NCBI GenBank assembly: GCA_031441465.1 | Contig: JANOEP010000016.1 | Coordinates: 129,301-193,300 of the forward strand | Source: a bacterium | GTDB taxonomy: Bacteria > Krumholzibacteriota > Krumholzibacteriia > LZORAL124-64-63 | DNA length: 64,000 bases | Direction of reading: 5' to 3' | In this document: piece after piece, positions 1 to 64,000 of the stretch | Position numbering within the stretch: the stretch's first letter is position 1 | How the letters are laid out: each line of letters begins with the position of its first letter | The notes under the pieces: generated by a model | The model's input: the letters and a program-made list of their open reading frames with translations, nothing else | What the model was told of the DNA's origin: nothing | Database searches by the model: none | Program-made: the position numbers and the translations under genes

Positions 1-75
1 TACCGCTACCCCGACCCCCGCGGACGCGGCGCCGCCAAGCTGGAGAAAGCCCGGAGCCCCCGGCGCAAGTCCTGA
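1..75 (+). CDS. 3' end of an upstream gene (YRYPDPRGRGAAKLEKARSPRRKS*), possibly a KamA-family radical SAM aminomutase
   Basis: Frame 1 is open to TGA at 73-75. The YRYPDP tail and the position before paired Ddl-like ligases resemble kamA-type clusters. Only 24 codons are visible. Confidence 0.35.
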   Translation, partial: YRYPDPRGRGAAKLEKARSPRRKS

Positions 76-93
76 CACCGCAGTCCCGACGGA

Positions 94-126
94 ACCGCGC
101 CCGGAGGCACGACCTCCGGGCGCGGT
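94..126. other. Intergenic 14-bp GC-rich hairpin
   Basis: accgcgcccggagg-cacga-cctccgggcgcggt is a perfect inverted repeat with no U-tract. Confidence 0.6.
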
Positions 127-153
127 CACGGCGCACCAGCCGGGGGAGCCAGC

Positions 154-1188
154 ATGCACGTCGGCCTGACCTACGACCTGCGCGACGACTACCTCGCCGC
201 CGGTTACGGCGAGGAGGAGACCGCGGAGTTCGATCGCATCTCCACGGTCGAGGCGCTCGAGGGGGCCCTGCGCGCGGGCGGCCACCGCACCGAACGCATC
301 GGCAACGCGGCGCGGCTCGCCCGCCTGCTGACGGTCGGCCGGCGCTGGGATCTCGTGTTCAACATCGCCGAGGGCCTGCACGGCATCGGGCGCGAGGCCC
401 AGGTGCCGGTCCTGCTCGAGCTGTACGGCATCGCCTACACCTTTGGCGACCCCCTGACGATGTCCCTGACCCTGCACAAGGGCATGACCAAGCGCGTCCT
501 GCGTGACGCCGGCCTGCCGACGCCCGCGTTCGCCGAGGTGGCGCGGCTCGAGGACCTCGCCGGCGTCGATCTGCCGTACCCGCTGTTCGCCAAGCCGATC
601 GCCGAGGGCACGGGCAAGGGCGTCGACGGCGCCTCGAAGCTGCGCACGCCGCAGGAGCTGGCCGAGCGCTGCCGGTCGCTGCTGGAGCGGTTTCGCCAGC
701 CCGTGCTGGTCGAGACGTTCCTGCCGGGGCGCGAACTCACCGTCGGGATCGTGGGCACCGGGGACGAGGCGCGCGTGGTGGGCACCATGGAGGTGGTCCT
801 GCTGCCGCAGGCTGAGGCCGACGCCTACACCTACGTCAACAAGGAGCGCTGCGAGGAGCTGATCGAGTACCGCTTCCCGGACGCCGCCGCCGATCCCCAA
901 GTGGCGACGGCCGAGCGCACCGCGCTCGCGGCCTGGCGCGTGCTGGGCTGCCGCGACGCCGGGCGGGTCGACCTGCGGGCCGACGCGAGGGGCGAGCCCC
1001 AGATCATGGAACTCAACCCCCTGGCCGGCCTGCATCCCGAACATTCGGACCTGCCGATGATCGCCACGGCCAGGGGCCTGCCCTACGCCGACCTCATCGA
1101 CATCATCGTCCGGTCGGCCGCGGTGCGCCGCGGCGAAATTCCCCCGCTGCGCGCGGAGCTGCTCCATGCGGATCCTGATCCTGCATAA
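154..1188 (+). CDS. D-alanine--D-alanine ligase-like ATP-grasp protein
   Basis: DLVFNIAEG, KPIAEGTGKG, ETFLPGRE, GRVDLR and ELNPLAG motifs. Confidence 0.9.
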   Translation: MHVGLTYDLRDDYLAAGYGEEETAEFDRISTVEALEGALRAGGHRTERIGNAARLARLLTVGRRWDLVFNIAEGLHGIGREAQVPVLLELYGIAYTFGDPLTMSLTLHKGMTKRVLRDAGLPTPAFAEVARLEDLAGVDLPYPLFAKPIAEGTGKGVDGASKLRTPQELAERCRSLLERFRQPVLVETFLPGRELTVGIVGTGDEARVVGTMEVVLLPQAEADAYTYVNKERCEELIEYRFPDAAADPQVATAERTALAAWRVLGCRDAGRVDLRADARGEPQIMELNPLAGLHPEHSDLPMIATARGLPYADLIDIIVRSAAVRRGEIPPLRAELLHADPDPA

Positions 1189-2161
1189 CGCGGTCGCCGC
1201 CGACGCGGCGCCCGACGAGCGCGACGTCCTGGACCAGGTCGCGGCGGTCGCGGAAGCCCTCGCGCGCCTGGGCCACGAGCCCGACGCCCTGGGCTGCGAC
1301 CTGGACCTGCCGGAGCTGGGCGACCGCCTCGTCGATGTGCGTCCCGACCTCGTGTTCAACCTCGTGGAGAGCCTGGGCGGCGAGGGCCGCCTCATCCATG
1401 TCGTGCCCGCCCTGCTGGACGCGCTGGGCGTGCGCTACGCCGGCTGCCCGTCCGAGGCCATGTTCACCACCTCGCACAAGATCCTCGCCAAGCAGCTGCT
1501 GGCCGGCGCCGGCCTGCCCACGCCCGCCTGGTACGAGCTGCGCCGCGGCCGGCTCGTCGCCGCCGGCGGCGGCGTTTCGGCGCCCGCGCGCTGCCTGGTG
1601 AAGTCGGTGTGGGAGGACGCGTCCCTGGGCATGGACGACGACGCGGTGGTGGCCGCCGATCCGGCGACCCTGCGCTCGGCCCTCGCGGCGCGAGCCGGCC
1701 GTCCCGGCGCCCCGTGGTTCGCCGAGGCTTTCGTCGACGGCCGCGAGTTCAACCTCTCGGTGCTCGACGGCCCCGACGGCCCGCAGGTGCTGCCGCCGGC
1801 CGAGCTGACCTTCGTCGACTACCCGCCGGACAAGCCGCGCATCGTGGGCTACGCCGCGAAGTGGGACGAGGGCTCCTTCGAGTACTCCCACACCGTGCGC
1901 ACCTTCGACCTCGCGCCCGCCGACGCGCCGCTGCTGGCGCGCCTGCGGGAGCAGGCCCTGGCCTGCTGGGACCTGTTCGGCCTGCGCGGCTGGGCCCGAG
2001 TCGATTTCCGCGTGGACGCCGCCGGCGAGCCTTGGATCCTCGAGGCGAACGCCAATCCCTGCCTGTCCGCGGACGCCGGCTTCCAGGCCGCCGTCGCCCG
2101 CGCGGGCCTGACCTTCGACGACGCGGTCGCGCGCATCCTCGCGGCCGTAACCGGAGCGTGA
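1166..2161 (+). CDS. Second D-alanine--D-alanine ligase-like ATP-grasp protein
   Basis: DLVFNLVES, KSVWEDASLG, EAFVDGREF, ARVDFR and EANANP motifs; overlaps the first ligase by 23 bp. Confidence 0.9.
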   Translation: MRILILHNAVAADAAPDERDVLDQVAAVAEALARLGHEPDALGCDLDLPELGDRLVDVRPDLVFNLVESLGGEGRLIHVVPALLDALGVRYAGCPSEAMFTTSHKILAKQLLAGAGLPTPAWYELRRGRLVAAGGGVSAPARCLVKSVWEDASLGMDDDAVVAADPATLRSALAARAGRPGAPWFAEAFVDGREFNLSVLDGPDGPQVLPPAELTFVDYPPDKPRIVGYAAKWDEGSFEYSHTVRTFDLAPADAPLLARLREQALACWDLFGLRGWARVDFRVDAAGEPWILEANANPCLSADAGFQAAVARAGLTFDDAVARILAAVTGA

Positions 2162-2166
2162 TCGCG

Positions 2167-2670
2167 ATGACGACCCCTACCGAGTTCCGCACCGAGACCC
2201 GCCCGGCCGACGTCGCGGCCGTCCGCGACTTGGCCGCGGCCACCGCCTACTTCTCCCCGTCGGAGGTGGCGATCGCCGCCGAGCTGGTCGAGGAGCGCCT
2301 ACAGAAGGGGCCGGCCAGCGGCTACGAGTTCCTCTACGCCGACGGCGCCGACCGTCTCGAGGGCTACGCCTGCTACGGCCTGATCCCCTGCACACTATCC
2401 AGCTACGACCTCTACTGGATCGCCGTGCAACCCGACACCCAGGGCAGCGGTCTGGGCCGCCGCATCCTGGAGGACTGCGAGCACCGCATCCGCGCCTTCG
2501 GCGGCACGGCCGTCTACGCCGAGACCAGCGGGAAGCCCCAGTACGTCAGCACCCGGAAGTTCTACGAGCGGTGCGGGTACGACACGGGCGCGGTCTTCGC
2601 AGACTTCTACGGGCCCGGGGACGACAAATACGTCTTCGTCAAGAAACTGGGCGTGGTATCCCCGTCGTGA
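2167..2670 (+). CDS. GNAT family N-acetyltransferase
   Basis: LYWIAVQPDTQGSGLGRRIL acetyl-CoA motif A and RKFYERCGY. Alternative GTG start at 2158 overlaps the upstream stop. Confidence 0.88.
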   Translation: MTTPTEFRTETRPADVAAVRDLAAATAYFSPSEVAIAAELVEERLQKGPASGYEFLYADGADRLEGYACYGLIPCTLSSYDLYWIAVQPDTQGSGLGRRILEDCEHRIRAFGGTAVYAETSGKPQYVSTRKFYERCGYDTGAVFADFYGPGDDKYVFVKKLGVVSPS

Positions 2671-2785
2671 CAGGGGACGCGCGCCGGGCACCTCCTGTGC
2701 CCGGCGCGCTTGACCTCCAGGCCCCTTCGCCATCCTGGCTCCGGGGCCTTCCGGACACCCCTGTCACGACGGGGATGACACGCCC
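2649..2785 (+). repeat. Structured two-hairpin repeat element, copy A
   Basis: Outer IR 2649-2676 / 2758-2785 (28 bp, 2 mismatches) encloses hairpins with CTCCT and ATCCT loops. The left arm contains the last GNAT codons and its TGA. Confidence 0.85.
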
Positions 2786-2888
2786 GAGACAATAGACGCC
2801 CACGCAGCCGCTTGATACACCTGAACGTCCCCAACTGAAGTATCATGATGCGGGTGGTGGGTTGATTGCACCCTTGGAAGGACGCACG

Positions 2889-5546
2889 ATGAATCTCCGC
2901 CGTAGTATGGTCCTGGTCGCCTTGGTCTGCGCCTGCGCGGCATGGGGTGAGCCGGCGAACGCCGCCGTCGCGGATCTGCCGGACGAGGTGTTCTACCACA
3001 TCATGCCGATCGCTTGGCGGGACGGGAACAACGATGCGCAGCGGTTCGGGGACTTCGGTGGGCTGACGGCGTCGCTGCCGTACCTGCAGGGCCTCGGCGT
3101 GACGGCGATCTGGCTCAACCCGATCTTCCCGTCGCCCGCCTACCACGGCTACCAGCACGGGCCGGCTGATCAGCTCAACCCGTGGTTCGGGAACGAGGCC
3201 CAGCTGGTGTCGTTCCTGGAGGCGGCCCACGCCGCCGGCCTGAAGGTCTTCGTGGACTTCGTGGCCTACGGCATCAGCCGCGACGCGGTCTACTTCCAGG
3301 ACGCCTACGCGAACCCGTCCAGCGTCTACGACACCTGGTTGGCCTTCACCAACGCGGCCAACACGCAGTACCAGGGCTCGACCTTCACCACCTGGAACGG
3401 GGCCACGGTGCGGCAGATCTGGTGGGACCTGCGCGACCCCGGACCGGTTGGACTAGTCACGCAGTGGGCGCAGCACTGGCTCGACCCCGACGCCGACGGC
3501 GACTTCGGCGACGGCCTGGACGGCTACCGCCTCGACCACGTCTGGTCGACCTACCCCAACGGCACCGGTGGCTGGGGCTACCACATCGGCTCGTTCTGGG
3601 CCCCCTGGCGCGCGGCGCTGCGCGCGGTCAACCCCGACGTGGTCGTCTTCGCCGAGCAGGCCGACTGGGGCAGCTACGGCACCGACCTGTTCCCCGGGAT
3701 GGACGCCGCCTTCACCAAGCCCTTCGAGTTCGCCGCCCGCGACGCCCTGAGCTGGGAGGACGCCGGCCCGCTGTACTCGTCGATGTCCGCCACGGTCGCC
3801 GCCCGCGACGCGGCCGCGGTCGAGGGCACCTTCCTCTGCACGATCGGCAACCACGACGTCGGCCGCCTGGCCACCTCGATCGGCGATTCGTTCGCCAAGG
3901 GCAAGGCCGCCGCCGCCGTCCTGCTGACCCAGCCCTTCGCCCCGAACCTGTACTACGGCGACGAGATCGGCATGCGCGGCGCCAAGAACACGGGCTACGC
4001 GGGCGACGCCGCCGACATCCCCATGCGCGAGCCCTTCAAGTGGAACGCCGTGGCCGGCCCGCCGATGAGCAACTACTTCGTGCTGAACGCGGCCGCCTAC
4101 ACGGGGCGCATCTCGCAGAACAACGACGGCCGCAGCGTCGCCGAGCAGCAGGGCGTCTCCGGCTCCCTGCTGGAGGCCTACCGCGGGCTGATCGCCGCCC
4201 GCAGGGCCAGCGTCGCCCTGCGCCGCGGCGGCTACGCGCCGGTGACGGCGAGTGTGGCCTCCGTCTGGTCCTTCGTGCGCGACCACGCGGACCAGCAGGT
4301 CCTGGTCGCGATCAACGTGAGCGGCTCGTCGCGCTCACTCAGTCTGGACCTAGGCGATTTCGCGATCGCCGGCGGCGCGACCACCCCGACGGACCTGCTG
4401 ACCGGCGCGACGCTGCCCGCGCTCACCGACGCCAACAAAGGCGCCTACCCGCTGACTCTCGGCGCCTACGGCTACCGGCTGCTGCAGGTCGCGGTGACCG
4501 CTCCAGAGCCGCCGGCGAGCCTGCTGGACGGCCTCGCCGTGGCGAACCTCGCGCCGCCGCTGGCCCTCCAGGACACGCCGACCAACCTGGGCGACAACGT
4601 CTCGGAGCTGGACCGGCTGTTCGCCCGCGTCGCGGGCGATTCGCTCTTCGTCGGGCTGACCGGCAACCTCGCCACCGACGGAACCGGCCTCTGCCTGCTG
4701 CTGGACACCGCGCCCGGCGGCCAAATGGTCCTGGATCTCGGCGGCGTGCCCGTCCCGCCCAGCGGCCCCGAGCAGCTGACCGGGCTGCGCCTGGACGCGG
4801 GCTTCGCGCCGGACCAGCTGCTGTTCGTCAACGCCTACGCCGGCAACGTCTACGTGGACCAGTACACCCTGCCGGCGGGCGGCGGCGCCGTGAAGACCTA
4901 TCGTGGTGCGGGCGTCGTCGGCAGCGGCGGCGGCCTGCTGGCGGGCGGCGACAACCCCGATGGGATCCAGGTCGCGCTGGACAACCGCAACACCGCCGGC
5001 GTCACCGCGACCAGCGCGGCCGCGGCGGCCACCGCCGTCACCGGCTTCGAGATCTACCTGCCCGCGCTCAGCGTGGGCCTGGTGCCCGGCGAGGGCGCGG
5101 CGCCGCAGCTGGCGGCCTTCCTACTGCGGACCGACGGCGCGGTCACCAACCAGTGGCTGCCCGGACTGGGCGGCACGCTGACGGAGCCCGGCCTCGCACC
5201 GGACCTGGCCGACTACCCCGGCGACCAGTTCGTCGCCCTGCCGGCCGCCACCGCCGTGCCCGACACCGCCCCGTCGGTCTTCGGTCTGCGCGTCGAGCGG
5301 AACGCCGGTGCGGACACCGAGTTCTGGTTCCGCCTGCCCGAGGCCGCGGTCGCCCGCCTGGAGATCATCGATCTGCGCGGCCGCCGCGTGCGCACGCTGC
5401 TGGCCGGACCGGCCGTCGCGGGCGAGCAGATGGTCGCCTGGGACGGCGCCGACGACCGCGGGTCCCGCCAGCCGGGCGGGCTCTACCTGGCCAAGTTGAC
5501 GTCGGAGGGCCGCAGCGAGGTGCGGCGGGCGGTGCTGGTGCGGTGA
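2889..5546 (+). CDS. Secreted GH13 alpha-amylase family protein with C-terminal FlgD-Ig/T9SS-like domain
   Basis: Signal peptide; YHGYQ, DGYRLD, FAEQ, NHD and YYGDEIGM motifs; tail IIDLRGRRVRTL..WDGADDRG..GLYLAKL. GGAAGG RBS before ATG 2889. Confidence 0.9.
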   Translation: MNLRRSMVLVALVCACAAWGEPANAAVADLPDEVFYHIMPIAWRDGNNDAQRFGDFGGLTASLPYLQGLGVTAIWLNPIFPSPAYHGYQHGPADQLNPWFGNEAQLVSFLEAAHAAGLKVFVDFVAYGISRDAVYFQDAYANPSSVYDTWLAFTNAANTQYQGSTFTTWNGATVRQIWWDLRDPGPVGLVTQWAQHWLDPDADGDFGDGLDGYRLDHVWSTYPNGTGGWGYHIGSFWAPWRAALRAVNPDVVVFAEQADWGSYGTDLFPGMDAAFTKPFEFAARDALSWEDAGPLYSSMSATVAARDAAAVEGTFLCTIGNHDVGRLATSIGDSFAKGKAAAAVLLTQPFAPNLYYGDEIGMRGAKNTGYAGDAADIPMREPFKWNAVAGPPMSNYFVLNAAAYTGRISQNNDGRSVAEQQGVSGSLLEAYRGLIAARRASVALRRGGYAPVTASVASVWSFVRDHADQQVLVAINVSGSSRSLSLDLGDFAIAGGATTPTDLLTGATLPALTDANKGAYPLTLGAYGYRLLQVAVTAPEPPASLLDGLAVANLAPPLALQDTPTNLGDNVSELDRLFARVAGDSLFVGLTGNLATDGTGLCLLLDTAPGGQMVLDLGGVPVPPSGPEQLTGLRLDAGFAPDQLLFVNAYAGNVYVDQYTLPAGGGAVKTYRGAGVVGSGGGLLAGGDNPDGIQVALDNRNTAGVTATSAAAAATAVTGFEIYLPALSVGLVPGEGAAPQLAAFLLRTDGAVTNQWLPGLGGTLTEPGLAPDLADYPGDQFVALPAATAVPDTAPSVFGLRVERNAGADTEFWFRLPEAAVARLEIIDLRGRRVRTLLAGPAVAGEQMVAWDGADDRGSRQPGGLYLAKLTSEGRSEVRRAVLVR

Positions 5547-5989
5547 GGCGCTCGTCCCCGCGGTTCGTAAAGTTCTGCGTGGTCGGCGCCACGGGCGTGG
5601 TGGTCAATTCCGGGTCGTTGTGGTTGCTCACACGGCAGGCCGGTCTGGACTACCGCCTGGCCAGCCTCGTCGCCATCGAGCTGGCGATCGCCAACAACTT
5701 CCTCTGGAACGCCCGCTGGACCTTCCGCGCCCGCACGCGCGTCGCCCGCCCCGCGCTGGGGCGCATGTTCCTGAAGTTCAACCTGACCTCCGGGCTGACC
5801 GCGATGGCGGTCAACTGGGGACTGCTGCTCCTGCTGAAGGAAAAGGCGGGGATGGGCGTGGGCGCGGCCAACCTCGTCGGTATCGCGGCCGGCACGGCGG
5901 CCAACTTCCTGCTGAGCCGGGGCTGGGCCTTCCGCTCCGGGTCCGGCAACGCAGAGGACCCGGGTCGCCCCGGGTCCCCGCGCGGATGA
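5543..5989 (+). CDS. GtrA family membrane protein (putative lipid-linked sugar flippase)
   Basis: RFVKFCVVGATGVVVN, NNFLWNARWTF and NFLLSRGWAF with about 4 TM segments; GTG overlaps the upstream TGA. Confidence 0.85.
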   Translation: MRRSSPRFVKFCVVGATGVVVNSGSLWLLTRQAGLDYRLASLVAIELAIANNFLWNARWTFRARTRVARPALGRMFLKFNLTSGLTAMAVNWGLLLLLKEKAGMGVGAANLVGIAAGTAANFLLSRGWAFRSGSGNAEDPGRPGSPRG

Positions 5990-6018
5990 AGAGCCGGCGC
6001 CGGCCCTCCTCCGTGTAC

Positions 6019-6807
6019 CTACCTGTAGAGCGTCTTCACGGAACCCCAGGACGCGGCCTGTTCGGCGACGGGATCGCCCAGGGAATCGCCGGTCTGGCCG
6101 ATGCGCATGATCAGACCGGCACAGTCCGAGGTCATGCAGCTGGCGCAGGTCATGTCGTTGTGCAGGTCGACCTGCAACGCGAGGCTGCTGCCGCACTGGC
6201 CGTTGGGGCAGGTAGGAGGCCCCACCCGGACGTCGGTGACGCTCAGGAGAGGGCAGACTTCTCCGTGCAGGTGGAAGCCGTGATGCTCGCTCGGCGAGAA
6301 GGCGACCTCGTAGAAGATGTCGAAGAACGAACCGGCATGGGACACGTCGAAGTAGCGTCGCGCGTCACCCTCCGGGAACTCGGGGTGCATGGGCACCAGC
6401 GCGGCGGGCGCGCCGGTGGCGGTCGTGTAGTCGCAGAAGATGTCGAAGAAGCTGTCGGCCGCGAAGGAGGGCCCGCCGATGGCGGTGTCGTAGAAGATGT
6501 CGAAGAAGCTGTCGGCGGCCCAGCTGCCGCCGGGGCCGGTGCTGCTCGAGCAGCTCGCATACATCGGGAGCTGGGAGCCAGTGCCGCTGTCGCAACGATC
6601 CAGGTGCATGAAGTCGCGGCCGACGATGGTGATGATCCCGGAACTCGAGCTGGCGCCGACGGCCATCTCCAGCGAACCGCCGGGGTAGGGGGGCGACGCG
6701 ACGGACACCTCGGTGAAGATGTCGAAGAACGAACTGCCGGCCTGGGCGACTAGGGGCAGCGCGCACAGGGCCGACAGGACGCAGGAGAGCGTGAGCATTC
6801 GACGCAT
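6019..6807 (-). CDS. Secreted protein with SFFDIF repeats and C-terminal SWGSVKTLYR motif
   Basis: Signal peptide (LVAQA), four SFFDIF copies, Cys-rich C-terminal half, GGAGG RBS. Confidence 0.8.
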   Translation of the reverse strand: MRRMLTLSCVLSALCALPLVAQAGSSFFDIFTEVSVASPPYPGGSLEMAVGASSSSGIITIVGRDFMHLDRCDSGTGSQLPMYASCSSSTGPGGSWAADSFFDIFYDTAIGGPSFAADSFFDIFCDYTTATGAPAALVPMHPEFPEGDARRYFDVSHAGSFFDIFYEVAFSPSEHHGFHLHGEVCPLLSVTDVRVGPPTCPNGQCGSSLALQVDLHNDMTCASCMTSDCAGLIMRIGQTGDSLGDPVAEQAASWGSVKTLYR

Positions 6808-6884
6808 AGCGGCCTCCGGAGATGGTGGAAACTGTTCCGAACCTCCTCTGAGTCTAAATGAAAATAAGACTTATATCCACTTAA

Positions 6885-9125
6885 TTAATGATCTTCAATA
6901 AATACAACTAGTTGCGACATTGCAGCCGCTGCGGTTGGGTCCGTGCCGGCGAGCGCCCGCAGGCGCGCCAGGTCCCGTGACGCCGCCGCCGGATCCCGGA
7001 AATCGGGGTGCCGGGCCCGCAGCAGACCGCTCGCCAGGACCAGTTCGACCCGCCACGGCGGAGCGGCCGCGTCGTAGCGCGCCAGGAAGTGGTCGAGCAC
7101 GGCCAGGCCCGGATGATCTGCGCTGCGGATGTCGTGCGCCGAAGCCTCCGCGAGCAACCGCGCCGCCCGGGCGACGACGTCCTCGACCCGCCGCCGCTCC
7201 GCCGCCTCGAAGCTCCAGGGATCCTGCCGCCGGAAATACGAGTCGAGGCGCATCCCCGCCAGCAGGTCGGCCGCCGCCAGCGCCTGCTCCCGCAGCGAGG
7301 AAGCGTCACCTTTCGGCACGACCAGCCAGACGAAGCCGTGCGGCACCAGTTCGTACCGCAGCTGGAAGCTCGGCTCCTTCTCGCCGATGACTGCGACGGG
7401 CCGCCGCGGCGTCAGGTGGTCGAACCAGAACAGGTTCACCGAGCCCGGCAGGCCGCTGTAGCGGTCGGCGCTTTCTTGTCGCAGCCCGCCGGGGTTCATC
7501 GCCGCCCATTCCCGCGCGAACACTTCGACGGCCGGCAGGTCGCGCTCGATCCCCGCGACCTGCGCCTGCGGCAGCGTGCGCCAGCCCGCGGTCGTCAGCA
7601 GGGCGAGGTCGCCGTCGCCCCGGTCGGCGAGGCGGCCCCCGAGCACGCTCCTGTCGGTCAGCCGGACGCGGTCGGCGCGATCCAGCGGCGGCAGCAGGTC
7701 GGGCCGGCGCCGTCGCAGGCCGCGCACGTACCAGTCGTGGGTCATCAGCTCCTGGTCGGCCCAGGCCACGTCGGGGCGCTCCCCGCGCACGAAGGTCTCG
7801 TAGGCGAGCGCGTTGTGCAGGACGTCGCCCCGCACGAAGAGCGCGGCGTCGGGCGGCACACTGAGCAGGAGGTTGTGCGCGAGGTCGGCGTTGAACGTGT
7901 TGCCGCGCTGGTCGACCGCGCCGGCGTTGACCAGCAGCGCCGCGGCGACGGCCGTCGCGCCCATGGGCAGGGCCGCGCGCGGGAGGCGCCGGGCGAGCGC
8001 CTCCAGACCGAACCCCGCGCACAGGGCCACCGCGAATGCGGGCAGCGCGTGGAAGCGCTCGACCACGCCGCGCAGGTAGGCCGGCTCAGTCGGGAAACCG
8101 ATCCGCATGAAGAACAGCAACTGCAGGGCGAAGAAGGCGACCAGCACGGCGAGCAGGGAGCGCGCGCCGGGCCGGCCGCGCCGCGCGCGCACCGCCAGGT
8201 CGGTCAGACCGGCGACGGCCAGGACCGCGCCGAGATAGCCGAAGGCGCGGGGCAGCCCGGCCAGCCAGAGCAGCGCCTGGGAGCGGTCGGCCGTGTACCC
8301 GGCGGCCCGGGCGTCCAGCGACAGCGTCCCGTAGTCCATGCGCAGCAGGTGGTGGAACAGGCCGCGCCAGGACGCCGTGTTGCCCCAGGCGATGGCCGGG
8401 TCGCCGGACGGCAGGACCTTCAGCGCCAGCAGCGGCAGCAGGCAGACCAGCGCGATCGCCGCCGCCGCCAGCAGCGCGCGACCGGCGGGCGGCGCGACGC
8501 GCGGCTCCCGTCTCCACGTTCGCCAGGCGATCGCGGCCGTGGCCGCGTCGACGGGCACGGCCAGCAACAACAGGGTGTGGTGGTGGGAGAGGGCCAGGAC
8601 CGTCAGGCCGAGCAGAGCCAGCAGGCGCCTTCCCAACCGATGTCCCTCGGCGGTCACGACGCCGGCGAACACCCACAGCATCGCCGCGGCCAGCAGGCTG
8701 TTCAGGGCGAAGACCTCGGCGACCAGCGACATCTTCCAGGCCGGCGCGCAGAAAGCCCACAGCAGCGCGACGCACACCGCGACGGTCGAACGCATCCCCA
8801 GGCGCCGCGCCGCCGCCGCCAGGAAGCCGGCGGCCAGGCCGTGCGCCACGGCGGACAGCAGCGCCAGGCTCGTCGCGGGTTCGCCGAGCGGGACCAGGCG
8901 CAACCAGAGGTGGCCCAGCAGCGTGTACAGGGGATAGCCGGGTGGGTGCGCGACGCCGAGCCGGTCGGCGACGGCGATCAGCTCGCCGCTGTCGCCGGCG
9001 GGCAGGGTGCGCTGCAGCGTCGCGAGGGCCGCGGCGAGGGCCGCCGCGGCGGTGAGAAGCGCGACGCCCGCTCCCTGGAGGGGGCGGGCGCCGTCGAGGA
9101 TGTTCCGTGCTACGGACCTGCGCAT
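6885..9125 (-). CDS. DUF2723 / TMEM260-like GT-C membrane glycosyltransferase
   Basis: GDSGELI..LGVAHPPGYPLYTLLG and AEVFALN motifs, many TM helices. Start uncertain. Confidence 0.8.
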   Translation of the reverse strand: MRRSVARNILDGARPLQGAGVALLTAAAALAAALATLQRTLPAGDSGELIAVADRLGVAHPPGYPLYTLLGHLWLRLVPLGEPATSLALLSAVAHGLAAGFLAAAARRLGMRSTVAVCVALLWAFCAPAWKMSLVAEVFALNSLLAAAMLWVFAGVVTAEGHRLGRRLLALLGLTVLALSHHHTLLLLAVPVDAATAAIAWRTWRREPRVAPPAGRALLAAAAIALVCLLPLLALKVLPSGDPAIAWGNTASWRGLFHHLLRMDYGTLSLDARAAGYTADRSQALLWLAGLPRAFGYLGAVLAVAGLTDLAVRARRGRPGARSLLAVLVAFFALQLLFFMRIGFPTEPAYLRGVVERFHALPAFAVALCAGFGLEALARRLPRAALPMGATAVAAALLVNAGAVDQRGNTFNADLAHNLLLSVPPDAALFVRGDVLHNALAYETFVRGERPDVAWADQELMTHDWYVRGLRRRRPDLLPPLDRADRVRLTDRSVLGGRLADRGDGDLALLTTAGWRTLPQAQVAGIERDLPAVEVFAREWAAMNPGGLRQESADRYSGLPGSVNLFWFDHLTPRRPVAVIGEKEPSFQLRYELVPHGFVWLVVPKGDASSLREQALAAADLLAGMRLDSYFRRQDPWSFEAAERRRVEDVVARAARLLAEASAHDIRSADHPGLAVLDHFLARYDAAAPPWRVELVLASGLLRARHPDFRDPAAASRDLARLRALAGTDPTAAAAMSQLVVFIEDH

Positions 9126-9228
9126 GGGAAAATCCTAGCTCCGGCAGTGGTGTTCGGCAAGATCACGGCCGGGAGGTTGCCCCTGCGTTCGTGGTTCGTC
9201 ACCCGTCCCGTCCGATTCGTTGCGCCGC

Positions 9229-10332
9229 TCAGCGCGCGCCGGCGGAGAAGAACAGTCCGGGCAGGGCGTCGCCCGCGAAGTCGAAGAGCGCCAAGTTCTC
9301 CACCGGACTGCCCGCGGATCCGGGCACGACCGTCCAGGCCGGCTCCCAGGCGATCACCGCCGCGCCGAGGCCGTCGGGCAACCCTTCGACGCTGTCGTAC
9401 AGATCCGCCAGGAAGCGGCGCTGCCCTTCGGGCGTCGCCTGGTAGCCCTCGTGCAGCTGCTCGGCGAGCCCCATCACGTTGTGCGTGTCGTCGGCCCAGC
9501 CCAGCGTCCACGGGTAGGCGGTCTCGACGACCATCACCGGCTTGCCGTAACGCTGCGCGAGATCTGCGAGGTTGGCTCCGAGCTGCTCCAGCGTACCGTG
9601 CCACCACGGGTAGAACGAGACGCCGATCGCGTCGAAGGGCACGCCTGCCTCGACCAGGTGGTCGAAGAAGCGGCGGCCGGCCGCCTTCTCTCCGCCGCCG
9701 GCGATGTGCAGGACGATCTGCGGCAGCGAGTCCGCCGGCGCGGCGTCGCGCACCCCCGCGGCCGCCGCCACGAGCAGTGCCGTCAGTCGCGACCACTGTG
9801 CCGGCGTGTCCCAGGCGCTCCGTCCCGCGCCCACGCGCCCCAGATCCCAAAGCAGACCTTTGTCGATCTCGTTGCCGAGCTGGATGCGCTCCGGCAGGGC
9901 GCCGGCGTCGCGGAACGCCCGCACCACGCCGGCGGTGTAGGAGCGCACCGAGTCGGCGAGCGCTGCTTGGGAGAGTCCGACCCAAGCCGCCGGCGGGTCC
10001 TGCCGGCCGGGATCGGCCCAGGTATCGGAGTAGTGCAGGTCGAGCAGGATCTCGAAGCCGGCCGCGCGGACCCGCCGCGCGAAGGCGACAACGGCGGGCA
10101 GGCTGTCGAGGGAGTCGGCGGGCGCGTGCCACAGGCGCAGGCGCACGAGGCGGTAGCCGGCGTCGTGGAAGATCACGAGGGGGTCGCGGGCGACGCCGTC
10201 GACGCGGTAGATCGCGCCGGCGGTTTCCAGGTGCGGGAGCGAGGAGATGTCGGCGCCGGCGAGCGGCGCGGCGGCGGCGATGCTCGAGCAGAGGCAACCC
10301 AGCAGCAGGACTATCGCGCAGACGCGTGTCAC
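9229..10332 (-). CDS. GH53 arabinogalactan endo-beta-1,4-galactanase (secreted)
   Basis: [36 protein letters not shown] and VVETAYP motifs; GTG start overlaps the carB stop. Confidence 0.9.
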
Positions 10333-13300
10333 GTACCCGCCTCCGTTGCAGCGCCGTGATGCTCCTGCAACGACCGCACCCGCAACTCCCTGTCCCGCAG
10401 CGCCCTGATCCCCGCGACCGCCGCCTGCGCCGCCGACATCGTCGTCAGCAGCGGCACCCGGTGGCGCACCGCGGCGGCGTACATCGCAGCCTGGTCCGCG
10501 TGGGCCTGCTGCCCCAGCGGCGTGTTCAGGATGAGATCGACCGCTCCCTCCTCGATCAGCTGCACGGTGGTGCGCCCCGCACGCCCGGCCTTCGGTGCCA
10601 CGGTCACCGGCAACCCCACACGCCGCAGAGCGTCGGCCGTGCCCTCGGTGGCGAACAGCGCGAAGCCCATGCGGTGCAAATCGCGGGCGACCTTCAGGGC
10701 AGCGGACTTGTCGTAGTCGTTGACGGTCAGCAGCACGCTGCCGGTCTTCGGCAGCACGACGCCGGCGGCCAGCTCGGCCTTGGCGAAGGCGTGCCCGAAG
10801 TGCGAGGCGTGGCCCATGACCTCGCCGGTGGAGCGCATTTCTGGGCTCAGGCGCACGTCCGCGCCGGGCAGCTTGTCGAAGGGCATGACCGCTTCCTTCA
10901 CGAAGAAGCCGTCGACCCGGGGCGTGGCGACGAAGCCGAGCTCCGCGAGCGTGCGGCCCGCCTGCACCCGCGCCGCCAGGCCGGCGACGGGCGCGCCGGT
11001 CGCCTTGCAGACGAAGGGCACCGTGCGGCTGGCCCGCGGGTTCACCTCCAGCACGTAGACGACGTCGTCCTTGATGGCGAACTGGACGTTCATCAGACCG
11101 CGCACGCCGAGCGCGCGGCCGAGGGTCTCGGTGTACTCGCGCACGATGTCCAGGTGGTACTGGCTGATCTTGAAGGGTGGCAGCACGCAGGCGCTGTCGC
11201 CGGAATGGACGCCCGCCTCCTCGATGTGCTGCATGATCCCCGCCACGACCACGCGCTCGCCGTCGGCCAGCGCGTCGACGTCCACCTCGAAGGCGTCCTC
11301 CAGGTACTGGTCCACCAGGATCGGTCCTCCGTCGGCGGCCCGCAGGGCCGCGGCGAGGAAGCGTCCGAGCTGCTCGTCGTCGTACGCGACGGCCATTGCG
11401 CGCCCCCCCAGCACGAACGACGGTCGCACCAGCACCGGGTAGCCGAGCCGCCGGGCGATCGCCAGGGCCTCGTCGCCGTCGCGGGCCATCCCCCAGGCGG
11501 GGCAGTCGATGTTCAGCTCTCGCAGCAGAGCGCCGAAGCGGCCGCGGTCCTCGGCCAGGGCGATCGCGTCGGGCGGCGTGCCCCAGATCGGCGCACCAGC
11601 GGCGGCCAGACCCGCGGTCAGATTGACCGGCGTCTGACCGCCGAACTGCACGATGACGCCGTCGGGGCGCTCCAGCTCGATCACGTTCAGCACGTCCTCG
11701 TGCGTCACCGGCTCGAAGTAGAGGCGGTCGGCGGTGTCGTAGTCGGTGCTGACGGTCTCGGGGTTGCAGTTGACCATGATCGTCTCGTAGCCCAGCGCTG
11801 AGAGGGCCCAGCAGGCCTGCACGCAGCAGAAGTCGAACTCCAGGCCCTGGCCGATGCGGTTGGGCCCGCCGCCCAGGACCACGACCTTCGGCCGCGTCGA
11901 CGGCGCCGCCTCGCAGCCGCGCTCGTAGCACGAGTAGAGGTAGGGCGTGCGGGCCGCGAACTCCGCGGCGCAGGTGTCGACGCGGTAGTAGGACGGCACG
12001 ACGCCCAGCCCGGTCCTCAGCGCCCGCACCGCGGCCGGCTCCAGCCCGCGCAGGCGGCCGATCTGAGTGTCGGCGTAGCCCAGCCGCTTGGCCGCGCGCA
12101 GCAGGTCCGCGTCCAGGGCGGGCGCATCTCGCAGCTCGACCTCGAAGTCCAGCAGGCGCACGAGCTGCGCCGTGAACCAGGGATCGTAGCCGGCGTCGGC
12201 CGCGGCCAGCGCGCCGGCGGCGCGGTCGGCCCCCAGCAGGGCGGCCAGGTGGAAGAGGCGGTCGGCGGTCGGCAGCCGTGCGGCCTGCGGGTCCGGCGCG
12301 TAGCGGGCGGACAGGTCCGCGCCGAACCCGTCGAGCCCGATCTCCAGGCTGCGGATCGCCTTGTTCAGCGCCGCGGGGAAGGTGCGGCCGATGGCCATCG
12401 CCTCGCCCACGCTCTTCATCTGCGGCCCGAGGGTCGCGTCCACGCCGGGGAACTTCTCGAAGTTCCAGCGCGGGATCTTCACCACGCAGAAGTCGAGGCT
12501 GGGCTCGAAGCTGGCGGGTGTGACGCCCGTGATGTCGTTGGTGATCTCGTCGAGGGTGTAGCCGACGGCGATCAGGGCCGCCAGCTTGGCGATGGGAAAG
12601 CCGGTCGCCTTGCTGGCCAGGGCCGAGGAGCGCGAGACGCGCGGGTTCATCTCGATGACCATGGTCTCGCCGGTGCGCGGGTCGACCGCGAACTGGACGT
12701 TGCTGCCGCCGGTCTCGACGCCCACGGCGTTGGTGACGCGGCGCGCGAGGTCGCGCAGATCCTGCAGCTCGACGTCGGTGAGCGTCTGGGCGGGCGCCAC
12801 GGTGATGCTGTCGCCGGTGTGCACGCCCATCGGGTCGAGGTTCTCGATCGTGCAGACCACGACGAAGTTGCCGGCCCCGTCGCGCATCACCTCCAGCTCG
12901 AACTCCTTCCAGCCCAGCAGCGACCGCTCGACCAGCACCTCGCCGACCGGGCTCTGCCGCAGCCCGTGCGCGACGGCCGCCTGCAGCTCCGCGAGGTCGC
13001 GGGCGACGCCGCCGCCGGCGCCGCCGAGGGTGCGCGAGGCGCGCACCAGGGCGGGGAAGCCCACCTCGCGGGCGGCGTCGGCCACCTCGTCGACCGCGCG
13101 CACGAAGCGGCTGACCGGCACCGGCAAGCCGGCCTCGAGCATGGCGGCCTTGAACCGGGAGCGGTCCTCGGCGGTGCGGATCGCCTCGAGGCGGGCGCCG
13201 ATCAGCTCCACCCCGAACCTTTCCAGCGTGCCGCGCTCGGCCAGCTCCACGGCCAGGTTGAGCGCCGTCTGGCCGCCCACGGTCGGTAGTAACGCGTCGG

Positions 13301-13547
13301 GCCGCTCGCGCTCGATGATCCGCTCCAGGAAGCCGTCGGTCAGCGGCTCGATGTAGGTGGCGTCGGCCAGCTCGGGGTCGGTCATGATCGTCGCTGGGTT
13401 CGAGTTCGCCAGCACGACGCGGTAGCCCTCGGCGCGCAGGGCCTTGCAGGCCTGCACGCCCGAGTAGTCGAACTCGCAGCCCTGGCCGATGGCGATCGGC
13501 CCGGCGCCCACGATCAGGATGGTCCGCAGGTCGTCACGCCTGGGCAT
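10329..13547 (-). CDS. carB: Carbamoyl-phosphate synthase large subunit
   Basis: [42 protein letters not shown], duplicated ATP-grasp halves, MGS domain. Confidence 0.97.
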
Positions 13548-14646
13548 GGCCGGCCTCCCCGTGAGAGGCCGCCATCAGGGCGACGAAATCGTCGAAGTGC
13601 CGCAGCGAGTCGCGCGGTCCCGGCGCGCTCTCGGGATGGTACTGCACCGCGAAGGCCCGCAGCGCCGGCGCGGCCAAGCCCTCGCAGCAGCCGTCGTTCA
13701 GGTTGACCAGGGTGACCGCGGCGCCGTCGGGCAGCGTGGCGGGGTCGACGGCGAAGCCGTGGTTGTGGGCGGAGATCTCCACGCGGCCGCCGGCCGGCGC
13801 GCGCACGGGCTGGTTCCCGCCGCGGTGACCGAACTTCAGCTTGTACGTCTGCGCCCCCAGGGCCAGCGCCAGGATCTGGTGCCCGAGGCAGATGCCGAAG
13901 ATCGGCACGCGCCCCAGCAGCTCCCGCACCGCGGCGATCGCCGCGGTCACCGCCGCCGGGTCGCCCGGCCCGTTGGACAGGAAGACCCCGTCGGGCATCA
14001 GGGCTAGCGCTTCGGTGGCCGTCGTGTCCGCGGGCACGACCGTGACGCGGCAATCGCGCGCCGCCAGCTGCCGCAGGATGCTGTGCTTGATCCCGAAGTC
14101 GTAGGCGACCACGTGACGGCGGCCGGTGCCGTTCCAGGCGTACGGCCGCGCACAGGTGACCTCGCGGGCGAGATCGAGACCGCTCATGTCGCGCGCCGCG
14201 CGGGCCAGGGCGATCAGGCGCGCGGGATCGGGGTCGGCGGTCGACAGCGAGGCGCGCATCGCGCCCCGCTCGCGGATGTGCCGCACCAGGGCGCGGGTCT
14301 CCACACCGGTGATCGCGGGCCGGCCGTGCTCGCGCAGCCAGCCGTCGAGGTCGCGCCCTGCTCGCCAGCTGCTGACCACCGGGCTGATATCGCGCACGAC
14401 CAGGGCGGCGGCCCACACGCGGCCGCTCTCGCCGTCCTGGTCGTTGACGCCCGTGTTGCCGACGTGGGGGCAGGTCAGAGTCACCAGCTGGCCGTGGTAG
14501 GAGGGATCGGTGAGGATCTCCTGGTAGCCGGCGAGGCTGGTGTTGAAGACGATCTCGCCGACGGCGTCGGCGCTGGCGCCGAAGCCGAGGCCGGGCCAGG
14601 TCGAGCCATCCTCGAGGGTGAGCAGGGCGGGGGAGAAGCCGGTCAT
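13534..14646 (-). CDS. carA: Carbamoyl-phosphate synthase small subunit
   Basis: [38 protein letters not shown] and QYHPE motifs. Confidence 0.95.
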
Positions 14647-14755
14647 GGAACGTCCCGTCGCGCTGGGTCGCGCGCTGGTCCGCACGTCGGGGGGGCAGGA
14701 ACCCACGCGACCCGTTCGGGTCAAGACGGATACCCCGCTCCCAGAGGAAAAGCCA

Positions 14756-14786
14756 GGGGAGATTGCGCCGTGGCGCGAATCTCCCC
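14756..14786 (-). terminator. Probable intrinsic terminator after the porin gene
   Basis: ggggagattgcgcc-gt-ggcgcgaatctcccc hairpin followed on the minus strand by tggctttt. Confidence 0.55.
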
Positions 14787-14797
14787 CCAACCGACTG

Positions 14798-15916
14798 CTA
14801 GAGCTTGAACTGGTACTGAAGGCGGACGACTGTCTGGCCCGCTGCGGACCCCGCGAGCAGCCCGGAACCGGTGTTGGCGACCGGGATGCGGTCCAGGGCG
14901 CGGACCAGGTCCAGGGTCCAGCGGGAGGACTGGCCGTCGCGGTACCAGTTGACGCCCAGGGTGGCGATGTCCAGGGCCTCGTCGTCGACCGTCGCGGTGG
15001 CACCCGAAACGCCGGCGCCCTTGTTGCGGTGGTAGACGCCGTCGAAGTCCAGGTGTTCCCAGCGGCCGAACGCGTCCCAGGATCCCGGCACGATGCACAC
15101 CGAGCCCTGGGCCACCAGGGCCGTCTGGTCGGCGATCGCCGCGCCATGGGAGCCGTCCAGGCTCTGCATGATCACGGCGGCGAAGAGGCTGTAGCCGGGG
15201 CCGCCGACCGCCACGTCGGCGCTGGCCTTCAAAACGTCGGGGTCCACGCCCTGCTCGAAGTCCGCAGACACGCCCAGCAGGACGGCCGTGCCCGCGTCCG
15301 GCAGGGCGCGGAAGTCGGCGCAGCGCTTGCGGTCCCCGCGCAGGGCGAACTCGCCGCGCGCGGCCAGCGCGATGTCGGTGCGGTCGCCGCCGAGGTCGGT
15401 GCCGGCAGAGTAGGAGCCGTCGTGCAGGGCCACGGCCACCCGCGAGCGCGCGAACTCGCGCATCAGCGCCGCGCCCTCGGCGTAGTCCACGGTGAAGTAG
15501 TCGGCGGTGTAGGAGCGCTCGGCGGCCAGCTGGTCGGTGCTGCCGACGTTCTCCTCGCGCAGGAACTCGGGCTTGAACTGGCCGACCCGCAGGCGCCACA
15601 GCTGCGGCAGCGCGAGGTCTGCGTAGGCGTACTCGATCTCGATCCCGCCGGAGGCGCGGTCGGCGCCCACCATGAAGCGGCCGCTCATGCGCCCGTCCTC
15701 GGACTTGGCGCGCACGTCCAGGCGCGCGGTCCGCACCTGCACCCCGCCCTCGTTCCCGGGGTTGCCACCGGGCTCGTCGAGATGGGACAGCATGGCGCGC
15801 AGCTGCGTCTCGAGCCCGTACTTGAGCGTCGGCCCCTCGCCGGCGACAGCCGGCAGCGCGATCGCGGCGACCAGCGCCAGGGTCATGATCGGTCCGTGAA
15901 TCCGCCGCAGCACCAT
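14798..15916 (-). CDS. Outer-membrane porin, OprO/OprP (phosphate-selective)-like
   Basis: Signal peptide; [20 protein letters not shown] and TLGVNWY motifs; C-terminal QYQFKL beta-strand. Confidence 0.75.
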
Positions 15917-15995
15917 GGTCTCGTCCTTCCGTCCGGGATGGGTCGGCGCCGGAACGCGCCGCCGTTCTCAGGTCCCATGTCTCGTTGTCTAGCAT

Positions 15996-16013
15996 GTGAT
16001 ATTCCCATGAAAA
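15996..16013 (-). promoter_or_regulatory. Pho-box-like 11-bp-spaced direct repeat upstream of the porin
   Basis: Minus strand reads TTTTCAT-GGGA-ATATCAC, similar to the repeat upstream of phoB. Confidence 0.4.
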
Positions 16014-16022
16014 AGACACTCA

Positions 16023-16035
16023 CAACTTGTTGATT
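16023..16035 (-). promoter_or_regulatory. IHF consensus site
   Basis: Minus strand AATCAACAAGTTG matches WATCAANNNNTTR inside an AT-rich divergent intergenic region. Confidence 0.5.
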
Positions 16036-16261
16036 TTCAATGAAACGACCTTCGGTCAACGCACATCTTGATCAAATATGGCGGCCGAATCCGTCGTATA
16101 TGATGGATATACCGTGCATTATCGCGGTATCGGGTGATGCCTTCCGGCCGGCATCAACGGAAAACGTTCAATCATCACCTCCCAGGGCCGATCACTACTA
16201 CCAGTCGGCGAGCACGCCCACGAGGGGCTTGAACCTGTCCCGATGACGGAGGTGGACCCGG

Positions 16262-16723
16262 ATGGAGGAAGTGAAATGGAATGCCGCCCTGAGTATCGGC
16301 GTCGAAGCGGTCGACGATCAGCATAAGCAGCTGTTTGCCATCGTCAGGGAATTGCAGGACGCCATCGCTCTGAGCAAGGGTCAGAAGCGGATGCACCAGC
16401 TCCTGGAGAAGCTCATCGTCTACACCGAGACGCATTTCCGGGACGAGGAAGCCTACATGGATGAGATCGGTTATCCCGCTCTGGAGAATCACCGGCACGA
16501 GCACGAGCAACTCGTGCAGAAAGTCCGCCGCTTCCAGAGGCGCCTCGAGATGGAACGAATCAGCATGCCGGTGCTGGAATTCCTGATCAACTGGGTCGGG
16601 CACCACATCATGACGTCGGACCAGGAGATCGGTCGCTACGCCAGGGGCTGTTCCGGGGCCGAGGCCGTGGCCGATGAAGTGGTCGAGGACGAGGTGACCA
16701 GCCCGGCCGGATCCAGCCTGTAA
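16262..16723 (+). CDS. Bacteriohemerythrin
   Basis: VDDQHKQL, THFRDEEAYM, HRHEH and WVGHHIMTSD iron ligands; GGAGG RBS. Confidence 0.92.
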   Translation: MEEVKWNAALSIGVEAVDDQHKQLFAIVRELQDAIALSKGQKRMHQLLEKLIVYTETHFRDEEAYMDEIGYPALENHRHEHEQLVQKVRRFQRRLEMERISMPVLEFLINWVGHHIMTSDQEIGRYARGCSGAEAVADEVVEDEVTSPAGSSL

Positions 16724-17454
16724 AGACCCTGCAACTGCGCGTAGAGGTCGGCGTGCCGGCGGCGCAGCGCGACGGGGTCCTCGAAGAAGCTCTCGGTCGC
16801 CACCGCGAAGAACTCCGACGGGTCTTCGGCGCCGTATGTGTCCAGCACCGTGGGCCGCCTCTTGTCCGCATCCGACTGCAGCTTCTGGTAGGCTTCGGCG
16901 AACACCCGCGCCCATTCCGCATGACCCGACGCCAGGCGGGGCGTGCCGTCGGCCTCACCGGTCTCCTGGTCCAGCTGGTGGGCGAACTCGTGCAGCACGA
17001 CGTGGCGCCCGTCGCGCCCCCGCCGGGCGTCGTGGAGCACCTCGTCCCAGGCCAGCACGACCGCGCCGGTGTCCCAAGCCTCGCCGTCCATCGAGTCGTC
17101 GTACTCGTTGACCAGCCCCGTCTCGTCCTCCTCCGCGATCTGCGCCACGAAGGTCGTCGGGTAGAGCAGCACCGAGTGCAGCCGCGGGTAGACGCCGGTC
17201 TCGCGCCCCAGCAGCAGCAGGCAGGCGGTGCCGGCGATCGTCACGCGCATCTCGTCGGTCAGCGCCAGCCCGCCGCAGCCTTCGAAGTTCTTCTCGGCCA
17301 GGAAGACCTGCGCCAGACCCAGCAACTCGGCGCGGCCGTCGGGGGGCAGGTGCCGCCAAAAGGGGACGTTCTTCTCGATGATGGCAAGCCGGTCGGCGGG
17401 GAAGGGCTGCGCCCGCAGCTTGGCGTGACGACGGCGCTTGAAGAAGTCCAGCAT
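16636..17454 (-). CDS. MtfA-like zinc-dependent peptidase (M90 family)
   Basis: FLAEKNFEGCGGL, HEFAHQLD and EFFAVATESFFE motifs. Confidence 0.9.
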   Translation of the reverse strand: MLDFFKRRRHAKLRAQPFPADRLAIIEKNVPFWRHLPPDGRAELLGLAQVFLAEKNFEGCGGLALTDEMRVTIAGTACLLLLGRETGVYPRLHSVLLYPTTFVAQIAEEDETGLVNEYDDSMDGEAWDTGAVVLAWDEVLHDARRGRDGRHVVLHEFAHQLDQETGEADGTPRLASGHAEWARVFAEAYQKLQSDADKRRPTVLDTYGAEDPSEFFAVATESFFEDPVALRRRHADLYAQLQGLYRLDPAGLVTSSSTTSSATASAPEQPLA

Positions 17455-17529
17455 GCGGTGCCTCCGGGACGAGGAACGGGTCCGGTCATTGTCGGCCGGA
17501 CCCGTTCGATCGTCAACCGGTTGCCGGGG

Positions 17530-18807
17530 TCATTTCACGTCGTAGCAGATGACTTCCATGGGCGCGGGCTCCTCGTCGCCCTCGGGTCCGCCGGCGGCCC
17601 CCTGCGTCTGCAGGGTGACCATGGCGTCGGTGAAGCCCTTGACCACCACGAAGCGACCCTTGCCGCACTCCATCAGGGCGTCCTTGCTGCTGTCGCCGGG
17701 GCAGGCCACGCGGACCTGCTCGAGGAACTCGCCCGTCGGGGTGAACACGTCGTAGGTGGCCAGGATGCCGGCCGGCTGCTCGTGCCAGCCGCGGCTGCTC
17801 AGGACCCACAGGTTGCCGTCTCCGCCCAGCATCATGCCGTTGATCGTCTCCTCGGTCTTGGAAACCGAGTGCTCGACGGGGAAGGGGATGTTGCGCAGCT
17901 GGGCCGACATGATCGACTCGACCAGCGCGGTTTCCTCGGGCGTGCGGGTCCAGTTCACGTACTGGCGCTCGATCACGCGCTCGAGCTTGCCGTCGGGCGT
18001 GTAGACGTCGATGGCGTAGGCGTTGCGCTGCGAGGCGACGAAGACGCGGCCGTCGTTGCCGAGCACCCACTTGCGGAACTGTGGGAAGTACTCGGTCTCC
18101 TCGTCGATGACGAGCTTGCCGAACTCGTACTTGCGGGACTTGTGCGCGTAGGTCACCAGCGGCTTGCCGTCGGCCGCGTAGCTGCGGATGAAGTTGTCGC
18201 GGATCTGGAAGCCCTCGGTCTGGTTGATCGTGCTCTCGACGCCGCCGAGCACGAGTCGCCCGCTGCGGCCCTGCACGTCGGACAGCGTCAGGAACCCGCC
18301 CTCGGCGGGAGCGTCGCCGCCCGGCACGAAGGTCTTGGCCGGCGTGTCCTTGAGGTCGACGCAGACGATGCGGCCGGGGAAGGTCTGCACCAGGCCCAGC
18401 GTCCCGTCGGGCATGAAGAGCATGTCGACGGGGTAGCGCACCTCGCCGGGACCCTCGCCCTCGCGGCTGAGGGTGCGCGTGAACGCGCCCTGGCCGTCGA
18501 AGACATGAACCTGGTGGAGCTGCGTGTCCAGCAGGTAGACGTTGCCGGCGGCGTCGCCGACGACGCGGGTGATCAGGCCGAAGATGCTCTCCTCGTCGTC
18601 CGCCCCGCCGGCGCGCCAGACCTCCTTCAGGGCCAGAGTCCGCACCCCGACCGAGGGTTGAGCGCCGTTGCGGACGTGCAGCACGCCGTCGACGGTGACC
18701 TGCTCGGCGGCGAACGCCGTCCCGGCCGCCATCGGGATGCAGGAGAGCAGGAAGCAGGCGGCCAGAACGGCGGCCGGACGTGGTAAGCGGTTGCACTTGG
18801 ACATCAT
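17530..18807 (-). CDS. Secreted 6-bladed beta-propeller (NHL-like) protein
   Basis: Signal peptide; GNVYLLD..VHVFDGQG..GEGPGE repeat; YDVFTPTGEFL. Confidence 0.75.
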   Translation of the reverse strand: MMSKCNRLPRPAAVLAACFLLSCIPMAAGTAFAAEQVTVDGVLHVRNGAQPSVGVRTLALKEVWRAGGADDEESIFGLITRVVGDAAGNVYLLDTQLHQVHVFDGQGAFTRTLSREGEGPGEVRYPVDMLFMPDGTLGLVQTFPGRIVCVDLKDTPAKTFVPGGDAPAEGGFLTLSDVQGRSGRLVLGGVESTINQTEGFQIRDNFIRSYAADGKPLVTYAHKSRKYEFGKLVIDEETEYFPQFRKWVLGNDGRVFVASQRNAYAIDVYTPDGKLERVIERQYVNWTRTPEETALVESIMSAQLRNIPFPVEHSVSKTEETINGMMLGGDGNLWVLSSRGWHEQPAGILATYDVFTPTGEFLEQVRVACPGDSSKDALMECGKGRFVVVKGFTDAMVTLQTQGAAGGPEGDEEPAPMEVICYDVK

Positions 18808-18978
18808 CGGAACCTCCCGGTGTAGTGGACCGGGGCGCTCCTACGCGCCCGGCCGCCCGAGGTTGCCCCCGGGACGGAATCCTGTCAACCGGGGCGATCC
18901 CCGGCAGTTGTGGGGTCGGAGCCACCGGATACCGCCGCCACCGCCCCGAATCAAGCCACCCGAATCTCGCTTCGGTAA

Positions 18979-19008
18979 TTGACAAAGCGTGTTCTCTTGG
19001 TCTATGAT
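18979..19008 (+). promoter_or_regulatory. Sigma70-type promoter
   Basis: TTGACA-18 bp-TATGAT, about 115 bp upstream of the ATG at 19124. Confidence 0.65.
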
Positions 19009-19123
19009 CGGTCCTCGGGGGTCGGACCCGCCCACCCGCTCTCTCGCCCAACATCGTGCTGTCAGGTCCGGTCGCAGCCTTGCGTCCGGCGTTGTCGATC
19101 GTCGCACAAACGGGGGAGTCATC

Positions 19124-19819
19124 ATGAAGATCTTGAGCAAGCTGTCCGTCATCGCCCTGCTGCTGAGCGTGGCCACCGCCGCTTGGGCGGTCTGCCCAGA
19201 CGCCGTCGGCACCTTCGCCTACTACAACGGCACGCTGCTCGGCGGCCGTGTTTCGGAAGCCTGGTGCAACGGCGCCGCCGGCCAGCCGGGCAACACCGAG
19301 GACGCCCTGTCCTGGGACGGCGTTGCCCTGGGCACGCAGTGGAGGATCTGGAACCAGGCCATCGACGCCAACGGTCCGCAGCTTTTGAGCGACACCGTCA
19401 ACGGCAGCGGCAACGGCACCCGCCTCTACCGCACCTACTACGAGGGCGGCCAGTTCTGGCTTTCGAAGGACGGGGCCTGGGGCAACGGGATCGACGACCT
19501 GACGGGCTCGATCACGAGCTGCATCGTCGACGTGACGCTCACCTTCATCGGCGGCCAGATCGTCGGCGCGAACTCGAACGTCAACATGACCGGCAGCTTC
19601 GACAACTGCTCGTCCGGTTGCCTGATCGATTATGCGATCTCCAACGCCGCGCTGGTCTGGATGCCGGGGATGGGCACGATGCCCAACGGCTACCCGAGCT
19701 TCCTTTGCGGCGCCACCCTCGGCGAGCTGTTCAACGCCTGCTGCCCGCTGCTGCACATCAGCTGCGTGGTCGCCAACGAAGAGAGCGACTGGAGCTCCGT
19801 CAAGAGCCTGTACCGCTAA
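19124..19819 (+). CDS. Secreted Cys-rich hypothetical protein with C-terminal DWSSVKSLYR motif
   Basis: GGGGGAG RBS, signal peptide MKILSKLSVIALLLSVATAAWA, host-like codon usage. Confidence 0.8.
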   Translation: MKILSKLSVIALLLSVATAAWAVCPDAVGTFAYYNGTLLGGRVSEAWCNGAAGQPGNTEDALSWDGVALGTQWRIWNQAIDANGPQLLSDTVNGSGNGTRLYRTYYEGGQFWLSKDGAWGNGIDDLTGSITSCIVDVTLTFIGGQIVGANSNVNMTGSFDNCSSGCLIDYAISNAALVWMPGMGTMPNGYPSFLCGATLGELFNACCPLLHISCVVANEESDWSSVKSLYR

Positions 19820-19840
19820 ACGCTCCGCGTACCGTCGCCA

Positions 19841-19868
19841 GGGCCGCCTCCCGAACGGGAGGCGGCCC
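19841..19868 (+). terminator. Hairpin terminator
   Basis: gggccgcctccc-gaac-gggaggcggccc, 22 bp after the stop codon. Confidence 0.65.
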
Positions 19869-19986
19869 ATTCCATAGGGGGTCGCCGCGCCGATGCAACC
19901 GCGGGTGAGCGCGGTGCGTATCCCGGTTGCCGCGCGACCGGGACACCACCCGGGCGGTGTCCACGTCCGTGTCCAGGAGGCCCGTC

Positions 19987-21072
19987 ATGCGCCGATCCGC
20001 CGTCGTCCCCGTCGCCGCCCTGCTGGTGTTGCTGCTGGCCGGGCCGCTGGCCGCACAGGAATTCACCGAGAGCTTCACCCTCGATTTCACGTCGCTCCAC
20101 GTGGTCGACCTGATCGGGGAGGTGCGCGTCCTGCCGGCGACGGGCGACGCGTTCGAAGTCGAGGTCGCGGTGCGCGGCGAGGACGCCGGTCGCGACCGCC
20201 TGACCTTCGTCGTCGACAAGGACAAGCGCACGCTGCGGATCGACTTCCCGCTGGACAAGGAGCGCGACTACGTCTACCCGCCGCTGAAGAACGGCAAGAC
20301 CTCGATCCGGTTCGACCCGGACGATGCAGGGGATCACGATTTCTGGGACGCCGTGGCCTCGCTGCTCGGCAGCGAGCGCGTGACCGTGCGCGGCAGGGGC
20401 CGCGGCCTGCAGGTCTGGGCCGACGTGACCGTGCGCGTGCCCGCGGGCCGCGAGGCCGACGTTCGCCTGGGCGTGGGCCGCATCGAGGCCGAGGGCGTGC
20501 GCGGCGAACTGGTGCTGGACATCTCCTCCGGGTCGGTGTCGGCGCACGATGTCGACGGCTCGGTCCTGGCCGACACCGGCAGCGGTGCGGTGGAGTTCCT
20601 GGACGTCAGGGGCGACGCCACTGCCGACACCGGCAGCGGCGACGTTGTCATGCGCCGCTGCCGCGGAGACGAGATCAAGGCCGACACCGGCAGCGGCTGC
20701 GTGACCTTCGAGGACGTGGTCTGCAAGCGGCTCGCCGCCGACACCGGCAGCGGCGGCGTGCAGGCCGAGGCCGTCGATGCGGAGTCGGTGCAGATCGACA
20801 CCGGCAGCGGGTCCGTCCTGCTGCAGCTGACGCGCATGGGGGACGGCCGGTTCGAGGTCGACACCGGCAGCGGCGGGGTGGAACTGGTCCTGCCGCGCGA
20901 CGCGTCCTGCCGCGTCGCGGCCGAGACCGGCAGCGGGGGCGTCCGCGTCGACGTGCCGGGCATCGCGGCGCCGGAGCGCGGCGCGGACGTGTACGAGTTC
21001 ACCGTGGGCGGCGGGGCGGCCCCGGTCGGCCTGGATACCGGCAGCGGCGGGATCATGGTTCGCATGCAGTAG
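19987..21072 (+). CDS. DUF4097-type beta-strand repeat (putative adhesin) protein
   Basis: Signal peptide; about 8 (A/I/V/L)(D/E)TGSG repeats at ~19-20 aa period; AGGAGG RBS. Confidence 0.85.
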   Translation: MRRSAVVPVAALLVLLLAGPLAAQEFTESFTLDFTSLHVVDLIGEVRVLPATGDAFEVEVAVRGEDAGRDRLTFVVDKDKRTLRIDFPLDKERDYVYPPLKNGKTSIRFDPDDAGDHDFWDAVASLLGSERVTVRGRGRGLQVWADVTVRVPAGREADVRLGVGRIEAEGVRGELVLDISSGSVSAHDVDGSVLADTGSGAVEFLDVRGDATADTGSGDVVMRRCRGDEIKADTGSGCVTFEDVVCKRLAADTGSGGVQAEAVDAESVQIDTGSGSVLLQLTRMGDGRFEVDTGSGGVELVLPRDASCRVAAETGSGGVRVDVPGIAAPERGADVYEFTVGGGAAPVGLDTGSGGIMVRMQ

Positions 21073-21123
21073 GGTCGTGTTATCATCCCCGGCAGGCTCG
21101 GACCCGAACCGGGGAGTGGTCCC

Positions 21124-22833
21124 ATGAAGAGATTCGTCCAGGTCTTCGCGGCGCCGCTGCTCGCGGCGCTGGTGTCGCTGTCCGGCTGCGGGGAGAAGAT
21201 CGCCGAGACCGCCGAGGTCCCCGCGACCGGGCTGCGGGACGCCGAGGCGCTGCTGGGCCTGGAGTTCACGCCGCGGGAGCGGGCGCTGATGCGCGAGGAT
21301 CTCGCCGAGCAGCGCGCCGCCTACCTCGCCCTGCGGGCCCGCACGCCGCCCAACGACGTGGCGCCGCCGCTGGGGTTCGACCCGCGGCCGGCGGGCTTCC
21401 GCCTGACGATCCCCGACCGTCCGCCGCGCTGGAGCGACGCCGCCGCGCCGCCGCGCCCCGCCGATCTCCAGGAACTCGCCTTCGCGACCGTCGGCGAGCT
21501 GTCCGCTCTGCTGCGTTCGCGGCGGGTCACCTCCCTGGAAATCACCGAGATGTGCCTCGACCGCCTGGCCCGCTTCGGCCCGGAGTTGGCGTGCGTCGTC
21601 TCGCTGACGCCCGAGATCGCGCGGGAGCAGGCTCGTCGCGCCGACCGCGAGATCGCCGCCGGGCGCTGGCGCGGACCCCTGCACGGCGTTCCCTACGGCG
21701 TGAAGGACCTGCTGGCCGTCCGCGGCACGCGCACGACCTGGGGCGCGGAACCCTACCGGGACCAGACGATCGATGAGACGGCCACGGTCGTCGCGAAGCT
21801 GGAGGCGCAGGGCGCCGTGCTCTGCGCCAAGCTGACCCTGGGCGCGCTGGCCATGGGCGACCAGTGGTTCGGCGGCCAGACCCGCAACCCGTGGGATCTG
21901 GAGCAGGGCAGCAGCGGCTCCTCGGCCGGACCCGCCTCGGCGGTGTCGGCGGGGCTGCTGCCTTTCGCCATCGGGTCGGAGACCTGGGGCTCGATCGTCT
22001 CGCCGTCGATGCGCTGCGGCGTGACCGGTCTGCGGCCGACCTTCGGCCGCGTCAGCCGCGCCGGGGCGATGGCCCTGAGCTGGTCGATGGACAAGCTCGG
22101 ACCGATGGCCCGCAGCGCGGAGGACTGCGCGCTGGTGTTCGAGGCGATCCGCGGTGCCGACGGCCGCGACCCCTCGGTGATCGACGCCCCGTTCCCCTAC
22201 GCCCCGCGCGCGGACCTGAGCGGGCTGCGCATCGGTTTCGCGCCGGCGGCCTTCGACACCGCGGGCGACCGCGAGGATCCCGGCCTCGCCCTGGACCGCG
22301 CCGCGCTCGCGGCGCTGCGCGAACTCGGCGCCGAACTGGTGCCGGTCGAACTGCCGCCGGCCGACGCGATGCCGCTGTCGGTGATCCTGACCGCCGAGGC
22401 GGCTGCCGCCTTCGAAGAGTTGACGCTCTCGGGTCGCGACGACCTGCTCTCGCAGCAGGGCCGCGGCGACTGGCCCAACATCTTCCGCGCTGCGCGCCTG
22501 ATCCCCGCGGTGGAGTACCTCCAGGCCAACCGTTTGCGCGCACAGCTCATGGCGGAGGTCGGCCGGCTGTTCGAAGGGATCGACCTGTACGTGGGGCCAT
22601 CGTTCGCGGGGCAGGACCTGCTGATCTTCAACCTCACCGGGCACCCGTGCGTCGTCGTGCCCGACGGGTTCGACGGCGAGGGGCACCCGCGCGCGTGGTG
22701 CTTCGTGGGCCGGCTTTTCGACGAGGCGACCGTGCTCGCCGCGGCGGGTGTCTGGCAGGAAGCGACCGGCTGGCACCGGGCGCACCCGCCTCGTTACGCG
22801 GAGTCCTCGACGGGGGCGGCCGCGGCGCGGTAG
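21124..22833 (+). CDS. Amidase signature family lipoprotein
   Basis: Lipobox LSGC; GPLHGVPYGVKD, GSSGSSAG and GSETWGSI motifs. Confidence 0.92.
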   Translation: MKRFVQVFAAPLLAALVSLSGCGEKIAETAEVPATGLRDAEALLGLEFTPRERALMREDLAEQRAAYLALRARTPPNDVAPPLGFDPRPAGFRLTIPDRPPRWSDAAAPPRPADLQELAFATVGELSALLRSRRVTSLEITEMCLDRLARFGPELACVVSLTPEIAREQARRADREIAAGRWRGPLHGVPYGVKDLLAVRGTRTTWGAEPYRDQTIDETATVVAKLEAQGAVLCAKLTLGALAMGDQWFGGQTRNPWDLEQGSSGSSAGPASAVSAGLLPFAIGSETWGSIVSPSMRCGVTGLRPTFGRVSRAGAMALSWSMDKLGPMARSAEDCALVFEAIRGADGRDPSVIDAPFPYAPRADLSGLRIGFAPAAFDTAGDREDPGLALDRAALAALRELGAELVPVELPPADAMPLSVILTAEAAAAFEELTLSGRDDLLSQQGRGDWPNIFRAARLIPAVEYLQANRLRAQLMAEVGRLFEGIDLYVGPSFAGQDLLIFNLTGHPCVVVPDGFDGEGHPRAWCFVGRLFDEATVLAAAGVWQEATGWHRAHPPRYAESSTGAAAAR

Positions 22834-23903
22834 CGCCGCAGGCGCGGTCGGACGCGGAAAACGGCGAGGCGCAGCAGGGCGGGGACCGCGCCGCGCCCGA
22901 ATGCCACGGCGCGCACGTTCGGCCGGTCCTCGGGACGGAAGCGGGACTTCATGTAGGAGGCGCCCCGCAGGAAATCGACGGCGCGCAGGCCGTCCTCGCT
23001 GCAGGCCTGCACCGTGCGGTGCATGATCCACTTCCCCGGCGAACCCTTTTCGAAGCCCGGCAGGTGGGCCGTGTTGTAGGCGTGGTAGACGCCGCCGTGG
23101 ACGAAGCCCAGCAGGTAGGCCACCACGCCGCCCCGGACTTCGAGCGTCGAGAGCACCGGCTCGAGCGGGCCCGGCGCGGCGAGCAGGCGCCGCATGAAGT
23201 CCAGGTTGCGGGGGTCGCCGTAGAAGGCGCGGCCCTTGGCCGTCTTGTGGCTGGCGCTCTCCACCGCGACCGTCTCGTCGAGCCGGTCGAGGATGGCGCT
23301 CCCGCGCAGCTGTCGGAAGGACCAATCCCCCCAGGTGTCGTAGACCTTCGGGCGCGTGCGCATTTCGGAGCGGTACTTGCGCGGCAGTCCGGCCTCGAGC
23401 GCCTCCCAGCCGGGCGTCAAATCCAGGTAGGGCAGCCACGAGCTTGGCTCGCTCTCCAGGGCGGGCCAGACCCCGCGCCCCCGCGCGACGGCGGGTTCGT
23501 CCGCGCTCATCTCCTCGAGCCGGACGATGGCGCTGCCGCGGGGAGCCTCGCGCAACCGCCGCCAGATCGCGTCCAGCGCCGCCTCGTGCCCGATGACGAA
23601 CGGGAAGCCCTGGCGGTCGGAAGCCACGTCGCCCACGAAGCAGGTCTCACGCAGGGGGACGCCGTAGTAGCGCGTCCGGCCGGAGCAGAGGGGGGCGCCG
23701 GCGACCAGGCGATCCCCGACGAAGGCGCAGAGGATGCGCAGCGAACGGTTTCGGCCGTGGGCCCGCCACCAGGCGGTGAGCCAGGCCGAAGTCAGGAACA
23801 GGGAGTCGCGGCCCGATCCGGCCAGGCAGGCGTCCCAGGCCGGGGCCAGCGGCAGGAAGTCGTCCAGGTGTTCGATTTCACGGATCTCGTACGGCAAGGC
23901 CAT
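22794..23903 (-). CDS. GNAT family (CelD/BcsL-like, Acetyltransf_6) protein
   Basis: LFLTSAWLTAWW, SPGKWIM and DFLRGASYMKSRF motifs. Confidence 0.8.
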   Translation of the reverse strand: MALPYEIREIEHLDDFLPLAPAWDACLAGSGRDSLFLTSAWLTAWWRAHGRNRSLRILCAFVGDRLVAGAPLCSGRTRYYGVPLRETCFVGDVASDRQGFPFVIGHEAALDAIWRRLREAPRGSAIVRLEEMSADEPAVARGRGVWPALESEPSSWLPYLDLTPGWEALEAGLPRKYRSEMRTRPKVYDTWGDWSFRQLRGSAILDRLDETVAVESASHKTAKGRAFYGDPRNLDFMRRLLAAPGPLEPVLSTLEVRGGVVAYLLGFVHGGVYHAYNTAHLPGFEKGSPGKWIMHRTVQACSEDGLRAVDFLRGASYMKSRFRPEDRPNVRAVAFGRGAVPALLRLAVFRVRPRLRRYRAAAAPVEDSA

Positions 23904-23982
23904 CGGGTCCTTTCGGGGGGAGTCGGGCGAGCGGGACAATCTTGGGTCAAACCGGGTATCCGTCAAGTGGGCGGCCCCGTCG

Positions 23983-24019
23983 GCCGCCGCTTGACTCCTT
24001 CCCGCCGCCGCTTGACTCC
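23983..24019 (+). repeat. Direct repeat gccgccgcttgactcc x2 (21-bp period) in a divergent promoter region
   Basis: Copies at 23983-23998 and 24004-24019. Confidence 0.7.
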
Positions 24020-24110
24020 CGCTGTCGGCGCAATAACGTTCCCCGCAGGCACGGACCGGCGTCTCCGACGTCGACACTTCCGTGCGCGGGATTCGTGGAA
24101 GGGGAGAGAG

Positions 24111-25637
24111 ATGACGGTCGTGCTGAACGGCTCCGGCCTGACCATCGACAAGCTGGCGCGCGTGGCGCGCCAAGGCGAACAAGTGGAGCTGGCGCCCGAG
24201 GCGCTGGCGCGTATCGGGGTTTGCCGGGCGATGCTCGAGGAGAAGATCCAGGCGCACGAGATCATGTACGGGGTCAACACGGGCATCGGGGAGTTCTCCG
24301 AGATCGTGCTGAACGACGACCAGGTCAAGGATTTCCAGAAATACCTCATCTACAACCACTCCGCCGGCATCGGCGACCCCGCGCCCGCGGAGTACGTGCG
24401 CGGCGCCATGGTCGGCCGGATCAACGTCCACGCCCACGGCAACAGCGGCTGCCGGCCCGTGATCACGCAGACGCTCGTGGCGATGCTCAACCAGGGCGTC
24501 ACGCCCTACGTCTGCCAGAAGGGCTCGGTCGGCGCCTGCGGCGACCTGGCGCCGATGAGCCAGATCGCGCAGCTGCTGATGGGCGAGGGTCGCGCCTGGT
24601 ACAAGGGCGAGCTGCTGCCCGGCCGGGAAGCCTTCGCCCGCGCCGGCATCCCCGTCCCCGGCCTCGAGGCCCGCGACGGCCTGGCCACCATCAACGGCAG
24701 CAACCTGCTGACCGCGATGAGCGCGCTGCACCTCCACGACATGGACCGGCTGCTGAAGCAGGCCGAAATCGCCTGCTCGATGACGCTCGAGGCGCTGCTG
24801 GCGAACCTCAAGCCCTACACTTCCCAGCTGCACGAGATGCGCGGCTTCCCCGGCGCGGTGCGCAGCGCGGGCGCCATCCGCCGCTGCATCGAGGGCTCGG
24901 ACCTGCAGACCGGCAAGATCAAGACCAAGGTGCAGGACGCCTACTCCATGCGCTCCAGCCCGCAGGTCATCGGCGCGGCGCACGACGCCGTGCGCTGGGC
25001 GCGCGAGCAGGTCGAGATCGAGCTGAACGGGGTCGGCGACAACCCGATCTTCGTGCCCGAGAAGAAGCTGACCCTGACCGGGGCCAACTTCCAGGGCTCG
25101 CCGGTGTCGCTGCCCATGGACATGGCCGGTGCGGCCATGACGATGGTCTGCGTGCTGAGCGAGCGGCGCCTGAACCGCCTGCTCAACCCGGCCCTGAGCG
25201 TGGGCCTGCCGGCCTTCCTGACCAAGGGGGCGGGCATGTTCTCGGGCATGATGCTCAGCCAGTACACCGCCGACTCGCTCATCGTCGAGCAGCGGATCCT
25301 CTGCGCGCCCGCGTCGGTCCAGTCCATCCCCGCTGCGGCGGACCAGGAGGACTTCGTCTCGATGGGCATGAACACGGCCCTGAAGAACAAGCAGATCGTC
25401 GAGAACGCCTGCGGCATCCTGGGCATCGAGTTCATGGCCGCGGCGCAGGCCCTGGACTTCCGCGACTTCCAGAAGGGCAAGGGCGTCGCCGCCGGCCACG
25501 CCGCGGTGCGCGGGTGCGTGGCGTTCCTGGACATCGACCGCCCCCTGCACGACGACCACACCGCGATGATGGAACTGGTGAGGACGTGCGCGATCCTCGA
25601 CCAGGTCGAAGCGGTGGTGGGGGATCTGGCCGGTTGA
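24111..25637 (+). CDS. Histidine ammonia-lyase / aromatic amino acid lyase family (MIO enzyme)
   Basis: YGVNTGIG, GSVGACGDLAPM, GLATING, VQDAYSMRSSPQ, DNP, GANFQG and QEDFVSMG motifs. Confidence 0.92.
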   Translation: MTVVLNGSGLTIDKLARVARQGEQVELAPEALARIGVCRAMLEEKIQAHEIMYGVNTGIGEFSEIVLNDDQVKDFQKYLIYNHSAGIGDPAPAEYVRGAMVGRINVHAHGNSGCRPVITQTLVAMLNQGVTPYVCQKGSVGACGDLAPMSQIAQLLMGEGRAWYKGELLPGREAFARAGIPVPGLEARDGLATINGSNLLTAMSALHLHDMDRLLKQAEIACSMTLEALLANLKPYTSQLHEMRGFPGAVRSAGAIRRCIEGSDLQTGKIKTKVQDAYSMRSSPQVIGAAHDAVRWAREQVEIELNGVGDNPIFVPEKKLTLTGANFQGSPVSLPMDMAGAAMTMVCVLSERRLNRLLNPALSVGLPAFLTKGAGMFSGMMLSQYTADSLIVEQRILCAPASVQSIPAAADQEDFVSMGMNTALKNKQIVENACGILGIEFMAAAQALDFRDFQKGKGVAAGHAAVRGCVAFLDIDRPLHDDHTAMMELVRTCAILDQVEAVVGDLAG

Positions 25638-25658
25638 CCGACTCGCTGAGGGTCGCGA

Positions 25659-25686
25659 GAAGGCCGCCCCCGTCGGGGCGGCCTTC
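25659..25686. terminator. Hairpin terminator between convergent genes
   Basis: gaaggccgcccc-cgtc-ggggcggccttc. Confidence 0.65.
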
Positions 25687-25748
25687 GCCGTTGGGCCGGC
25701 CGGTGGATCAGGCGGTCGCTGCGTGCGCGGCCGCCTTCCGGCCGGGAA

Positions 25749-26438
25749 TCAGTCGAGGCGGGTGAAGAAGCGGCCCAGCCTCGGGCGCCAGCCGCGGTCC
25801 CGGTCGACCGAGGCCACGACGGCCAGGGCCCGGCCCTGCAGCGCGTCGCGGCCCACGAACCCGAAATAGCGCGAATCGAAACTGTTGTCGCGGTTGTCGC
25901 CCATGACCAGGTAGGAATCGGGCGGCACCGTCACCGGGCCGAAGTCCCGCAGGGCGCGCCCGTCCGGGGTCAGCATCACGGCGTGGCGGCGGCCGTCGAG
26001 GTCCTCGGTCAGCAGCTCGTGCCGGGCGGTGTCGTCGGGCGGGAGCGCCCAGCGCAGGTCCCCGGCGCGCGGCGTGCAGGCCAGAGGACGGCCGTCGATC
26101 GACAGCCGACCGTCGCGCATCGCCACCGAGTCGCCGGGCAGGCCGACCACGCGCTTGACCAGGCGGGTGCCGTCGTGGGGAGAGGACAGGACGACCACGT
26201 CGCCGTGCCGCGGCTCGCCGGTGCGCGCCAGTTCCCAGCCCGCCAGCGGCGCGCGCAGGGAGAAGGCGGTGCGGTCCACCAAGATGCGGTCGCCCTCGTA
26301 GATGGTGGGCTGCATCGAGCCCGTCGGGACGTCGTACCAGTTGGCGACCGCCGAGCGGAAGCTCAGCGCGCTCAGGACGACCACCAGCAGGGGCAGCTGG
26401 GAACGCAGGCGGCGGGCGAGGGAACTGGTCGGCGACAT
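25749..26438 (-). CDS. lepB: Signal peptidase I
   Basis: VPTGSMQPT (catalytic Ser), LVKRVVGLPGD (catalytic Lys) and MGDNRDNSFDSRYFG. Confidence 0.95.
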   Translation of the reverse strand: MSPTSSLARRLRSQLPLLVVVLSALSFRSAVANWYDVPTGSMQPTIYEGDRILVDRTAFSLRAPLAGWELARTGEPRHGDVVVLSSPHDGTRLVKRVVGLPGDSVAMRDGRLSIDGRPLACTPRAGDLRWALPPDDTARHELLTEDLDGRRHAVMLTPDGRALRDFGPVTVPPDSYLVMGDNRDNSFDSRYFGFVGRDALQGRALAVVASVDRDRGWRPRLGRFFTRLD

Positions 26439-26556
26439 CGGCGGGCCTCCGGCGGCGAGGAGGGCGGGTTGGCGGAGATCTTCATGTATACGTCCGCCTG
26501 GAAGACGCGGTTCCCGAGTCGTGGCGGGCCCCGTCGCCCGCGGCTATCCTGGACGC

Positions 26557-26880
26557 ATGTTCCACCCCGCGACACCGTCGTCCCGCGCTCCCGTTTTCAG
26601 GATCTTGACGGTCCTGCTCCTGCTGGCGAGCCTCGGCGCCTTCCAGGCCTCGCACCTCAAGCACCACTACGACCACGCGGATCGGCAGGCCCACGACGAT
26701 CGCTGCGCCCACAGCGGCCTCTGCGTCGTCTTCCATACCGGGACGCTCACCGAGGACGCCTTCGCGGCGCCTCGGGCCGGCTCCGCCGTCATCGCGCAGC
26801 TCCCGACCGCAGAGGTGCGAACGCTGGGCTTGCTCGTCCTGCCGAGGCGCGAGGCGCGTGCTCCGCCTGTTCCCGCCTGA
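26557..26880 (+). CDS. DUF2946-like leader protein: TM segment, His/Cys-rich region, C-terminal RAPP motif
   Basis: 107 aa ..ILTVLLLLASLGAFQASHLKHHYDHADRQAHDDRCAHSGLC..EARAPPVPA*, directly upstream of the metal-uptake genes. Start is uncertain (no clear SD). Confidence 0.7.
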   Translation: MFHPATPSSRAPVFRILTVLLLLASLGAFQASHLKHHYDHADRQAHDDRCAHSGLCVVFHTGTLTEDAFAAPRAGSAVIAQLPTAEVRTLGLLVLPRREARAPPVPA

Positions 26881-26981
26881 TCCCCACGACATCGCCCGAT
26901 ACTGATATGTTCCAGGTTCGGCGCGCCCGACGACCGCCGTCCGCGGTTCCCCGCGCGCGCCCGGAAACAAGGAGAGCGATC

Positions 26982-28124
26982 ATGTGCACCCGCATTCCCG
27001 TGGCGATCCTCATCGCCCTGGCGGCCCCGGCGCTCGGCATCGCCGCCGCGTCCTCCAGCACGGTCACCGGCATCTCGAGCCTGATGAATCCCGCCATCAG
27101 CGTCAACGCCCTGTTCCTGGGCGAAACGTCGCTCAACGACGACAGCGACGAAGCCAACCGCATCGGCCTGCAGGAGGCCGAGATGCAGTTCACGTCCGTG
27201 GTCGACCCGTTCTGGACCGCGGACCTGGTCATCGCCTACCACCAGGAGGCCGGCCACGACCACGGCGACGAGGAGGCCGCCGAGGCCGGGGGCGCGGCCG
27301 CCTTCGTCACCGACGTCGAGGTGGCGCGCATCCGCGCGCGCAGCCTGCCGGCAGGCCTGGGCCTGGTTCTGGGCAAGGACTACCTGCCCTTCGGCAAACA
27401 CGCGCCGTTGCACACCCACCAGTTCGCCTTCACGCGCGCGCCGCTGGCCGTGCGCACGTTCCTGGGCGACCACGGCCTCACCGAGGTCGGTGCGCGCGTC
27501 GAAGCGACGGTGCCGCTGCCCTGGTACTCGGAGGTCGTCGCCTACGCCGTCAACGGCGACGCCGAGATCTTCGACGCTCACGACCGCGACCTCGCCTGGG
27601 GAGCGCGCTGGACGCAACTCTGGGACGTGGCGCCGACCGCCACGCTGGAACTGGGCGGCTCGCTGCTGAATGGGCCGGGCGCCCGCGAACCGGACGGGCC
27701 GGCCGTCGGCCTGAGCGTCTCCGGCCTCGATCTCACCTACAAGTGGGTCGACGGTGGGCAGGCCCACGGCCCGGCCGTGGTCTGGACGAGCGAGCTGATC
27801 CTGCCCGACACGGCGGCCTTCGGGCACGAGCCGTGGGGCTGGTATTCGCATCTGCAGGCCCGATTCCGCCGCAACTTGTGGCTGGGCCTGGGAGCGAGCG
27901 GCATCGCCGACTTGCCGCACGAAGAGGCCGGCCCCGACGAAGTGGATGCCGGCTCGTACAGGTGGGACGAATACCGGTTGGACCTGACCTTCGTCCCCAG
28001 TGAATATAGCTCGCTGCGCGCCGAGGTGTCGGCCATCGTCCCGCAGTCCAGTGAGGCTGACGACCTGCGCTTCTCGCTGCAGTGGAACTTCACCATCGGG
28101 TCGCACCCGGCCCATCTCTACTAG
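26982..28124 (+). CDS. Outer-membrane beta-barrel associated with metal (Zn/Ni/Co) uptake
   Basis: Signal peptide, NPAISV, EAEMQFTSVVDPF, HTHQFAF, His loop, C-terminal IGSHPAHLY; AAGGAG RBS. Confidence 0.75.
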   Translation: MCTRIPVAILIALAAPALGIAAASSSTVTGISSLMNPAISVNALFLGETSLNDDSDEANRIGLQEAEMQFTSVVDPFWTADLVIAYHQEAGHDHGDEEAAEAGGAAAFVTDVEVARIRARSLPAGLGLVLGKDYLPFGKHAPLHTHQFAFTRAPLAVRTFLGDHGLTEVGARVEATVPLPWYSEVVAYAVNGDAEIFDAHDRDLAWGARWTQLWDVAPTATLELGGSLLNGPGAREPDGPAVGLSVSGLDLTYKWVDGGQAHGPAVVWTSELILPDTAAFGHEPWGWYSHLQARFRRNLWLGLGASGIADLPHEEAGPDEVDAGSYRWDEYRLDLTFVPSEYSSLRAEVSAIVPQSSEADDLRFSLQWNFTIGSHPAHLY

Positions 28125-28134
28125 GAGGCTCGTC

Positions 28135-29088
28135 ATGAGGATCCGCACCAGGATCGCGACGGTCGCCGTCGGGCTGGCAGTCTGCCTCTCTTGCCTCGTC
28201 GCTCCGCCGTGCGCGGCCGCCGACGGTCCGCTGCAGGTGGCGGCCACCCTCTCGGATCTCGCCTGCGTGGCGCGCGCCGTGGGCGGCGCGGACGTCGAGG
28301 TCACGGTCCTCTGCCCCGGCGGCATGGACCCGCACTACCTGCCCGCCAAGCCCTCGCTGTCGCGCAAGCTGGGCCAGGCCGACGCGCTGCTGTTCAACGG
28401 CCTCGAGCTGGAGATCGGCTGGCTGCCGCCGCTGCTGGAGAAGGCCCGCAACCCGCGCGTGCGCGACGGCGCGCCCGGGCTGATCGACTGCTCCGCGGCC
28501 CTGGACGCGGTTCTGGATGTCCCGAGCGGCCCCGTCGACCGCGGGATGGGCGACATCCATCCGCAGGGCAACCCGCACTACACCGTCGACCCGCGACGGA
28601 TGATCGACGTGACGCTGTTCGTCGGGCGCCGCTTCGGCGAACTGGATCCACCGCGCGCCGCGGCGTACCGGGACCGGGCCGAGGCCTACGCCGCGCTGTT
28701 GCGCGGCCGTTTGCCGGTCTGGCAGGAGCGGACCGCCGGTCTGCGCACCCGTCACGTCCTGCTGAACCACCAGCACTGGAACTACCTCTGCGACTGGCTC
28801 GGCCTGGACGTGATCGGCGAGATCGAACACCGCCCCGGCATCGCGCCCTCGCCGCGGCACGTGCAGGACATGGTGGAGAAGTCCCGCGCGCTGGGCGATG
28901 TCGTGATCGTGGCCGCGAACTGGGACCATCTCGACGTGGTGCGCGAGATCGCGAGCCGGGCCGGCGCGTCCCTGGCGATCCTGCCGGGACACTCCGGCGC
29001 GGAGGCGGGCACCGACGACTACGTCGCGTTCCTGGACGAGCTGACGCGGCGCCTGGCCGGAGCGGCCGCGGCGCCGGGCAAGGAGTAG
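28135..29088 (+). CDS. Metal ABC transporter substrate-binding protein (ZnuA/TroA cluster A-I)
   Basis: DPHYL, NGLELEIGWL, GDIHPQGNPHY and PSPRH motifs. Confidence 0.9.
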   Translation: MRIRTRIATVAVGLAVCLSCLVAPPCAAADGPLQVAATLSDLACVARAVGGADVEVTVLCPGGMDPHYLPAKPSLSRKLGQADALLFNGLELEIGWLPPLLEKARNPRVRDGAPGLIDCSAALDAVLDVPSGPVDRGMGDIHPQGNPHYTVDPRRMIDVTLFVGRRFGELDPPRAAAYRDRAEAYAALLRGRLPVWQERTAGLRTRHVLLNHQHWNYLCDWLGLDVIGEIEHRPGIAPSPRHVQDMVEKSRALGDVVIVAANWDHLDVVREIASRAGASLAILPGHSGAEAGTDDYVAFLDELTRRLAGAAAAPGKE

Positions 29089-29090
29089 TC

Positions 29091-29912
29091 ATGGACGGCT
29101 TCCTGGAGATGATGGCGGCGCCGGTCGTGATGGCGCTGGTGCTGGTGGCGATGCACTCCCACCTCGGCCACCACGTGGTGCGGCGCGGCGTGATCTTCGT
29201 CGACATCGCCCTGGCCCAGGTCGCCGCCTTCGGGGTGGCGATCTCCCTGCTGCTGGGCGGGGAGATCGGCACCGACAGCACGTACGCCGTGGCCCTGGGC
29301 AGCACCTTCCTGGGCGCCCTGCTGATCTCGCGCACGCGCGGCAAATCGGAGCGCGTGCCGCAGGAGGCGTACATCGGGATCATCTACGCCGTCTGCAGCG
29401 CGGCGATGATCCTGGTGCTGACCCAGGTGCCGCACGGCGGGGAGGAGATCAACCACCTGCTGGTCGGGGCGATCCTCTGGGTCACCTGGCCGACCCTGCT
29501 GAAGACCGCCGCTCTCTACGCCGTCCTGGGCTTCCTGCTCTGGCGGTGGCGCGGGCCGCTGGACCGGATCTCCGCCGACGCCGAGGCGGCCCGGCGCGAG
29601 GGGCTGCCGCTGCGGCGCTGGGATTTCGCGTTCTACCTGATCCTGGGCACGGTCGTGACCTCCAGCGTGCAGATCGCGGGCGTGCTGCTGGTGTTCACGC
29701 TGCTGGTGGTGCCCACGGTCATGAGCGTGCGCCTGTTCGCCGACCACCGCCGCCACTTCGGCTACACGCTGGCGGTGGGTGTCGCGGCGGTGGTGCTCGG
29801 CGCCGCGCTGAGCTACGTGCTGGACCTGCCCACCGGCGCGGCCATCGTCTGCGTGTTCGGGCTGCTGCTGGGGCTGCAGGTCCTGCTGGAGTCCCTGCTG
29901 CGGCGCGGTTGA
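29091..29912 (+). CDS. Metal ABC transporter permease (ZnuB/ABC-3)
   Basis: HVVRRGVIFVDIALAQVAAFG, EAYIG, GVLLVFTLLVVP and DLPTGAAIV motifs. Confidence 0.9.
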   Translation: MDGFLEMMAAPVVMALVLVAMHSHLGHHVVRRGVIFVDIALAQVAAFGVAISLLLGGEIGTDSTYAVALGSTFLGALLISRTRGKSERVPQEAYIGIIYAVCSAAMILVLTQVPHGGEEINHLLVGAILWVTWPTLLKTAALYAVLGFLLWRWRGPLDRISADAEAARREGLPLRRWDFAFYLILGTVVTSSVQIAGVLLVFTLLVVPTVMSVRLFADHRRHFGYTLAVGVAAVVLGAALSYVLDLPTGAAIVCVFGLLLGLQVLLESLLRRG

Positions 29913-30027
29913 CGGCCGATTCCCGGTTGCCCCGCTCCTCCGCATGTCGCATTCTCGACACCGGCGCCGTTCCCCGCTGGGACGGCGCCGGCGCCCGTAC
30001 CGCCCCACGCCGATCCGGGAGAACACC

Positions 30028-33000
30028 ATGAAGAGAACGCTGTGGATCCTCGCCGCCGTCGCGCTGCTCACTGCGCCCGCCGCCGCGCCGGCGAAAGACA
30101 AGGAAGAGACGGACAAGAACCCCCTGAACGCCGACACCTTCGCGGGGCTCGGGCTGCGCCTGCTGGGGCCGGCCGTCTCTTCAGGGCGCGTGGGCGACTT
30201 CGCCGTCAACCCCGCCGACCCCGCCGAGTATTACGTGGCGGTCAGCAGCGGCGGCGTCTGGAAGACGGTCAACGCCGGCACCACCTACGAGCCGGTCTTC
30301 GACGGCGAGGGATCCTTCTCGATCGGCTGCGTGACCCTCGACCCGCGCGACCCGAAGATCGTCTGGGTGGGCACCGGCGAGAACAACAGCCAGCGCAGCG
30401 TCGCCTACGGTGACGGCGTCTACAAGTCGGTCGACGGCGGCAAGCACTGGTCGAACACCGGCTTGAAGGAGTCCGAGCACATCGGCATGATCGTCGTGGA
30501 CCCCCGCGACTCCGACGTGGTCTACGTCGCCGCCCAGGGCCCGCTGTGGCGTTCCGGCGGCGACCGGGGTCTCTACCGCACGGCCGACGGCGGCGCCACC
30601 TGGCTGAAGATCCTCGACATCTCGCCCGACACCGGCGTCAGCGAGTTGCGCCTGGACCCGCGCGACCCCGACGTGATGTACGCCGTCAGCTACCAGCGCC
30701 GCCGGCACATCTGGGTGCTGCTGGACGGCGGTCCCGAATCGGCGATCCACAAGAGCGTCGACGGCGGCAAGACCTGGCGCAAGCTGACGCACGGGTTGCC
30801 CGAGGGCGACCTCGGCCGCATCGGCATCACGGTGTCGCCCGTCCGGCCGGACCTGGTCTTCGCCATCGTGGAAGCGGCCGAGAAGGGCGGCTTCTACCGC
30901 AGCGACGACGCCGGTGAGAACTGGCGCCTGATGAGCGACTACGTCGCCACCAGCCCGCAGTACTACCAGGAGATCTTCGCCGATCCGCACGCCGCCGAGC
31001 GGGTGTACTCCCTGGACACCTACTTCCAGGTGACCGAGGACGGCGGCGCCAACTGGAAGCGCGTGCCGATCGAATTCAAGCACGTCGACGACCACGCCCT
31101 GTGGATCGACCCGGACGACGTCGACCACCTGCTGATCGGCTGCGACGGCGGGATCTACGAGACCTGGGACCGCGGCGCGACCTGGGACTACAAGGCCAAC
31201 CTGCCGGTCACGCAGTTCTACAAGGTGGCCGTCGACCAGGCCCTGCCCTTCTACAACGTCTACGGCGGGACCCAGGACAACAACACGCTCGGCGGCCCGT
31301 CGCGCACGTTCAACAACCACGGCCTGCGCAACAGCGACTGGTTCGTGACCCAGGGAGGCGACGGCTTCGAGCCGCAGGTCGACCCGACCGATCCCGCCGT
31401 CGTCTACAGCCAGTACCAGCACGGCGGCCTAGCCCGCTTCGACCGGCACAGCGGCGAGAGCCTGGACATCCAGCCCCAGCCCGCCTGGGGCGAGCCGGCC
31501 TACCGCTTCAACTGGAACTCCCCGCTGCTGATCAGCCCCCACGACCACCGCCGGCTCTACTTCGGCTGCCAGAAGCTGCTGCGCAGCGACGACCGCGGCG
31601 AGAGCTGGACGGAGATCAGCGGCGATCTCTCCCGTGGGATCGACCGCAACCGCCTCGAGGTGATGGGCAAGCTGTGGAGCGTGGACGCGGTGGCCAAGAA
31701 CCGCAGCACCTCGTTCTACGGCAGCCTGATCGGCCTGGACGAATCGGTGCTGCAGGAGGGGCTGATCTACGTCGGCACCGACGACGGTCTGGTGCAGGTC
31801 ACCCTCGACGGCGGCCGCACCTGGCAGCAGCGGGACGACTTCCCGGGCGTGCCCGAGATGGCCTTCGTGGAGGACATCGACGCGGACCGCCACCGCGTCG
31901 CGACCGTGTACGTCTGCCTCGACAACCACAAGAAGGGCGACTTCAAGCCCTACCTGCTGCGCAGCGACGACCACGGCCGGACCTGGCGCAGCATTGCCGG
32001 CGACCTGCCGGAGCGCGGCAGCGTCCACTGCTTCGTGCAGGACCACGTGAACCCGGACCTGCTGTTCTGCGGCACCGAGTTCGGCGTGTACTGCACGCTG
32101 GACGGCGGCGGACACTGGGTGCGCCTCAAGGGCGGCCTCCCGGTCATCTCGGTGCGCGACCTGGAGATCCAGCGGCGCGAGAACGACCTGGTCGTCGGCA
32201 CCTTCGGCCGCGGCATCTACGTTCTGGACGACTACTCGCCGCTGCGCGTCATCACCGGCGCCGCCCTGCAGGACGAGCCGGCCCTGCTGTTCCCGGTCAA
32301 GGACGCGCTGCTGTACAACGAGGCCTCGCCCCTGGGCGGCCGCCGCAAGGGCAGCCAGGGCGACAGCTTCTACCAGACCGACAACCCCCCGTTCGGCGCC
32401 GTCTTCACGCTCCACCTCAAGGAGAAGCTGTCCGGCCGCCGCGACCAGCGCCACGAGTGCGAGAAGGCCCTGGACGAGAAGAAGGAGCCGGTCCGCTACC
32501 CGAGCTGGGACGAACTGCGGGCCGAGGACCGCGAGGACGCCCCGGGCTACTTCCTGGCGATCTCCGACCTCGACGGCCGCGTGGTGCGCCGCGTCTCCGT
32601 GGCCAACAAGGCCGGCCTGCAGCGCGTGTCCTGGAACCTGCGGGACCCGTCGCTGCGCCCGGCCGGCAAGACGCCGAGCGAGGACGGCGGCCCGCTGGTG
32701 GCGCCCGGGCAGTACGTCGCGCAGTTGATGCGCAGGGTGGACGAGGTCGTGACGCCGCTGGCGGCGCCGCAGCGGTTCACGGTCAAGCCGCTCTCCCTCG
32801 CGTTGCTCGCGACGCGGGAGCCGACGGAGCTGCAGCGCTTCCAGCGCGGCGTCGCGGAGCTGCAGCGGGCCGTCCTGGGCGCGATCGAAAAAGTCGACGA
32901 GGTGCAAGAACGTATTGACCACGTCAAGCCGGCGTTGTTCAATACGTCCGAGGCGAGCGACGCCGACCTCGTGGCGTTGCGCGCGATCGAGACCCGGCTG

Positions 33001-33294
33001 GCGGACCTGCGCGTGATCCTGCAGGGCGACGACACGATCGCCTCGCGCAACGAACCCACGCCGCCGTCGCTGTCCGAGCGCATCGAGCGTGTCGCCTACG
33101 GGAGCTGGGAGTCCTCGTCGGCGCCGACCGGGACCCACCGCGAGACCTACCGCACGGTGGGCGAACGGTTCCCGCAGGTGCAGCTGGACCTGGCCGCGGT
33201 CGACGCGGACCTCGCCGAGTTCGAGAGGATGCTGGAGGCCATGGGTGCGCCGTGGACGCCGGGACGGAGCCCGGTGTGGAGGGCTGACAAGTAA
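30028..33294 (+). CDS. Secreted VPS10/sortilin-like BNR-repeat glycosyl hydrolase
   Basis: Signal peptide; GPAVSSGRV; repeated (S/T)xDGGxTW Asp-box motifs; GGTQDN; GTFGRG. Confidence 0.88.
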   Translation: MKRTLWILAAVALLTAPAAAPAKDKEETDKNPLNADTFAGLGLRLLGPAVSSGRVGDFAVNPADPAEYYVAVSSGGVWKTVNAGTTYEPVFDGEGSFSIGCVTLDPRDPKIVWVGTGENNSQRSVAYGDGVYKSVDGGKHWSNTGLKESEHIGMIVVDPRDSDVVYVAAQGPLWRSGGDRGLYRTADGGATWLKILDISPDTGVSELRLDPRDPDVMYAVSYQRRRHIWVLLDGGPESAIHKSVDGGKTWRKLTHGLPEGDLGRIGITVSPVRPDLVFAIVEAAEKGGFYRSDDAGENWRLMSDYVATSPQYYQEIFADPHAAERVYSLDTYFQVTEDGGANWKRVPIEFKHVDDHALWIDPDDVDHLLIGCDGGIYETWDRGATWDYKANLPVTQFYKVAVDQALPFYNVYGGTQDNNTLGGPSRTFNNHGLRNSDWFVTQGGDGFEPQVDPTDPAVVYSQYQHGGLARFDRHSGESLDIQPQPAWGEPAYRFNWNSPLLISPHDHRRLYFGCQKLLRSDDRGESWTEISGDLSRGIDRNRLEVMGKLWSVDAVAKNRSTSFYGSLIGLDESVLQEGLIYVGTDDGLVQVTLDGGRTWQQRDDFPGVPEMAFVEDIDADRHRVATVYVCLDNHKKGDFKPYLLRSDDHGRTWRSIAGDLPERGSVHCFVQDHVNPDLLFCGTEFGVYCTLDGGGHWVRLKGGLPVISVRDLEIQRRENDLVVGTFGRGIYVLDDYSPLRVITGAALQDEPALLFPVKDALLYNEASPLGGRRKGSQGDSFYQTDNPPFGAVFTLHLKEKLSGRRDQRHECEKALDEKKEPVRYPSWDELRAEDREDAPGYFLAISDLDGRVVRRVSVANKAGLQRVSWNLRDPSLRPAGKTPSEDGGPLVAPGQYVAQLMRRVDEVVTPLAAPQRFTVKPLSLALLATREPTELQRFQRGVAELQRAVLGAIEKVDEVQERIDHVKPALFNTSEASDADLVALRAIETRLADLRVILQGDDTIASRNEPTPPSLSERIERVAYGSWESSSAPTGTHRETYRTVGERFPQVQLDLAAVDADLAEFERMLEAMGAPWTPGRSPVWRADK

Positions 33295-33311
33295 GCCGCT
33301 ACCTTCCAGAC

Positions 33312-33354
33312 AGCCCCGCCGCGGTCAAGGACGACTGCGGCGGGGCTTCTTTTT
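33312..33354 (+). terminator. Intrinsic terminator
   Basis: agccccgccgcggtc / gactgcggcggggct stem followed by tcttttt. Confidence 0.8.
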
Positions 33355-33357
33355 GCG

Positions 33358-33840
33358 CTATTCCGTGGGCGGGACGATGACCGGGGGCAGGGCGGTCCCC
33401 TCCGGCACGAAGGCCAGCGAGACCGAGTTCACGCAGTGGCGGGTGTCCTTGGGCGTGAACTTCTCGCCCAGGAAGACGTGGCCCAGGTGGCCGCCGCAGT
33501 TGCGGCAGAGGATCTCGGTGCGGCGCCCGTCGCGGTCGGTCAGCCGCTGCACCGCGCCATCGATCTCGTCGTCGAAGCTGGGCCAGCCGCAGCCGGCGTC
33601 GAACTTGTCGCCCGAGCGGTACAGGGGCGCGTTGCAGCGCCGGCAGAGGTAGGTCCCCCGGCCTGAGAACTCCTCGAACTCGCCGCTGAAGGGGCGCTCG
33701 GTGCCCTTCTGCAGGATGACGCGCTGCTCGTCTGCGGTCAGGTCGTTGTACTTCACCGGCGGCTCCTCGGCGGGGGAAGTCGCGGCGGCGGCCGCGGCCA
33801 GCAACAACAGCGCCAGCACGGCGCCGATCTTCCAGTTCAT
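33358..33840 (-). CDS. msrB: Peptide methionine-R-sulfoxide reductase with signal peptide
   Basis: GTERPFSG, CxxC, GCGWPSF, RTEILC..GHLGHVF and RHCVNS motifs. Confidence 0.93.
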
Positions 33841-33915
33841 GTCGCCCTCCCTGAGGGTGGTGTTTCCCACACCGATACACACGAATGGCTCGCGCCGCCG
33901 CGGCCACCCGGGGGC

Positions 33916-35343
33916 TCAGCCGCTCGCCGCCTCGCGCAGCAACCGCCAGGCCCGTGCGACGTGGCGATCCGCCGTCAGGGTGGCGCCCACGCTCAGGCGC
34001 AGGGTCAGCCGGTCGTCCAGCCGGGTGTGGGACAGGAAGATCCCGCCGTCCGCGTTGACCGCGTCCAGGAGGCGCCGGTTGGTCTCGTCGCCGCCGCGGT
34101 GCCGGAAGCAGACCAGGTTCAGCGGGGCCGGGGCGGCCAGCTCCCAGTCGGGATCGGCGTCCACCCAGCCGGCAAACTCCTGGGCCAGGCGCACGTGCTC
34201 GCGCACGTGGTGCCGCAGCCCCTCCACCCCGTACCAGCGGATCACGAACCACAGCTTCAGGGCGCGGAAGCGCCGGCCCAGCGGGATCTGCCAGTCCCGG
34301 TAGTCGACGACCCGGCCCGATTCGGTGGCCGCGTTGCGCAGGTACTCGGGCAGGATCGAGAGCGCGCGCACCAGGTCGGCGCGGTCGCGCACCCAGAAGC
34401 AGTCGCAGTCGAAGTTCGTGAACATCCACTTGTGCGGGTTGAAGCAGTAGCTGTCGGCGAACTCCAGGCCGTCCTGGATGCCGCGGAACTCCGGGCAGAG
34501 GGCGGCCGTGCCGGCGTGGGCGGCGTCCACGTGCAGCCAGAGGCCGTGCTCGCGGCAGACCGCGCCGATCGCGGCCAGGGGGTCCAGGGCGTGGCTCGAG
34601 GTCGTGCCCACCGTGGCGCAGGCGAAGGCGGGGCGCCGGCCGGCGGCGAGGTCCGCGCGGATCGCCGCGTCGAGGTCTGCGGGGCGCATCGCCATCAGGT
34701 CGTCGACCGCGATCCGGCGCAGGTTCGCGGCGCCCAGCCCCGCGACGCGCACCGCCTTCTCGACGCTGGAGTGCGTCTGGGTCGAGCAGTAGGCGGTCAG
34801 CGAGCCGTCGCCGCCCCGCTCGTCGACGGTGAAGCCGGTGGCCCGCTCGCGCGCCGCCAGCAGGGCGCACAGCGCCGCGCTCGAGGCCGAGTCCTGGATC
34901 ACGCCGCCGCCCGTGCCGCTCGACAGGAATTCCGCCGGCAGTCCCAGCATCCCGACGAGCCAATCCAGGACGTGGGTCTCCAGCTCGGTGCAGGCGGGGC
35001 TCGTGGACCACAGCATGCCCTGCACGCCGAGGCCGGCGGAGAGCAGTTCGCCCAGGACCGACGGGCCCGACGCGTTGGCCGGGAAGTAGCCGAACCAGCC
35101 GGGCGACTGCCAGTGGGTCGTGCCGGGCAGCACGATCCCCTCGACGTCGCGCATCAGGTCCGCGAAGGGTTCGCCGTCGCGCGGCGGCAGCGGCGGCAGG
35201 GCGGCGCGCACCTCGCCCGGGGCGGCGCGGCTCTGCACCGGCAGCGTCTCGAGGCGTTCCCAGTAGTCGGCGATCCAGTCCACCACCTCGCGGCCGTGGC
35301 GGCGGAACTCGTCGGGCGTCATGTGGCGGTCGTCGTGGCGCAT
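33916..35343 (-). CDS. PLP-dependent aromatic-L-amino-acid decarboxylase family
   Basis: THWQSP..GYFP, SPACTELE, LHVDAAHAG, FNPHKW (PLP lysine) and PLGRRFRALKLW motifs. Confidence 0.93.
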   Translation of the reverse strand: MRHDDRHMTPDEFRRHGREVVDWIADYWERLETLPVQSRAAPGEVRAALPPLPPRDGEPFADLMRDVEGIVLPGTTHWQSPGWFGYFPANASGPSVLGELLSAGLGVQGMLWSTSPACTELETHVLDWLVGMLGLPAEFLSSGTGGGVIQDSASSAALCALLAARERATGFTVDERGGDGSLTAYCSTQTHSSVEKAVRVAGLGAANLRRIAVDDLMAMRPADLDAAIRADLAAGRRPAFACATVGTTSSHALDPLAAIGAVCREHGLWLHVDAAHAGTAALCPEFRGIQDGLEFADSYCFNPHKWMFTNFDCDCFWVRDRADLVRALSILPEYLRNAATESGRVVDYRDWQIPLGRRFRALKLWFVIRWYGVEGLRHHVREHVRLAQEFAGWVDADPDWELAAPAPLNLVCFRHRGGDETNRRLLDAVNADGGIFLSHTRLDDRLTLRLSVGATLTADRHVARAWRLLREAASG

Positions 35344-35540
35344 GGTTGTCCTCGGCTGGGTTCCGGGTCGTGGCGGCGCCGAGCGGCCGCCGGGGTGCTC
35401 CGGATCGAGCGGAATATACCATGGAATCAACGGCGCGCTTCCCGCCCGGGCGCGAAACTCCTGCTGAAATTCCGCGCGAACTCGACTAGACTGCGCTTCG
35501 ACCACATCCTCGCCCGGATGGAGCCGTCGAGGGGGACGCG

Positions 35541-36266
35541 TTGAAGGAGCAGACCGCAGTCGCGGTGATCTGTGACAAACCCGTGCGCTACCGCGTGCGG
35601 CGCAGCGACCGTGCGCGCCGGTTGAGCCTGCAGGTCAGCCCGCGCAAGGGGCTCGAGGTCGTGCTGCCCCGACGCTGGAGCCTGGCCGAACTGGAGCGGG
35701 CGCTGCACGAGCACGCCCTCTGGATCGACGAGCAGGTCGAGCGGTTCGACGTCCGTCTCGGACCGCGGTCGCCGGAACTGAGCACCGGCAGCCTGGTGCT
35801 GGTGCTGGGTCGGCCGCGGGAACTGCGGGTCGAGGGAGTGGAGCCGGGTCGCCGCCGCGGGCGTGTCGTCGCCGAGAACGACCGGCTGCGCGTCCAGCTC
35901 ACGCCCGACGACCGCCTGGACCCGCGCCCCCTGCTCGAACGCTGGCTGCGCCGCCTCGCGCGCCTGCACATCGAGGCGCGGGTGCACGCTCTCGCCGCGG
36001 TCCACGGCCTGACCCCGAGCCGGATCATCATCGGAGAGCGGACGAGCCGCTGGGGCAGCTGTTCCCACAAGGGCAACCTGTCCTTCTGCTACCGCCTCGT
36101 GATGGCCCCGCACGAGGTGATCGACGCCGTCGTTTGCCACGAGCTGTGCCACCTGCGGCACCTCAATCACGGGCCGGGCTTCCGGAAGCTGCTGGCCGAG
36201 ATCTGCCCGGGCCACGACGAGAGCATGTCCTGGCTGCGGGACCACCACGACGACCTGCAGATCTGA
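35541..36266 (+). CDS. YgjP/DUF45-like metal-dependent hydrolase
   Basis: SRWGSCS and VVCHELCHLRHLNHG motifs; TTG start. Confidence 0.88.
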   Translation: MKEQTAVAVICDKPVRYRVRRSDRARRLSLQVSPRKGLEVVLPRRWSLAELERALHEHALWIDEQVERFDVRLGPRSPELSTGSLVLVLGRPRELRVEGVEPGRRRGRVVAENDRLRVQLTPDDRLDPRPLLERWLRRLARLHIEARVHALAAVHGLTPSRIIIGERTSRWGSCSHKGNLSFCYRLVMAPHEVIDAVVCHELCHLRHLNHGPGFRKLLAEICPGHDESMSWLRDHHDDLQI

Positions 36267-36273
36267 GGCCCCC

Positions 36274-36837
36274 ATGTCCGACCTCTACGAACGCGGCCGC
36301 GTGCTGGCCCTGCTGCACGAGTTCACCCTGACCGAGCCCCTGCGCCGCCACGCCTACGCCGTGGAGGCGGCCATGCGCGCGGCCGCCGTGCGCACCGGCG
36401 GCGATCCCGAGTACTGGGGCGCGGTCGGCCTGCTGCACGACTTCGACTACGAGCGCTTCCCCGAGCCGCCGGACCACCCGCTGCAGGGCGCCGCGATCCT
36501 GCGCGGCCTCGGCTACCCGGAACCCTTCGTGCGCGCGATCCTCTCGCACGCCTCCTACACGGGCGTGCCGCGCGAGGACGACTGCGCGCGCTGGCTCTTC
36601 GCCGTGGACGAGCTGTGCGGTTTCTGCATGGCCTGCGCGATGGTGCAGCCGGACCGCAAGATCGCCGCCGTGCAGGTCGCGTCGGTGCTGAAGAAGCTGA
36701 AGAAGAAGGATTTCGCGGCCAAGGTGAACCGCGAGGAGATCGCCGAGGGCGCGGCGGACCTGGGGCTGGAGCCGGCCGAGACGGCCGCGCACGTGCTCGG
36801 GGCGCTCGCGGGGATCGCCGACGAACTCGGGCTCTAG
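36274..36837 (+). CDS. HD-domain (HDIG) phosphohydrolase
   Basis: RRHAYAVEA, GLLHDFDYE, AVDELCG and KKKDFAAKVNRE motifs. Confidence 0.88.
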   Translation: MSDLYERGRVLALLHEFTLTEPLRRHAYAVEAAMRAAAVRTGGDPEYWGAVGLLHDFDYERFPEPPDHPLQGAAILRGLGYPEPFVRAILSHASYTGVPREDDCARWLFAVDELCGFCMACAMVQPDRKIAAVQVASVLKKLKKKDFAAKVNREEIAEGAADLGLEPAETAAHVLGALAGIADELGL

Positions 36838-36860
36838 GGCCGCGGGAAGGGAGCACGCGC

Positions 36861-37400
36861 ATGAAGTCGCTGGACCTGGGCTGCGGCCCGCGCGGCAAGC
36901 TGGCGGGATCCGTGGGCCTCGACCTGCGGCCGGCCCCGCACGTGGACGTCGTCCACGACCTGAACGACTACCCGCTGCCCTTCGCCGACGGCGAGTTCGA
37001 CCACATCGAGATGTCGCACGTGATCGAGCACGTGACCCGCCCCCTGGACCTCATGGCCGAGGTCCACCGCATCGCCCGCGACGGGGCCACGGTGCGCATC
37101 ATCACGCCGCACTACAGCTCGCAGCTCTCCTACGGCGACCTCGAGCACTTCCACCACCTGGGCTACATCACCTTCCTGACGCTGCAGGGCACCGGCCTGT
37201 TCACCATCGCCCGCCACAAGCTCTGGTTCACCGACCTCACCCGCTGGTGCGGCCTCGCCTGGCTCGCCAACCGCTTCCCGCGGCGCTGGGAGAAGTACCA
37301 CGCCTTCACGATGCCGGCGCTCTACGTGGAAGTCGTCCTGCGCGTGCAGAAGCCCGGCGGGCGGGCTAGTGCCGATCTCGTCCGGGATTACATGTACTGA
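36861..37400 (+). CDS. Class I SAM-dependent methyltransferase (type 11)
   Basis: LDLGCG, HDLNDYPLPF and SHVIEHV motifs. Confidence 0.85.
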   Translation: MKSLDLGCGPRGKLAGSVGLDLRPAPHVDVVHDLNDYPLPFADGEFDHIEMSHVIEHVTRPLDLMAEVHRIARDGATVRIITPHYSSQLSYGDLEHFHHLGYITFLTLQGTGLFTIARHKLWFTDLTRWCGLAWLANRFPRRWEKYHAFTMPALYVEVVLRVQKPGGRASADLVRDYMY

Positions 37401-37404
37401 ACGC

Positions 37405-37559
37405 CCGGACATGGATCGATGACATGGGCCGTGTCCTGCGGACGCGCGCCGGTCACCTCCTGTGACCGGCGCGCTCGACTTCCGGGTCCCTGCGCCCTCA
37501 TGGCGCAGGGACCCTCCAAACGCCGCAGGACACGGCCCATGTCGTCGATCCATGTCCGG
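37405..37559 (+). repeat. Structured two-hairpin repeat element, copy B
   Basis: 37-bp outer IR (37405-37441 / 37523-37559, one T-G pair) around hairpins with CTCCT and CTCAT loops; begins 4 bp after the methyltransferase stop. Confidence 0.85.
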
Positions 37560-37651
37560 CATCCGGCCCGGGCGCCAGTTCATTCAATCCCGGTCGAGAT
37601 GCGGCACGGCGCCTGCGCTTGCAGCGCTCATGTCCACCCAGTTGTCGTGCG

Positions 37652-37784
37652 CAAAATGAGGGGCCTGTTGCCGGGAGCGTCTGGAAGGCCGGAGCGCCAG
37701 GACGGCGCGTAGGCCTGAAAGCCGAGCGAGCCGGACACAGGATGTGTCCGGCTCGCGTCTCCCGGCAACAGGCCCCTTATTTTG
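37652..37784 (-). repeat. Structured two-hairpin repeat element, copy C
   Basis: 26-bp outer IR (37652-37677 / 37759-37784, 1 mismatch); minus-strand core with ATCCT and GTCCT loops; one arm contains the TAA of the epimerase gene. Confidence 0.8.
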
Positions 37785-38901
37785 ATCGTGCGTGCCAGGC
37801 GGCCAGCACCTCGGCTTCGCGTTCGGCCTGCAGCCCGCTGCGCAGCGCATCGGTGCGGTCCTGCGGCAGCGTCTTCCACCAGTCGAGCGTGTCGCGCACG
37901 GTCTCGGACAGCGGGCGCAGGACCATGCCGTCGGACAGGGCGCGGTCGACGCGGATGGTGCCGACGCCGGCCTCCTCGTAGGTCGGGATCCAGCAGGGCA
38001 GGTCGCTCCAGGCCTGCACCTGCTTCTCGGCCAGGAAGTCGCGGCCCACCCAGGTGAAGGTGGCGTCGGAGCCGGAGACGGAGCGGCTGGTCTCGAGCAA
38101 CTCGCCCATGGTCAGCTCGCCGGGGGGCGACACGGCGTTGTGCAGGCCGACGAGACGTTTCTCCAGGCCCAGAATCAGGAAGTCCGCCAGGTCGCGCACG
38201 TCGATGATCTGCACGGCCTCGGCGGGTGCTTCCGGAGCGAGGACCTCGCCGCCGCGGGCCACCCGCACGGGCCAGTAGGTGAAGCGGTCGCTGCCGTCCA
38301 ACGGTCCCACGATCAGGCCGGGGCGGACGTTCCAGACGCGGCCGGGCATGGCTTCGGCGGCTGCCTGCTCGCAGAGGGCCTTCAGCGGGCCGTAGGTCTC
38401 GGCCGTGATCTCCTCGACCGCCGGGTCGGCCAGGGTGCCGACGGCGGACTTCTCGTTCAACCCCACCTGGTTGAAGTCGGCGTAGACCGAGATCGTCGAG
38501 ATGAAGACGTAGTGCTGCACGTGGTCGCGCAGCAGTTCGGCGGACATCTTCACGATGCGCGGGACGTAGCCGCTGGTGTCGATGACGACGTCCCAGTCGC
38601 GGCCGTGCAGGGCGTCGAGCTTGCCGTCGCGGTCGCCTTCGAGCTTCTCCAGATCGGGGAAGAGCTGAGGGTTCGACTTGCCGCGGTTGAAGAGCGTCAC
38701 CTCGTGGCCGCGCGCCAGCGCGGCCTTGACGGTGTGGGGCCCCAGGAAGCGCGTGCCGCCCAGCATCAGGATGCGCAGACGGCGGTCGCTGCGCATTTTC
38801 GTGAAGGAGGCGTTCGCCGGCAGCGACGCCAGCGTTCCGGCTGCCACGAGCGCGCCGGCCGCCAGGGTGGTCCTCAGGAAATCGCGTCGGTCCATGCTCA
38901 T
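37777..38901 (-). CDS. Tat-exported NAD-dependent epimerase/dehydratase (atypical SDR)
   Basis: MDRRDFL twin-arginine signal; GGTRFLG, YGPLK and RPGLIVGP motifs. Confidence 0.88.
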   Translation of the reverse strand: MSMDRRDFLRTTLAAGALVAAGTLASLPANASFTKMRSDRRLRILMLGGTRFLGPHTVKAALARGHEVTLFNRGKSNPQLFPDLEKLEGDRDGKLDALHGRDWDVVIDTSGYVPRIVKMSAELLRDHVQHYVFISTISVYADFNQVGLNEKSAVGTLADPAVEEITAETYGPLKALCEQAAAEAMPGRVWNVRPGLIVGPLDGSDRFTYWPVRVARGGEVLAPEAPAEAVQIIDVRDLADFLILGLEKRLVGLHNAVSPPGELTMGELLETSRSVSGSDATFTWVGRDFLAEKQVQAWSDLPCWIPTYEEAGVGTIRVDRALSDGMVLRPLSETVRDTLDWWKTLPQDRTDALRSGLQAEREAEVLAAWHARSK

Positions 38902-40193
38902 GGTGAAGTCTCCTGTCGTTTCAAGGCCAGCCGCCGCTGTGCGGCGCCCAGGGCCAGGCCCAGGGCGCCCCAGACGACGGCGACCGGCACGGTCGAAAGA
39001 GCGAGACCGGCCAGGCCCAAGCCCGCCCGTCCCAGGACAGTGTACAGCGAAGCGCCCAGGGCGTCGCCGCCCCGGTAGACGAAGGTGTCGAGGAAGCTCT
39101 TGGACTTGAATCTCTGCTCCCGCGTCACCACGGTGAACAGCGTCTCGCGCGCCGGGTGCATCAGCGCGTAGTTGGACGCGCGGCGCAGGATTTGGAAGAC
39201 CGCCAGCACGGTCAGGGTCGGCACGGCGCCCAGGACGGCGAAGCCGGCGGCGGTCAGCGCCGGGACGATCAGCAGCGTGCCGCCGACGCCCAGCCGCGGG
39301 ATCAGACGCCCGGCCACGCCCAGCTGCAGCAGCAGGGTCAGCCCGTTCACCGCTGCGTCGATGCGGGCGAAGATCGCGGCGCGCGCCTCGCGGTCGACTG
39401 CGGCGGCCTCGACGATGTTCGCCTGGGCGAAGTAGAGGATCGTCGAGGACACGGTATAGAGCACCAGGTAGAGGGCGACGCCCAGCAGGTAGGGGGAGCG
39501 GGCGGTGGCGACGATCCCGCTCAGCGCGCCGGCGCGTCGCGGCGCGTCGCAGATCTCGCCTTCGGGCGTCTCGCCGTCCCCGCGCGCCGGCAGTCGCATC
39601 GGCAGCGCGCGCAGGCAGCGCACGGCCAATTCCAGCATCGCCGCCGAAATCAGCAGCAGGTCGGCGCGGCCCACGCTTCCGACCAGCAGGGCCGTCAGGC
39701 CGGCGCCGGCCAGCCCGCCGGCGCTGCCGCCCACGGCGATGAATCCGAACAGCCGCTTGCTGCGCTCCAGGCTCCAGCCGTCGGCCATCACCGCCCAGAA
39801 CAGCGACACCACCCACATGTTGAACACGCTGACCCAGACGTAGAAGACGCGGCCCAGGGCCAGGTCCGAACCGGCGGGCGGCCAGCGCAGCAGCGCCCAG
39901 AACACGAGCAGGCAGGCGATGAAGAAACGGTAGGCGGCGGTCACGAAGACGCGCCGAGGGAAGCGGTCGACCAGCATCCCGAACAGGGGCGCCGCCAGCA
40001 GCATGATGCCCAGGTTGACGAGGTAGAGCCGGGGCAGGCCGTCCACGCCGCCGGCGATGCCCATCTCCTCGCGCAACGGCCGCAGGATGTAGTAGCCGCA
40101 CAGCACGCAGAAGAAGAAGGCGGCCGACAACAGGACGGCGGCCGACTCCTCCCGGCGCACGGGCGCGAGCCTGGTAAGCCAACGGGTGATCAT
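38898..40193 (-). CDS. NTP/NDP exchange transporter-like (TLC/Npt) MFS protein
   Basis: YYILRPLRE, FYVWVSVFN, KRLFGFI, PARETLF and DTFVYRGGD motifs. Confidence 0.85.
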   Translation of the reverse strand: MITRWLTRLAPVRREESAAVLLSAAFFFCVLCGYYILRPLREEMGIAGGVDGLPRLYLVNLGIMLLAAPLFGMLVDRFPRRVFVTAAYRFFIACLLVFWALLRWPPAGSDLALGRVFYVWVSVFNMWVVSLFWAVMADGWSLERSKRLFGFIAVGGSAGGLAGAGLTALLVGSVGRADLLLISAAMLELAVRCLRALPMRLPARGDGETPEGEICDAPRRAGALSGIVATARSPYLLGVALYLVLYTVSSTILYFAQANIVEAAAVDREARAAIFARIDAAVNGLTLLLQLGVAGRLIPRLGVGGTLLIVPALTAAGFAVLGAVPTLTVLAVFQILRRASNYALMHPARETLFTVVTREQRFKSKSFLDTFVYRGGDALGASLYTVLGRAGLGLAGLALSTVPVAVVWGALGLALGAAQRRLALKRQETSP

Positions 40194-40269
40194 GGCACGA
40201 CCTTAACAGGGACCCGACGGGGACGACAGCGGGGAAGTACGGAGGCGGGCGGGAGAAGTTTGTCCTGGA

Positions 40270-40400
40270 GCAGCACATCCTGCCGTGACAGGGGCGTCCT
40301 GCAGGCCCCGCAGCCAGGATGGCGGAGGGGCCGGAAGGTCGAGCGCTCCGGGCGCACGAGGCGCCCGGAGCGCGCCCCCTGTCACGGCAGGATGTGCTGC
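40270..40400 (-). repeat. Structured two-hairpin repeat element, copy D
   Basis: Perfect 25-bp outer IR (40270-40294 / 40376-40400); the right arm encodes QHILP* of the upstream minus-strand gene; loops CTCGT and ATCCT. Confidence 0.85.
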
Positions 40401-41272
40401 CACCGTTCGGCGATGCGGCGCTCGTCCAGACCACGCCAGAAGGCCAGGACGCCGTCGAGCATGTCGTGCCCGCCCTGCAGGAACTTCTCCTGGTCGAACC
40501 CTGCGGTGAAGAAGGCTTCCACCAGCTCGTCCATGACGTGGCCGGCGTGCTGGTCCTCGATGCGGTCGTGCCAGGTGAAGAAGGCCAGCGGCAGGTCCGG
40601 CTGCTCGCTCCGTTTGAAGGCGTCGAGGCCGGCGATCAGTTCCTTCCAGAAGCCGGCGGCGGCCCAGTTCTCCACCGCGAAGCTGGCGCCCTCGGCGATG
40701 TTCGCGTCGGCGCTGCCGTAGATCTCGGCCAGGCGGTCGCAGAAGAACAGGGTCGAGGGCGTGCCGTGCCGCCGCTTGCCCATGTCGTTGAAGCCCAGGC
40801 CGAGCTTCTCGCCGATCTTCAGCAGCCACTCGAAGTGGGCGGCCCGGAAGCGGAACTGGCCTCCATCGACGGAGCCCTCGATCGAGACCAGCTCGGGGTC
40901 GCCCTGCCGGTCGGCGTCGTCGCCGCCGGGACGGCCGCCGGCGCTGTTGAAGATGACGCCGATCTCGTTGGCGAGGATCTCCTTCGAGGCGCGCATCCCT
41001 TCCAGCGAGGAGGCGTTGATCGTCTTGAGCAACTGGGCCACCAGGAAGAGGTTCGAGAAGACGGAGAACTGGACGATCATGTGCGTGACATCGGCGCGCC
41101 CGGCTTCGCCGCTCCCGAACCAGCGCGTGTAGGCGTTGTCGGTGATGACCGGGTGCTGCATCAGGCGGCGGTTGCAGGTCGCCACGAAAGCCTCGAAACG
41201 GTCGGCGTCCGCGCGGGACACCGCGCCGGCCGCGACACGGCTGCGGAATTCCTGGGAAACGGTGAGCTGCAT
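40382..41272 (-). CDS. Heme-oxygenase-like diiron (HDO; TenA/PqqC/CADD superfamily) protein
   Basis: HP motif, ILANEIG, AHFEW, ENWA and WHDRIEDQHAGH candidate metal ligands; AGGAGG RBS. Confidence 0.65.
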   Translation of the reverse strand: MQLTVSQEFRSRVAAGAVSRADADRFEAFVATCNRRLMQHPVITDNAYTRWFGSGEAGRADVTHMIVQFSVFSNLFLVAQLLKTINASSLEGMRASKEILANEIGVIFNSAGGRPGGDDADRQGDPELVSIEGSVDGGQFRFRAAHFEWLLKIGEKLGLGFNDMGKRRHGTPSTLFFCDRLAEIYGSADANIAEGASFAVENWAAAGFWKELIAGLDAFKRSEQPDLPLAFFTWHDRIEDQHAGHVMDELVEAFFTAGFDQEKFLQGGHDMLDGVLAFWRGLDERRIAERWQHILP

Positions 41273-41426
41273 CGGCGACCTCCTGACTCTGGATGGATCA
41301 CGGACAGAGTCGACAGGATAACTCCGACATTGTGCGGCGCCACGTCGATGCGCGTGCTGGTCAAGGTGGGGGGCGTGTGGTAGCATGGGTTGAAGGGACA
41401 CCGGTCCGGCTGCGAGGCTTGGCGGT

Positions 41427-41453
41427 GTAACTTGATATAAGAAAGTAAGTTAC
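41427..41453. promoter_or_regulatory. AT-rich palindromic site between divergent genes
   Basis: GTAACTT-N13-AAGTTAC. Confidence 0.5.
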
Positions 41454-41492
41454 TTGTTCGATAGATCTGGCCGACAGGGTGGGGAGCGCCGC

Positions 41493-42287
41493 ATGGGATT
41501 CCGGTACGGGGAGGTCCTGAACCTCTGGCGACGGTGGACGGGGCTGGGGAAACCGAGGCCCGAGACCCGTGCGGCCCGTGAACCCGTCAGCCCCGCGATC
41601 GTCCCCCGGATCCTCGAGCAGGCCCTGCGCCAGGTCGAACTGCTGCGCGCCTCCGGACGCGATCTGCACGGCGCCACGGTGCTGGAGGTCGGCACCGGCG
41701 CAGCGCCGATCGTGCCCCTGATCTACAGCCTCGCCGGCGGCGACGACATCATCCTGGTGGACCATGTGCGCACCCTCGACCAGGATCTCCTGGTCCGCAC
41801 GGCCTTCAACCTGAGGGGCCACTCGCGCGAGATCTCCGCACGGCTGGACCTGTCCGAGCGCGATATCCTGCAGCGGCTGCGGGTGGTCGACGACGAGACC
41901 GTCTTCGCGGTGCTCCGGCAGTTCCACATGCAGTACCTCGCACCCTACGATCTGCTCGAGGCGACGCTGCCCGACCACGGCATCGACATCGTCACCGGCA
42001 GCGACCTGATGCAACAGTTCACCCCCCGCTACCTGCGCGCGATGATGCCGGTGATCGGCCGGCTCCTGCGGCCCGAGGGGCTCTTCTGCCACTGCGTCGA
42101 CCGTGCCGACCGGCTCGCCGCGGTGGCCCTGCTGCGCGAGTCGGGCTTCGGCATCGTGTCCGAGGAGACCGAACCCATCCTGCGCGTGGTCACGGACGAC
42201 GAGCCGGCGGCCCTACGCACCACACCGCCCGACTCCTTCCTGCTGGCCTCCTGGCAAGGCGGCGCCCTGCGGGCGGACGAGCGCTGA
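41493..42287 (+). CDS. SAM-dependent methyltransferase-like protein (divergent)
   Basis: VLEVGTG motif I, DIVTGSDLMQ and RLLRPEG. Confidence 0.65.
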   Translation: MGFRYGEVLNLWRRWTGLGKPRPETRAAREPVSPAIVPRILEQALRQVELLRASGRDLHGATVLEVGTGAAPIVPLIYSLAGGDDIILVDHVRTLDQDLLVRTAFNLRGHSREISARLDLSERDILQRLRVVDDETVFAVLRQFHMQYLAPYDLLEATLPDHGIDIVTGSDLMQQFTPRYLRAMMPVIGRLLRPEGLFCHCVDRADRLAAVALLRESGFGIVSEETEPILRVVTDDEPAALRTTPPDSFLLASWQGGALRADER

Positions 42288-42311
42288 CCGTCCGAACACG
42301 GAGGCCCCGCC

Positions 42312-44075
42312 GTGCAGAACCTTGCCCTCGACATCAGGGAACGGGCCCGTCGTCACGGCGCGCGCATCGCGATGCGTCACAAGTCCGACGGCCGCTGGCA
42401 GGAAATCACCTACGCGGAACTCGACACGACGGTCGAACGCCTGGCGGCCGGGCTGGTGCGCCTCGGCGTGGCCCGGGGCGACCGCGTGGCGCTGTTCGCG
42501 CCCAACATGCCGGCCTGGAGCCTGTGCGACCTCGCCGTGCTGTCGATCGGGGCGGTGACGGTTCCGGTCTACGCCACGAGCACCGCCGAGCAGCTCGCGG
42601 CGATCGTCGCTGATTCCGGCGCGCTGGTGTTGATCGCCGGCACGCCGCAAGAAGCGGTGACCGCGGCGGTGGCCGCCGCCGGCCGGACCCTGATCCTGTG
42701 CGAAGGGGAAGCGCCCGCGGAGGCGCCGGGCGCGATTTCCTTGGCGGCGCTGACCGCAGCCGCGATCGAGCCCGAGATCGCCGCCGAACTGCGCCGGCGC
42801 GAGGCTGCGGCGAGCGACGACGACCTCGCCACGATCATCTACACCTCGGGCACGACCGGCGACCCCAAGGGCGTCCTGCTGACGCACGCCAACTTCCGCG
42901 GCCAGTTCGCGTCCCTCGGCCGCCGTTTCGCGTTCGGCCCTGATGACCACTCGCTCTGTTTCCTGCCGCTGAGTCACGTGTACGAGCGGGCCTGGTCCTA
43001 CTACGTCTACCTCACGGGCGCCCGCAACTCCTTCGTCGCCGATCCCAAGCAGGTCGTGGCCCACCTCGCGGAGGTGCGGCCGACGGCGATGGTGTCGGCG
43101 CCGCGCCTCTACGAAAAGGTGCACGCCGCCGTGCACGAGAAGGTCTCCCGCGCGCCGCGCCTGCGCCGCGCCCTGTTCCACTGGGCCGTGCGTATCGGCG
43201 GCGAGTACCAGTCCGCGCGTCGCGGACCAGGCGGCGCCGGTCCGGGTCTGCGCTGGCGCCACGCCCTGGCCGACCGCCTCGTGCTGCGCCGGATCCGCGA
43301 CCTGATGGGCGGCCCCAAGAGCGTCCTGTCCGCGGGCGGCGCGCCGCTGTCCCCGGACATCGAGAACTTCTTCTTGGCGGCGGGCTTGCTGATCTGCCAA
43401 GGCTACGGGCTGACCGAGACGGCGCCCATGATCGCCTGCAACGCGCCCGGCGCCTGCCGGTTCGGCACCGTGGGCAAGCCCATCGACGGCGTCGAGGTGC
43501 GCATCTCCGAAGAAGGGGAGATCCTCGTGCGCGGCCCGAACGTCACCGCCGGCTACCACAACCGGCCGGCGGACACCGCCGCCGCCCTGCGCGACGGCTG
43601 GCTCCACACCGGCGACGTCGGGCACCTCGACGCGGACGGGTACCTGGTGGTCACCGACCGCCTCAAGGACCTGATCGTCACTTCGACCGGCAAGAACATC
43701 GCGCCGCAGCGCATCGAAACGCTCGTGGGCGGCGATCACTTCATCGACCAGCTGGCCGTCGTCGGCGACCGTCGCCAGTATGTCAGCGCCCTGGTCGTGC
43801 CGGCCTTCGAGGCGCTCAAGGCGTGGGCGGAGGAGAAGCGCATCGCCTTCCGCGACCACGAAGACCTGATCGCCAAGCCCGAAGTCGTGCAACTCATGGA
43901 GGAGCGGATCCGCTCGCGCTCCCTGCAGCTCGCGCCCTTCGAGACGATCCGGAAGTTCACGCTGCTGGCCAAGCAGTTCACGCAGCAGGCCGGTGAAATC
44001 ACCCCGACGCTGAAGGTCCGCCGCAAGGTGATCGCCGAGCGCTACCGCCACCTGATCGACCGCATGTACAATTGA
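42312..44075 (+). CDS. Long-chain fatty-acid--CoA ligase (AMP-binding, FadD15-like)
   Basis: YTSGTTGDPKG, QGYGLTET, WLHTGDVG, DRLKDLIVTSTGKNIAP and TPTLKVRR motifs. Confidence 0.93.
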   Translation: MQNLALDIRERARRHGARIAMRHKSDGRWQEITYAELDTTVERLAAGLVRLGVARGDRVALFAPNMPAWSLCDLAVLSIGAVTVPVYATSTAEQLAAIVADSGALVLIAGTPQEAVTAAVAAAGRTLILCEGEAPAEAPGAISLAALTAAAIEPEIAAELRRREAAASDDDLATIIYTSGTTGDPKGVLLTHANFRGQFASLGRRFAFGPDDHSLCFLPLSHVYERAWSYYVYLTGARNSFVADPKQVVAHLAEVRPTAMVSAPRLYEKVHAAVHEKVSRAPRLRRALFHWAVRIGGEYQSARRGPGGAGPGLRWRHALADRLVLRRIRDLMGGPKSVLSAGGAPLSPDIENFFLAAGLLICQGYGLTETAPMIACNAPGACRFGTVGKPIDGVEVRISEEGEILVRGPNVTAGYHNRPADTAAALRDGWLHTGDVGHLDADGYLVVTDRLKDLIVTSTGKNIAPQRIETLVGGDHFIDQLAVVGDRRQYVSALVVPAFEALKAWAEEKRIAFRDHEDLIAKPEVVQLMEERIRSRSLQLAPFETIRKFTLLAKQFTQQAGEITPTLKVRRKVIAERYRHLIDRMYN

Positions 44076-44085
44076 GGGCCGGGCA

Positions 44086-44125
44086 CGCAAAGGCGGCGTG
44101 GGAAGGGACCCACGCCGCCTTTGCG
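44086..44125. terminator. Probable bidirectional terminator
   Basis: 17-bp perfect IR cgcaaaggcggcgtggg / cccacgccgcctttgcg between convergent genes. Confidence 0.75.
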
Positions 44126-44139
44126 CACCCAGCCCGTTC

Positions 44140-44817
44140 TTAGCGGGTGTCGGTCTTCGTGAAGATGTAGGGGCCTTTGATCGCGCCCCAGACCTGCTGG
44201 CCGTCCTTGTCGTAGCCGCGGTCCCAGGACTTCAGCCACATCGCGGTGACGGTCACTTCGGACGTCGCGTAGGACGCGCCGTCGAGTTCGCTGGCGCAGT
44301 TTTTGCCGTCGGTCGCGCCCTTGAAGGTGAAGTCGTCGACCTTGTCCAGGGTGACCCCGCAGCCGGTCTTCGGGGTGAGCTGCTCGGGCGTGAGGGCGGC
44401 GAAGCGGGCCGGGTCGTTCCAGGCCCCGGCGAATTCGGCCTCGCCGGGCAGGGTGTAGACGTCGCTGACGTAGCTGTCGGCGTCCTTGCGCGTGAGGCGG
44501 TAGACGCGCTGGCGGTAGGGAGCCGCGGCGCCCGCGACGGTCTGCTCGACGTAGAGCCAGACGCCGTCGCCGCGCGAGGGCCAGATCTGGGACATCTCCA
44601 GGCGGATGTCGCGGAATTCGGCATCCTCGGCCGCCTGCGGGGCGCTGCTGAAGGAGCCGGTCATCAGCTTGGACATCGCCAGCAACTGCGTGTCCGGAGG
44701 CGTGGGCGGCGTGTAGTCGTAGAACTTCTCGCCCAGCAAGCCGCCGCAGCCCGTCAGGACCGCCGCCAGGCCGGCCAGGATCGTCAGGAGGCACAGGGTC
44801 CGCACGGCCGTCGTCAT
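44140..44817 (-). CDS. CpcT/CpeT chromophore-lyase-like lipoprotein
   Basis: Lipobox LTGC; MTGSFSS..QA, WLYVEQ..PYRQRVY, GC, SWDRGYD..QVWG..GPY motifs. Confidence 0.82.
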   Translation of the reverse strand: MTTAVRTLCLLTILAGLAAVLTGCGGLLGEKFYDYTPPTPPDTQLLAMSKLMTGSFSSAPQAAEDAEFRDIRLEMSQIWPSRGDGVWLYVEQTVAGAAAPYRQRVYRLTRKDADSYVSDVYTLPGEAEFAGAWNDPARFAALTPEQLTPKTGCGVTLDKVDDFTFKGATDGKNCASELDGASYATSEVTVTAMWLKSWDRGYDKDGQQVWGAIKGPYIFTKTDTR

Positions 44818-44908
44818 CGTTCTCTCCTCTTTGGGAAACCGCCGGTTCGCACCGCCTTGAATTTGCGCTGCCGGCGCCCGTCTGTCCACCCCCGGATGCG
44901 TCCGGGCC

Positions 44909-44930
44909 GATTTCATCAAGATTTCACAGA
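44909..44930 (+). promoter_or_regulatory. Putative Pho box (OmpR/PhoB-type direct repeat)
   Basis: GATTTCATCAA-GATTTCACAGA, 11-bp period, about 77 bp upstream of the phoB-like gene. Confidence 0.6.
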
Positions 44931-45006
44931 CAGGGAGGGCTCCGGTGCCTATCATGGGTGCGGCGTCGTTCCGCTGCGCAGCGGCCGGGCGCCGGGAGGT
45001 GACGGC

Positions 45007-45693
45007 ATGGCCAAGGACACGATCCTGATCGTCGAGGACGAGGAGGACATCCAGGAACTCGTCCGCTACACCCTGGAGCGCGAAGGCCACACCGTGGTGG
45101 CCGCCGACACGGGCGAGAAGGGGCTGGCCGCCGTCCGCGGGGCGCGCCCGGCGCTGATCCTGCTGGACCTGATGCTGCCCGGCCTCGACGGCAAGGAAAT
45201 CTGCCGGCGGCTCAAGCAGGACGAGGACACCCGCTCCATCCCGGTGATCATGCTGACGGCCAGGGGCGAGGAGGCCGACATCGTGGCCGGCCTGGAACTC
45301 GGCGCGGACGACTACATCACCAAACCCTTCAGCACCAAGGTGCTCGCGGCGCGGGTCGGCGCGGTGCTGAGGCGGACGGCGCGCGGCGCGCCGGCGCCGC
45401 AGGACGTGATCGAGATCGACGACCTGAAGATCCATCCCGGCCGGCACGAGGTGACCGTGGCCGAGCGCAAGGTCGACCTGTCCTCCACGGAGTTCGGCAT
45501 CCTGCAGTTCCTGGCCCGCCGACCCGGTTGGGTCTTCACGCGGCGCCAGATCGTCCGCGGGGTCCACGGCGAGGACCACCCGGTCCTGGACCGCTCCATC
45601 GACGTGCAGATCGCCTCGTTGCGCCGCAAGCTCGGTGACCGCGGCGACCTGGTGGAGACCGTCCGCGGCGTCGGTTACCGGTTTGCCGAGTAG
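45007..45693 (+). CDS. phoB: PhoB/OmpR family response regulator
   Basis: IVEDE, LLDLMLPG, GADDYITKPF, RSIDVQIASLRRKL and ETVRGVGY; upstream of a PhoR-like kinase. Confidence 0.85.
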   Translation: MAKDTILIVEDEEDIQELVRYTLEREGHTVVAADTGEKGLAAVRGARPALILLDLMLPGLDGKEICRRLKQDEDTRSIPVIMLTARGEEADIVAGLELGADDYITKPFSTKVLAARVGAVLRRTARGAPAPQDVIEIDDLKIHPGRHEVTVAERKVDLSSTEFGILQFLARRPGWVFTRRQIVRGVHGEDHPVLDRSIDVQIASLRRKLGDRGDLVETVRGVGYRFAE

Positions 45694-45721
45694 AGCGGGC
45701 GCCGCGGGTCGGACCGGGGCC

Positions 45722-47527
45722 ATGGGCCGGCGCCGCCTGTTCTGGCAGCTCTTCCCCACCTTCGTGGCGATCACCGCCCTGTCGTTGCTCGCCGTCTCCG
45801 CCCTGACCGCGCACGTCGTGCGCACCTCCTTCCGGGACCGCGCCACGGCCGACATGCGGCGCGACGCCGACGTGATCGCCTCCAGCTTCGATTCCTGGTT
45901 CCCCGCCGCCGCGCCGCCGGCCGCGCGCGACACGGCGTGCCGGGATCTGGCCCGGAGCCTGGGCGTTCGCCTCACGGTCGTCGCGCCCGACGGGACGGTG
46001 CTCGGCGATTCCGACGGGGACTCCGCCGGGATGGAGAACCACGCCGGCCGCGAGGAAGTGCGCGCAGGGCTCGCCGGCAACCCGGCCACGGCGATTCACG
46101 AGAGCCGCACCCTAGGGCACAAGCTCATCTACTTCGCGTTGCCCGTGGTCCGCGGCGGCTCGACGGTGGCCGTGCTGCGCCTGGCGGTTTCCGCGGCCGT
46201 CGTCGAAGCCGAACTGGCCGCCATCCGGACCCGGATCGCCCTGAGCGCCCTCGCGGTGGCGCTGCTGGCGGCGGCGGTCAGCCTGTGGATCAGCCGCCGC
46301 CTGAGCCGGCCCCTCGAGCAGCTGCGGCGCAGCGCGGAACAGTTCGCGGCCGGCGACCTGGACCAGCGCTCCCCGCCGGCGGCGACCCGCGAGATCGCCC
46401 AGCTGGCCGAGGCCATGAACACGATGGCGGCGCAGCTCGACGACCGCATCCGGACCGCGGAGCGCCAGCGCGACGAACTCGAAGCGGTGTTCGCCGGCAT
46501 GGTCGAGGGAGTCCTGCTGATCGACGCCCGCCAGAGCATCGCCAGCCTGAACCAGGCCGGCGCCGACCTGCTGGGCGTGCCGTGGGCGGGCGCCGCGGGC
46601 CGCACCGTACCCGAGGCGCTCCGACACGCCGCGCTGCAGCGCTTCATCGAACGCACGACGGGCGAGGCGGCGGCCGCCGCTTGCGAAGCCGACCTGGAAC
46701 TGCCGGGCGCCGACGGCGAGACGGTCCACCTGCGGGTTCACGGGGTGCGGCTGGAGCGTCCCGGGGAACCGCCGCGCACCTTGATCGTCATGCACGACGT
46801 GACCCGCATGCGCAAGCTGGAGAACGTGCGCCAGGAGTTCGTGGCCAACGTGTCCCACGAACTCAAGACGCCCGTCACCTCGATCAAGGGCTTCGTCGAG
46901 ACCCTGCGCGACGGCGCGCTCGAAAACCCCGCCGACGCGCGGCGCTTCCTGGACATCGTGGCCCGGCAGGCCGACCGGCTGCAGGCGATCATCGAGGACC
47001 TGCTCTGCCTGTCGCGCCTCGAGCAGGGCACCGGCCAGACGAGTCGTGAGATGGGTGTCTACCCGGTGGCCGGCGTCCTGGCCGCCGCCGTGCAGACCTG
47101 CCAGCCCCACGCCGACACGCGCGGCACGCTGCTGTCGGTGGCGTGCGACCCGGCGCTGCGGGCCCACATCGATCCGCCGCTGCTGGAGCAGGCTCTGGTC
47201 AACCTCATCGAGAACGCCATCAAGTACAACGAGGACGGCACGCGGGTCACGGTGTCGGCGCGCCAGGAGGGGGAAGCGGTGCGCATCGCCGTGGCCGACG
47301 ACGGCCGGGGCATCGAGGCCCGCCACCTGCCGCGCATCTTCGAGCGGTTCTACCGCGTCGACCGGGCCCGCAGCCGGCAGGAGGGCGGCACCGGCCTGGG
47401 CCTGGCCATCGTCAAGCACATCGCGCTGTTCCACGGCGGGGAGGTGGGTGTGCGCTCGTCGCCCGGCGGCGGCAGCGAGTTCACGCTCACGCTGCCGCTG
47501 CGGCCGACCGCGACCCGCCCGGTCTGA
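45722..47527 (+). CDS. phoR: PhoR-like sensor histidine kinase (HAMP-PAS-HisKA-HATPase)
   Basis: MENH..R.E periplasmic motif, FVANVSHELKTP, NAIKY and FERFYRVDRARSR..GGTGLGL. Confidence 0.85.
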   Translation: MGRRRLFWQLFPTFVAITALSLLAVSALTAHVVRTSFRDRATADMRRDADVIASSFDSWFPAAAPPAARDTACRDLARSLGVRLTVVAPDGTVLGDSDGDSAGMENHAGREEVRAGLAGNPATAIHESRTLGHKLIYFALPVVRGGSTVAVLRLAVSAAVVEAELAAIRTRIALSALAVALLAAAVSLWISRRLSRPLEQLRRSAEQFAAGDLDQRSPPAATREIAQLAEAMNTMAAQLDDRIRTAERQRDELEAVFAGMVEGVLLIDARQSIASLNQAGADLLGVPWAGAAGRTVPEALRHAALQRFIERTTGEAAAAACEADLELPGADGETVHLRVHGVRLERPGEPPRTLIVMHDVTRMRKLENVRQEFVANVSHELKTPVTSIKGFVETLRDGALENPADARRFLDIVARQADRLQAIIEDLLCLSRLEQGTGQTSREMGVYPVAGVLAAAVQTCQPHADTRGTLLSVACDPALRAHIDPPLLEQALVNLIENAIKYNEDGTRVTVSARQEGEAVRIAVADDGRGIEARHLPRIFERFYRVDRARSRQEGGTGLGLAIVKHIALFHGGEVGVRSSPGGGSEFTLTLPLRPTATRPV

Positions 47528-47530
47528 GCC

Positions 47531-48655
47531 TCACTTCGTCGTCGTGGGTTCCCGGCCGCCGGCGATCCCGAAAGGGAGGCCGAGCGAGGTGAGATTGACG
47601 CCCAGCGCGTAGCTGTCGTTGCGGTTGAGGTTGAAGGCGAGGCCGGGCCGCAGGCCGCAGACCTCGAACAGGCCCGGGTAGAGGTTCACGCGCAGCTTGT
47701 AATCCTTGGACCGCGCCCAGAGCACCGAGGCCAGCAGCGAGTTCCGGCGGTCGTAGAACAGGCCGGCGGTCGCGGCCAGTTCGGCGCCCTTGTGGTACTG
47801 CGTGATGTCGATCAGCACGTCGGCCTTCATCCCGGCGCCGAAGGAGAGGCTGCGGCCGTCGTCCCAGGTCCGCGACAGGCCGAGTTCGCCGTGCGTGCCG
47901 TAGTGGTAGAAGAGGCTCCAGCGCTCCCAGAACGGCAGATCCAGCTTCATGGCGAAGTTCTGCCCGTTGTTGACGAGGGTCTCGCGCCAGGGATCGACCA
48001 TCGGTTGGTAAGACCAGTCGCTCATGTGCAGGGTGTCGCCGAAGAAGCGGCAGACGCCTTCGTGGCTGAACAGGATGATGCTAGCCGGGTCGAACAGCAG
48101 GACGTCGGCGACGGGATCGGTGGTCCAGCCGTCGTAGCCGTCGTTCTCGACCACCTCGTTCAGCAGGTGGTAGGACATCATCGTCATGCCGCTCCAGAGC
48201 GAAGCGTGCTGGTAGCCGTGCGCCCGGTACCATTCGGCGGTCATGCGGTAGCTCATGCCGCCGCCGAGCAGGTGCTGCGTGTAATTCGGCCAGTAGTGGG
48301 CCTTGCCGCTGTTGAAGCTGATCGGGATCACCTCGCGCTGCAGAAAATCCCACCAGCCCTCCGCCTGGATGGCGCCGCCGGGATCGGTCAGGTTCCGCCA
48401 GACGTTCTTCCAGCCCTGACGGTAGTCGACATCCAGGGGATGGTTGTCCCGGCTGGACAGCTGCATGATCCCCCAGCCGCCGTTGACGACCAGGCGCAGG
48501 GGATGGATCAGCGAATCGGTGCCGTAGTCCAGTCCGTGATAGAAATAGGCGTGTGTCTCTTCTTCGGCAGGCGTTTCCTGGCCGGCGCGGACGGAGCCGG
48601 CCGGCGAAACGATGAGCAGCAGCGTGAGCGTGATGGCCGGCAGGGCTCTGTTCAT
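47531..48655 (-). CDS. Secreted or outer-membrane hypothetical protein
   Basis: Signal peptide, aromatic-rich sequence, amphipathic beta-strands in the C-terminal half. Confidence 0.65.
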   Translation of the reverse strand: MNRALPAITLTLLLIVSPAGSVRAGQETPAEEETHAYFYHGLDYGTDSLIHPLRLVVNGGWGIMQLSSRDNHPLDVDYRQGWKNVWRNLTDPGGAIQAEGWWDFLQREVIPISFNSGKAHYWPNYTQHLLGGGMSYRMTAEWYRAHGYQHASLWSGMTMMSYHLLNEVVENDGYDGWTTDPVADVLLFDPASIILFSHEGVCRFFGDTLHMSDWSYQPMVDPWRETLVNNGQNFAMKLDLPFWERWSLFYHYGTHGELGLSRTWDDGRSLSFGAGMKADVLIDITQYHKGAELAATAGLFYDRRNSLLASVLWARSKDYKLRVNLYPGLFEVCGLRPGLAFNLNRNDSYALGVNLTSLGLPFGIAGGREPTTTK

Positions 48656-48874
48656 GACCGTCCGTGTCGCGGAAGTGGCGATGACCCGGCCGACGGGCGA
48701 TGACCGCAGGTCTCGGCGCGGACCGAATATCCGCCCCCTCGCCGTCGTCCGCAAGTCCCCATCTCCGCAGGAGATCCACCCGGGAACAACCTATTGACAG
48801 CAGGGTGATTTCGCACCACTTTTGATCTCATAGATTCGAAACCGTTTCCAGAGTTGCCGTCGGGAGTGCCCGTC

Positions 48875-51688
48875 ATGATGTACCCGCCCCGTCCAGCCCG
48901 GTACCTGCGACTGCTCGCGGCGGCGGCGTGGCTCCTGGCATCGGCCGCCGGCGCCGCCGCGGCCCAGTCGGTCGACGATTGCCTGATCTGCCACGAAGAC
49001 CAGACGCTCACCAAGAACCGCGCCGGCAGCGTCGTTTCCCTCTACGTCGCCAAGACGGTCTTCGCAGGCTCGGTGCACGGCCTCGGCGGGCTGGCCTGCG
49101 TCGATTGCCACGCGGACCTGGCCGGTGTCGAGGGCGAGCACGAGCCGCGGCTGGCGTCGGTGGATTGCGCCACCTGCCACGACGACGTCGCGACGATCTA
49201 TGCGGGCAGCCTGCACGGACGGCGGGTGGCCGCCGGAGACCCGAACGCGCCGAGCTGCACCGACTGCCACGGCGCCCACGACATCCTGCCGCCCGCGGAG
49301 CCGACCTCCCGGGTGAACCGCTTCAACATCCCGATGATGTGCGGCGGCTGCCACAAGGAAGGGACGCCGGTCGCGCGGATGTACGACATCCCGCAGGACA
49401 GCATCCTGACCCACTACTCGCAGAGCATCCACGGGGAAGGCCTCTTCAAGCGCGGGTTGACCATCTCCGCGGTCTGCATCGACTGCCACACCGCCCACGA
49501 CGTGCGGCCCCACACCGACCCCAAATCGTCGATCTCGCGCGATCGCGTGGCGGCCACCTGCCAGAAGTGCCACGGGCGCATCGAGCAGGTCCACCAGAAG
49601 GTGATCGAGGGCGCGCTGTGGGAGAAGGAACCCCACAAGGTCCCCGCCTGCGTCGAATGCCACCAGCCCCACCGGGTGCGCCGCGTCTCCTACCAGGAGG
49701 GGGTCTCGGACAGCGAGTGCCTGGCCTGCCACGGCCGGCAGGACCTGTCGGTGGTGCGCGGCGGCGAGACGGTTTCGCTCTTCGTCGACGCCGCCGAGGC
49801 CACCGGTTCGGCGCATCGCAAGGTGTCCTGCGCGCAGTGCCACACCGGCACCACGCCCAACCACCCCGAGCGGGCCTGCGCCACGGTCACCGGTCGGGTC
49901 GACTGCTCCATCTGCCACGCCGAGCAGGTGAACCTCTATGCCGAGAGCACCCACGGCACGCTGCTGGCGCGCGGCGACCCCGACGCGCCGCAGTGCCGCA
50001 CCTGCCACGGCACGCACGGTGTCCAGCTGCACCTCGACCCCCGGTCGCCCACCTACGTCAGCAACGTCGCCGCGCTATGCGCGGAGTGCCACGGGGCGGG
50101 CGGCAAGGCCGACGTCCGCTACACGGGCCGCGACAAGGGGATGGTGGAGAACTACGCCGAGAGCGTGCACGGCCGGGCCATCCAGCAGAGCGGCCTGGTT
50201 GTCTCGGCGACCTGCACCGACTGCCACACGGCCCACCACGTCCTGCCGCAGACCGACGTGCGTTCGACCATCAATCGCAGCCGGATCGTGGACACCTGCG
50301 CGCACTGCCACCAGGGCATCTTCGAGACCTTCCGCAACAGCATCCACTTCACGGGGAAGGAGCGCGACGGGGCCCAGCTACCGATGTGCAACGACTGCCA
50401 CTCCTCGCACGAGATCGCCGAGACCGACGCCAAGGGTTTCATGCACGAGATCGTCACCACCTGCGGCCACTGCCACCCGGACGTCACGGAGTCCTACTTC
50501 GAGACCTTCCACGGCAAGGTCGTCAAGCTGGGCTACACCGAGACGGCCAAGTGCCAGGATTGCCACGGCGCCCACGACATCCTGCCGCCGGACAACCCGG
50601 CTTCGTCGCTCTCGCGCGACAACATCGTGGCCACCTGCGCCCAGTGCCATCCCGAGTCGCACCGCCGTTTCGCGGGCTACCTGACCCACGCCACGCATCA
50701 CGACAAGGACAAGTACCCGTTCATCCACTACACGTGGCTGCTCATGACGGCGCTGCTGGTGGGCACCTTCGGCTTCTTCGGCATCCACACGCTGCTGTGG
50801 CTGCCGCGCTCGATCATGGCCTTGAAGCACTCCCGCCAGCTGCGCCGCGACGAGCGGCCGGGCGAGAAGCAGTTCCGCCGCTTCCAGCGCCTGCCGCGCT
50901 ACCTGCACATCCTGGTGATCGTCAGCTTCCTGGGACTCGCGGTCACCGGCATGACCCTGAAGTTCTCCTACTTCCCGTGGGCGCAATGGATCTCCCACGC
51001 CCTGGGCGGCTTCCAGGGCACCGGCGTGATCCACCGCCTCTGCGCGCTGATCACGTTCTTCTACTTCGTTCGCCACATCATCGACATCTGCTGGCGCAAG
51101 AAGCTGTCCGGCCTGGGCTGGAAGGGGTACCTGACCGGCCCCAACTCGATGCTGCCCAAGAAGCGGGACGGCGTGGAGTTCGTGCAGACCATCCGCTGGT
51201 TCGTCGGCCTGGGACCGCGCCCCGAGTACGGCCGCTGGACCTACTGGGAGAAGTTCGACTACTTCGCCGTGTTCTGGGGCGTGGGCATGATCGGCCTGTC
51301 GGGCCTCATCCTGTGGTTCCCCGAGGCGTTCACCCGCGTGTTGCCGGGCTGGTTCGTCAACGTGGCGACCATCATCCACTCCGACGAGGCGCTGCTGGCG
51401 ACCGGCTTCATCTTCACGGTGCACTTCTTCAACACGCACTTCCGGCCCGACCGCTTCCCGATGGACCCGGTCATCTTCACCGGCCGGATGTCGCTGGCGG
51501 AGTTCCAGGCCGACCGGCCGCGGGAGTACCGCGAACTGGTCGAGTCCGGCGAGCTGGAGAAGCACCTGGTCGACCCCCTGACGCCGAACATGGTCCGGGC
51601 GCTCAAGGTGTTCGGCTTCACGGCGCTGGCGATCGGCTTGAGCCTGATCGTCCTGATCATCTGGGCCGAGATCTTCGGGTACCGGTGA
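48875..51688 (+). CDS. Multiheme cytochrome c (19 CxxCH) fused to a cytochrome b membrane domain (CbcL-like)
   Basis: Signal peptide; 19 CxxCH motifs counted; C-terminal TM domain with LHILVIVSFLGLAVTG, HR, WEKFDYFAVFWG and IHSDEALLA. Confidence 0.9.
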   Translation: MMYPPRPARYLRLLAAAAWLLASAAGAAAAQSVDDCLICHEDQTLTKNRAGSVVSLYVAKTVFAGSVHGLGGLACVDCHADLAGVEGEHEPRLASVDCATCHDDVATIYAGSLHGRRVAAGDPNAPSCTDCHGAHDILPPAEPTSRVNRFNIPMMCGGCHKEGTPVARMYDIPQDSILTHYSQSIHGEGLFKRGLTISAVCIDCHTAHDVRPHTDPKSSISRDRVAATCQKCHGRIEQVHQKVIEGALWEKEPHKVPACVECHQPHRVRRVSYQEGVSDSECLACHGRQDLSVVRGGETVSLFVDAAEATGSAHRKVSCAQCHTGTTPNHPERACATVTGRVDCSICHAEQVNLYAESTHGTLLARGDPDAPQCRTCHGTHGVQLHLDPRSPTYVSNVAALCAECHGAGGKADVRYTGRDKGMVENYAESVHGRAIQQSGLVVSATCTDCHTAHHVLPQTDVRSTINRSRIVDTCAHCHQGIFETFRNSIHFTGKERDGAQLPMCNDCHSSHEIAETDAKGFMHEIVTTCGHCHPDVTESYFETFHGKVVKLGYTETAKCQDCHGAHDILPPDNPASSLSRDNIVATCAQCHPESHRRFAGYLTHATHHDKDKYPFIHYTWLLMTALLVGTFGFFGIHTLLWLPRSIMALKHSRQLRRDERPGEKQFRRFQRLPRYLHILVIVSFLGLAVTGMTLKFSYFPWAQWISHALGGFQGTGVIHRLCALITFFYFVRHIIDICWRKKLSGLGWKGYLTGPNSMLPKKRDGVEFVQTIRWFVGLGPRPEYGRWTYWEKFDYFAVFWGVGMIGLSGLILWFPEAFTRVLPGWFVNVATIIHSDEALLATGFIFTVHFFNTHFRPDRFPMDPVIFTGRMSLAEFQADRPREYRELVESGELEKHLVDPLTPNMVRALKVFGFTALAIGLSLIVLIIWAEIFGYR

Positions 51689-51855
51689 TGTCTCCTTTCT
51701 GAAACGTGTTCCCCTCCCTCGTGACCGGGGGCGCGCTCCGGGCACCTCGTGTGCCCGGAGCGCTTGGCCATCCGGCCCCTCCGCCATCCTGGCTGCGGGG
51801 CCTCCAGGACACCCCGGTCACGAGGGAGGGGAACACGTTTCAGAAAGGCGGCATC
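51687..51855 (+). repeat. Structured two-hairpin repeat element, copy E
   Basis: Outer IR perfect for 37 bp (51694-51730 / 51812-51848), 44 bp with 2 mismatches; loops CTCGT and ATCCT; abuts the cytochrome stop. Confidence 0.85.
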
Positions 51856-52091
51856 TTCGGTAGTCAATAGTAGGTCTTGGGGAGACATATGGTGGCGTCG
51901 GGGTCGGATTGGGCGTATAAATATGGCCTCGGCAATCTTGAACTTCGGGCTTTTCCGAGGCTCAAGATATTCCCCCGCCTGCCGATAATGTTAATTAGGT
52001 CAGATTCGGCATTGAATCGAGCGACGTTGTTCGGACGACTCCGTGGGTACGGAGGTCGCCCAGCGTTTATCTGCCAGTGGAAAGGACATCC

Positions 52092-55000
52092 ATGATGTTC
52101 CCGACGACGAAGTTTGCGCGCTGCTGCGGTGCGGTTTCCCTGTTGGTGCTCGCCCTCACCGTGGCCGCCGGCCCCGCCGCGGCCCAGTGGACGGATGCCA
52201 CCACGCCGGTCCTGGCGGACATACTCCCCAGCCACGGCGTGTCCTGGGCCGACTTCGACCTGGACGGGGACCTGGACATCTATCTGGCGAACAACGGCAA
52301 CAACAAGCTGTTCCGCAACGGCGGCGAAGACCCCGGGAATCCCGGCCAGTGGCTGTGGGACAACGTGGCCCCGACCAACGGCACGGGCATCGGCAGCAAC
52401 CAGGTTTCCAGCGTGGGTGTCTGGGGCGACTACGACAACGACGGCGACCCCGACCTCTACCTCTCGAACACGCAGGGCGCGAACCACCTCTTCCGCAACG
52501 ACCCGGTCAATCCGGGTCTGCCGATCGACCACAACCGCGTCTTCGTGGACGTCACCAACTCCCTGATCCTGGGCTCGACCCGCGCCACACAGTCGGTCGC
52601 CTGGGTCGACTACGACAACGACGGCGACCTCGACCTGTACCAGGCCGACCCGGTCACCAACTACTTGCTGCGCAACGACGGCGCCGACCCCCAGGTTCCC
52701 GGCTTCACCACGTTCACCAACGTGACGGCCGCCACCGGCACGACCGACACCTACGACAGCTACGGCGTGGCCTGGGCCGACTACGACAAGGACGGCGACC
52801 AGGATCTCTACATCGCGAACTACAACGGTCCGAGCAAGATGCTGCGCAACGACCCCCAGACCCCGGGCGACCCCGACGATCCCGACCGCGTGTTCGTCAA
52901 CGTGACCGCCGCCGCCGGCCTGACGTTCACCGGCCCCAGCCGCGGCGCCTCCTGGGGCGACTTCGACAACGACGGCGACATGGACCTCTACGTCACCAAC
53001 TACGGCACCGCCAACCGCCTGTACCGCAACAACGGCGGCGTGTTCCAATCGATCGGCGCGGCGGCGGGCGTCGCCGACACCGGCAACGGGCGCCACTGCT
53101 GCTGGGTCGACTACGACAACGACGCCGACCTGGACCTCTGGGTCACGAACTACGACAACGGGATCGTCACGAACGACAGCCGCCTGTACCGCAACGACGG
53201 GCCCGACGGGTCGAACCCCAACGGCTGGCTCTTCGTCAACGCCGCCGGCACCCTGCTCGCCAACAACCTCGGCCTGGGTTCTTCGGCCGGTTGGGCCGAC
53301 TACGACGACGACGGCGACCTGGACATGTACTTCGTCAACTGGAACGCGGACCATCCCAACAAGCTCGTCCGCAACGACCTGGCCAGCGGCGCCGACTACC
53401 TGCACCTCGACCTCGTCGGCCGCCTCTCGAACGCTTCGGCCATCGGCGCCCGCGTGCGCGTGGTCACGGGAACCTCCACGCAGATCCGCGAGGTCAACGG
53501 CGGCGAGGGCTACCACGGCCAGAACAGCCTGCGCGCGGAGTTCGGCCTGGGCATGAGCGCCGTGATCGACTCGGTGATCGTGCGCTGGCCCTCGGGCGTC
53601 GTCCAGGAGCTGGGCGCCCTGATGCCGAACCAGGTCTTCACCGTCGTGGAGACCGGCCCGGATTCCCCGGTCATGGTCGCCGAACCGGCCTACACCTCCG
53701 GCACGACCAACACCGTGTCCTGGAGCGACGAGTCCGGCAGCGGCGCCGTCGCGTACCGCGTCCAGGCCGCCCTGGACACCGGGTTCACCACGCTGGTCGG
53801 CGACTCGGGCTGGATCGCCGGCCTCTCGCACGAATTCACGGGCCTGTCCGACGGCCAGCTCGTCCGCTTCCGGGTCCGCGCGCGCGACGCGGGCGGCATC
53901 GCCTCGCGCTGGTCGGGCTCCGTGGGCTCGTTGCAGGACAACGCGCCCCCCGTCTCGTCGATCAACGCCCTCGCGAGCCCGCAGCAGGACGTGCCCTTCG
54001 GCGTCGCGTACCTCGCCACGGACACCGGCAGCGGCGTGGCCTCGGTCGCCCTCTACTACCGCGTGGATCCCGGCGCGTGGACCCTCTTCGGCTCCCGGGC
54101 CGACGGGCAACCCATCGTCTTCACCAGTCCCGAAGGGCCGGCGACCTACGAGTTGTACACGCTGGCCACCGACAACATCGGCAATCTCGAGGCGGCGCCG
54201 CCCATCGCCGACGAGACGGTCGTCGTCGAACCGGCGCACTGGGTCAACGTCGCCCCGGCCGACGGTTCGGGCGTGGGCAACAACGGCAACGGCCGCGGCG
54301 CCGCCTGGGGCGACTACGACGGCGACGGCCTCTACGACCTGTTCATCACCAACCGGCCCGTCTGGTTCCTGCCGAACGACGACACCGACCACCTCTACCA
54401 CAACCTGGGACCCGACCTGGGCAACCCCGACTCCTGGCTTTTCCAGGACGTCACCACCGGCGCGATGGCCGACCCGGCCTACGGGCAGGGCATCTCCTGG
54501 GGCGATTTCGACGGCGACGGCGACCTGGACGTCTACCAGTCCAACATGGCCGTGGGCGGCCCGGCGCCCAACCACCTCTGGCGCAACAACGGCAACGGGT
54601 CGTTCACCGACATCGCGCCCCAGACCGGTACGACGGATCCCGCCGGCAGCGGCCGCGCCGCGTGCTGGGTGGATTTCGACCTCGACGGCGACCTCGACCT
54701 GTACCTCTGCAACGACGGCCCCAACTATCTGTGGCGCAACGACGGCGAGGACCCGCTCAATCCCGGGCAGTGGCTCTTCGTGAACGTCGCGCCGACCGAC
54801 GGCACGGGCATCGGCGACGACATGTACACCATGGGCTGCTCGTGGATCGACTACGACAACGACGGCGATCCCGACCTGCACCTCGCCAATTACAACAACG
54901 GCCCCGACCGCCTCTTCAGGAACGACGGCGAGGATCTCCAGAACCCCGGCCAGTGGGTCTTCACCAACGTGGCCGCGCTCATGGGGCTGGAAGACACGGG

Positions 55001-58000
55001 CAACGGGATGAACGCCAGCTGGGGCGACTACGACAACGACGGCTGGCTCGACCTCTACCTGGCCAACGACGGTCCCAACCGCCTGTACCACCGCGTGCCG
55101 GGCGTCAACCACTTCGAGGACGTCACCGCGGTCAGCGGCGCCGGTCTCGCCGGCAACGCCTACACGGCCGGCACCGGCTGGGCCGACTACGACAACGACG
55201 GCGACCTCGACCTCTACGTCGGCAACCACTGGACCGACGCCACGGGCGACTGGGTTCCCAACCAGCTGTTCCGTAACGACGGCGAGGATCCGCTGAACCC
55301 CGGACGCTGGGTCTTCACCAACGCGGCGCCGGCCAGCGGCGCCGGCATCGGCGCCGGCGAGAACACCACGGCCACCGCCTGGGCCGACTACGACAACGAC
55401 GGCGACCTGGACATCTACCTGTGCAACATGTCCGGCACGCCGAACTTCCTGTTCCGCAACGACGTGCCCGACGCGCAGACCAACCACTGGCTGCAGCTGG
55501 ACCTCGTGTCGCTGTCCGCGAACACCTCGGCGATCGGCGCGCGCGTGCGCTGCGTCGTCGGCGGGACGTCGATGCTCCGCGAGGTCGAAGGCATCACCGG
55601 CTTCCTGTCGCAGAACTCGCTCACGGTCGAGTTCGGCCTGGGCGCCGCGACTGCGGCCGACTCGATCCTGATCCGCTGGCCTTCGGGGATCGAACAGAAC
55701 CTCGCCAACGTGCCGGCCGACCAGCGGCTCGAGGTGATCGAGAGCGGGCCGGGCCGTCCGGTGCTGGCCGCGCTGCCCGCGATCACCGTGGGGGATTCGC
55801 TCGTGCTGGCCTGGAGTCCCGTCACGGGCTCCGCGCCGGTAACCTACGAGGCCGAACTGAGCGCCGACGCCGCCTTCACCCAGGTGCTGGCCGGCAGCGG
55901 CTGGATCACCGAAACCTCGTACACCTTCATCGGATTGGCCGACGCCTTCACCGGCTTCTACCGGGTCCGCTCCCGTGACGCCGAGCGGCTGATCTCGCTG
56001 TGGTCGAACACCGTCACGACGACGCAGGACGCCAGCCCGCCGGCGTCGTCGGTCGACCCCGTGGTCATCGCCTTCCAGGGCCTGCCCTTCGAGGTGACGG
56101 CCACGGCCACCGACGCGGTGAGCGGCGTCGCGCGCGTCGACCTCTGGTACCGCCACGGCGACGACCAGGGACCGTTCACGCTGTACGGCTCGCACACCGA
56201 CGGCTCGCCGTTCTTCTTCGAGCTGCCCGACAGCCTCGGGGTGTACTACTTCTACACGACGTCCGCCGACAGCGCGGGCAACGAGGAACCGGCGCCCGCC
56301 GGCTGGGACCGGACCGTGACCGTGACCCAGCCCCAGTGGGTGCTGGTCTCGCCCACGGACGGCAGCGGCGTGGGCAACAACGGCAACGGCCGCGGCGCGG
56401 CCTGGGGCGACTACGACCAGGACGGCGACCACGACCTCTTCATCACCAACCGCATCGTCTACCAGAACTCGGCCGACGCCACGAGCCACCTGTTCCGCAA
56501 CGACGGGGCCGTCCCCGGCGAGCACGACAACTGGCTGTTCGCCGACGTTTCGGTGCCCCCGATGACCACCGAGGGCTACGGGCAGGGCGTGGCCTGGGGC
56601 GACTTCGACGGCGACGGCGACCTCGATCTCTACCAGACCTACATGCAGGTCAACGAAAACTCGCCGGCGCCCAACCGGCTGTACCGCAACGACGGCGGCG
56701 GCGCCTTCACCGAGATCGGCTTGGAGGCCGGCGTGAACGACGGCGGCAGCGGCCGCAGTTGCGCCTGGGCCGACTACGACCAGGACGGCGACCTGGACCT
56801 CTACCTCTGCAACAACGGCGCGAACCGCCTCTACCGGAACGACGGCTTCGATCCCGAGACCCGCGCCCTCTGGGTGTTCACCAACGTGGCGCCCGCGGAC
56901 AGCACCGGCATCGGCGACGGCAGCTACACCATGGGCTGCGCGTGGGGCGACTTCGACAACGACGGCGACCCCGACCTCTACCTCGCCAACTACAACAGCC
57001 AGCCCGACCGCCTCTTCCGCAACGACGGAGCGGACCCGCAGAATCCCGGCGAGTGGCTGTTCACCGACATCGCCGCCGAGGTCGGCATGGCCGACACCGG
57101 CAGCGGCTTGGGCTGCACATGGGGCGACTTCGACAACGACGGCCTGTTGGACCTCTACGTCAGCAACGACGGGCCCAACTTCCTGTACCACAACGTCTCC
57201 GCGGGCCTGATGACGGGCAAGCTGGGGCGCCGCGCGCAGGACGCCGCCGACAACGCCGCCGAGAAGGCCGCGCCGACGATCCAGTTCACGGACATCGCAC
57301 CCCTGTACGACGTGGGCCTCGACGACGGCCTCTACGGCGCCGGCATCGGCTGGGCCGACTACGACAACGACGGCGACCTCGACCTCTACCTGGGCAATCA
57401 CTGGAACGCCAACGGCGATCCGGCGCCCAACCGCCTGTTCCGCAACGAGGGGCCGGACCCCGAGCACACCCAGGGCTGGCTCTTCACCAACGCGGCCCCC
57501 ACGCACCTGGGCCTGAACATCGCCGACGATTCCAGCACCAACGGCGTCGCCTGGGCCGACTACGACGGCGACGGCGACCTCGACCTCTACATGGCGAGCA
57601 TGATGGGCCGCAACAACAAGCTCTTCCGCAACGACGTGGCGGACTCCACCGGCAACCACTGGCTGCAACTGGACCTGTCCGCGCCGTACCTCAACACCTA
57701 CGCCATCGGCGCCCGCGTGCGCTGCGTGGCAGGCGGGAAGAGCATGCTGCGCGACGTCGACGGCGGCTCGGGCTTCCTGTCCCAGGGCTCGCTGACCCTG
57801 GAATTCGGCCTCGGGGCGGCGGCCGTGGCCGATACCGTCGAGATCCTCTGGCCCGACGGGTATCATCATCTGATGCTGAACGTCCCCGGCGACCAGCGCC
57901 TGCTGATCACGCAGCCGGTGACCGCCGTCGGCGACGACGGCCCGGCGCCGACGCCGCTGGCGTTCCGCGTCTACGACAACTTCCCCAACCCGTTCAACCC

Positions 58001-58235
58001 GTCGACGACGATCCGCCTGGATCTGCCGACGCCGCAGCGGGTGCGGCTGGGGATCTACGCGGTGGACGGGTCGCTCGTGCGCAGGCTGTTCGACGAGGAA
58101 CTGCCGGCCGGGACTCACCAGGCGGTGTGGGACGGGCGCAACCGCAACGGCGGGCGTGTGGCTTCCGGGGTGTACTTCTACCGGGTGGAGACGCCTGGGG
58201 ATGTGGTGACTCGGAAGATGCTGTTGGTCAAATAG
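52092..58235 (+). CDS. Large secreted FG-GAP/VCBS-repeat, ASPIC-UnbV (CRTAC1-like) protein with FlgD-Ig/T9SS-like CTD
   Basis: 21 WxD(Y/F)DxDxxxD repeats in three groups of 7, each followed by AIGARV..EFGLG; FN3/Ig-like linkers; NFPNPFNPSTTI..GVYFYRV..KMLLVK tail. Confidence 0.92.
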   Translation: MMFPTTKFARCCGAVSLLVLALTVAAGPAAAQWTDATTPVLADILPSHGVSWADFDLDGDLDIYLANNGNNKLFRNGGEDPGNPGQWLWDNVAPTNGTGIGSNQVSSVGVWGDYDNDGDPDLYLSNTQGANHLFRNDPVNPGLPIDHNRVFVDVTNSLILGSTRATQSVAWVDYDNDGDLDLYQADPVTNYLLRNDGADPQVPGFTTFTNVTAATGTTDTYDSYGVAWADYDKDGDQDLYIANYNGPSKMLRNDPQTPGDPDDPDRVFVNVTAAAGLTFTGPSRGASWGDFDNDGDMDLYVTNYGTANRLYRNNGGVFQSIGAAAGVADTGNGRHCCWVDYDNDADLDLWVTNYDNGIVTNDSRLYRNDGPDGSNPNGWLFVNAAGTLLANNLGLGSSAGWADYDDDGDLDMYFVNWNADHPNKLVRNDLASGADYLHLDLVGRLSNASAIGARVRVVTGTSTQIREVNGGEGYHGQNSLRAEFGLGMSAVIDSVIVRWPSGVVQELGALMPNQVFTVVETGPDSPVMVAEPAYTSGTTNTVSWSDESGSGAVAYRVQAALDTGFTTLVGDSGWIAGLSHEFTGLSDGQLVRFRVRARDAGGIASRWSGSVGSLQDNAPPVSSINALASPQQDVPFGVAYLATDTGSGVASVALYYRVDPGAWTLFGSRADGQPIVFTSPEGPATYELYTLATDNIGNLEAAPPIADETVVVEPAHWVNVAPADGSGVGNNGNGRGAAWGDYDGDGLYDLFITNRPVWFLPNDDTDHLYHNLGPDLGNPDSWLFQDVTTGAMADPAYGQGISWGDFDGDGDLDVYQSNMAVGGPAPNHLWRNNGNGSFTDIAPQTGTTDPAGSGRAACWVDFDLDGDLDLYLCNDGPNYLWRNDGEDPLNPGQWLFVNVAPTDGTGIGDDMYTMGCSWIDYDNDGDPDLHLANYNNGPDRLFRNDGEDLQNPGQWVFTNVAALMGLEDTGNGMNASWGDYDNDGWLDLYLANDGPNRLYHRVPGVNHFEDVTAVSGAGLAGNAYTAGTGWADYDNDGDLDLYVGNHWTDATGDWVPNQLFRNDGEDPLNPGRWVFTNAAPASGAGIGAGENTTATAWADYDNDGDLDIYLCNMSGTPNFLFRNDVPDAQTNHWLQLDLVSLSANTSAIGARVRCVVGGTSMLREVEGITGFLSQNSLTVEFGLGAATAADSILIRWPSGIEQNLANVPADQRLEVIESGPGRPVLAALPAITVGDSLVLAWSPVTGSAPVTYEAELSADAAFTQVLAGSGWITETSYTFIGLADAFTGFYRVRSRDAERLISLWSNTVTTTQDASPPASSVDPVVIAFQGLPFEVTATATDAVSGVARVDLWYRHGDDQGPFTLYGSHTDGSPFFFELPDSLGVYYFYTTSADSAGNEEPAPAGWDRTVTVTQPQWVLVSPTDGSGVGNNGNGRGAAWGDYDQDGDHDLFITNRIVYQNSADATSHLFRNDGAVPGEHDNWLFADVSVPPMTTEGYGQGVAWGDFDGDGDLDLYQTYMQVNENSPAPNRLYRNDGGGAFTEIGLEAGVNDGGSGRSCAWADYDQDGDLDLYLCNNGANRLYRNDGFDPETRALWVFTNVAPADSTGIGDGSYTMGCAWGDFDNDGDPDLYLANYNSQPDRLFRNDGADPQNPGEWLFTDIAAEVGMADTGSGLGCTWGDFDNDGLLDLYVSNDGPNFLYHNVSAGLMTGKLGRRAQDAADNAAEKAAPTIQFTDIAPLYDVGLDDGLYGAGIGWADYDNDGDLDLYLGNHWNANGDPAPNRLFRNEGPDPEHTQGWLFTNAAPTHLGLNIADDSSTNGVAWADYDGDGDLDLYMASMMGRNNKLFRNDVADSTGNHWLQLDLSAPYLNTYAIGARVRCVAGGKSMLRDVDGGSGFLSQGSLTLEFGLGAAAVADTVEILWPDGYHHLMLNVPGDQRLLITQPVTAVGDDGPAPTPLAFRVYDNFPNPFNPSTTIRLDLPTPQRVRLGIYAVDGSLVRRLFDEELPAGTHQAVWDGRNRNGGRVASGVYFYRVETPGDVVTRKMLLVK

Positions 58236-58257
58236 ATCGAACGGCCAGCGTTGATTT

Positions 58258-58291
58258 GGAGTGGCCCCGGGCGCGTGCTCGGGGCCATTCC
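58258..58291 (+). terminator. Hairpin terminator
   Basis: ggagtggccccgggc / gctcggggccattcc stem with G-U pairs, followed by tgttg. Confidence 0.55.
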
Positions 58292-58618
58292 TGTTGATGG
58301 GATGGTGGAGGTTGGTAACCGAAGAGGGTGTGTGGAGGCGCACTGAGCCTCTTCGGCACGACCACGCCGCCGATGGCAGCCGAGTCTCCAGTTGGGAACC
58401 GGCGACTACCCGTTGGCCGACAAGCCGCCCGCGCTGGAAATCCCGCCGCATCCGAATGGAACGCTGGTACGCCATTATGATGGAAAATGTCGGCCTCCCT
58501 GAGTCGACGATCTATGTATGTAGTTGCCAATATAGACGATGTAGAAATGGCTCGAAGCTTGCTGATGGATGTGTTGCGAACGTAAGCAGGCAAGGAACGC
58601 ACACGAAAGAGGTTTCTC

Positions 58619-58792
58619 ATGGGCGAGCACATCGACAAGTCCAAGGGCAATATCAAGAAGGCGGCAGGCGTGTTGACCGGCGACAAGAAGCTTGAGCGCG
58701 AAGGCAAGCGGGACATCGCCAAGGGGCAGATCAAAGGGGCGATCAACGAGACCAAGGATGCCGTGAAGGACGTGAGGAAGTCGCTCAAGTAG
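58619..58792 (+). CDS. csbD: CsbD family stress protein (57 aa)
   Basis: MGEHIDKSKGNIKKAAGVLTGDKKLEREGKRD..; GAGG RBS; too short for the ORF track. Confidence 0.85.
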   Translation: MGEHIDKSKGNIKKAAGVLTGDKKLEREGKRDIAKGQIKGAINETKDAVKDVRKSLK

Positions 58793-58873
58793 GGAGTCGA
58801 ATCGCAAGGCGCACATCATCCGGCCGATCGCTACATGCTCTGTTCGGTCGGCAGCTTGGAAAGGGAAACCACC

Positions 58874-58965
58874 GTGAGTTAGGATTCGCTCATCATCGTC
58901 ATCGTGTTGGTCTTTGTCCTGTTCGGCGGCGGCGGCGGCTACTATTGGCGAAGACGCCGGCGGTG
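58874..58965 (+). pseudogene. Degenerate small membrane peptide (DUF3309-like)
   Basis: GTG AGT TAG then DSLIIVIVLVFVLFGGGGGYYWRRRRR; in-frame TAG at codon 3. End coordinate approximate. Confidence 0.45.
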
Positions 58966-59105
58966 GGTACTCACCATCAAGGCGACCAGCTCTGAAGAAG
59001 ACTGTCGGAGAGCCCGATCTGCGCGCCGCAGATTCCATCAATAACCAGCGATCGTGCGGGGCCTGGAGGATGCGGACCTGCAGGGTCCCGGGAGAGGTGC
59101 GGAAC

Positions 59106-59543
59106 ATGTCCGGAACGAGGTCGAGCATCGGCCGCGGCGAGGATCAGCGGTTACAGCACTATCTACAGCACATCGAGCGGTACGAGATACTGTCGATGGA
59201 AGAGGAATTCGAGCTGGCGCGGCGCATACGGGACGGCGACCGGGAGGCGCTCGATCGACTGGTCAACGCCAATCTGCATCACGTCGTCGGGATCGCGCGG
59301 GGGTTTCTCAATCACGGACTCGACGACATGGATCTGATTGCGGAGGGCAACGTCGGCCTGATCTCGGCCGCCCACAACTTCGACTGCAGTCGGGAGATCC
59401 GGTTCATCTCCTTCGCGAAACTGTGGATCGGCCGGGCGATCCGCAAAGCGGTCGTGGTTCATCTCCGGGTGCCTCGCCTGCCGTCCACGCTGGTGATCGG
59501 TTCTTCGCCCTGGCTGCAGAACACTTCGTCGTGGGCGGACTAG
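59106..59543 (+). pseudogene. Truncated RpoD/RpoS-type sigma factor (regions 1.2 and 2 only)
   Basis: YLQHIERYEILSMEEEFEL, LVNANL..V..IAR, DLIAEGNVGL and RFISFAKLWI motifs; stops before regions 3-4. Confidence 0.7.
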
Positions 59544-59600
59544 GTCCGACGACGTACAATCGGCCATCGGATGCCACCAAACCACGGGAGGAGAGTACTC

Positions 59601-61148
59601 TTGCCTACTACCAGATCAAGAGTGTTTCTCTACGCAGTGGCGGGCATCTTCCTATTGGCGCCGCGGGCGACCCTCGCCCAGCCGAGGGGATTCGACCACC
59701 ACCAAGTGGTCAAGATCAAGGTGGCCGATGAAGCACAGCTCGAAGCGCTGAGTATCCTGGATGCCGCCAGCAGGGATCTTGAGATCTGGTCCGAGGTGTT
59801 GCGGGTCGGCGTCATCGAAGCTCGGGTCTCACCCGACCAGAAGCGAGAGCTGGACGCCGGCGGGCTCGAGTACACCGTCCTCATCGAGAACCTGCAAGCC
59901 CACATCGACGGGATGTACGCCGACCAGGGGCGGGGCTTCTTCGACGAGTACCGCACCTACGACGAGCAAATCACCTTCCTGAACGACCTGGCCGCCCAAT
60001 ATCCGACGCTGGCCCAGACCGTGGATCTGGGCCGGTCGGTGCAGGGGCGTACGCTGCAAGCCCTCCGGATCACCGGTTCCGGTGCAAGCAAGGTCGGCTT
60101 GATCTACCACGGCGCCCAGCATGGCAACGAGCAAAGCGGCGCCATGCTGGTCGCCTACGTGGCCCACCATCTGCTCGCGAATTACGCAACGGATCCGGCG
60201 ATACGGGCTCTGGTGGACAACGCCGAGTGGTACCTGCTGCCGATCATGAATCCCGACGGGTACGAGACGTACGATCGGTACAACGGGCACGGGTTCGACT
60301 TGAACCGCAACTGGGGCGGCCCCGGGAGCGGGAGCACCCCGGCGAGTGGGCCTTATCCCTTCTCTGAGCCGGAAACCGCGGCCCTACGCGATTTCTTCCT
60401 GACTCACCCGAACGTTCGCCTGCATCTGGACCTGCACGGCTACGATCCCTGGTTCGGGTGGCCCTGGGCATCCACATCCGACACCTGTCCTGACTACAGT
60501 ACTTTCTATTCTGCGGGTGACGTGGTCCGCGCCCTGATTTCCGCGGCAGGCGGGCCTTCGTACTCCATCGGCGCGATCTCTGAAGTCACCTACCCCGTCA
60601 TCGGCAGTTCCGTGGACTACAGCTACGGAGATCTCAACCTGTGGGCCTACGCCCTCGAGATGGCGAGCCCCACCATCCCGGGCATCTATGATCATTACTC
60701 TTCATCCCTGCTGTTCCTCGCGTCCTGGGTCAGCGACTGCAACGACAACGGCATCCCCGATCTCGAGGAGATCGCCGGTGGCGGCGTACCGGACTTCAAC
60801 GATAACGGCATCCCAGACGCGTGTGACCTCGCATCCGGTCATTTTGTCGACGTACCGTCCGGACTCGCCACCCGGATGGCTCTGCACGATTCCCGCCCCA
60901 ACCCCTTCAACCCCCAAACGACCATCGCCTTCGATCTGCCGGCAGAGACGGCGGTGAGTCTGCGCGTCTACGACGTTCGGGGCGCTCTGGTGCGCACGCT
61001 GGTCGACGCCGACCTGCCCCGCGGCAGTCACCAGGCGACCTGGGACGGCCGGGACGCGTCGGGCCGAGGCATGGCATCCGGCAGTTATTCCGCTCGTCTG
61101 GAGGCGGGGGGGAGGGTGGAGGCGGTGTGGATGGCGTTGGTCAGGTGA
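59601..61148 (+). CDS. Secreted M14 zinc carboxypeptidase with FlgD-Ig/T9SS-like CTD
   Basis: HGNE, NPDG, DLNRN, LDLHGY and ALEM motifs; DCNDNGIPD Ca-binding repeats; PNPFNPQTTI tail. TTG start after GGGAGGAG (alternative ATG at 59571). Confidence 0.88.
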   Translation: MPTTRSRVFLYAVAGIFLLAPRATLAQPRGFDHHQVVKIKVADEAQLEALSILDAASRDLEIWSEVLRVGVIEARVSPDQKRELDAGGLEYTVLIENLQAHIDGMYADQGRGFFDEYRTYDEQITFLNDLAAQYPTLAQTVDLGRSVQGRTLQALRITGSGASKVGLIYHGAQHGNEQSGAMLVAYVAHHLLANYATDPAIRALVDNAEWYLLPIMNPDGYETYDRYNGHGFDLNRNWGGPGSGSTPASGPYPFSEPETAALRDFFLTHPNVRLHLDLHGYDPWFGWPWASTSDTCPDYSTFYSAGDVVRALISAAGGPSYSIGAISEVTYPVIGSSVDYSYGDLNLWAYALEMASPTIPGIYDHYSSSLLFLASWVSDCNDNGIPDLEEIAGGGVPDFNDNGIPDACDLASGHFVDVPSGLATRMALHDSRPNPFNPQTTIAFDLPAETAVSLRVYDVRGALVRTLVDADLPRGSHQATWDGRDASGRGMASGSYSARLEAGGRVEAVWMALVR

Positions 61149-61220
61149 GCCCGGCCGGAACCGGGTTCAGGGCCATCGTCGCGATCGTCGTGCCGACACC
61201 GGGGCACGGATCCCGCGGCC

Positions 61221-61718
61221 TCAGTTGCGCAGCGATACCGCGCTCTCGATGTCGACGAGGTTGCCCGTCTCGTCGTCCGTCTGGTACTCGTAGTGGACCG
61301 TTCGGGGCGAGACCAGATCCGTTCCGAATCGCATGTTCTGCAGTCTCATGGAGGTCACGCGGGCGCCGGTGCTGTCGGCCAGCGTCGAGTTGGTGTTGTC
61401 CCATTCGAGCCGGTACGTCACGATCCCGTCCCTGTCCAGCAGGGCCAGGCCGTTGCCCGGATCGGTCGGCGTCGTCCGATCGGGGACGGTGTAGATCATG
61501 AAGTCCGACGCGGTCCGCACCCGGCGGCTGATCACGGTCGAGAGCTGGCTGGCTTCCCGCTGGGCGACCAGCTTGCGGGCGCCCAGCCGGAAGCTGCGGT
61601 TCACGCCCTGGTAGACCGACCCGGCCCCGAGCATGACCACCAGGCTCAGCATGATGACGATCATCATCTCGGTCAGGGTCAGGCCGCGTTGCCGGCTCTC
61701 AGAACGGATTGGATGCAT
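61221..61718 (-). CDS. Prepilin-type (PilW-like) minor pilin
   Basis: QRG|LTLTEMMIVIMLSL class III signal with Glu at +5. Confidence 0.8.
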   Translation of the reverse strand: MHPIRSESRQRGLTLTEMMIVIMLSLVVMLGAGSVYQGVNRSFRLGARKLVAQREASQLSTVISRRVRTASDFMIYTVPDRTTPTDPGNGLALLDRDGIVTYRLEWDNTNSTLADSTGARVTSMRLQNMRFGTDLVSPRTVHYEYQTDDETGNLVDIESAVSLRN

Positions 61719-63057
61719 CCCAGGTCTCCTCCCAGCCCGTCTCCTCGTACACGCCCGTGAGGGGGTAGGACGGCGGCACGCGACCGGTCACGCGTGGGTC
61801 GTAGTGGTAGTTCTTCCGGTAGCCGTGGATGATCGTGTTCCCGCTGAACTGGCCCACTGCGCCCCGGTACCTCTGGATCAGGCCGCCCCAGATGGTCAGC
61901 GTCCCCCGCGGGGGGCCCGACGAGTAATTTTCGGCCTGGATCGACGTGCCGAGCGCCATCAGCACCGCGTTGACGATCAGGTTGTTGCGGTTCTCCGCAT
62001 TGTCCGCGAAAACGATGTTCCGCTCCGCCACGAGCCCGAGCAGGTCGTCGCACCCGGGCTGGGGCACTCCCTGCGCGTCGCTGGCCTGGTACGTGATGTT
62101 GTCCACGATCCGGACATCCAGGTGGCTCGCGACCGTCAACTCGCCGTCCAGGACGCCCTTGATGTGGACGATGTTGTCGCTGTAGAAGATCGAACTCGCC
62201 AGGTTCGAGATTTGGACCGAGGTCCAGTCGCCGTTCGGGGGGGTGTGGTCCCGGTAGCGGAACCACCCCGGCGAGGTGACGGCCGCCTGGATGCCGGTGA
62301 CGCCCAGTTCGATGTCCGTCTCCGGTGCGCGGTACAGGCCGCTGAACAGGCTCTCTTGCCGGAGATCCGGGGTGGTGGCCGGCACCGGGATCTGGGGCGC
62401 GTTCAGTTCGGCCCCCTCCGCGAAGTAGGGGTTGTTCCCGCCGACCGGCCAGTTGTTCATGTCGTCGACCCGGCTGTTCCGGTAGGCGGTCATGTGGTCG
62501 GAGGCGGAAGTGACCAGGCCGAGGAACTGCGGGCTGCCGGAGATGCAGAGGCTCCCGTTCGTGTGCAGGCGCCCCCCGATCACGTCGCCCGTGATGTGCC
62601 AGATCTGGCTGCCGTTGTGCGATTCGTCGTCGGTGAACATGGCGTACTGCGCGAACGAAGTCATGCGGACCCTCTGCCGGATCCGCCGCTCGATCCCGCC
62701 CGAATTGCCGACGCAGTCCAGCACGAAGGCCTTCTCGACGGACCACTGGGCGTTCGTGTCGACGAGGCAATGGACGGTGTAGCTGCCTCCGTCCGGCCCG
62801 GCGACGTCCTGGTAGATGAAGCGGTCCGCGGTGGGCGGGCTGTGGAGCTCCGACAGGAAGCGCAACGCCCGCGCCTTGCCGCTCTCCGCCAGCCAGAAGG
62901 CGCGCTGCGCATCCAGGTTGTTCTGCGACGCGATGGTCTCGTTCCCGGCCATCGAGAAGAATGCGGCGCCGATGATGCCGATCACGAAGACCAGGATCAT
63001 CACCACGGCCAGGGCATATCCCTCTTCGCCGGATCCCGTTCGGGTCGTGCGCTTCAC
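61699..63057 (-). CDS. PilX N-terminal-like minor pilin (DUF4900-like)
   Basis: EEG|YALAVVM, AFWLAESG, GRLHTNG and GYRKNYHYDPR..PP motifs. Confidence 0.78.
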   Translation of the reverse strand: MKRTTRTGSGEEGYALAVVMILVFVIGIIGAAFFSMAGNETIASQNNLDAQRAFWLAESGKARALRFLSELHSPPTADRFIYQDVAGPDGGSYTVHCLVDTNAQWSVEKAFVLDCVGNSGGIERRIRQRVRMTSFAQYAMFTDDESHNGSQIWHITGDVIGGRLHTNGSLCISGSPQFLGLVTSASDHMTAYRNSRVDDMNNWPVGGNNPYFAEGAELNAPQIPVPATTPDLRQESLFSGLYRAPETDIELGVTGIQAAVTSPGWFRYRDHTPPNGDWTSVQISNLASSIFYSDNIVHIKGVLDGELTVASHLDVRIVDNITYQASDAQGVPQPGCDDLLGLVAERNIVFADNAENRNNLIVNAVLMALGTSIQAENYSSGPPRGTLTIWGGLIQRYRGAVGQFSGNTIIHGYRKNYHYDPRVTGRVPPSYPLTGVYEETGWEETWDASNPF

Positions 63058-63070
63058 GTCCTCACCTGCC

Positions 63071-63186
63071 TCAGTTGTCGTAGACGAGGGTCACCAGCGA
63101 CGCCGTCCGCGTGGCCGTCGGCGTCGCGTCCCAGGTGACGGTGCTCCGGACCGTCATCATGTCGGGATCCGGAACGTCCGTCTCTG
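63071..63186 (-). other. C-terminal remnant of a probable PilV-like pilin, fused in frame to the clpB fragment
   Basis: [27 protein letters not shown], host-like GC, directly upstream of the PilX-like RBS. Junction approximate. Confidence 0.5.
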
Positions 63187-64000
63187 CGGCAATCGCCCTG
63201 ATCTGCGCAATCTCGAGCGGATGATAGATGACTGTTTCATCAATCCTGTTCAAGAACTCCGGCTTAAAGCTCTCCTTCAACGCCTCCAGGACCATGCTTC
63301 GCATCTTTGCATACTCTGTCGTGTTATACTGCTGAATCCATTGTGAACCGACATTGCTTGTCATGATGATGACGCAGTTTCTGAAGTCGACGGTTCTCCC
63401 CTGGCCATCTGTCAGGCGGCCGTCATCAAGCAGTTGGAGGAGAACGTTGAATATTTCCGGGTGCCCCTTTTCGATCTCGTCAAAGAGGACAATGCTGTAC
63501 GGTCTTCTCCTGACCGCCTCTGTCAGCTGTCCCCCTTCTTCATAACCGACATAGCCCGGAGGTGCACCGATCATTCTGGCAACCGAATGTTTCTCCTGAT
63601 ATTCACTCATGTCGATCCTGACAATGGCCTGATCGTTGTCGAAAAGAAGCTGCGCCAGGGCACGGGCTGTTTCAGTCTTGCCGACGCCGGTCGGGCCGAG
63701 AAAAATGAATGAGCCGATCGGGCGATTCGGGTCGGAGAGCCCCGATCGTGAACGGCGCACAGCATTGGCGACCAGAACCAGTGCTTCGTCCTGGCCGACG
63801 ACCCTTTTCTTGAGGCGGTCCTCCAGATGGATCAGTTTTTCCGATTCGCTCTCCAGCATCCGGTTAACCGGTATGCCGGTCCATTTGGCAACAATCTCAG
63901 CCACCATTTCCCCATCAACCTCTTCCGGGAGCATTCTGCCTGTTTCCTGCCGAAGAACAAGGTCCTGCTGGCCCTCCTCAATCTGTTTTTCCAGGACAGG
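63187..64000 (-). CDS. clpB: ClpB chaperone fragment (end of M-domain plus NBD2), lacking its own C-terminus
   Basis: Open from the window edge; [37 protein letters not shown] and [10 protein letters not shown] motifs; GC about 50-55%. Confidence 0.85.

Follow-up and report, generated by a model that had tools for sequence, protein, structure and literature searches.

What is the two-hairpin sequence that recurs behind five unrelated genes in one stretch of bacterial DNA, and what keeps its stems paired while their sequence changes? A sequence-only reading of this stretch, 64,000 nucleotides long and hereafter called the window, had located five copies and left open whether they represent a structured RNA or a mobile DNA element. 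The copies are real, at the places and on the strands originally given, and are scored by the covariance model R1 at 105–118 bits (Table 1). Each follows a co-oriented coding frame, with the stop codon −22 to +4 nt from the base of the outer stem P1, and the upstream genes, encoding a GNAT acetyltransferase, a methyltransferase, an epimerase, a protein without Pfam family and a multihaem cytochrome, are indeed unrelated.

Table 1. The five copies in the window and the ends of the genes that precede them
Feature	Coordinates	Strand	R1 placement	Remarks
c1, whole element	2649..2785	+	2664-2770	R1 118.1 bits; fold -110.2 kcal/mol, z -12.6
c1, P1 arms	5' about 2649-2676; 3' 2758-2785	+		read from sequence
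c1, hairpin 1	2679-2709	+		loop CTCCT
c1, P3/hairpin 2	about 2712-2756	+		tip GCCATCCTGGC
GNAT acetyltransferase gene stop (c1)	TGA 2668..2670, ORF 1609-2670	+		inside semi-conserved inner P1 arm GTGACAGGG
c2	37405..37559	+	37429-37535	subfamily B core, 36-nt unique arms
Methyltransferase gene stop (c2)	TGA 37398-37400	+		c2 begins 4 nt past it
c3	37652..37784	-	37665-37771	head to head with c2
Epimerase-domain gene stop (c3)	TAA 37777-37779	-		covered, with the final codons, by P1
c4	40270..40400	-	40282-40388	subfamily A, arms GCACATCCTGCCGTGACAGGG
Gene upstream of c4	40382-41401	-		no Pfam family; C-terminus ...WQHILP*, TGA within element arm
c5	51687..51855	+	51718-51824	about 50-nt arms
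Multihaem cytochrome/cytochrome b gene stop (c5)	TGA 51686-51688	+		P1 base lies at this codon

All five copies share an 83-nt core, in which hairpin 1 is followed by hairpin 2 inside a short helix and which is closed by P1, a long stem of 16–95 nt. The sequence-only reading thus recognized the core correctly but saw only part of the element and of the family, which numbers about 35 copies in the genome (G000; 37 nhmmer and 35 R1 matches). The loop motifs of both hairpins are as it described, C-N-T-C-(C/G)-T-G in hairpin 1 and (A/C)TCCTGG in hairpin 2, and the two share the apex C-N-T-C-N-T-G within an asymmetric tip. It also gave the right sequences for a linker and a tail, but these are not single-stranded: TYGRC (columns 50–54) pairs with GACRC (columns 93–97) to form the helix P3, where a C:G pair is changed to U:A in 15 of 33 copies, and the architecture is therefore P1, hairpin 1 and P3 enclosing hairpin 2. 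Inner P1 bases are family-specific, and the outermost ones are unique to each copy. Folding of c1, c3 and c4 gives z of −11.5 to −12.6, with none of 200 shuffles equally good. In alignment A1, which comprises 33 genome copies and a structure of 37 pairs, 96.8% of the cells are paired compared to 77.6% in shuffles, 29 of the 37 pairs vary on both sides, and the covariation score is 0.514 versus 0.143 in shuffles (0 of 500 reach 0.514), falling to 0.07–0.11 with slid partners; the compensating changes first noticed in five copies are thereby confirmed. Comparison with Rfam yielded no family: the Rfam 15 covariance-model search of the whole window at gathering score had no match, and four copies searched at E up to 1 produced only sub-threshold miRNA-hairpin matches. 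The repeats form a family not described before, of short non-coding DNA hairpins whose Y-shaped tip is conserved.

The family is found in 21 of 41 related genomes, and all six congeners are positive with 34–58 matches each. By family, matches occur in 17 of 24 genomes of the organism's own family and in three of four of a second one, and none was found in the 12 genomes of five other families. Related copies are present in metagenome-assembled genomes (MAGs) labelled Eremiobacterota and Sericytochromatia, and the hairpin tips are invariant in copies of MAGs labelled as three phyla. In three Eremiobacterota-type MAGs one gene end (..GGAEAL.G*) is followed each time by a copy, the arms of these copies being entirely dissimilar and their hairpin-2 stems compensated. 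The full architecture of the copies labelled as other phyla rests on model-fitted alignment and direct arm extension; MAFFT with RNAalifold on 16 of them recovered hairpin 1 and parts of hairpin 2 only, P1 and P3 being lost through misalignment.

The element is mobile DNA: a locus that carries a copy in one species can be empty in a sister species. The C49 copy is empty at six loci in five genomes, the C21 copy is empty in G006 and G001, and ten G006 copies (L045, L048, L049, L050, L056, L057, L059, L062, L065 and L066) are missing at the matching G000 site. Within the window, c2 is found in G001, G004, G005 and G006 and missing from G003, and c4 is missing from five of six congeners, where the upstream protein ends in ...WHAAAMRPA* and a plain GC hairpin is present; contigs of relatives from RNA libraries link 40260 to 40398 by 75 other letters. 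The c5 site is filled in G001, G006 and G003 and empty at four loci in three genomes (G002, G004 with two loci, and G005), a small native hairpin spanning the stop codon in the empty alleles. Native hairpins are thus replaced at c4 and enclosed at c5. Orthologous copies of c2, c3 and C52 are retained in most congeners.

One composite lineage, about 230–240 bp long with arms of about 80 nt, has terminal repeats, GGTTCTGGC-N6-ATTGTCCCTG, at its boundaries, and these ends are the same as those of an IS1-like insertion sequence of 1.2 kb that lies at another place in the genome and has copies in G001, G002, G004 and G006; the outer repeats flank a 365-aa ORF at G000 C64:34938-36148. Eight composites were found among 30 G006 loci plus two G000 stretches. 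Composite and insertion-sequence copies have target duplications of about 9–11 bp: for L050, a MITE, the duplication is a perfect 11 bp relative to the empty G000 site, for L066 an imperfect 8–9 bp, and for the insertion-sequence copies L086 and L089 a perfect 9 bp and 7–8 bp, respectively. The transposase matches no Pfam family and reaches 23.6 bits with NCBIfam NF033558 (cut-off 100) over its N-terminal part only; in the ESM Atlas, the clusters nearest to it carry the automatic name IS1 family transposase (score 0.99). The window lacks a transposase, as had been stated, and the genome elsewhere holds 15 matches to this one. Presence/absence, the insertion-sequence terminal repeats and the 9–11 bp duplications in one lineage bear out the earlier suggestion of a non-autonomous MITE-like element mobilized in trans. 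Both outer repeats are found on only two of the 34 G000 copies, the other 32 being without them; the terminal-repeat profile had no match in 30 loci of five other genera, and C49 and C21, insertions with unique arms, showed no target duplication. A genome search for an autonomous split form with the hairpin tips far apart gave no candidate. Tip 1 occurs nine times outside known copies, five of them within one unrelated repeat, and tip 2, with 119 of 147 matches outside copies, is too common in coding DNA for use.

Pairing looks to be kept by DNA copying rather than by RNA selection. Among 3535 paired cells in 96 copies, 3421 are Watson-Crick, 32 G:T, 38 A:C and 44 other, so G:U makes up 0.9% and is not commoner than A:C. 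Between the arms Watson-Crick pairing is perfect, and a change on one side, indels included, has its mirror image on the other. Together, the lack of wobble excess and the mirrored indels point to DNA-level copying between arms. In the G002 orthologue of c3, four of 19 arm positions differ and each is compensated on the opposite arm. At the C52 locus the stop lies inside P1 and the opposite arm follows, TAG/CTA in G000 and TGA/TCA in G001 and G004. At the c1 locus, G001, G002 and G004 have an earlier gene stop (ggcTGA) followed by arms of about 95 nt, and in G000 this stop is lost and matching segments are deleted from both arms; the middle arms of c5 differ between G000 and G001/G006. The empty alleles of C49 and c2 already contain the unique left-arm bases, and at the C72 locus one congener retains only an outer right-arm piece. 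Two general rules were tried and rejected: that the left arm is always native, which holds for c2 and C49 and in part for C21 but is not clearly true of C72, and that insertion is always into a native hairpin tip, which fits c5 but not c4, C49 or C21. In the accessible part of PMC8794818, template switching is described as making and maintaining perfect stems. As far as that source and the accessible parts of PMC5941160 and PMC13100816 go, template-switch (quasipalindrome) mutation resembles the present case in its perfect stems with multi-base compensated changes and in homogenizing and lengthening the arms of inverted repeats. It is a mutation process, however, not an element, and does not account for orientation, tip conservation or movement to new loci.

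Genome-wide, the orientation seen in the window recurs. With gene calls from a home-made codon-usage score (used in place of a first rough gene caller that covered 77% of the genome) and orthologous copies counted as separate observations, 22 of 34 G000 copies are sense, their stop lying −22 to +17 nt of the P1 base (14 within −3 to +6), versus four that have only a converging, antisense gene end within 30 nt and eight that have none; for G006 the numbers are 13 sense and no antisense-only among 29 copies. Those pairs at most 300 nt apart that were read are all plus-then-minus, i.e. convergent (14/14). Sense orientation and stop-codon adjacency suggest that something acts at the level of the transcript. 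They favour the RNA-structure selection proposed by the sequence-only reading, whereas the pairing, with its mirrored indels and lack of wobble excess, does not. No T run directly follows P1 in the copies read, and P1 is therefore not a canonical intrinsic terminator; between 33000 and 52900 of the window, terminator-like sites number eight versus 6.5 expected, none of them at a copy. At C49 a canonical terminator persists downstream, so that copy at least is dispensable for termination. Four public RNA runs contained 7–10% of the sampled words, but all were contigs of relatives 90–95% alike and are thus uninformative on transcript ends, strand or level.

Taken together, we consider that the repeats are probably a non-coding mobile nested palindrome of the MITE/REP kind, kept or tolerated as a 3'-end hairpin. 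The arms would be kept identical, lengthened and re-made by template switching during replication, one arm being copied from the other by fold-back, and unique-armed copies may be placed by the same process or by some factor reading the conserved tip. Copies would persist only where they are harmless or useful, namely as a sense hairpin beginning at a stop codon, and the inserted hairpin could substitute for, or extend, the native 3'-end hairpin. Judged from sequence, its role is likely transcript 3'-end formation or protection. Against this explanation, a DDE transposase, which needs only terminal repeats, leaves unexplained the conserved tip, the orientation bias and the copies without terminal repeats, and arm copying does not always run in one direction, as C72 illustrates. 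Tip conservation over three labelled phyla and same-gene retention in three MAGs fit host function better than drifting selfish DNA. There is a tentative case for a structured RNA of 3' untranslated regions that serves the host in the first place, for instance in processing, termination or protein binding. A conserved factor would read its two UCCU-type loops, and its mobility would be secondary. The strong sense bias at stop codons, the separate copy for each convergent gene in all 14 pairs, the invariant tips, the shared gene end behind which arms differ and hairpin-2 stems are compensated, and the retained c2, c3 and C52 orthologues all speak for it. However, the low G:U content, in no excess over A:C, is unusual for a structure-selected RNA, many copies are species-specific with empty alleles that appear normal, the upstream genes are unrelated, the element matches no Rfam family, and one lineage is plainly a transposon passenger. 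Somewhat unlikely in our estimate is that the Y tip acts in cis as the site for a mode of spreading not yet described and tied to transcription, by which the cassette would be copied into a gene 3' end, through template switching or self-primed fold-back synthesis, and its stem built from host sequence just past the stop. If true, the element would in effect supply genes of three or more bacterial phyla with a tailored 3'-end hairpin; a conserved RNA signal at the 3' end, recognized by some factor, is an equally good reading of the tip from these data.

The remaining explanations fare worse than a mobile palindrome tolerated or used at gene ends. It is improbable that the orientation bias reflects negative selection via CsrA, whereby antisense loops (CAGGAGG and CAGGAUGG), which we take to resemble CsrA sites, would titrate CsrA or bring the gene under its control and selection would spare only insertions in the sense orientation, with their UCCU loops. 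Besides the loop sequences themselves, this accords with the presence of CsrA (PF02599) in G000, in 23 of 24 genomes of its family and in all four of the element-bearing second family, as well as with its not being found in families f3, f4 and f7, likewise without the element; but f5 (3/3) and f6 (2/3) have CsrA and lack the element, which makes the link weak, and the conserved tip and stop-codon adjacency are left unexplained. A REPIN- or IS200/IS605-type single-stranded DNA element, moved by an HUH (Y1 or Y2) transposase recognizing the two hairpins, would suit their common apex motif and the DNA-level look of the pairing, yet is very improbable: PF01797 is found in none of seven genus genomes (control positive in 6 of 14 known genomes), so that the REPIN/RAYT version of the earlier proposal is not supported, and Y2_Tnp (IS91) occurs in only 13 of 41 genomes, within the genus in G000 and G002 only, being missing from the element-rich G001, G003–G006, G008, G009, G018 and G022, so that there is no co-distribution. 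Moreover, direct target duplications are present, and to our knowledge HUH elements make none. Ordinary, independently evolved terminator hairpins or chance similarity would share the location of native hairpins at gene 3' ends but have next to no probability, as an 83-nt core at 100–120 bits over dozens of loci behind unrelated genes, fold z near −12, covariation far above controls and R1 matches both genome-wide and at the copies refute them.

Several known systems resemble the mobile palindrome in part. An integron attC site is an imperfect palindrome right after the stop of the preceding gene, fixed in orientation and recognized by fold rather than sequence. The present copies likewise lie directly 3' of a stop codon in one orientation, but attC has conserved ends and a variable centre, whereas here the reverse holds, and the copies are dispersed rather than arrayed. 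Bacterial MITEs derived from insertion sequences, for example Correia elements, RUP and ERIC (reviewed in PMC3184786), are, like our family, short, non-coding and multi-copy, with long inverted arms forming one hairpin. They also show insertion polymorphism between relatives and, as in one lineage here, have terminal repeats in common with an autonomous insertion sequence as well as direct target duplications. Unlike them, most of our copies have no terminal repeats, the conserved part is the centre and not the ends, arms are unique per copy yet perfectly paired, sense orientation at stops is strong, and the core is recognizable in MAGs labelled as other phyla. SPRITE (2011, cited in PMC3184786), going by the description in the accessible part of that source, is set apart by the T run after its stem, absent here, and by the Y-shaped tip with two identical apex motifs and the much longer, hypervariable arms of our family. 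REP/BIME and REPIN-RAYT, in the accessible parts of PMC3337134, PMC2817692 and PMC3184786, are similarly GC-rich palindromes between convergent genes, and for REP/BIME effects on mRNA stability and protein binding are reported there. In contrast to REPIN-RAYT, no RAYT gene is found in the genus and target duplications occur; a REPIN, moreover, is an inverted doublet of one REP, whereas the core here is asymmetric, with two different hairpins in fixed order.

Small palindromic repeats are usually viewed as lineage-specific junk with conserved ends. The present family reverses this pattern, its centre being conserved across distant labelled phyla and its arms remade per locus, still perfectly paired. 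It would represent a clean natural case of strong ‘covariation’ arising from DNA-level arm copying, a caution for RNA-motif discovery, and offers a tractable system for how template switching builds and lengthens hairpins. If the tip is read by a factor, either a new 3'-end signal or a new mobilization route would be implied. Genes are altered as well: two window proteins, the GNAT enzyme and the product of the gene before c4, end in element-derived codons. As a side observation, parts of the empty c4 alleles (CGCAC..CCT.CC and CCTGCCGTGGGACGG) look like element arms by eye alone, from which we draw no claim.

The five window stretches (c1 to c5) that the sequence-only reading had taken for one repeated element are true copies of a single family, which profile and covariance-model searches recover in G000, the genome holding the window (3.49 Mb, 69.6% G+C, 74 contigs). 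A profile of the 83-nt core gives 37 matches there at E < 0.001, and R1, a covariance model built from 33 full copies, gives 35. That reading had also described the TYGRC and GACRC motifs as a linker and a tail; the motifs are real, and they pair with each other as helix P3 of the consensus fold, whose parts are listed in the table. The proposed covariation held up well: two-sided changes occur at 29 of the 37 pairs of the consensus structure, paired cells amount to 96.8% compared with 77.6% in shuffles, and the covariation score is 0.514 versus 0.143 in shuffles (reached by 0 of 500) and 0.07-0.11 for slid partners. The three window copies that were folded have z-scores of -11.5 to -12.6. Rfam returned no match for the element in the window at gathering scores and only sub-threshold miRNA-hairpin noise at E up to 1.

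Coordinates of the element copies, parts of the consensus fold and other features (window positions unless a G000 contig is named)
Feature	Location	Strand	Description
c1	2649-2785	+	element copy
c2	37405-37559	+	element copy
c3	37652-37784	-	element copy
c4	40270-40400	-	element copy
c5	51687-51855	+	element copy
P1			outer stem
Hairpin 1			apex C-N-T-C-(C/G)-T-G
P3			short helix, TYGRC paired with GACRC
Hairpin 2			inside P3; apex (A/C)TCCTGG
Terminator	33312-33347	+	textbook intrinsic terminator, 15-bp GC stem then TCTTTTT
Gene before c5	48854-51688	+	944 aa; multihaem cytochrome c domains (MtrC/MtrF-like) fused to a cytochrome b561-type membrane domain
Insertion sequence	C64:34938-36148		1.2 kb; locus L073:439-1649; single 365-aa ORF
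Mini-hairpins	C44:44451-44518, C64:10964-11020		57-68 bp, solely the insertion sequence's two terminal repeats; loci L075, L073 region
CGCACCTCCTGTGG repeat	C14:2818, C55:31583, C56:63, C57:15579, C69:62		five copies, at least 90 nt
Truncated copy	C42:6274-6372		locus L029; ends after hairpin 2

R1 matches are found in all six congeners of G000, in 17 of 24 genomes of its family and in three of four of a second family, and in none of 12 genomes from five further families of the class. The exact two-tip pattern, counted in one genome per species, occurs in at least 117 stretches, and 70 of the 80 checked among those listed are hit by R1 with E ≤ 0.01, although these E-values are flattering because the pattern had pre-selected the loci. 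Taxon names of these loci are depositor labels (Velthaea and Sericytochromatia were looked up in the taxonomy, Lustribacter is by label alone). Among the stretches listed, those with R1 scores above 100 bits are from MAGs labelled Latescibacterota, 'bacterium', Fibrobacter/Fibrobacteraceae and Gemmatimonas; scores lie at 44-70 bits in eight records labelled Eremiobacterota/Vulcanimicrobiota (a ninth at 30) and at 26-32 bits in seven Sericytochromatia-labelled loci. In a model-fitted alignment the distant copies display the same architecture plus the further common bases GGGGACGC and TCGCCATCCTGGCT, and their arms, unique in sequence, run on for 15-45 nt. In three Eremiobacterota-type MAGs a copy lies behind one and the same gene end (..GGAEAL.G*); the arms of these copies differ, and their hairpin-2 stems are compensated. 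Two-tip loci failing R1 (L154, L161 from Desulfovirgula thermocuniculi DSM 16036, L173, L183, L196, L208, L226 and L231) may be coincidental matches or may belong to very distant relatives, in cultured lineages or others.

The element is mobile DNA. Congeners that are ~90% identical in the flanks differ nonetheless in its presence at the same locus. Five of six congeners lack c4; their gene terminates in ...WHAAAMRPA*, and an ordinary GC hairpin comes next. In G000 this native hairpin has been replaced together with the stop and the final codons, and the protein now finishes with ...WQHILP* at a TGA within the element arm. In contigs of relatives from two RNA-library runs, 75 different letters connect the two flanks of c4. 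Likewise, c2 is absent from G003, c5 at four loci in three genomes, and the C21 copy from G006 and G001; the C49 copy is specific to G000, with six empty loci in five genomes, and ten G006 copies have no counterpart at the matching G000 site. Decayed forms have lost hairpin 2 (G003 at c4) or the 3' half, or survive as a lone piece of outer arm.

Every complete G000 copy is closed by P1, which measures 16-55 nt in this genome; in three congeners the stem at the c1 locus is as long as ~95 nt. Copies share only its innermost bases, GGGG/CCCC (GTGACAGGG in one subfamily); the outer arm bases are specific to each copy and complementary within it. Semi-conserved arm blocks are genus-specific, and the short hypervariable blocks between them are always compensated on the opposite arm (e.g. 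in the relatives G009 and G018). In 96 copies from seven genomes, the pair cells comprise 3421 Watson-Crick, 32 G:T, 38 A:C and 44 other combinations; wobbles this rare, with no excess over A:C, are usually atypical of selection on a transcribed RNA strand.

Changes in one arm are mirrored in the other. At the c1 locus, G000 has lost ~68 nt of the left arm along with the corresponding ~60 nt of the right one; its native stop codon has disappeared as well, so that the GNAT reading frame closes at the TGA of the arm (...VVSPS*). Among the C52 orthologues with both arms readable, P1 begins at the stop codon, and the stops TAG (G000) and TGA (G001, G004) are matched in the far arm by CTA, TCA and TCA, a comparison that excludes G002 (TAG; far arm ends CT) and G006 (TAA; right arm only partly readable). 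G002 and G003 differ at 4 of 19 arm positions at the c3 locus, all compensated, and P1 of the G006 copy at the C66 locus is 9 nt longer, running over the gene end. For c2 and the C49 copy, the unique left-arm bases pre-exist in empty alleles, the right arm being their inverted copy. Empty alleles of c5 have a small native hairpin spanning the stop codon, and filled alleles carry the element inside that hairpin; at this site the middle arms of G000 differ from those of G001 and G006. Replication template switching, which published work describes as capable of creating, repairing and extending perfect stems in one step (PMC8794818; PMC13100816; PMC5941160), would be the simplest account of such mirrored changes. 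Arm copying would not always go the same way, the C72 locus being at odds with a native left arm.

One lineage of the element is linked to an insertion sequence. Its full-length copies span ~230-240 bp, with arms of ~80 nt ending in GGTTCTGGC-N6-ATTGTCCCTG, and identical ends flank a 1.2-kb element in G000. Since its 365-aa product has no Pfam family, a weak, sub-threshold N-terminal match to the NCBIfam IS1 transposase (23.6 bits, cut-off 100) and nearest ESM Atlas clusters auto-named IS1 family transposase, we label it only 'IS1-like'. It has 15 matches in G000 and up to 36-39 in some relatives (G023, G021), and is present in 29 of 41 related genomes. Target duplications measure 9 bp (copy L086) and 7-8 bp (copy L089) for the insertion sequence, and 11 bp for the G006 MITE L050 when compared with the empty G000 site. 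Mini-hairpins consisting solely of the two terminal repeats exist, and thus the composites look like such terminal-repeat mini-MITEs carrying the Y-tipped element at their centre. One mini-hairpin sits straight after an aaaTAG stop, and other fillings between the same repeats are 126, 175 and 384 bp long (C44, C61 and C27). Four ends of insertion sequences or mini-MITEs (L075, L080, L087, L089) adjoin genes ending K-x-L-(Y/F)-(K/R)-stop, a pattern that might reflect target preference or paralogy among these genes. Composites, exemplified by the copy at C11:14752-14984, account for two of the 34 G000 copies, eight were found in the set of stretches checked for composite ends, and the terminal repeats occur at 0 of 30 loci from five other genera; the IS1-like transposase therefore cannot explain the whole family.

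With coding potential measured by codon usage trained on long G000 ORFs, 22 of the 34 G000 copies lie behind a coding frame of their own orientation, its stop being -22 to +17 nt from the P1 base (-3 to +6 nt in 14 of them), four have a converging gene end only (at most 30 nt away; for two of the four the contig end makes the sense side unreadable) and eight have no gene end nearby. Thirteen of 29 G006 copies are sense and none is antisense-only; three of the remaining 16, which have neither assignment, are composites with the outer repeat adjoining a TAG stop. Among the matches listed (including 150 of 396 from relatives), all 14 copy pairs at most 300 nt apart are plus-then-minus, each of two convergent genes having its own sense copy, and none is minus-then-plus, although both the orientation and the pair counts overstate independence because some loci are orthologous to one another. 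The five window genes upstream of c1 to c5 are mutually unrelated. Ends of the insertion sequence and of composites often adjoin TAG (...TAG or ...TA followed by GGTTCTGG), so that, at 70% G+C, the stop-codon adjacency may stem in part from target choice. The terminal repeat is symmetric and cannot set orientation; hence the sense bias needs post-insertion selection or a transcription-linked step. No T run follows P1 in the copies read, and canonical terminator-like sites are not enriched in window 33000-52900 (8 versus 6.5 expected). Canonical terminators do exist in the lineage, as seen within the window and, in congeners, downstream of the C49 locus (GAAGGCGGGGAGGG...CCCTCCCCGCCTTC, then a T run).

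On balance, we consider the element to be probably a MITE/REP-like nested palindrome with arms kept by DNA-level copying, one lineage of which rides an IS1-like element, and which is kept, or at least tolerated, solely in sense orientation as a hairpin at a stop codon, where it would replace or extend native 3'-end hairpins. Its main rival, a host-functional 3'-end RNA signal, would fit the sense orientation, the persistence at orthologous loci and the conservation between phyla as labelled, but the few wobbles and the polymorphic insertions make it rather unlikely. CsrA is a possible but thin explanation of the orientation bias: CAGGAGG and CAGGAUGG are the loop sequences in antisense orientation, and every family that bears the element has CsrA, yet so do two families without the element. 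HUH enzymes do not explain the family either: PF01797 is found in none of the seven genomes of the genus and an IS91-type Y2 enzyme in just two of them, G000 and G002.

No description of the element was found in Rfam or in full-text searches of a limited set of papers; the nearest published kinds are IS-derived MITEs, REP/BIME and the terminator-like SPRITE repeat (PMC3184786). A further G000 repeat, with CGCACCTCCTGTGG, is unrelated to the element and lies partly at contig ends. Finally, the truncated C42 copy runs into AT-rich CGTAACTATATGG... near a contig end and was possibly interrupted by another insertion; C38 holds its intact version.

Follow-up and report, generated by a model that had tools for sequence, protein, structure and literature searches.

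Two copper systems, CruR and CutF, represent the known metal-sensing arrest peptides; their polarities are opposite and their outputs differ. CruR (Bp2923) of Bordetella pertussis belongs to DUF2946 (PF11162) (Roy et al. 2022, PMC9426467). CutF of Rhodobacter capsulatus (Ozturk et al. 2023, mBio; bioRxiv 2022.11.11.516240; also 2025.02.05.636593) precedes a Cu-induced, copper-detoxifying oxidase. The spacing between the Cys motif and the arrest site is 45 residues in both, and changing it impairs CruR regulation (CruR: PMC9426467; CutF: bioRxiv 2022.11.11.516240). CutF-like proteins fall into 29 sequence clusters, whose motifs are built from Cys, from His or from both, and some of their neighbours are not copper genes (bioRxiv 2022.11.11.516240). 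The same arrest core is found near the C-terminus of ApdA, ApdP and SecM, which are likewise small secreted or membrane proteins upstream of a regulated gene, but these monitoring substrates sense Sec/YidC activity rather than metal (PMC10951233, PMC12992588). Of the arrest cores, RAPP and RGPP act most strongly, with RSPP and RDPP being partly permissive (PMC12992588). In the source table of Fujiwara et al., RAPP uORFs are enriched before 'carbohydrate porin' genes (54 versus 5 for AAPP) and also before a zinc-regulated TonB receptor; the main text of that survey makes no mention of zinc, ZnuA or porins.

The leader described here was found in a 64,000-nt stretch of DNA (the window). Like CruR, it is a small ORF at the head of a metal-uptake operon, with an outer-membrane transporter next in line. 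It has a candidate N-terminal export signal, a putative Cys metal motif 44 residues before RAPP (45 in CruR) and a RAPP that is followed by three residues and the stop codon, and metal would be expected to turn the importer off, as in CruR. The CXXC motif of CruR is, however, replaced by one conserved Cys, His60 and an upstream KHHYDH cluster, and the leader scores below the Pfam threshold. A 16-strand porin-like barrel with ZnuA and ZnuB replaces the PepSY protein and TonB-dependent transporter of the CruR operon; the gap between leader and barrel is 101 nt rather than 162 nt; the RNA features favour masking of the Shine-Dalgarno (SD) sequence over Rho termination; and the host, a proteobacterium in the case of CruR, is here an uncultured bacterium of high GC content with relatives among MAGs labelled Latescibacterota. 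With CutF the leader shares putative export and the placing of a metal motif some 45 residues ahead of a Pro-rich stall site at the C-terminus. When ribosomes stall on CutF, a stem that sequesters the SD of the following gene is opened; the anti-SD strand lies in the 3′-terminal part of the leader, an arrangement that resembles our prediction. In contrast to CutF, with its CxxxC motif and its oxidase, this leader precedes an importer, for which the opposite polarity is probable.

Conservation of the leader and its relation to DUF2946

The leader ORF, its hydrophobic segment, the His and Cys residues, RAPP and the 101-bp gap all lie where the first-pass annotation had placed them (Table 1). The full His/Cys stretch reads H33-LKHHYDH-...-H46-...-C50-AHSGL-C56-VVF-H60, and VPA completes the protein after RAPP. 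R10 and R15 precede the hydrophobic segment, and the -3/-1 pattern has no clear canonical form; this segment may be an export signal or an N-in/C-out, possibly uncleaved, membrane anchor.

Table 1. Features of the leader and the downstream operon (coordinates of the window)
Feature	Position	Strand	Basis or detail
Leader ORF P0001, 107 aa + stop	26557..26880	+	ATG 26557, TGA 26878-26880
Hydrophobic segment ILTVLLLLASLGAF, residues 16-29	26602..26643	+	read from sequence; conserved in the alignment of the window clade (A1)
His cluster H33-x2-H36-H37-x2-H40 ... H46	26653..26694	+	alignment
C56-V-V-F-H60, conserved Cys + His	26722..26736	+	C56, V58, F59 and H60 invariant (15 sequences)
RAPP arrest motif, CGT GCT CCG CCT, residues 101-104 of 107	26857..26868	+	invariant EARAPPV, 15/15
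Candidate anti-SD arm gctccgcctgttcc, within arrest and tail codons	26860..26873	+	fold, duplex, clade consensus; ambiguous at the window locus
Intergenic region, 101 nt	26881..26981	+	between leader stop and barrel ATG 26982
G+C-rich hairpin P3, directly 5′ of SD arm	26920..26961	+	RNAalifold
SD arm of barrel gene, ggaaacaaggagagc / GGAAACAAGGAGAGC, SD core AGGAG 26970-26974	26963..26977	+	sequence, clade consensus
Porin-like outer-membrane barrel P0002, 380 aa, conserved His motifs	26982..28124	+	AlphaFold2 and Foldseek
ZnuA-family periplasmic metal-binding protein P0003	28135..29088	+	PF01297, E 5e-38
ABC-3 (ZnuB/AztB-like) permease P0004, start uncertain (GTG 29085 or ATG 29091)	29085..29912	+	PF00950, E 2e-31

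The leader has 14 close homologues with 62-73% identity, all of which start with M-F/L; a search of 1.84 billion representatives with the window-clade profile gave 14 matches at E≤0.001 and no more. Residues K35-H40, C56, V58-G62 and E99-V105 are invariant, and K35-H36-H37-Y38-D39-H40 is identical in all 15 aligned leaders (the window protein and its homologues). Compared with three relatives (L001, L002 and L004), the leader differs at 19-21 synonymous and 27-34 non-synonymous codons. The first-pass annotation had described the ligand set as Cx5C, which does not hold: C50 lacks conservation and occurs only in the window protein (1/15), and the conserved set consists of KHHYDH, C56 and H60. 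The window protein has no CxxC motif, and C56 is the single conserved Cys of the alignment.

In the window, with 70% GC, R[AGSD]PP lies within 12 aa of the end in 8/482 stop-to-stop ORFs of at least 60 aa. A C-terminal R[AGSD]PP alone is therefore not significant here, and conservation decides. We surveyed loci anchored on the barrel gene. Of 136 stretches confirmed by tblastn, the best 80 were taken, and these correspond to 78 distinct loci; 70 of the 78 have at least 450 nt upstream of the barrel. A small upstream ORF with a C-terminal R[AGSD]PP (plus strand, at least 60 aa, ending no more than 450 nt from the barrel, motif in the last 12 aa) was present in 66 of the 70, compared with a background of 106/6475 ORFs, the leaders themselves included. 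On inspection, a leader is visible in three of the four misses, and the leaderless locus (L016) carries a divergent Fur-family regulator gene instead. Arrest cores in the surveyed leaders were RAPP (41), RGPP (13), RSPP (12) and RDPP (2), located 2-7 residues from the stop codon. Most predicted leader starts in the operon family were without an SD (one was present in 12/65). The earlier annotation had put forward, as a check, the conservation of RAPP and of the His/Cys residues upstream of homologous operons; RAPP, KHHYDH, C56 and H60 are retained in the 14 homologues, and an RxPP leader in 66/70 loci. These results support the view that the ORF is a conserved leader that looks translated and whose RAPP is invariant and fixed in position.

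The kinship with DUF2946 and CruR that had been proposed for this leader also held. The window protein matched the Pfam DUF2946 profile with 18.8 bits (E 0.0029; gathering threshold 23.7), aligning to the profile end. Within the window clade, 9/15 members matched at E≤1 and none passed the threshold, and among the sister leaders 18/68 matched at E≤0.1 and 2/68 exceeded the gathering score (L025, 24.5; L026, 25.1). Comparison of the window clade with CxxC-type sister leaders by hhalign, in which the partner set includes one member passing Pfam's DUF2946 threshold, gave a probability of 95.4% and E 1.7e-8 over 81 columns, with Cys and RxPP aligned. Both spacing and hhalign align C56 with the second Cys of the family CxxC. 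CxxC is present in 42/69 leaders of the same operon type and CxxxH in 15; the Cys-to-Arg spacing is 42-45 in 55/57 leaders having either motif (44 in the CxxxH type, median 43 in the CxxC type). The leader also fits broad CutF-like filters: 107 aa, PP at 103-104, a 101-nt gap, and a His cluster with C56/H60. Taken from sequence comparison, these data support its placement as a divergent relative of the copper-sensing CruR and CutF leader peptides. No further DUF2946-labelled relatives were found with the L026 leader as query. In the Atlas, the named cluster closest to the leader was DUF2946 at 0.93, a weak lead only. The leader family gave no match in three small text supplements of PMC9973294, and the rows listed in file 8 of the EMBO J supplement contain no KHHYDH-type leader.

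Alternatively, the small protein could chiefly serve the transporter as a metal-binding accessory, for instance a chaperone or an anchor, that is exported or fixed in the membrane; RAPP would then be a pause without regulatory output. Exported His/Cys-rich small proteins exist, weak SMBP matches were obtained for L019 and P0139, and some DUF2946-like proteins (CzcI) have no Pro motif (bioRxiv 2022.11.11.516240). We consider an accessory role very improbable given that RxPP stays 2-7 residues from the stop codon and, in 55/57 CxxC/CxxxH leaders, 42-45 residues from Cys. RxPP is also among the most avoided tetrapeptides in proteomes (PMC12992588), yet it has been retained here. Further arguments against this alternative are the poor conservation of the Cys-to-RAPP region across the family, where C, C, R, P and P are the only invariant residues (alignment A6), and the codon-level SD complementarity described below.

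The porin-ZnuA-ZnuB operon

The genes downstream of the leader encode the barrel, a ZnuA-family protein and an ABC-3 permease, with no Sec/YidC component among them. The barrel had no Pfam match, including OprB and other porin domains, and its profile found nothing at E≤1 among PDB sequences. It belongs to an uncharacterised family with at least 286 homologues; Pfam analysis of 31 of these gave one BBP2 match and one weak Porin_4 match. The AlphaFold2 model (pLDDT 82, pTM 0.78) has 16 strands, and its top Foldseek matches were OmpT, OmpM1, OprP and Omp32 (E 5e-11 to 5e-10, TM 0.52-0.60). AztC and MntC models scored far under their cut-offs with P0003. The top PDB matches of the ZnuA-like protein include 6r3z. 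In the survey (best 80 of 136), a ZnuA-family gene follows the barrel in 77/78 loci and an ABC-3 permease is present in 74/78, a synteny that agrees with the earlier description of a leader ahead of a metal-importer operon.

Predicted pairing of the arrest codons with the Shine-Dalgarno sequence

The first-pass annotation had pointed out partial complementarity between the RAPP codons and the downstream SD region. This observation proved to be a family-wide feature but is ambiguous at the window locus itself. The suggested RNA fold, run on 26840-26995 (156 nt), paired the anti-SD and SD arms in its minimum-free-energy structure, as did the clade consensus, but it was no more stable than shuffled sequences (z -0.17). 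The duplex of 26860-26873 with 26963-26977 has a computed energy of -17.7 kcal/mol, and the window arrest-codon:SD duplex was not better than a synonymous-codon null (z -1.28, p 0.14). When 60 nt of upstream context was included, the window SD paired with a competing partner near 26828-26840, and the partner mass within the footprint of the stalled ribosome was 0.00.

The family-wide evidence comes from the same best 80 of 136 stretches. The SD was predicted to be paired in 68/68 loci, with its partner within the stalled-ribosome footprint in 55/68. CUCC occurred within the RxPP codons in 46/69 loci compared with 21.9 expected from synonymous resampling, and the first Pro codon was CCU in 37 loci compared with 15.1 expected. 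Matched arms gave -20.07 kcal/mol and mismatched arms -16.04, and 0/5000 permutations were as low. The RNA signals held across 34 leader clusters (22 versus 10.5 expected, and 28/34). Consensus structures of two sub-clades were paired at 89.5% and 95.4%, compared with 30-53% in slid controls. The KFH clade gives no covariation evidence for the closing helix because the helix never varies there. These predictions support pairing of the arrest and tail codons with the downstream SD as a family-wide feature.

The computed consequence of a stalled ribosome was modest. Blocking the footprint raised the family mean SD unpaired probability from 0.09 to 0.20 (above 0.5 in 2/68 loci), removal of the arm and all upstream sequence raised it to 0.32 (above 0.5 in 12/68 loci), and the value for the window SD rose from 0.38 to just 0.44. 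The calculations did not yield a clean thermodynamic on/off switch.

Identity between the window and its relatives was 72-78% in the intergenic region, 79-81% in the leader and 80-81% in the barrel. The intergenic conservation is uneven, with 46% identity in the 5′ 35 nt and 78-88% in the 3′ 66 nt. A 92% conservation figure (alignment A3) was discarded; it stemmed from three near-identical relatives. RNAalifold analysis of the window, L001, L002 and L004 sequences gave hairpin P3 15 pairs, 14 of which are kept in all four. An Rfam search of 26300-27200 returned no RNA family at E≤1.

CruR, the closest characterised importer-linked relative, uses attenuation: the stalled ribosome shields the RNA from Rho (PMC9426467). 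In such a scheme, metal would trigger release of the stall, Rho would then terminate transcription ahead of the barrel, and the helix would be secondary. The plus strand has no intrinsic terminator (and no sigma-70 promoter was found on it), and the intergenic regions have more C than G in 52/69 loci (window C 0.40, G 0.29), both of which would suit Rho. This bias is weak, with C/G of at least 1.5 in only 11/69 loci, and a strong rut-like composition was rejected. The intergenic regions are also short (median 74 nt, 21/69 below 60 nt, compared with 162 nt in CruR) and predicted to be highly structured; highly structured RNA is poor ground for Rho loading. Moreover, termination by Rho leaves the CUCC codon bias and the locus-specific arm complementarity unexplained. 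We therefore regard attenuation by Rho as unlikely to be the principal mechanism, although it can be compatible with SD masking via Rho polarity.

A model for metal-responsive arrest

On balance, we think it probable that the leader is a metal-responsive arrest peptide of the DUF2946/CruR/CutF type that unmasks the barrel SD, with the importer operon off in the presence of metal. The N-terminal hydrophobic segment would bring the nascent chain to the membrane. The metal site would be formed by the His cluster (H33-H46) and C56/H60, and it would be outside the translocon or just leaving it as the ribosome reaches RAPP, 44 residues on. The ribosome would stall there with Pro103 in the P site; the P/A-site assignment is taken from the ApdA/ApdP structures and the CruR toeprint (PMC10951233, PMC12992588). 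It would then occupy the arrest and tail codons that are otherwise paired with the porin-gene SD and, because these anti-SD codons would be held by the ribosome, the SD would be exposed and the porin-ZnuA-ZnuB operon translated. With the polarity of CruR and of importers, the stall would persist and the operon would be on when metal is lacking. A metal ion that bridges the His cluster, once exported, and the Cys/His pair as it emerges may put tension on the chain and release the stall; the released ribosome would terminate three codons on, the helix would re-form and the operon would be switched off. A contribution from Rho-dependent polarity, acting on the message left untranslated, is possible.

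We infer the stalling, the metal binding, the identity of the metal and the polarity. Zn is the metal most likely to be sensed, and Ni, Co, Cu or Mn are also candidates. The metal-off polarity follows from importer logic and from the single Fur-bearing locus. With the polarity of CutF, metal would instead prolong the stall and turn the operon on, for example if the sensed metal differs from the transported one or if the operon serves some purpose besides scavenging. CutF unmasks the SD of the gene that follows it with this polarity, and the RNA architecture here is similar (bioRxiv 2022.11.11.516240, 2025.02.05.636593). The ZnuA-family protein and the ABC-3 permease downstream are of the importer type, and the sole leaderless locus has a Fur-family regulator. 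Importers are usually repressed by their own metal, and these points make CutF-like polarity decidedly improbable.

The 34 leader clusters include CxxC, single-Cys-plus-His and Cys-free His variants at the head of the operon, with 39-45 residues to the arrest site. A more specific form of the masking model can be put forward tentatively, as a possibility rather than an expectation. The leader would sense zinc or another non-copper divalent metal, the His cluster and the Cys/His pair would clamp the ion, and the resulting pull would release a RAPP arrest whose Pro-Pro and tail codons are the anti-SD of an ATPase-less porin-ZnuA-ZnuB importer. The ligand set would have been re-tuned across the family while the ruler and the output stayed fixed.

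Under the model of metal-responsive arrest, the clade would extend the metal-sensing arrest principle to uncultured phyla in the Fibrobacterota-Chlorobiota-Bacteroidota neighbourhood and to an importer of the ABC type that has a porin of its own, and arrest-peptide ligand sets would be widened to histidine-dominated ones. The tendency of the arrest codons towards CCUCC/CUCC, complementary to the SD of the next gene, suggests a simple, testable design rule. Natural ligand variants combined with one operon and an invariant spacer would make the family suitable for tests of metal specificity and of the spacer as a ruler.

The leader and its conservation ahead of barrel genes

The genes around the 107-residue leader are listed in the table below, and every coordinate in the first-pass annotation proved correct when the sequence was re-read. 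R10 and R15 make the N-terminus of the leader basic. Next come a hydrophobic stretch (ILTVLLLLASLGAF, residues 16-29) and a His-rich segment (H33, H36, H37, H40, H46, H52), followed by C50, C56 and H60, a 44-residue spacer and the C-terminus R101-A-P-P104, V-P-A, stop. A gap of 101 nt separates it from the porin-like barrel gene.

Features of the leader-barrel region (window coordinates)
Feature	Coordinates	Strand	Basis
Signal peptidase I gene, head-to-head with leader	25749-26438	-	gene/domain annotation
Leader ORF, 107 residues	ATG 26557 to TGA 26880	+	sequence reading
Barrel, 380 aa	26982-28124 (ATG 26982)	+	without Pfam match
ZnuA-family binding protein	28135-29088	+	PF01297, E 5e-38
ABC-3 permease	29085-29912	+	E 2e-31
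BNR/sortilin-repeat protein, 1116 aa, next ORF past permease	29944-33294		annotation

At the 70% GC of the window, R[AGSD]PP fell among the 12 C-terminal residues of 8 of the 482 stop-to-stop ORFs that reach 60 aa; seven of these eight resembled off-frame Arg/Pro-rich noise. By itself the RAPP motif is no more than chance expectation, and conservation decides. Among 5.8 billion proteins searched, 14 leader homologues were recovered (105-106 aa, 62-73% identity), and K35-H36-H37-Y38-D39-H40, C56, V58-F59-H60-T61-G62 and E99-A-R-A-P-P-V105, hence RAPP itself, were invariant in their alignment. Relative to three related loci, the leader had 19-21 synonymous and 27-34 non-synonymous codon differences, a constraint proportionally equal to that of the barrel gene.

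Conservation upstream of homologous operons, a check proposed in the first-pass annotation, was examined through the barrel gene. From an alignment of 31 of at least 286 barrel homologues we fetched loci, one genome per species; 177 pattern matches gave 136 confirmed ones, and the best 80 of these 136 yielded 78 distinct loci (L001-L078). Their MAG labels were Latescibacterota, Krumholzibacteriia, Gemmatimonadales, Poribacteria, Neomarinimicrobiota, Eisenbacteria and Fibrobacteraceae, the last probably wrong. Seventy loci extended 450 nt or more 5′ of the barrel. In 66 of them a + strand ORF (60 aa or longer) stopped no further than 450 nt from the barrel and had R[AGSD]PP among its 12 C-terminal residues, against a background of 106/6475 ORFs in the same loci, leaders included in the count. 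Of the four misses, L078 has a RAPP leader ending 515 nt upstream of the barrel, the RAPP of L074 is followed by a longer tail, and L062 has RASP in place of RxPP. On inspection no leader ORF was found in L016, the sole barrel locus without one; there a divergent Fur-family regulator gene (5288-5785, - strand; PF01475, E 9e-11) adjoins the barrel, and neither the other 77 loci nor the window yielded a similar gene. The motif was RAPP in 41, RGPP in 13, RSPP in 12 and RDPP in 2 of 68 leaders, 2-7 residues (most commonly 3) from the stop. A ZnuA-like gene followed the barrel in 77/78 loci and a permease in 74/78; three permease misses were cut contigs, and L011 lacks the gene.

Two ORFs may be decayed leaders: L062:1880-2230 reads RASP where its relative L065 reads RAPP, and the RAPP-ending ORF at L066:5671-5889 has neither start codon nor hydrophobic segment and appears frame-shifted relative to L017 and L031. 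The antisense ORF pattern suggests that the signal peptidase I neighbour is also present in L002 and L004.

No Shine-Dalgarno sequence (SD) was found before the leader ATG in the inspected upstream region (26439-26556), and SD-like 4-mers preceded 12/65 predicted leader starts versus 66/68 barrel starts. In the leader-upstream regions of the window's clade (the window, L001, L002 and L004), TATCCT (26545-26550, 6 nt 5′ of the leader ATG) and the palindrome GTATAC (26486-26491) are kept; they may represent a promoter yielding leaderless mRNA, plus an operator.

Family membership and candidate metal ligands

The window protein scored 18.8 bits against DUF2946, below the Pfam gathering score of 23.7, with leader residues 31-104 aligned to the last 73 profile positions. 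Eighteen of 68 sister leaders matched DUF2946 at E≤0.1 and two passed the threshold, one of them (L025) being of the single-Cys type like the window's. Profile-profile comparison of the window clade with 26 CxxC-type sister leaders gave 95.4% probability (E 1.7e-8, 81 columns) and superimposed RAPP on RxPP and C56 on the second CxxC cysteine. The Cys-to-Arg spacing had a median of 43 residues in 42 CxxC-type leaders, was 44 in 11/15 CxxxH-type leaders, the window's among them, and lay between 42 and 45 in 55/57 leaders of either type. A 45-residue Cys-to-stall distance is likewise emphasised for the copper leader CutF (Ozturk et al., bioRxiv 2022.11.11.516240). Because of the sub-threshold match, the profile alignment and this spacing, the leader is classed, on sequence grounds, as a divergent branch of the DUF2946/CruR/CutF family. 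The window protein falls outside a strict family definition (Pfam threshold, CXXC) and inside the broad 'CutF-like' one, signal-peptide criterion aside.

A Cx5C ligand set had been proposed for the leader; C50, however, occurs only in the window's protein in the alignment with the 14 homologues. H36, H37, H40, C56 and H60 are the conserved candidates for ligands, and H33 is nearly invariant. Over 69 leaders, 42 were of CxxC type, 15 had a single Cys plus His, and 12 were of other types, nine of these being KFH-type leaders without Cys at the CxxC position and with a His at a distance of 39-40 from the Arg, the position of H60. All ligand types precede one and the same operon type. In a sub-clade with no Cys at that position (DHDAKFH...; L013, L018, L030, L037-L041) the His is kept 39-40 residues before RAPP, and all eight carry CUCCUG in the Pro-Pro codons, pairing with CAGGAG of the SD.

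In an alignment to 6ru4, a His, His, His, Asp set of the ZnuA-like protein falls at ligand-type positions, which we take to be the usual metal-ligand positions of the ZnuA-type family. Its best scores were to Zn (AztC) and Mn (MntC) models, both far under cut-offs. Published His-only CutF-like clusters are tied to Ni/Co genes. Zinc is our first guess for the sensed metal.

An AlphaFold2 model of the barrel from 31 sequences (pLDDT 82, pTM 0.78) had a signal helix and 16 strands, and Foldseek grouped it with the 16-strand porins OmpT, OmpM1, OprP and Omp32 (E 5e-11 to 5e-10, TM 0.52-0.60); no sequence-level match was found in the PDB. The family, with at least 286 homologues, is uncharacterised, and Pfam BBP2 and Porin_4 each matched 1/31. 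The His motifs LHTHQF (about residues 143-148) and IGSHPAHLY (C-terminus) are invariant, and the barrel has a His/acidic loop at residues 87-98. Such features suggest a metal-selective pore. No ABC ATPase gene accompanies the ZnuA/ZnuB-like pair: the Walker A plus LSGGQ signature was absent from the whole 64-kb window and was present in the fetched flanks of just 5/78 related loci.

A leader ahead of a porin-ZnuA-ZnuB operon was not found described in the literature on DUF2946, RAPP arrest peptides/ApdP, zinc/ZnuA uORFs and CruR/CutF since 2023. Contexts reported for CruR homologues are TonB-dependent transporters, PepSY, ScoC, PCuAC, YcnI, CopC, MbnPH and AhpC. The main text of the proteome survey of RAPP-type arrest peptides (EMBO J 2025) mentions neither zinc, ZnuA nor porin; its source table records an excess of RAPP uORFs ahead of 'carbohydrate porin' genes (54 vs 5 for AAPP) and a single one ahead of a zinc-regulated TonB receptor. 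CutF-like proteins have been sorted into 29 clusters whose motifs contain Cys, His or both, and not all of the proteins are copper-specific (Ozturk et al., bioRxiv 2022.11.11.516240). The window ORF is a real, conserved, predicted regulatory leader of an already known type; its ligand set, target operon and phyla are new, the 29 CutF-like clusters being compared by description only.

Predicted pairing of the arrest codons with the Shine-Dalgarno sequence

The first-pass annotation had proposed that stalling probably frees the SD of the barrel gene. In the window, base-pairing is possible between the arrest and tail codons (26860-26873) and the SD region (26963-26977). The helix is present in the MFE structure of 26840-26995 and in a consensus computed with RNAalifold from the window, L001, L002 and L004, in which Pro-codon C(U/G)CC pairs with GGAG and tail-codon GUUUCC with GGAAAC, closing a junction that holds the stop-codon helix plus a G+C-rich hairpin (26920-26961). 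However, the 26840-26995 fold did not exceed shuffles in stability (z -0.17), the window's arrest-codon:SD duplex did not beat synonymous recoding (p 0.14), and with 60 nt of extra upstream context the SD favoured a partner at about 26828-26840. The pairing case for the window locus taken alone is weak.

The family-wide pairing signal is strong. The SD was predicted paired in 68/68 loci, and in 55 of them over half of the SD's partner probability lay within a 30-nt stalled-ribosome footprint. By synonymous resampling of 69 loci, CUCC inside the four RxPP codons was observed in 46 versus 21.9 expected and CCU as the first Pro codon in 37 versus 15.1; the stall-window:SD duplex was stronger than the synonymous null in 55 (p≤0.05 in 19). 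Own-locus arms gave -20.07 and other-locus arms -16.04 kcal/mol (0/5000 permutations as low), a contrast that may partly reflect G+C content common to one locus's arms. After collapse to 34 leader clusters, CUCC was present in 22 versus 10.5 expected and the partner lay in the footprint in 28. Two sub-clade consensus structures were 95.4% and 89.5% paired versus 30-53% with slid partners; compensatory changes fell mainly in inner hairpins, and the closing helix was invariant in one of the two sub-clades. Mean SD accessibility in 68 loci rose from 0.09 to 0.20 on masking the footprint and was 0.32 on deleting the arm and everything upstream (above 0.5 in 12/68). This modest computed opening counts against a simple switch. 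Rho termination is a rival regulatory output, and a purely structural role for the peptide is a further rival reading.

A stalled ribosome covers about 15 nt either side of the stall position, and such a footprint around 26863, where a ribosome stalled at RAPP would sit, takes in the candidate anti-SD. At the stall, residues 33-46 would already be outside the translocon, and C56 and H60 would be just emerging at a distance of 43-47 residues from the peptidyl-transferase centre; chelation bridging residues 33-46 and C56/H60 would plausibly tug the nascent chain. Metal-dependent folding of a zinc finger can reportedly release SecM-type arrest in force-profile work. The predicted pairing has the architecture of cutF-cutO, with an anti-SD at the 3′ end of cutF, but the target operon is of importer type, as for CruR. 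For these reasons we favour, by analogy, SD unmasking with CruR polarity, in which metal would release the stall, over the opposite polarity. The CruR toeprint has a stall position like that assigned to RAPP here (PMC12992588). Support for SD unmasking comes more from the RNA design across the family than from the sequence of the window itself.
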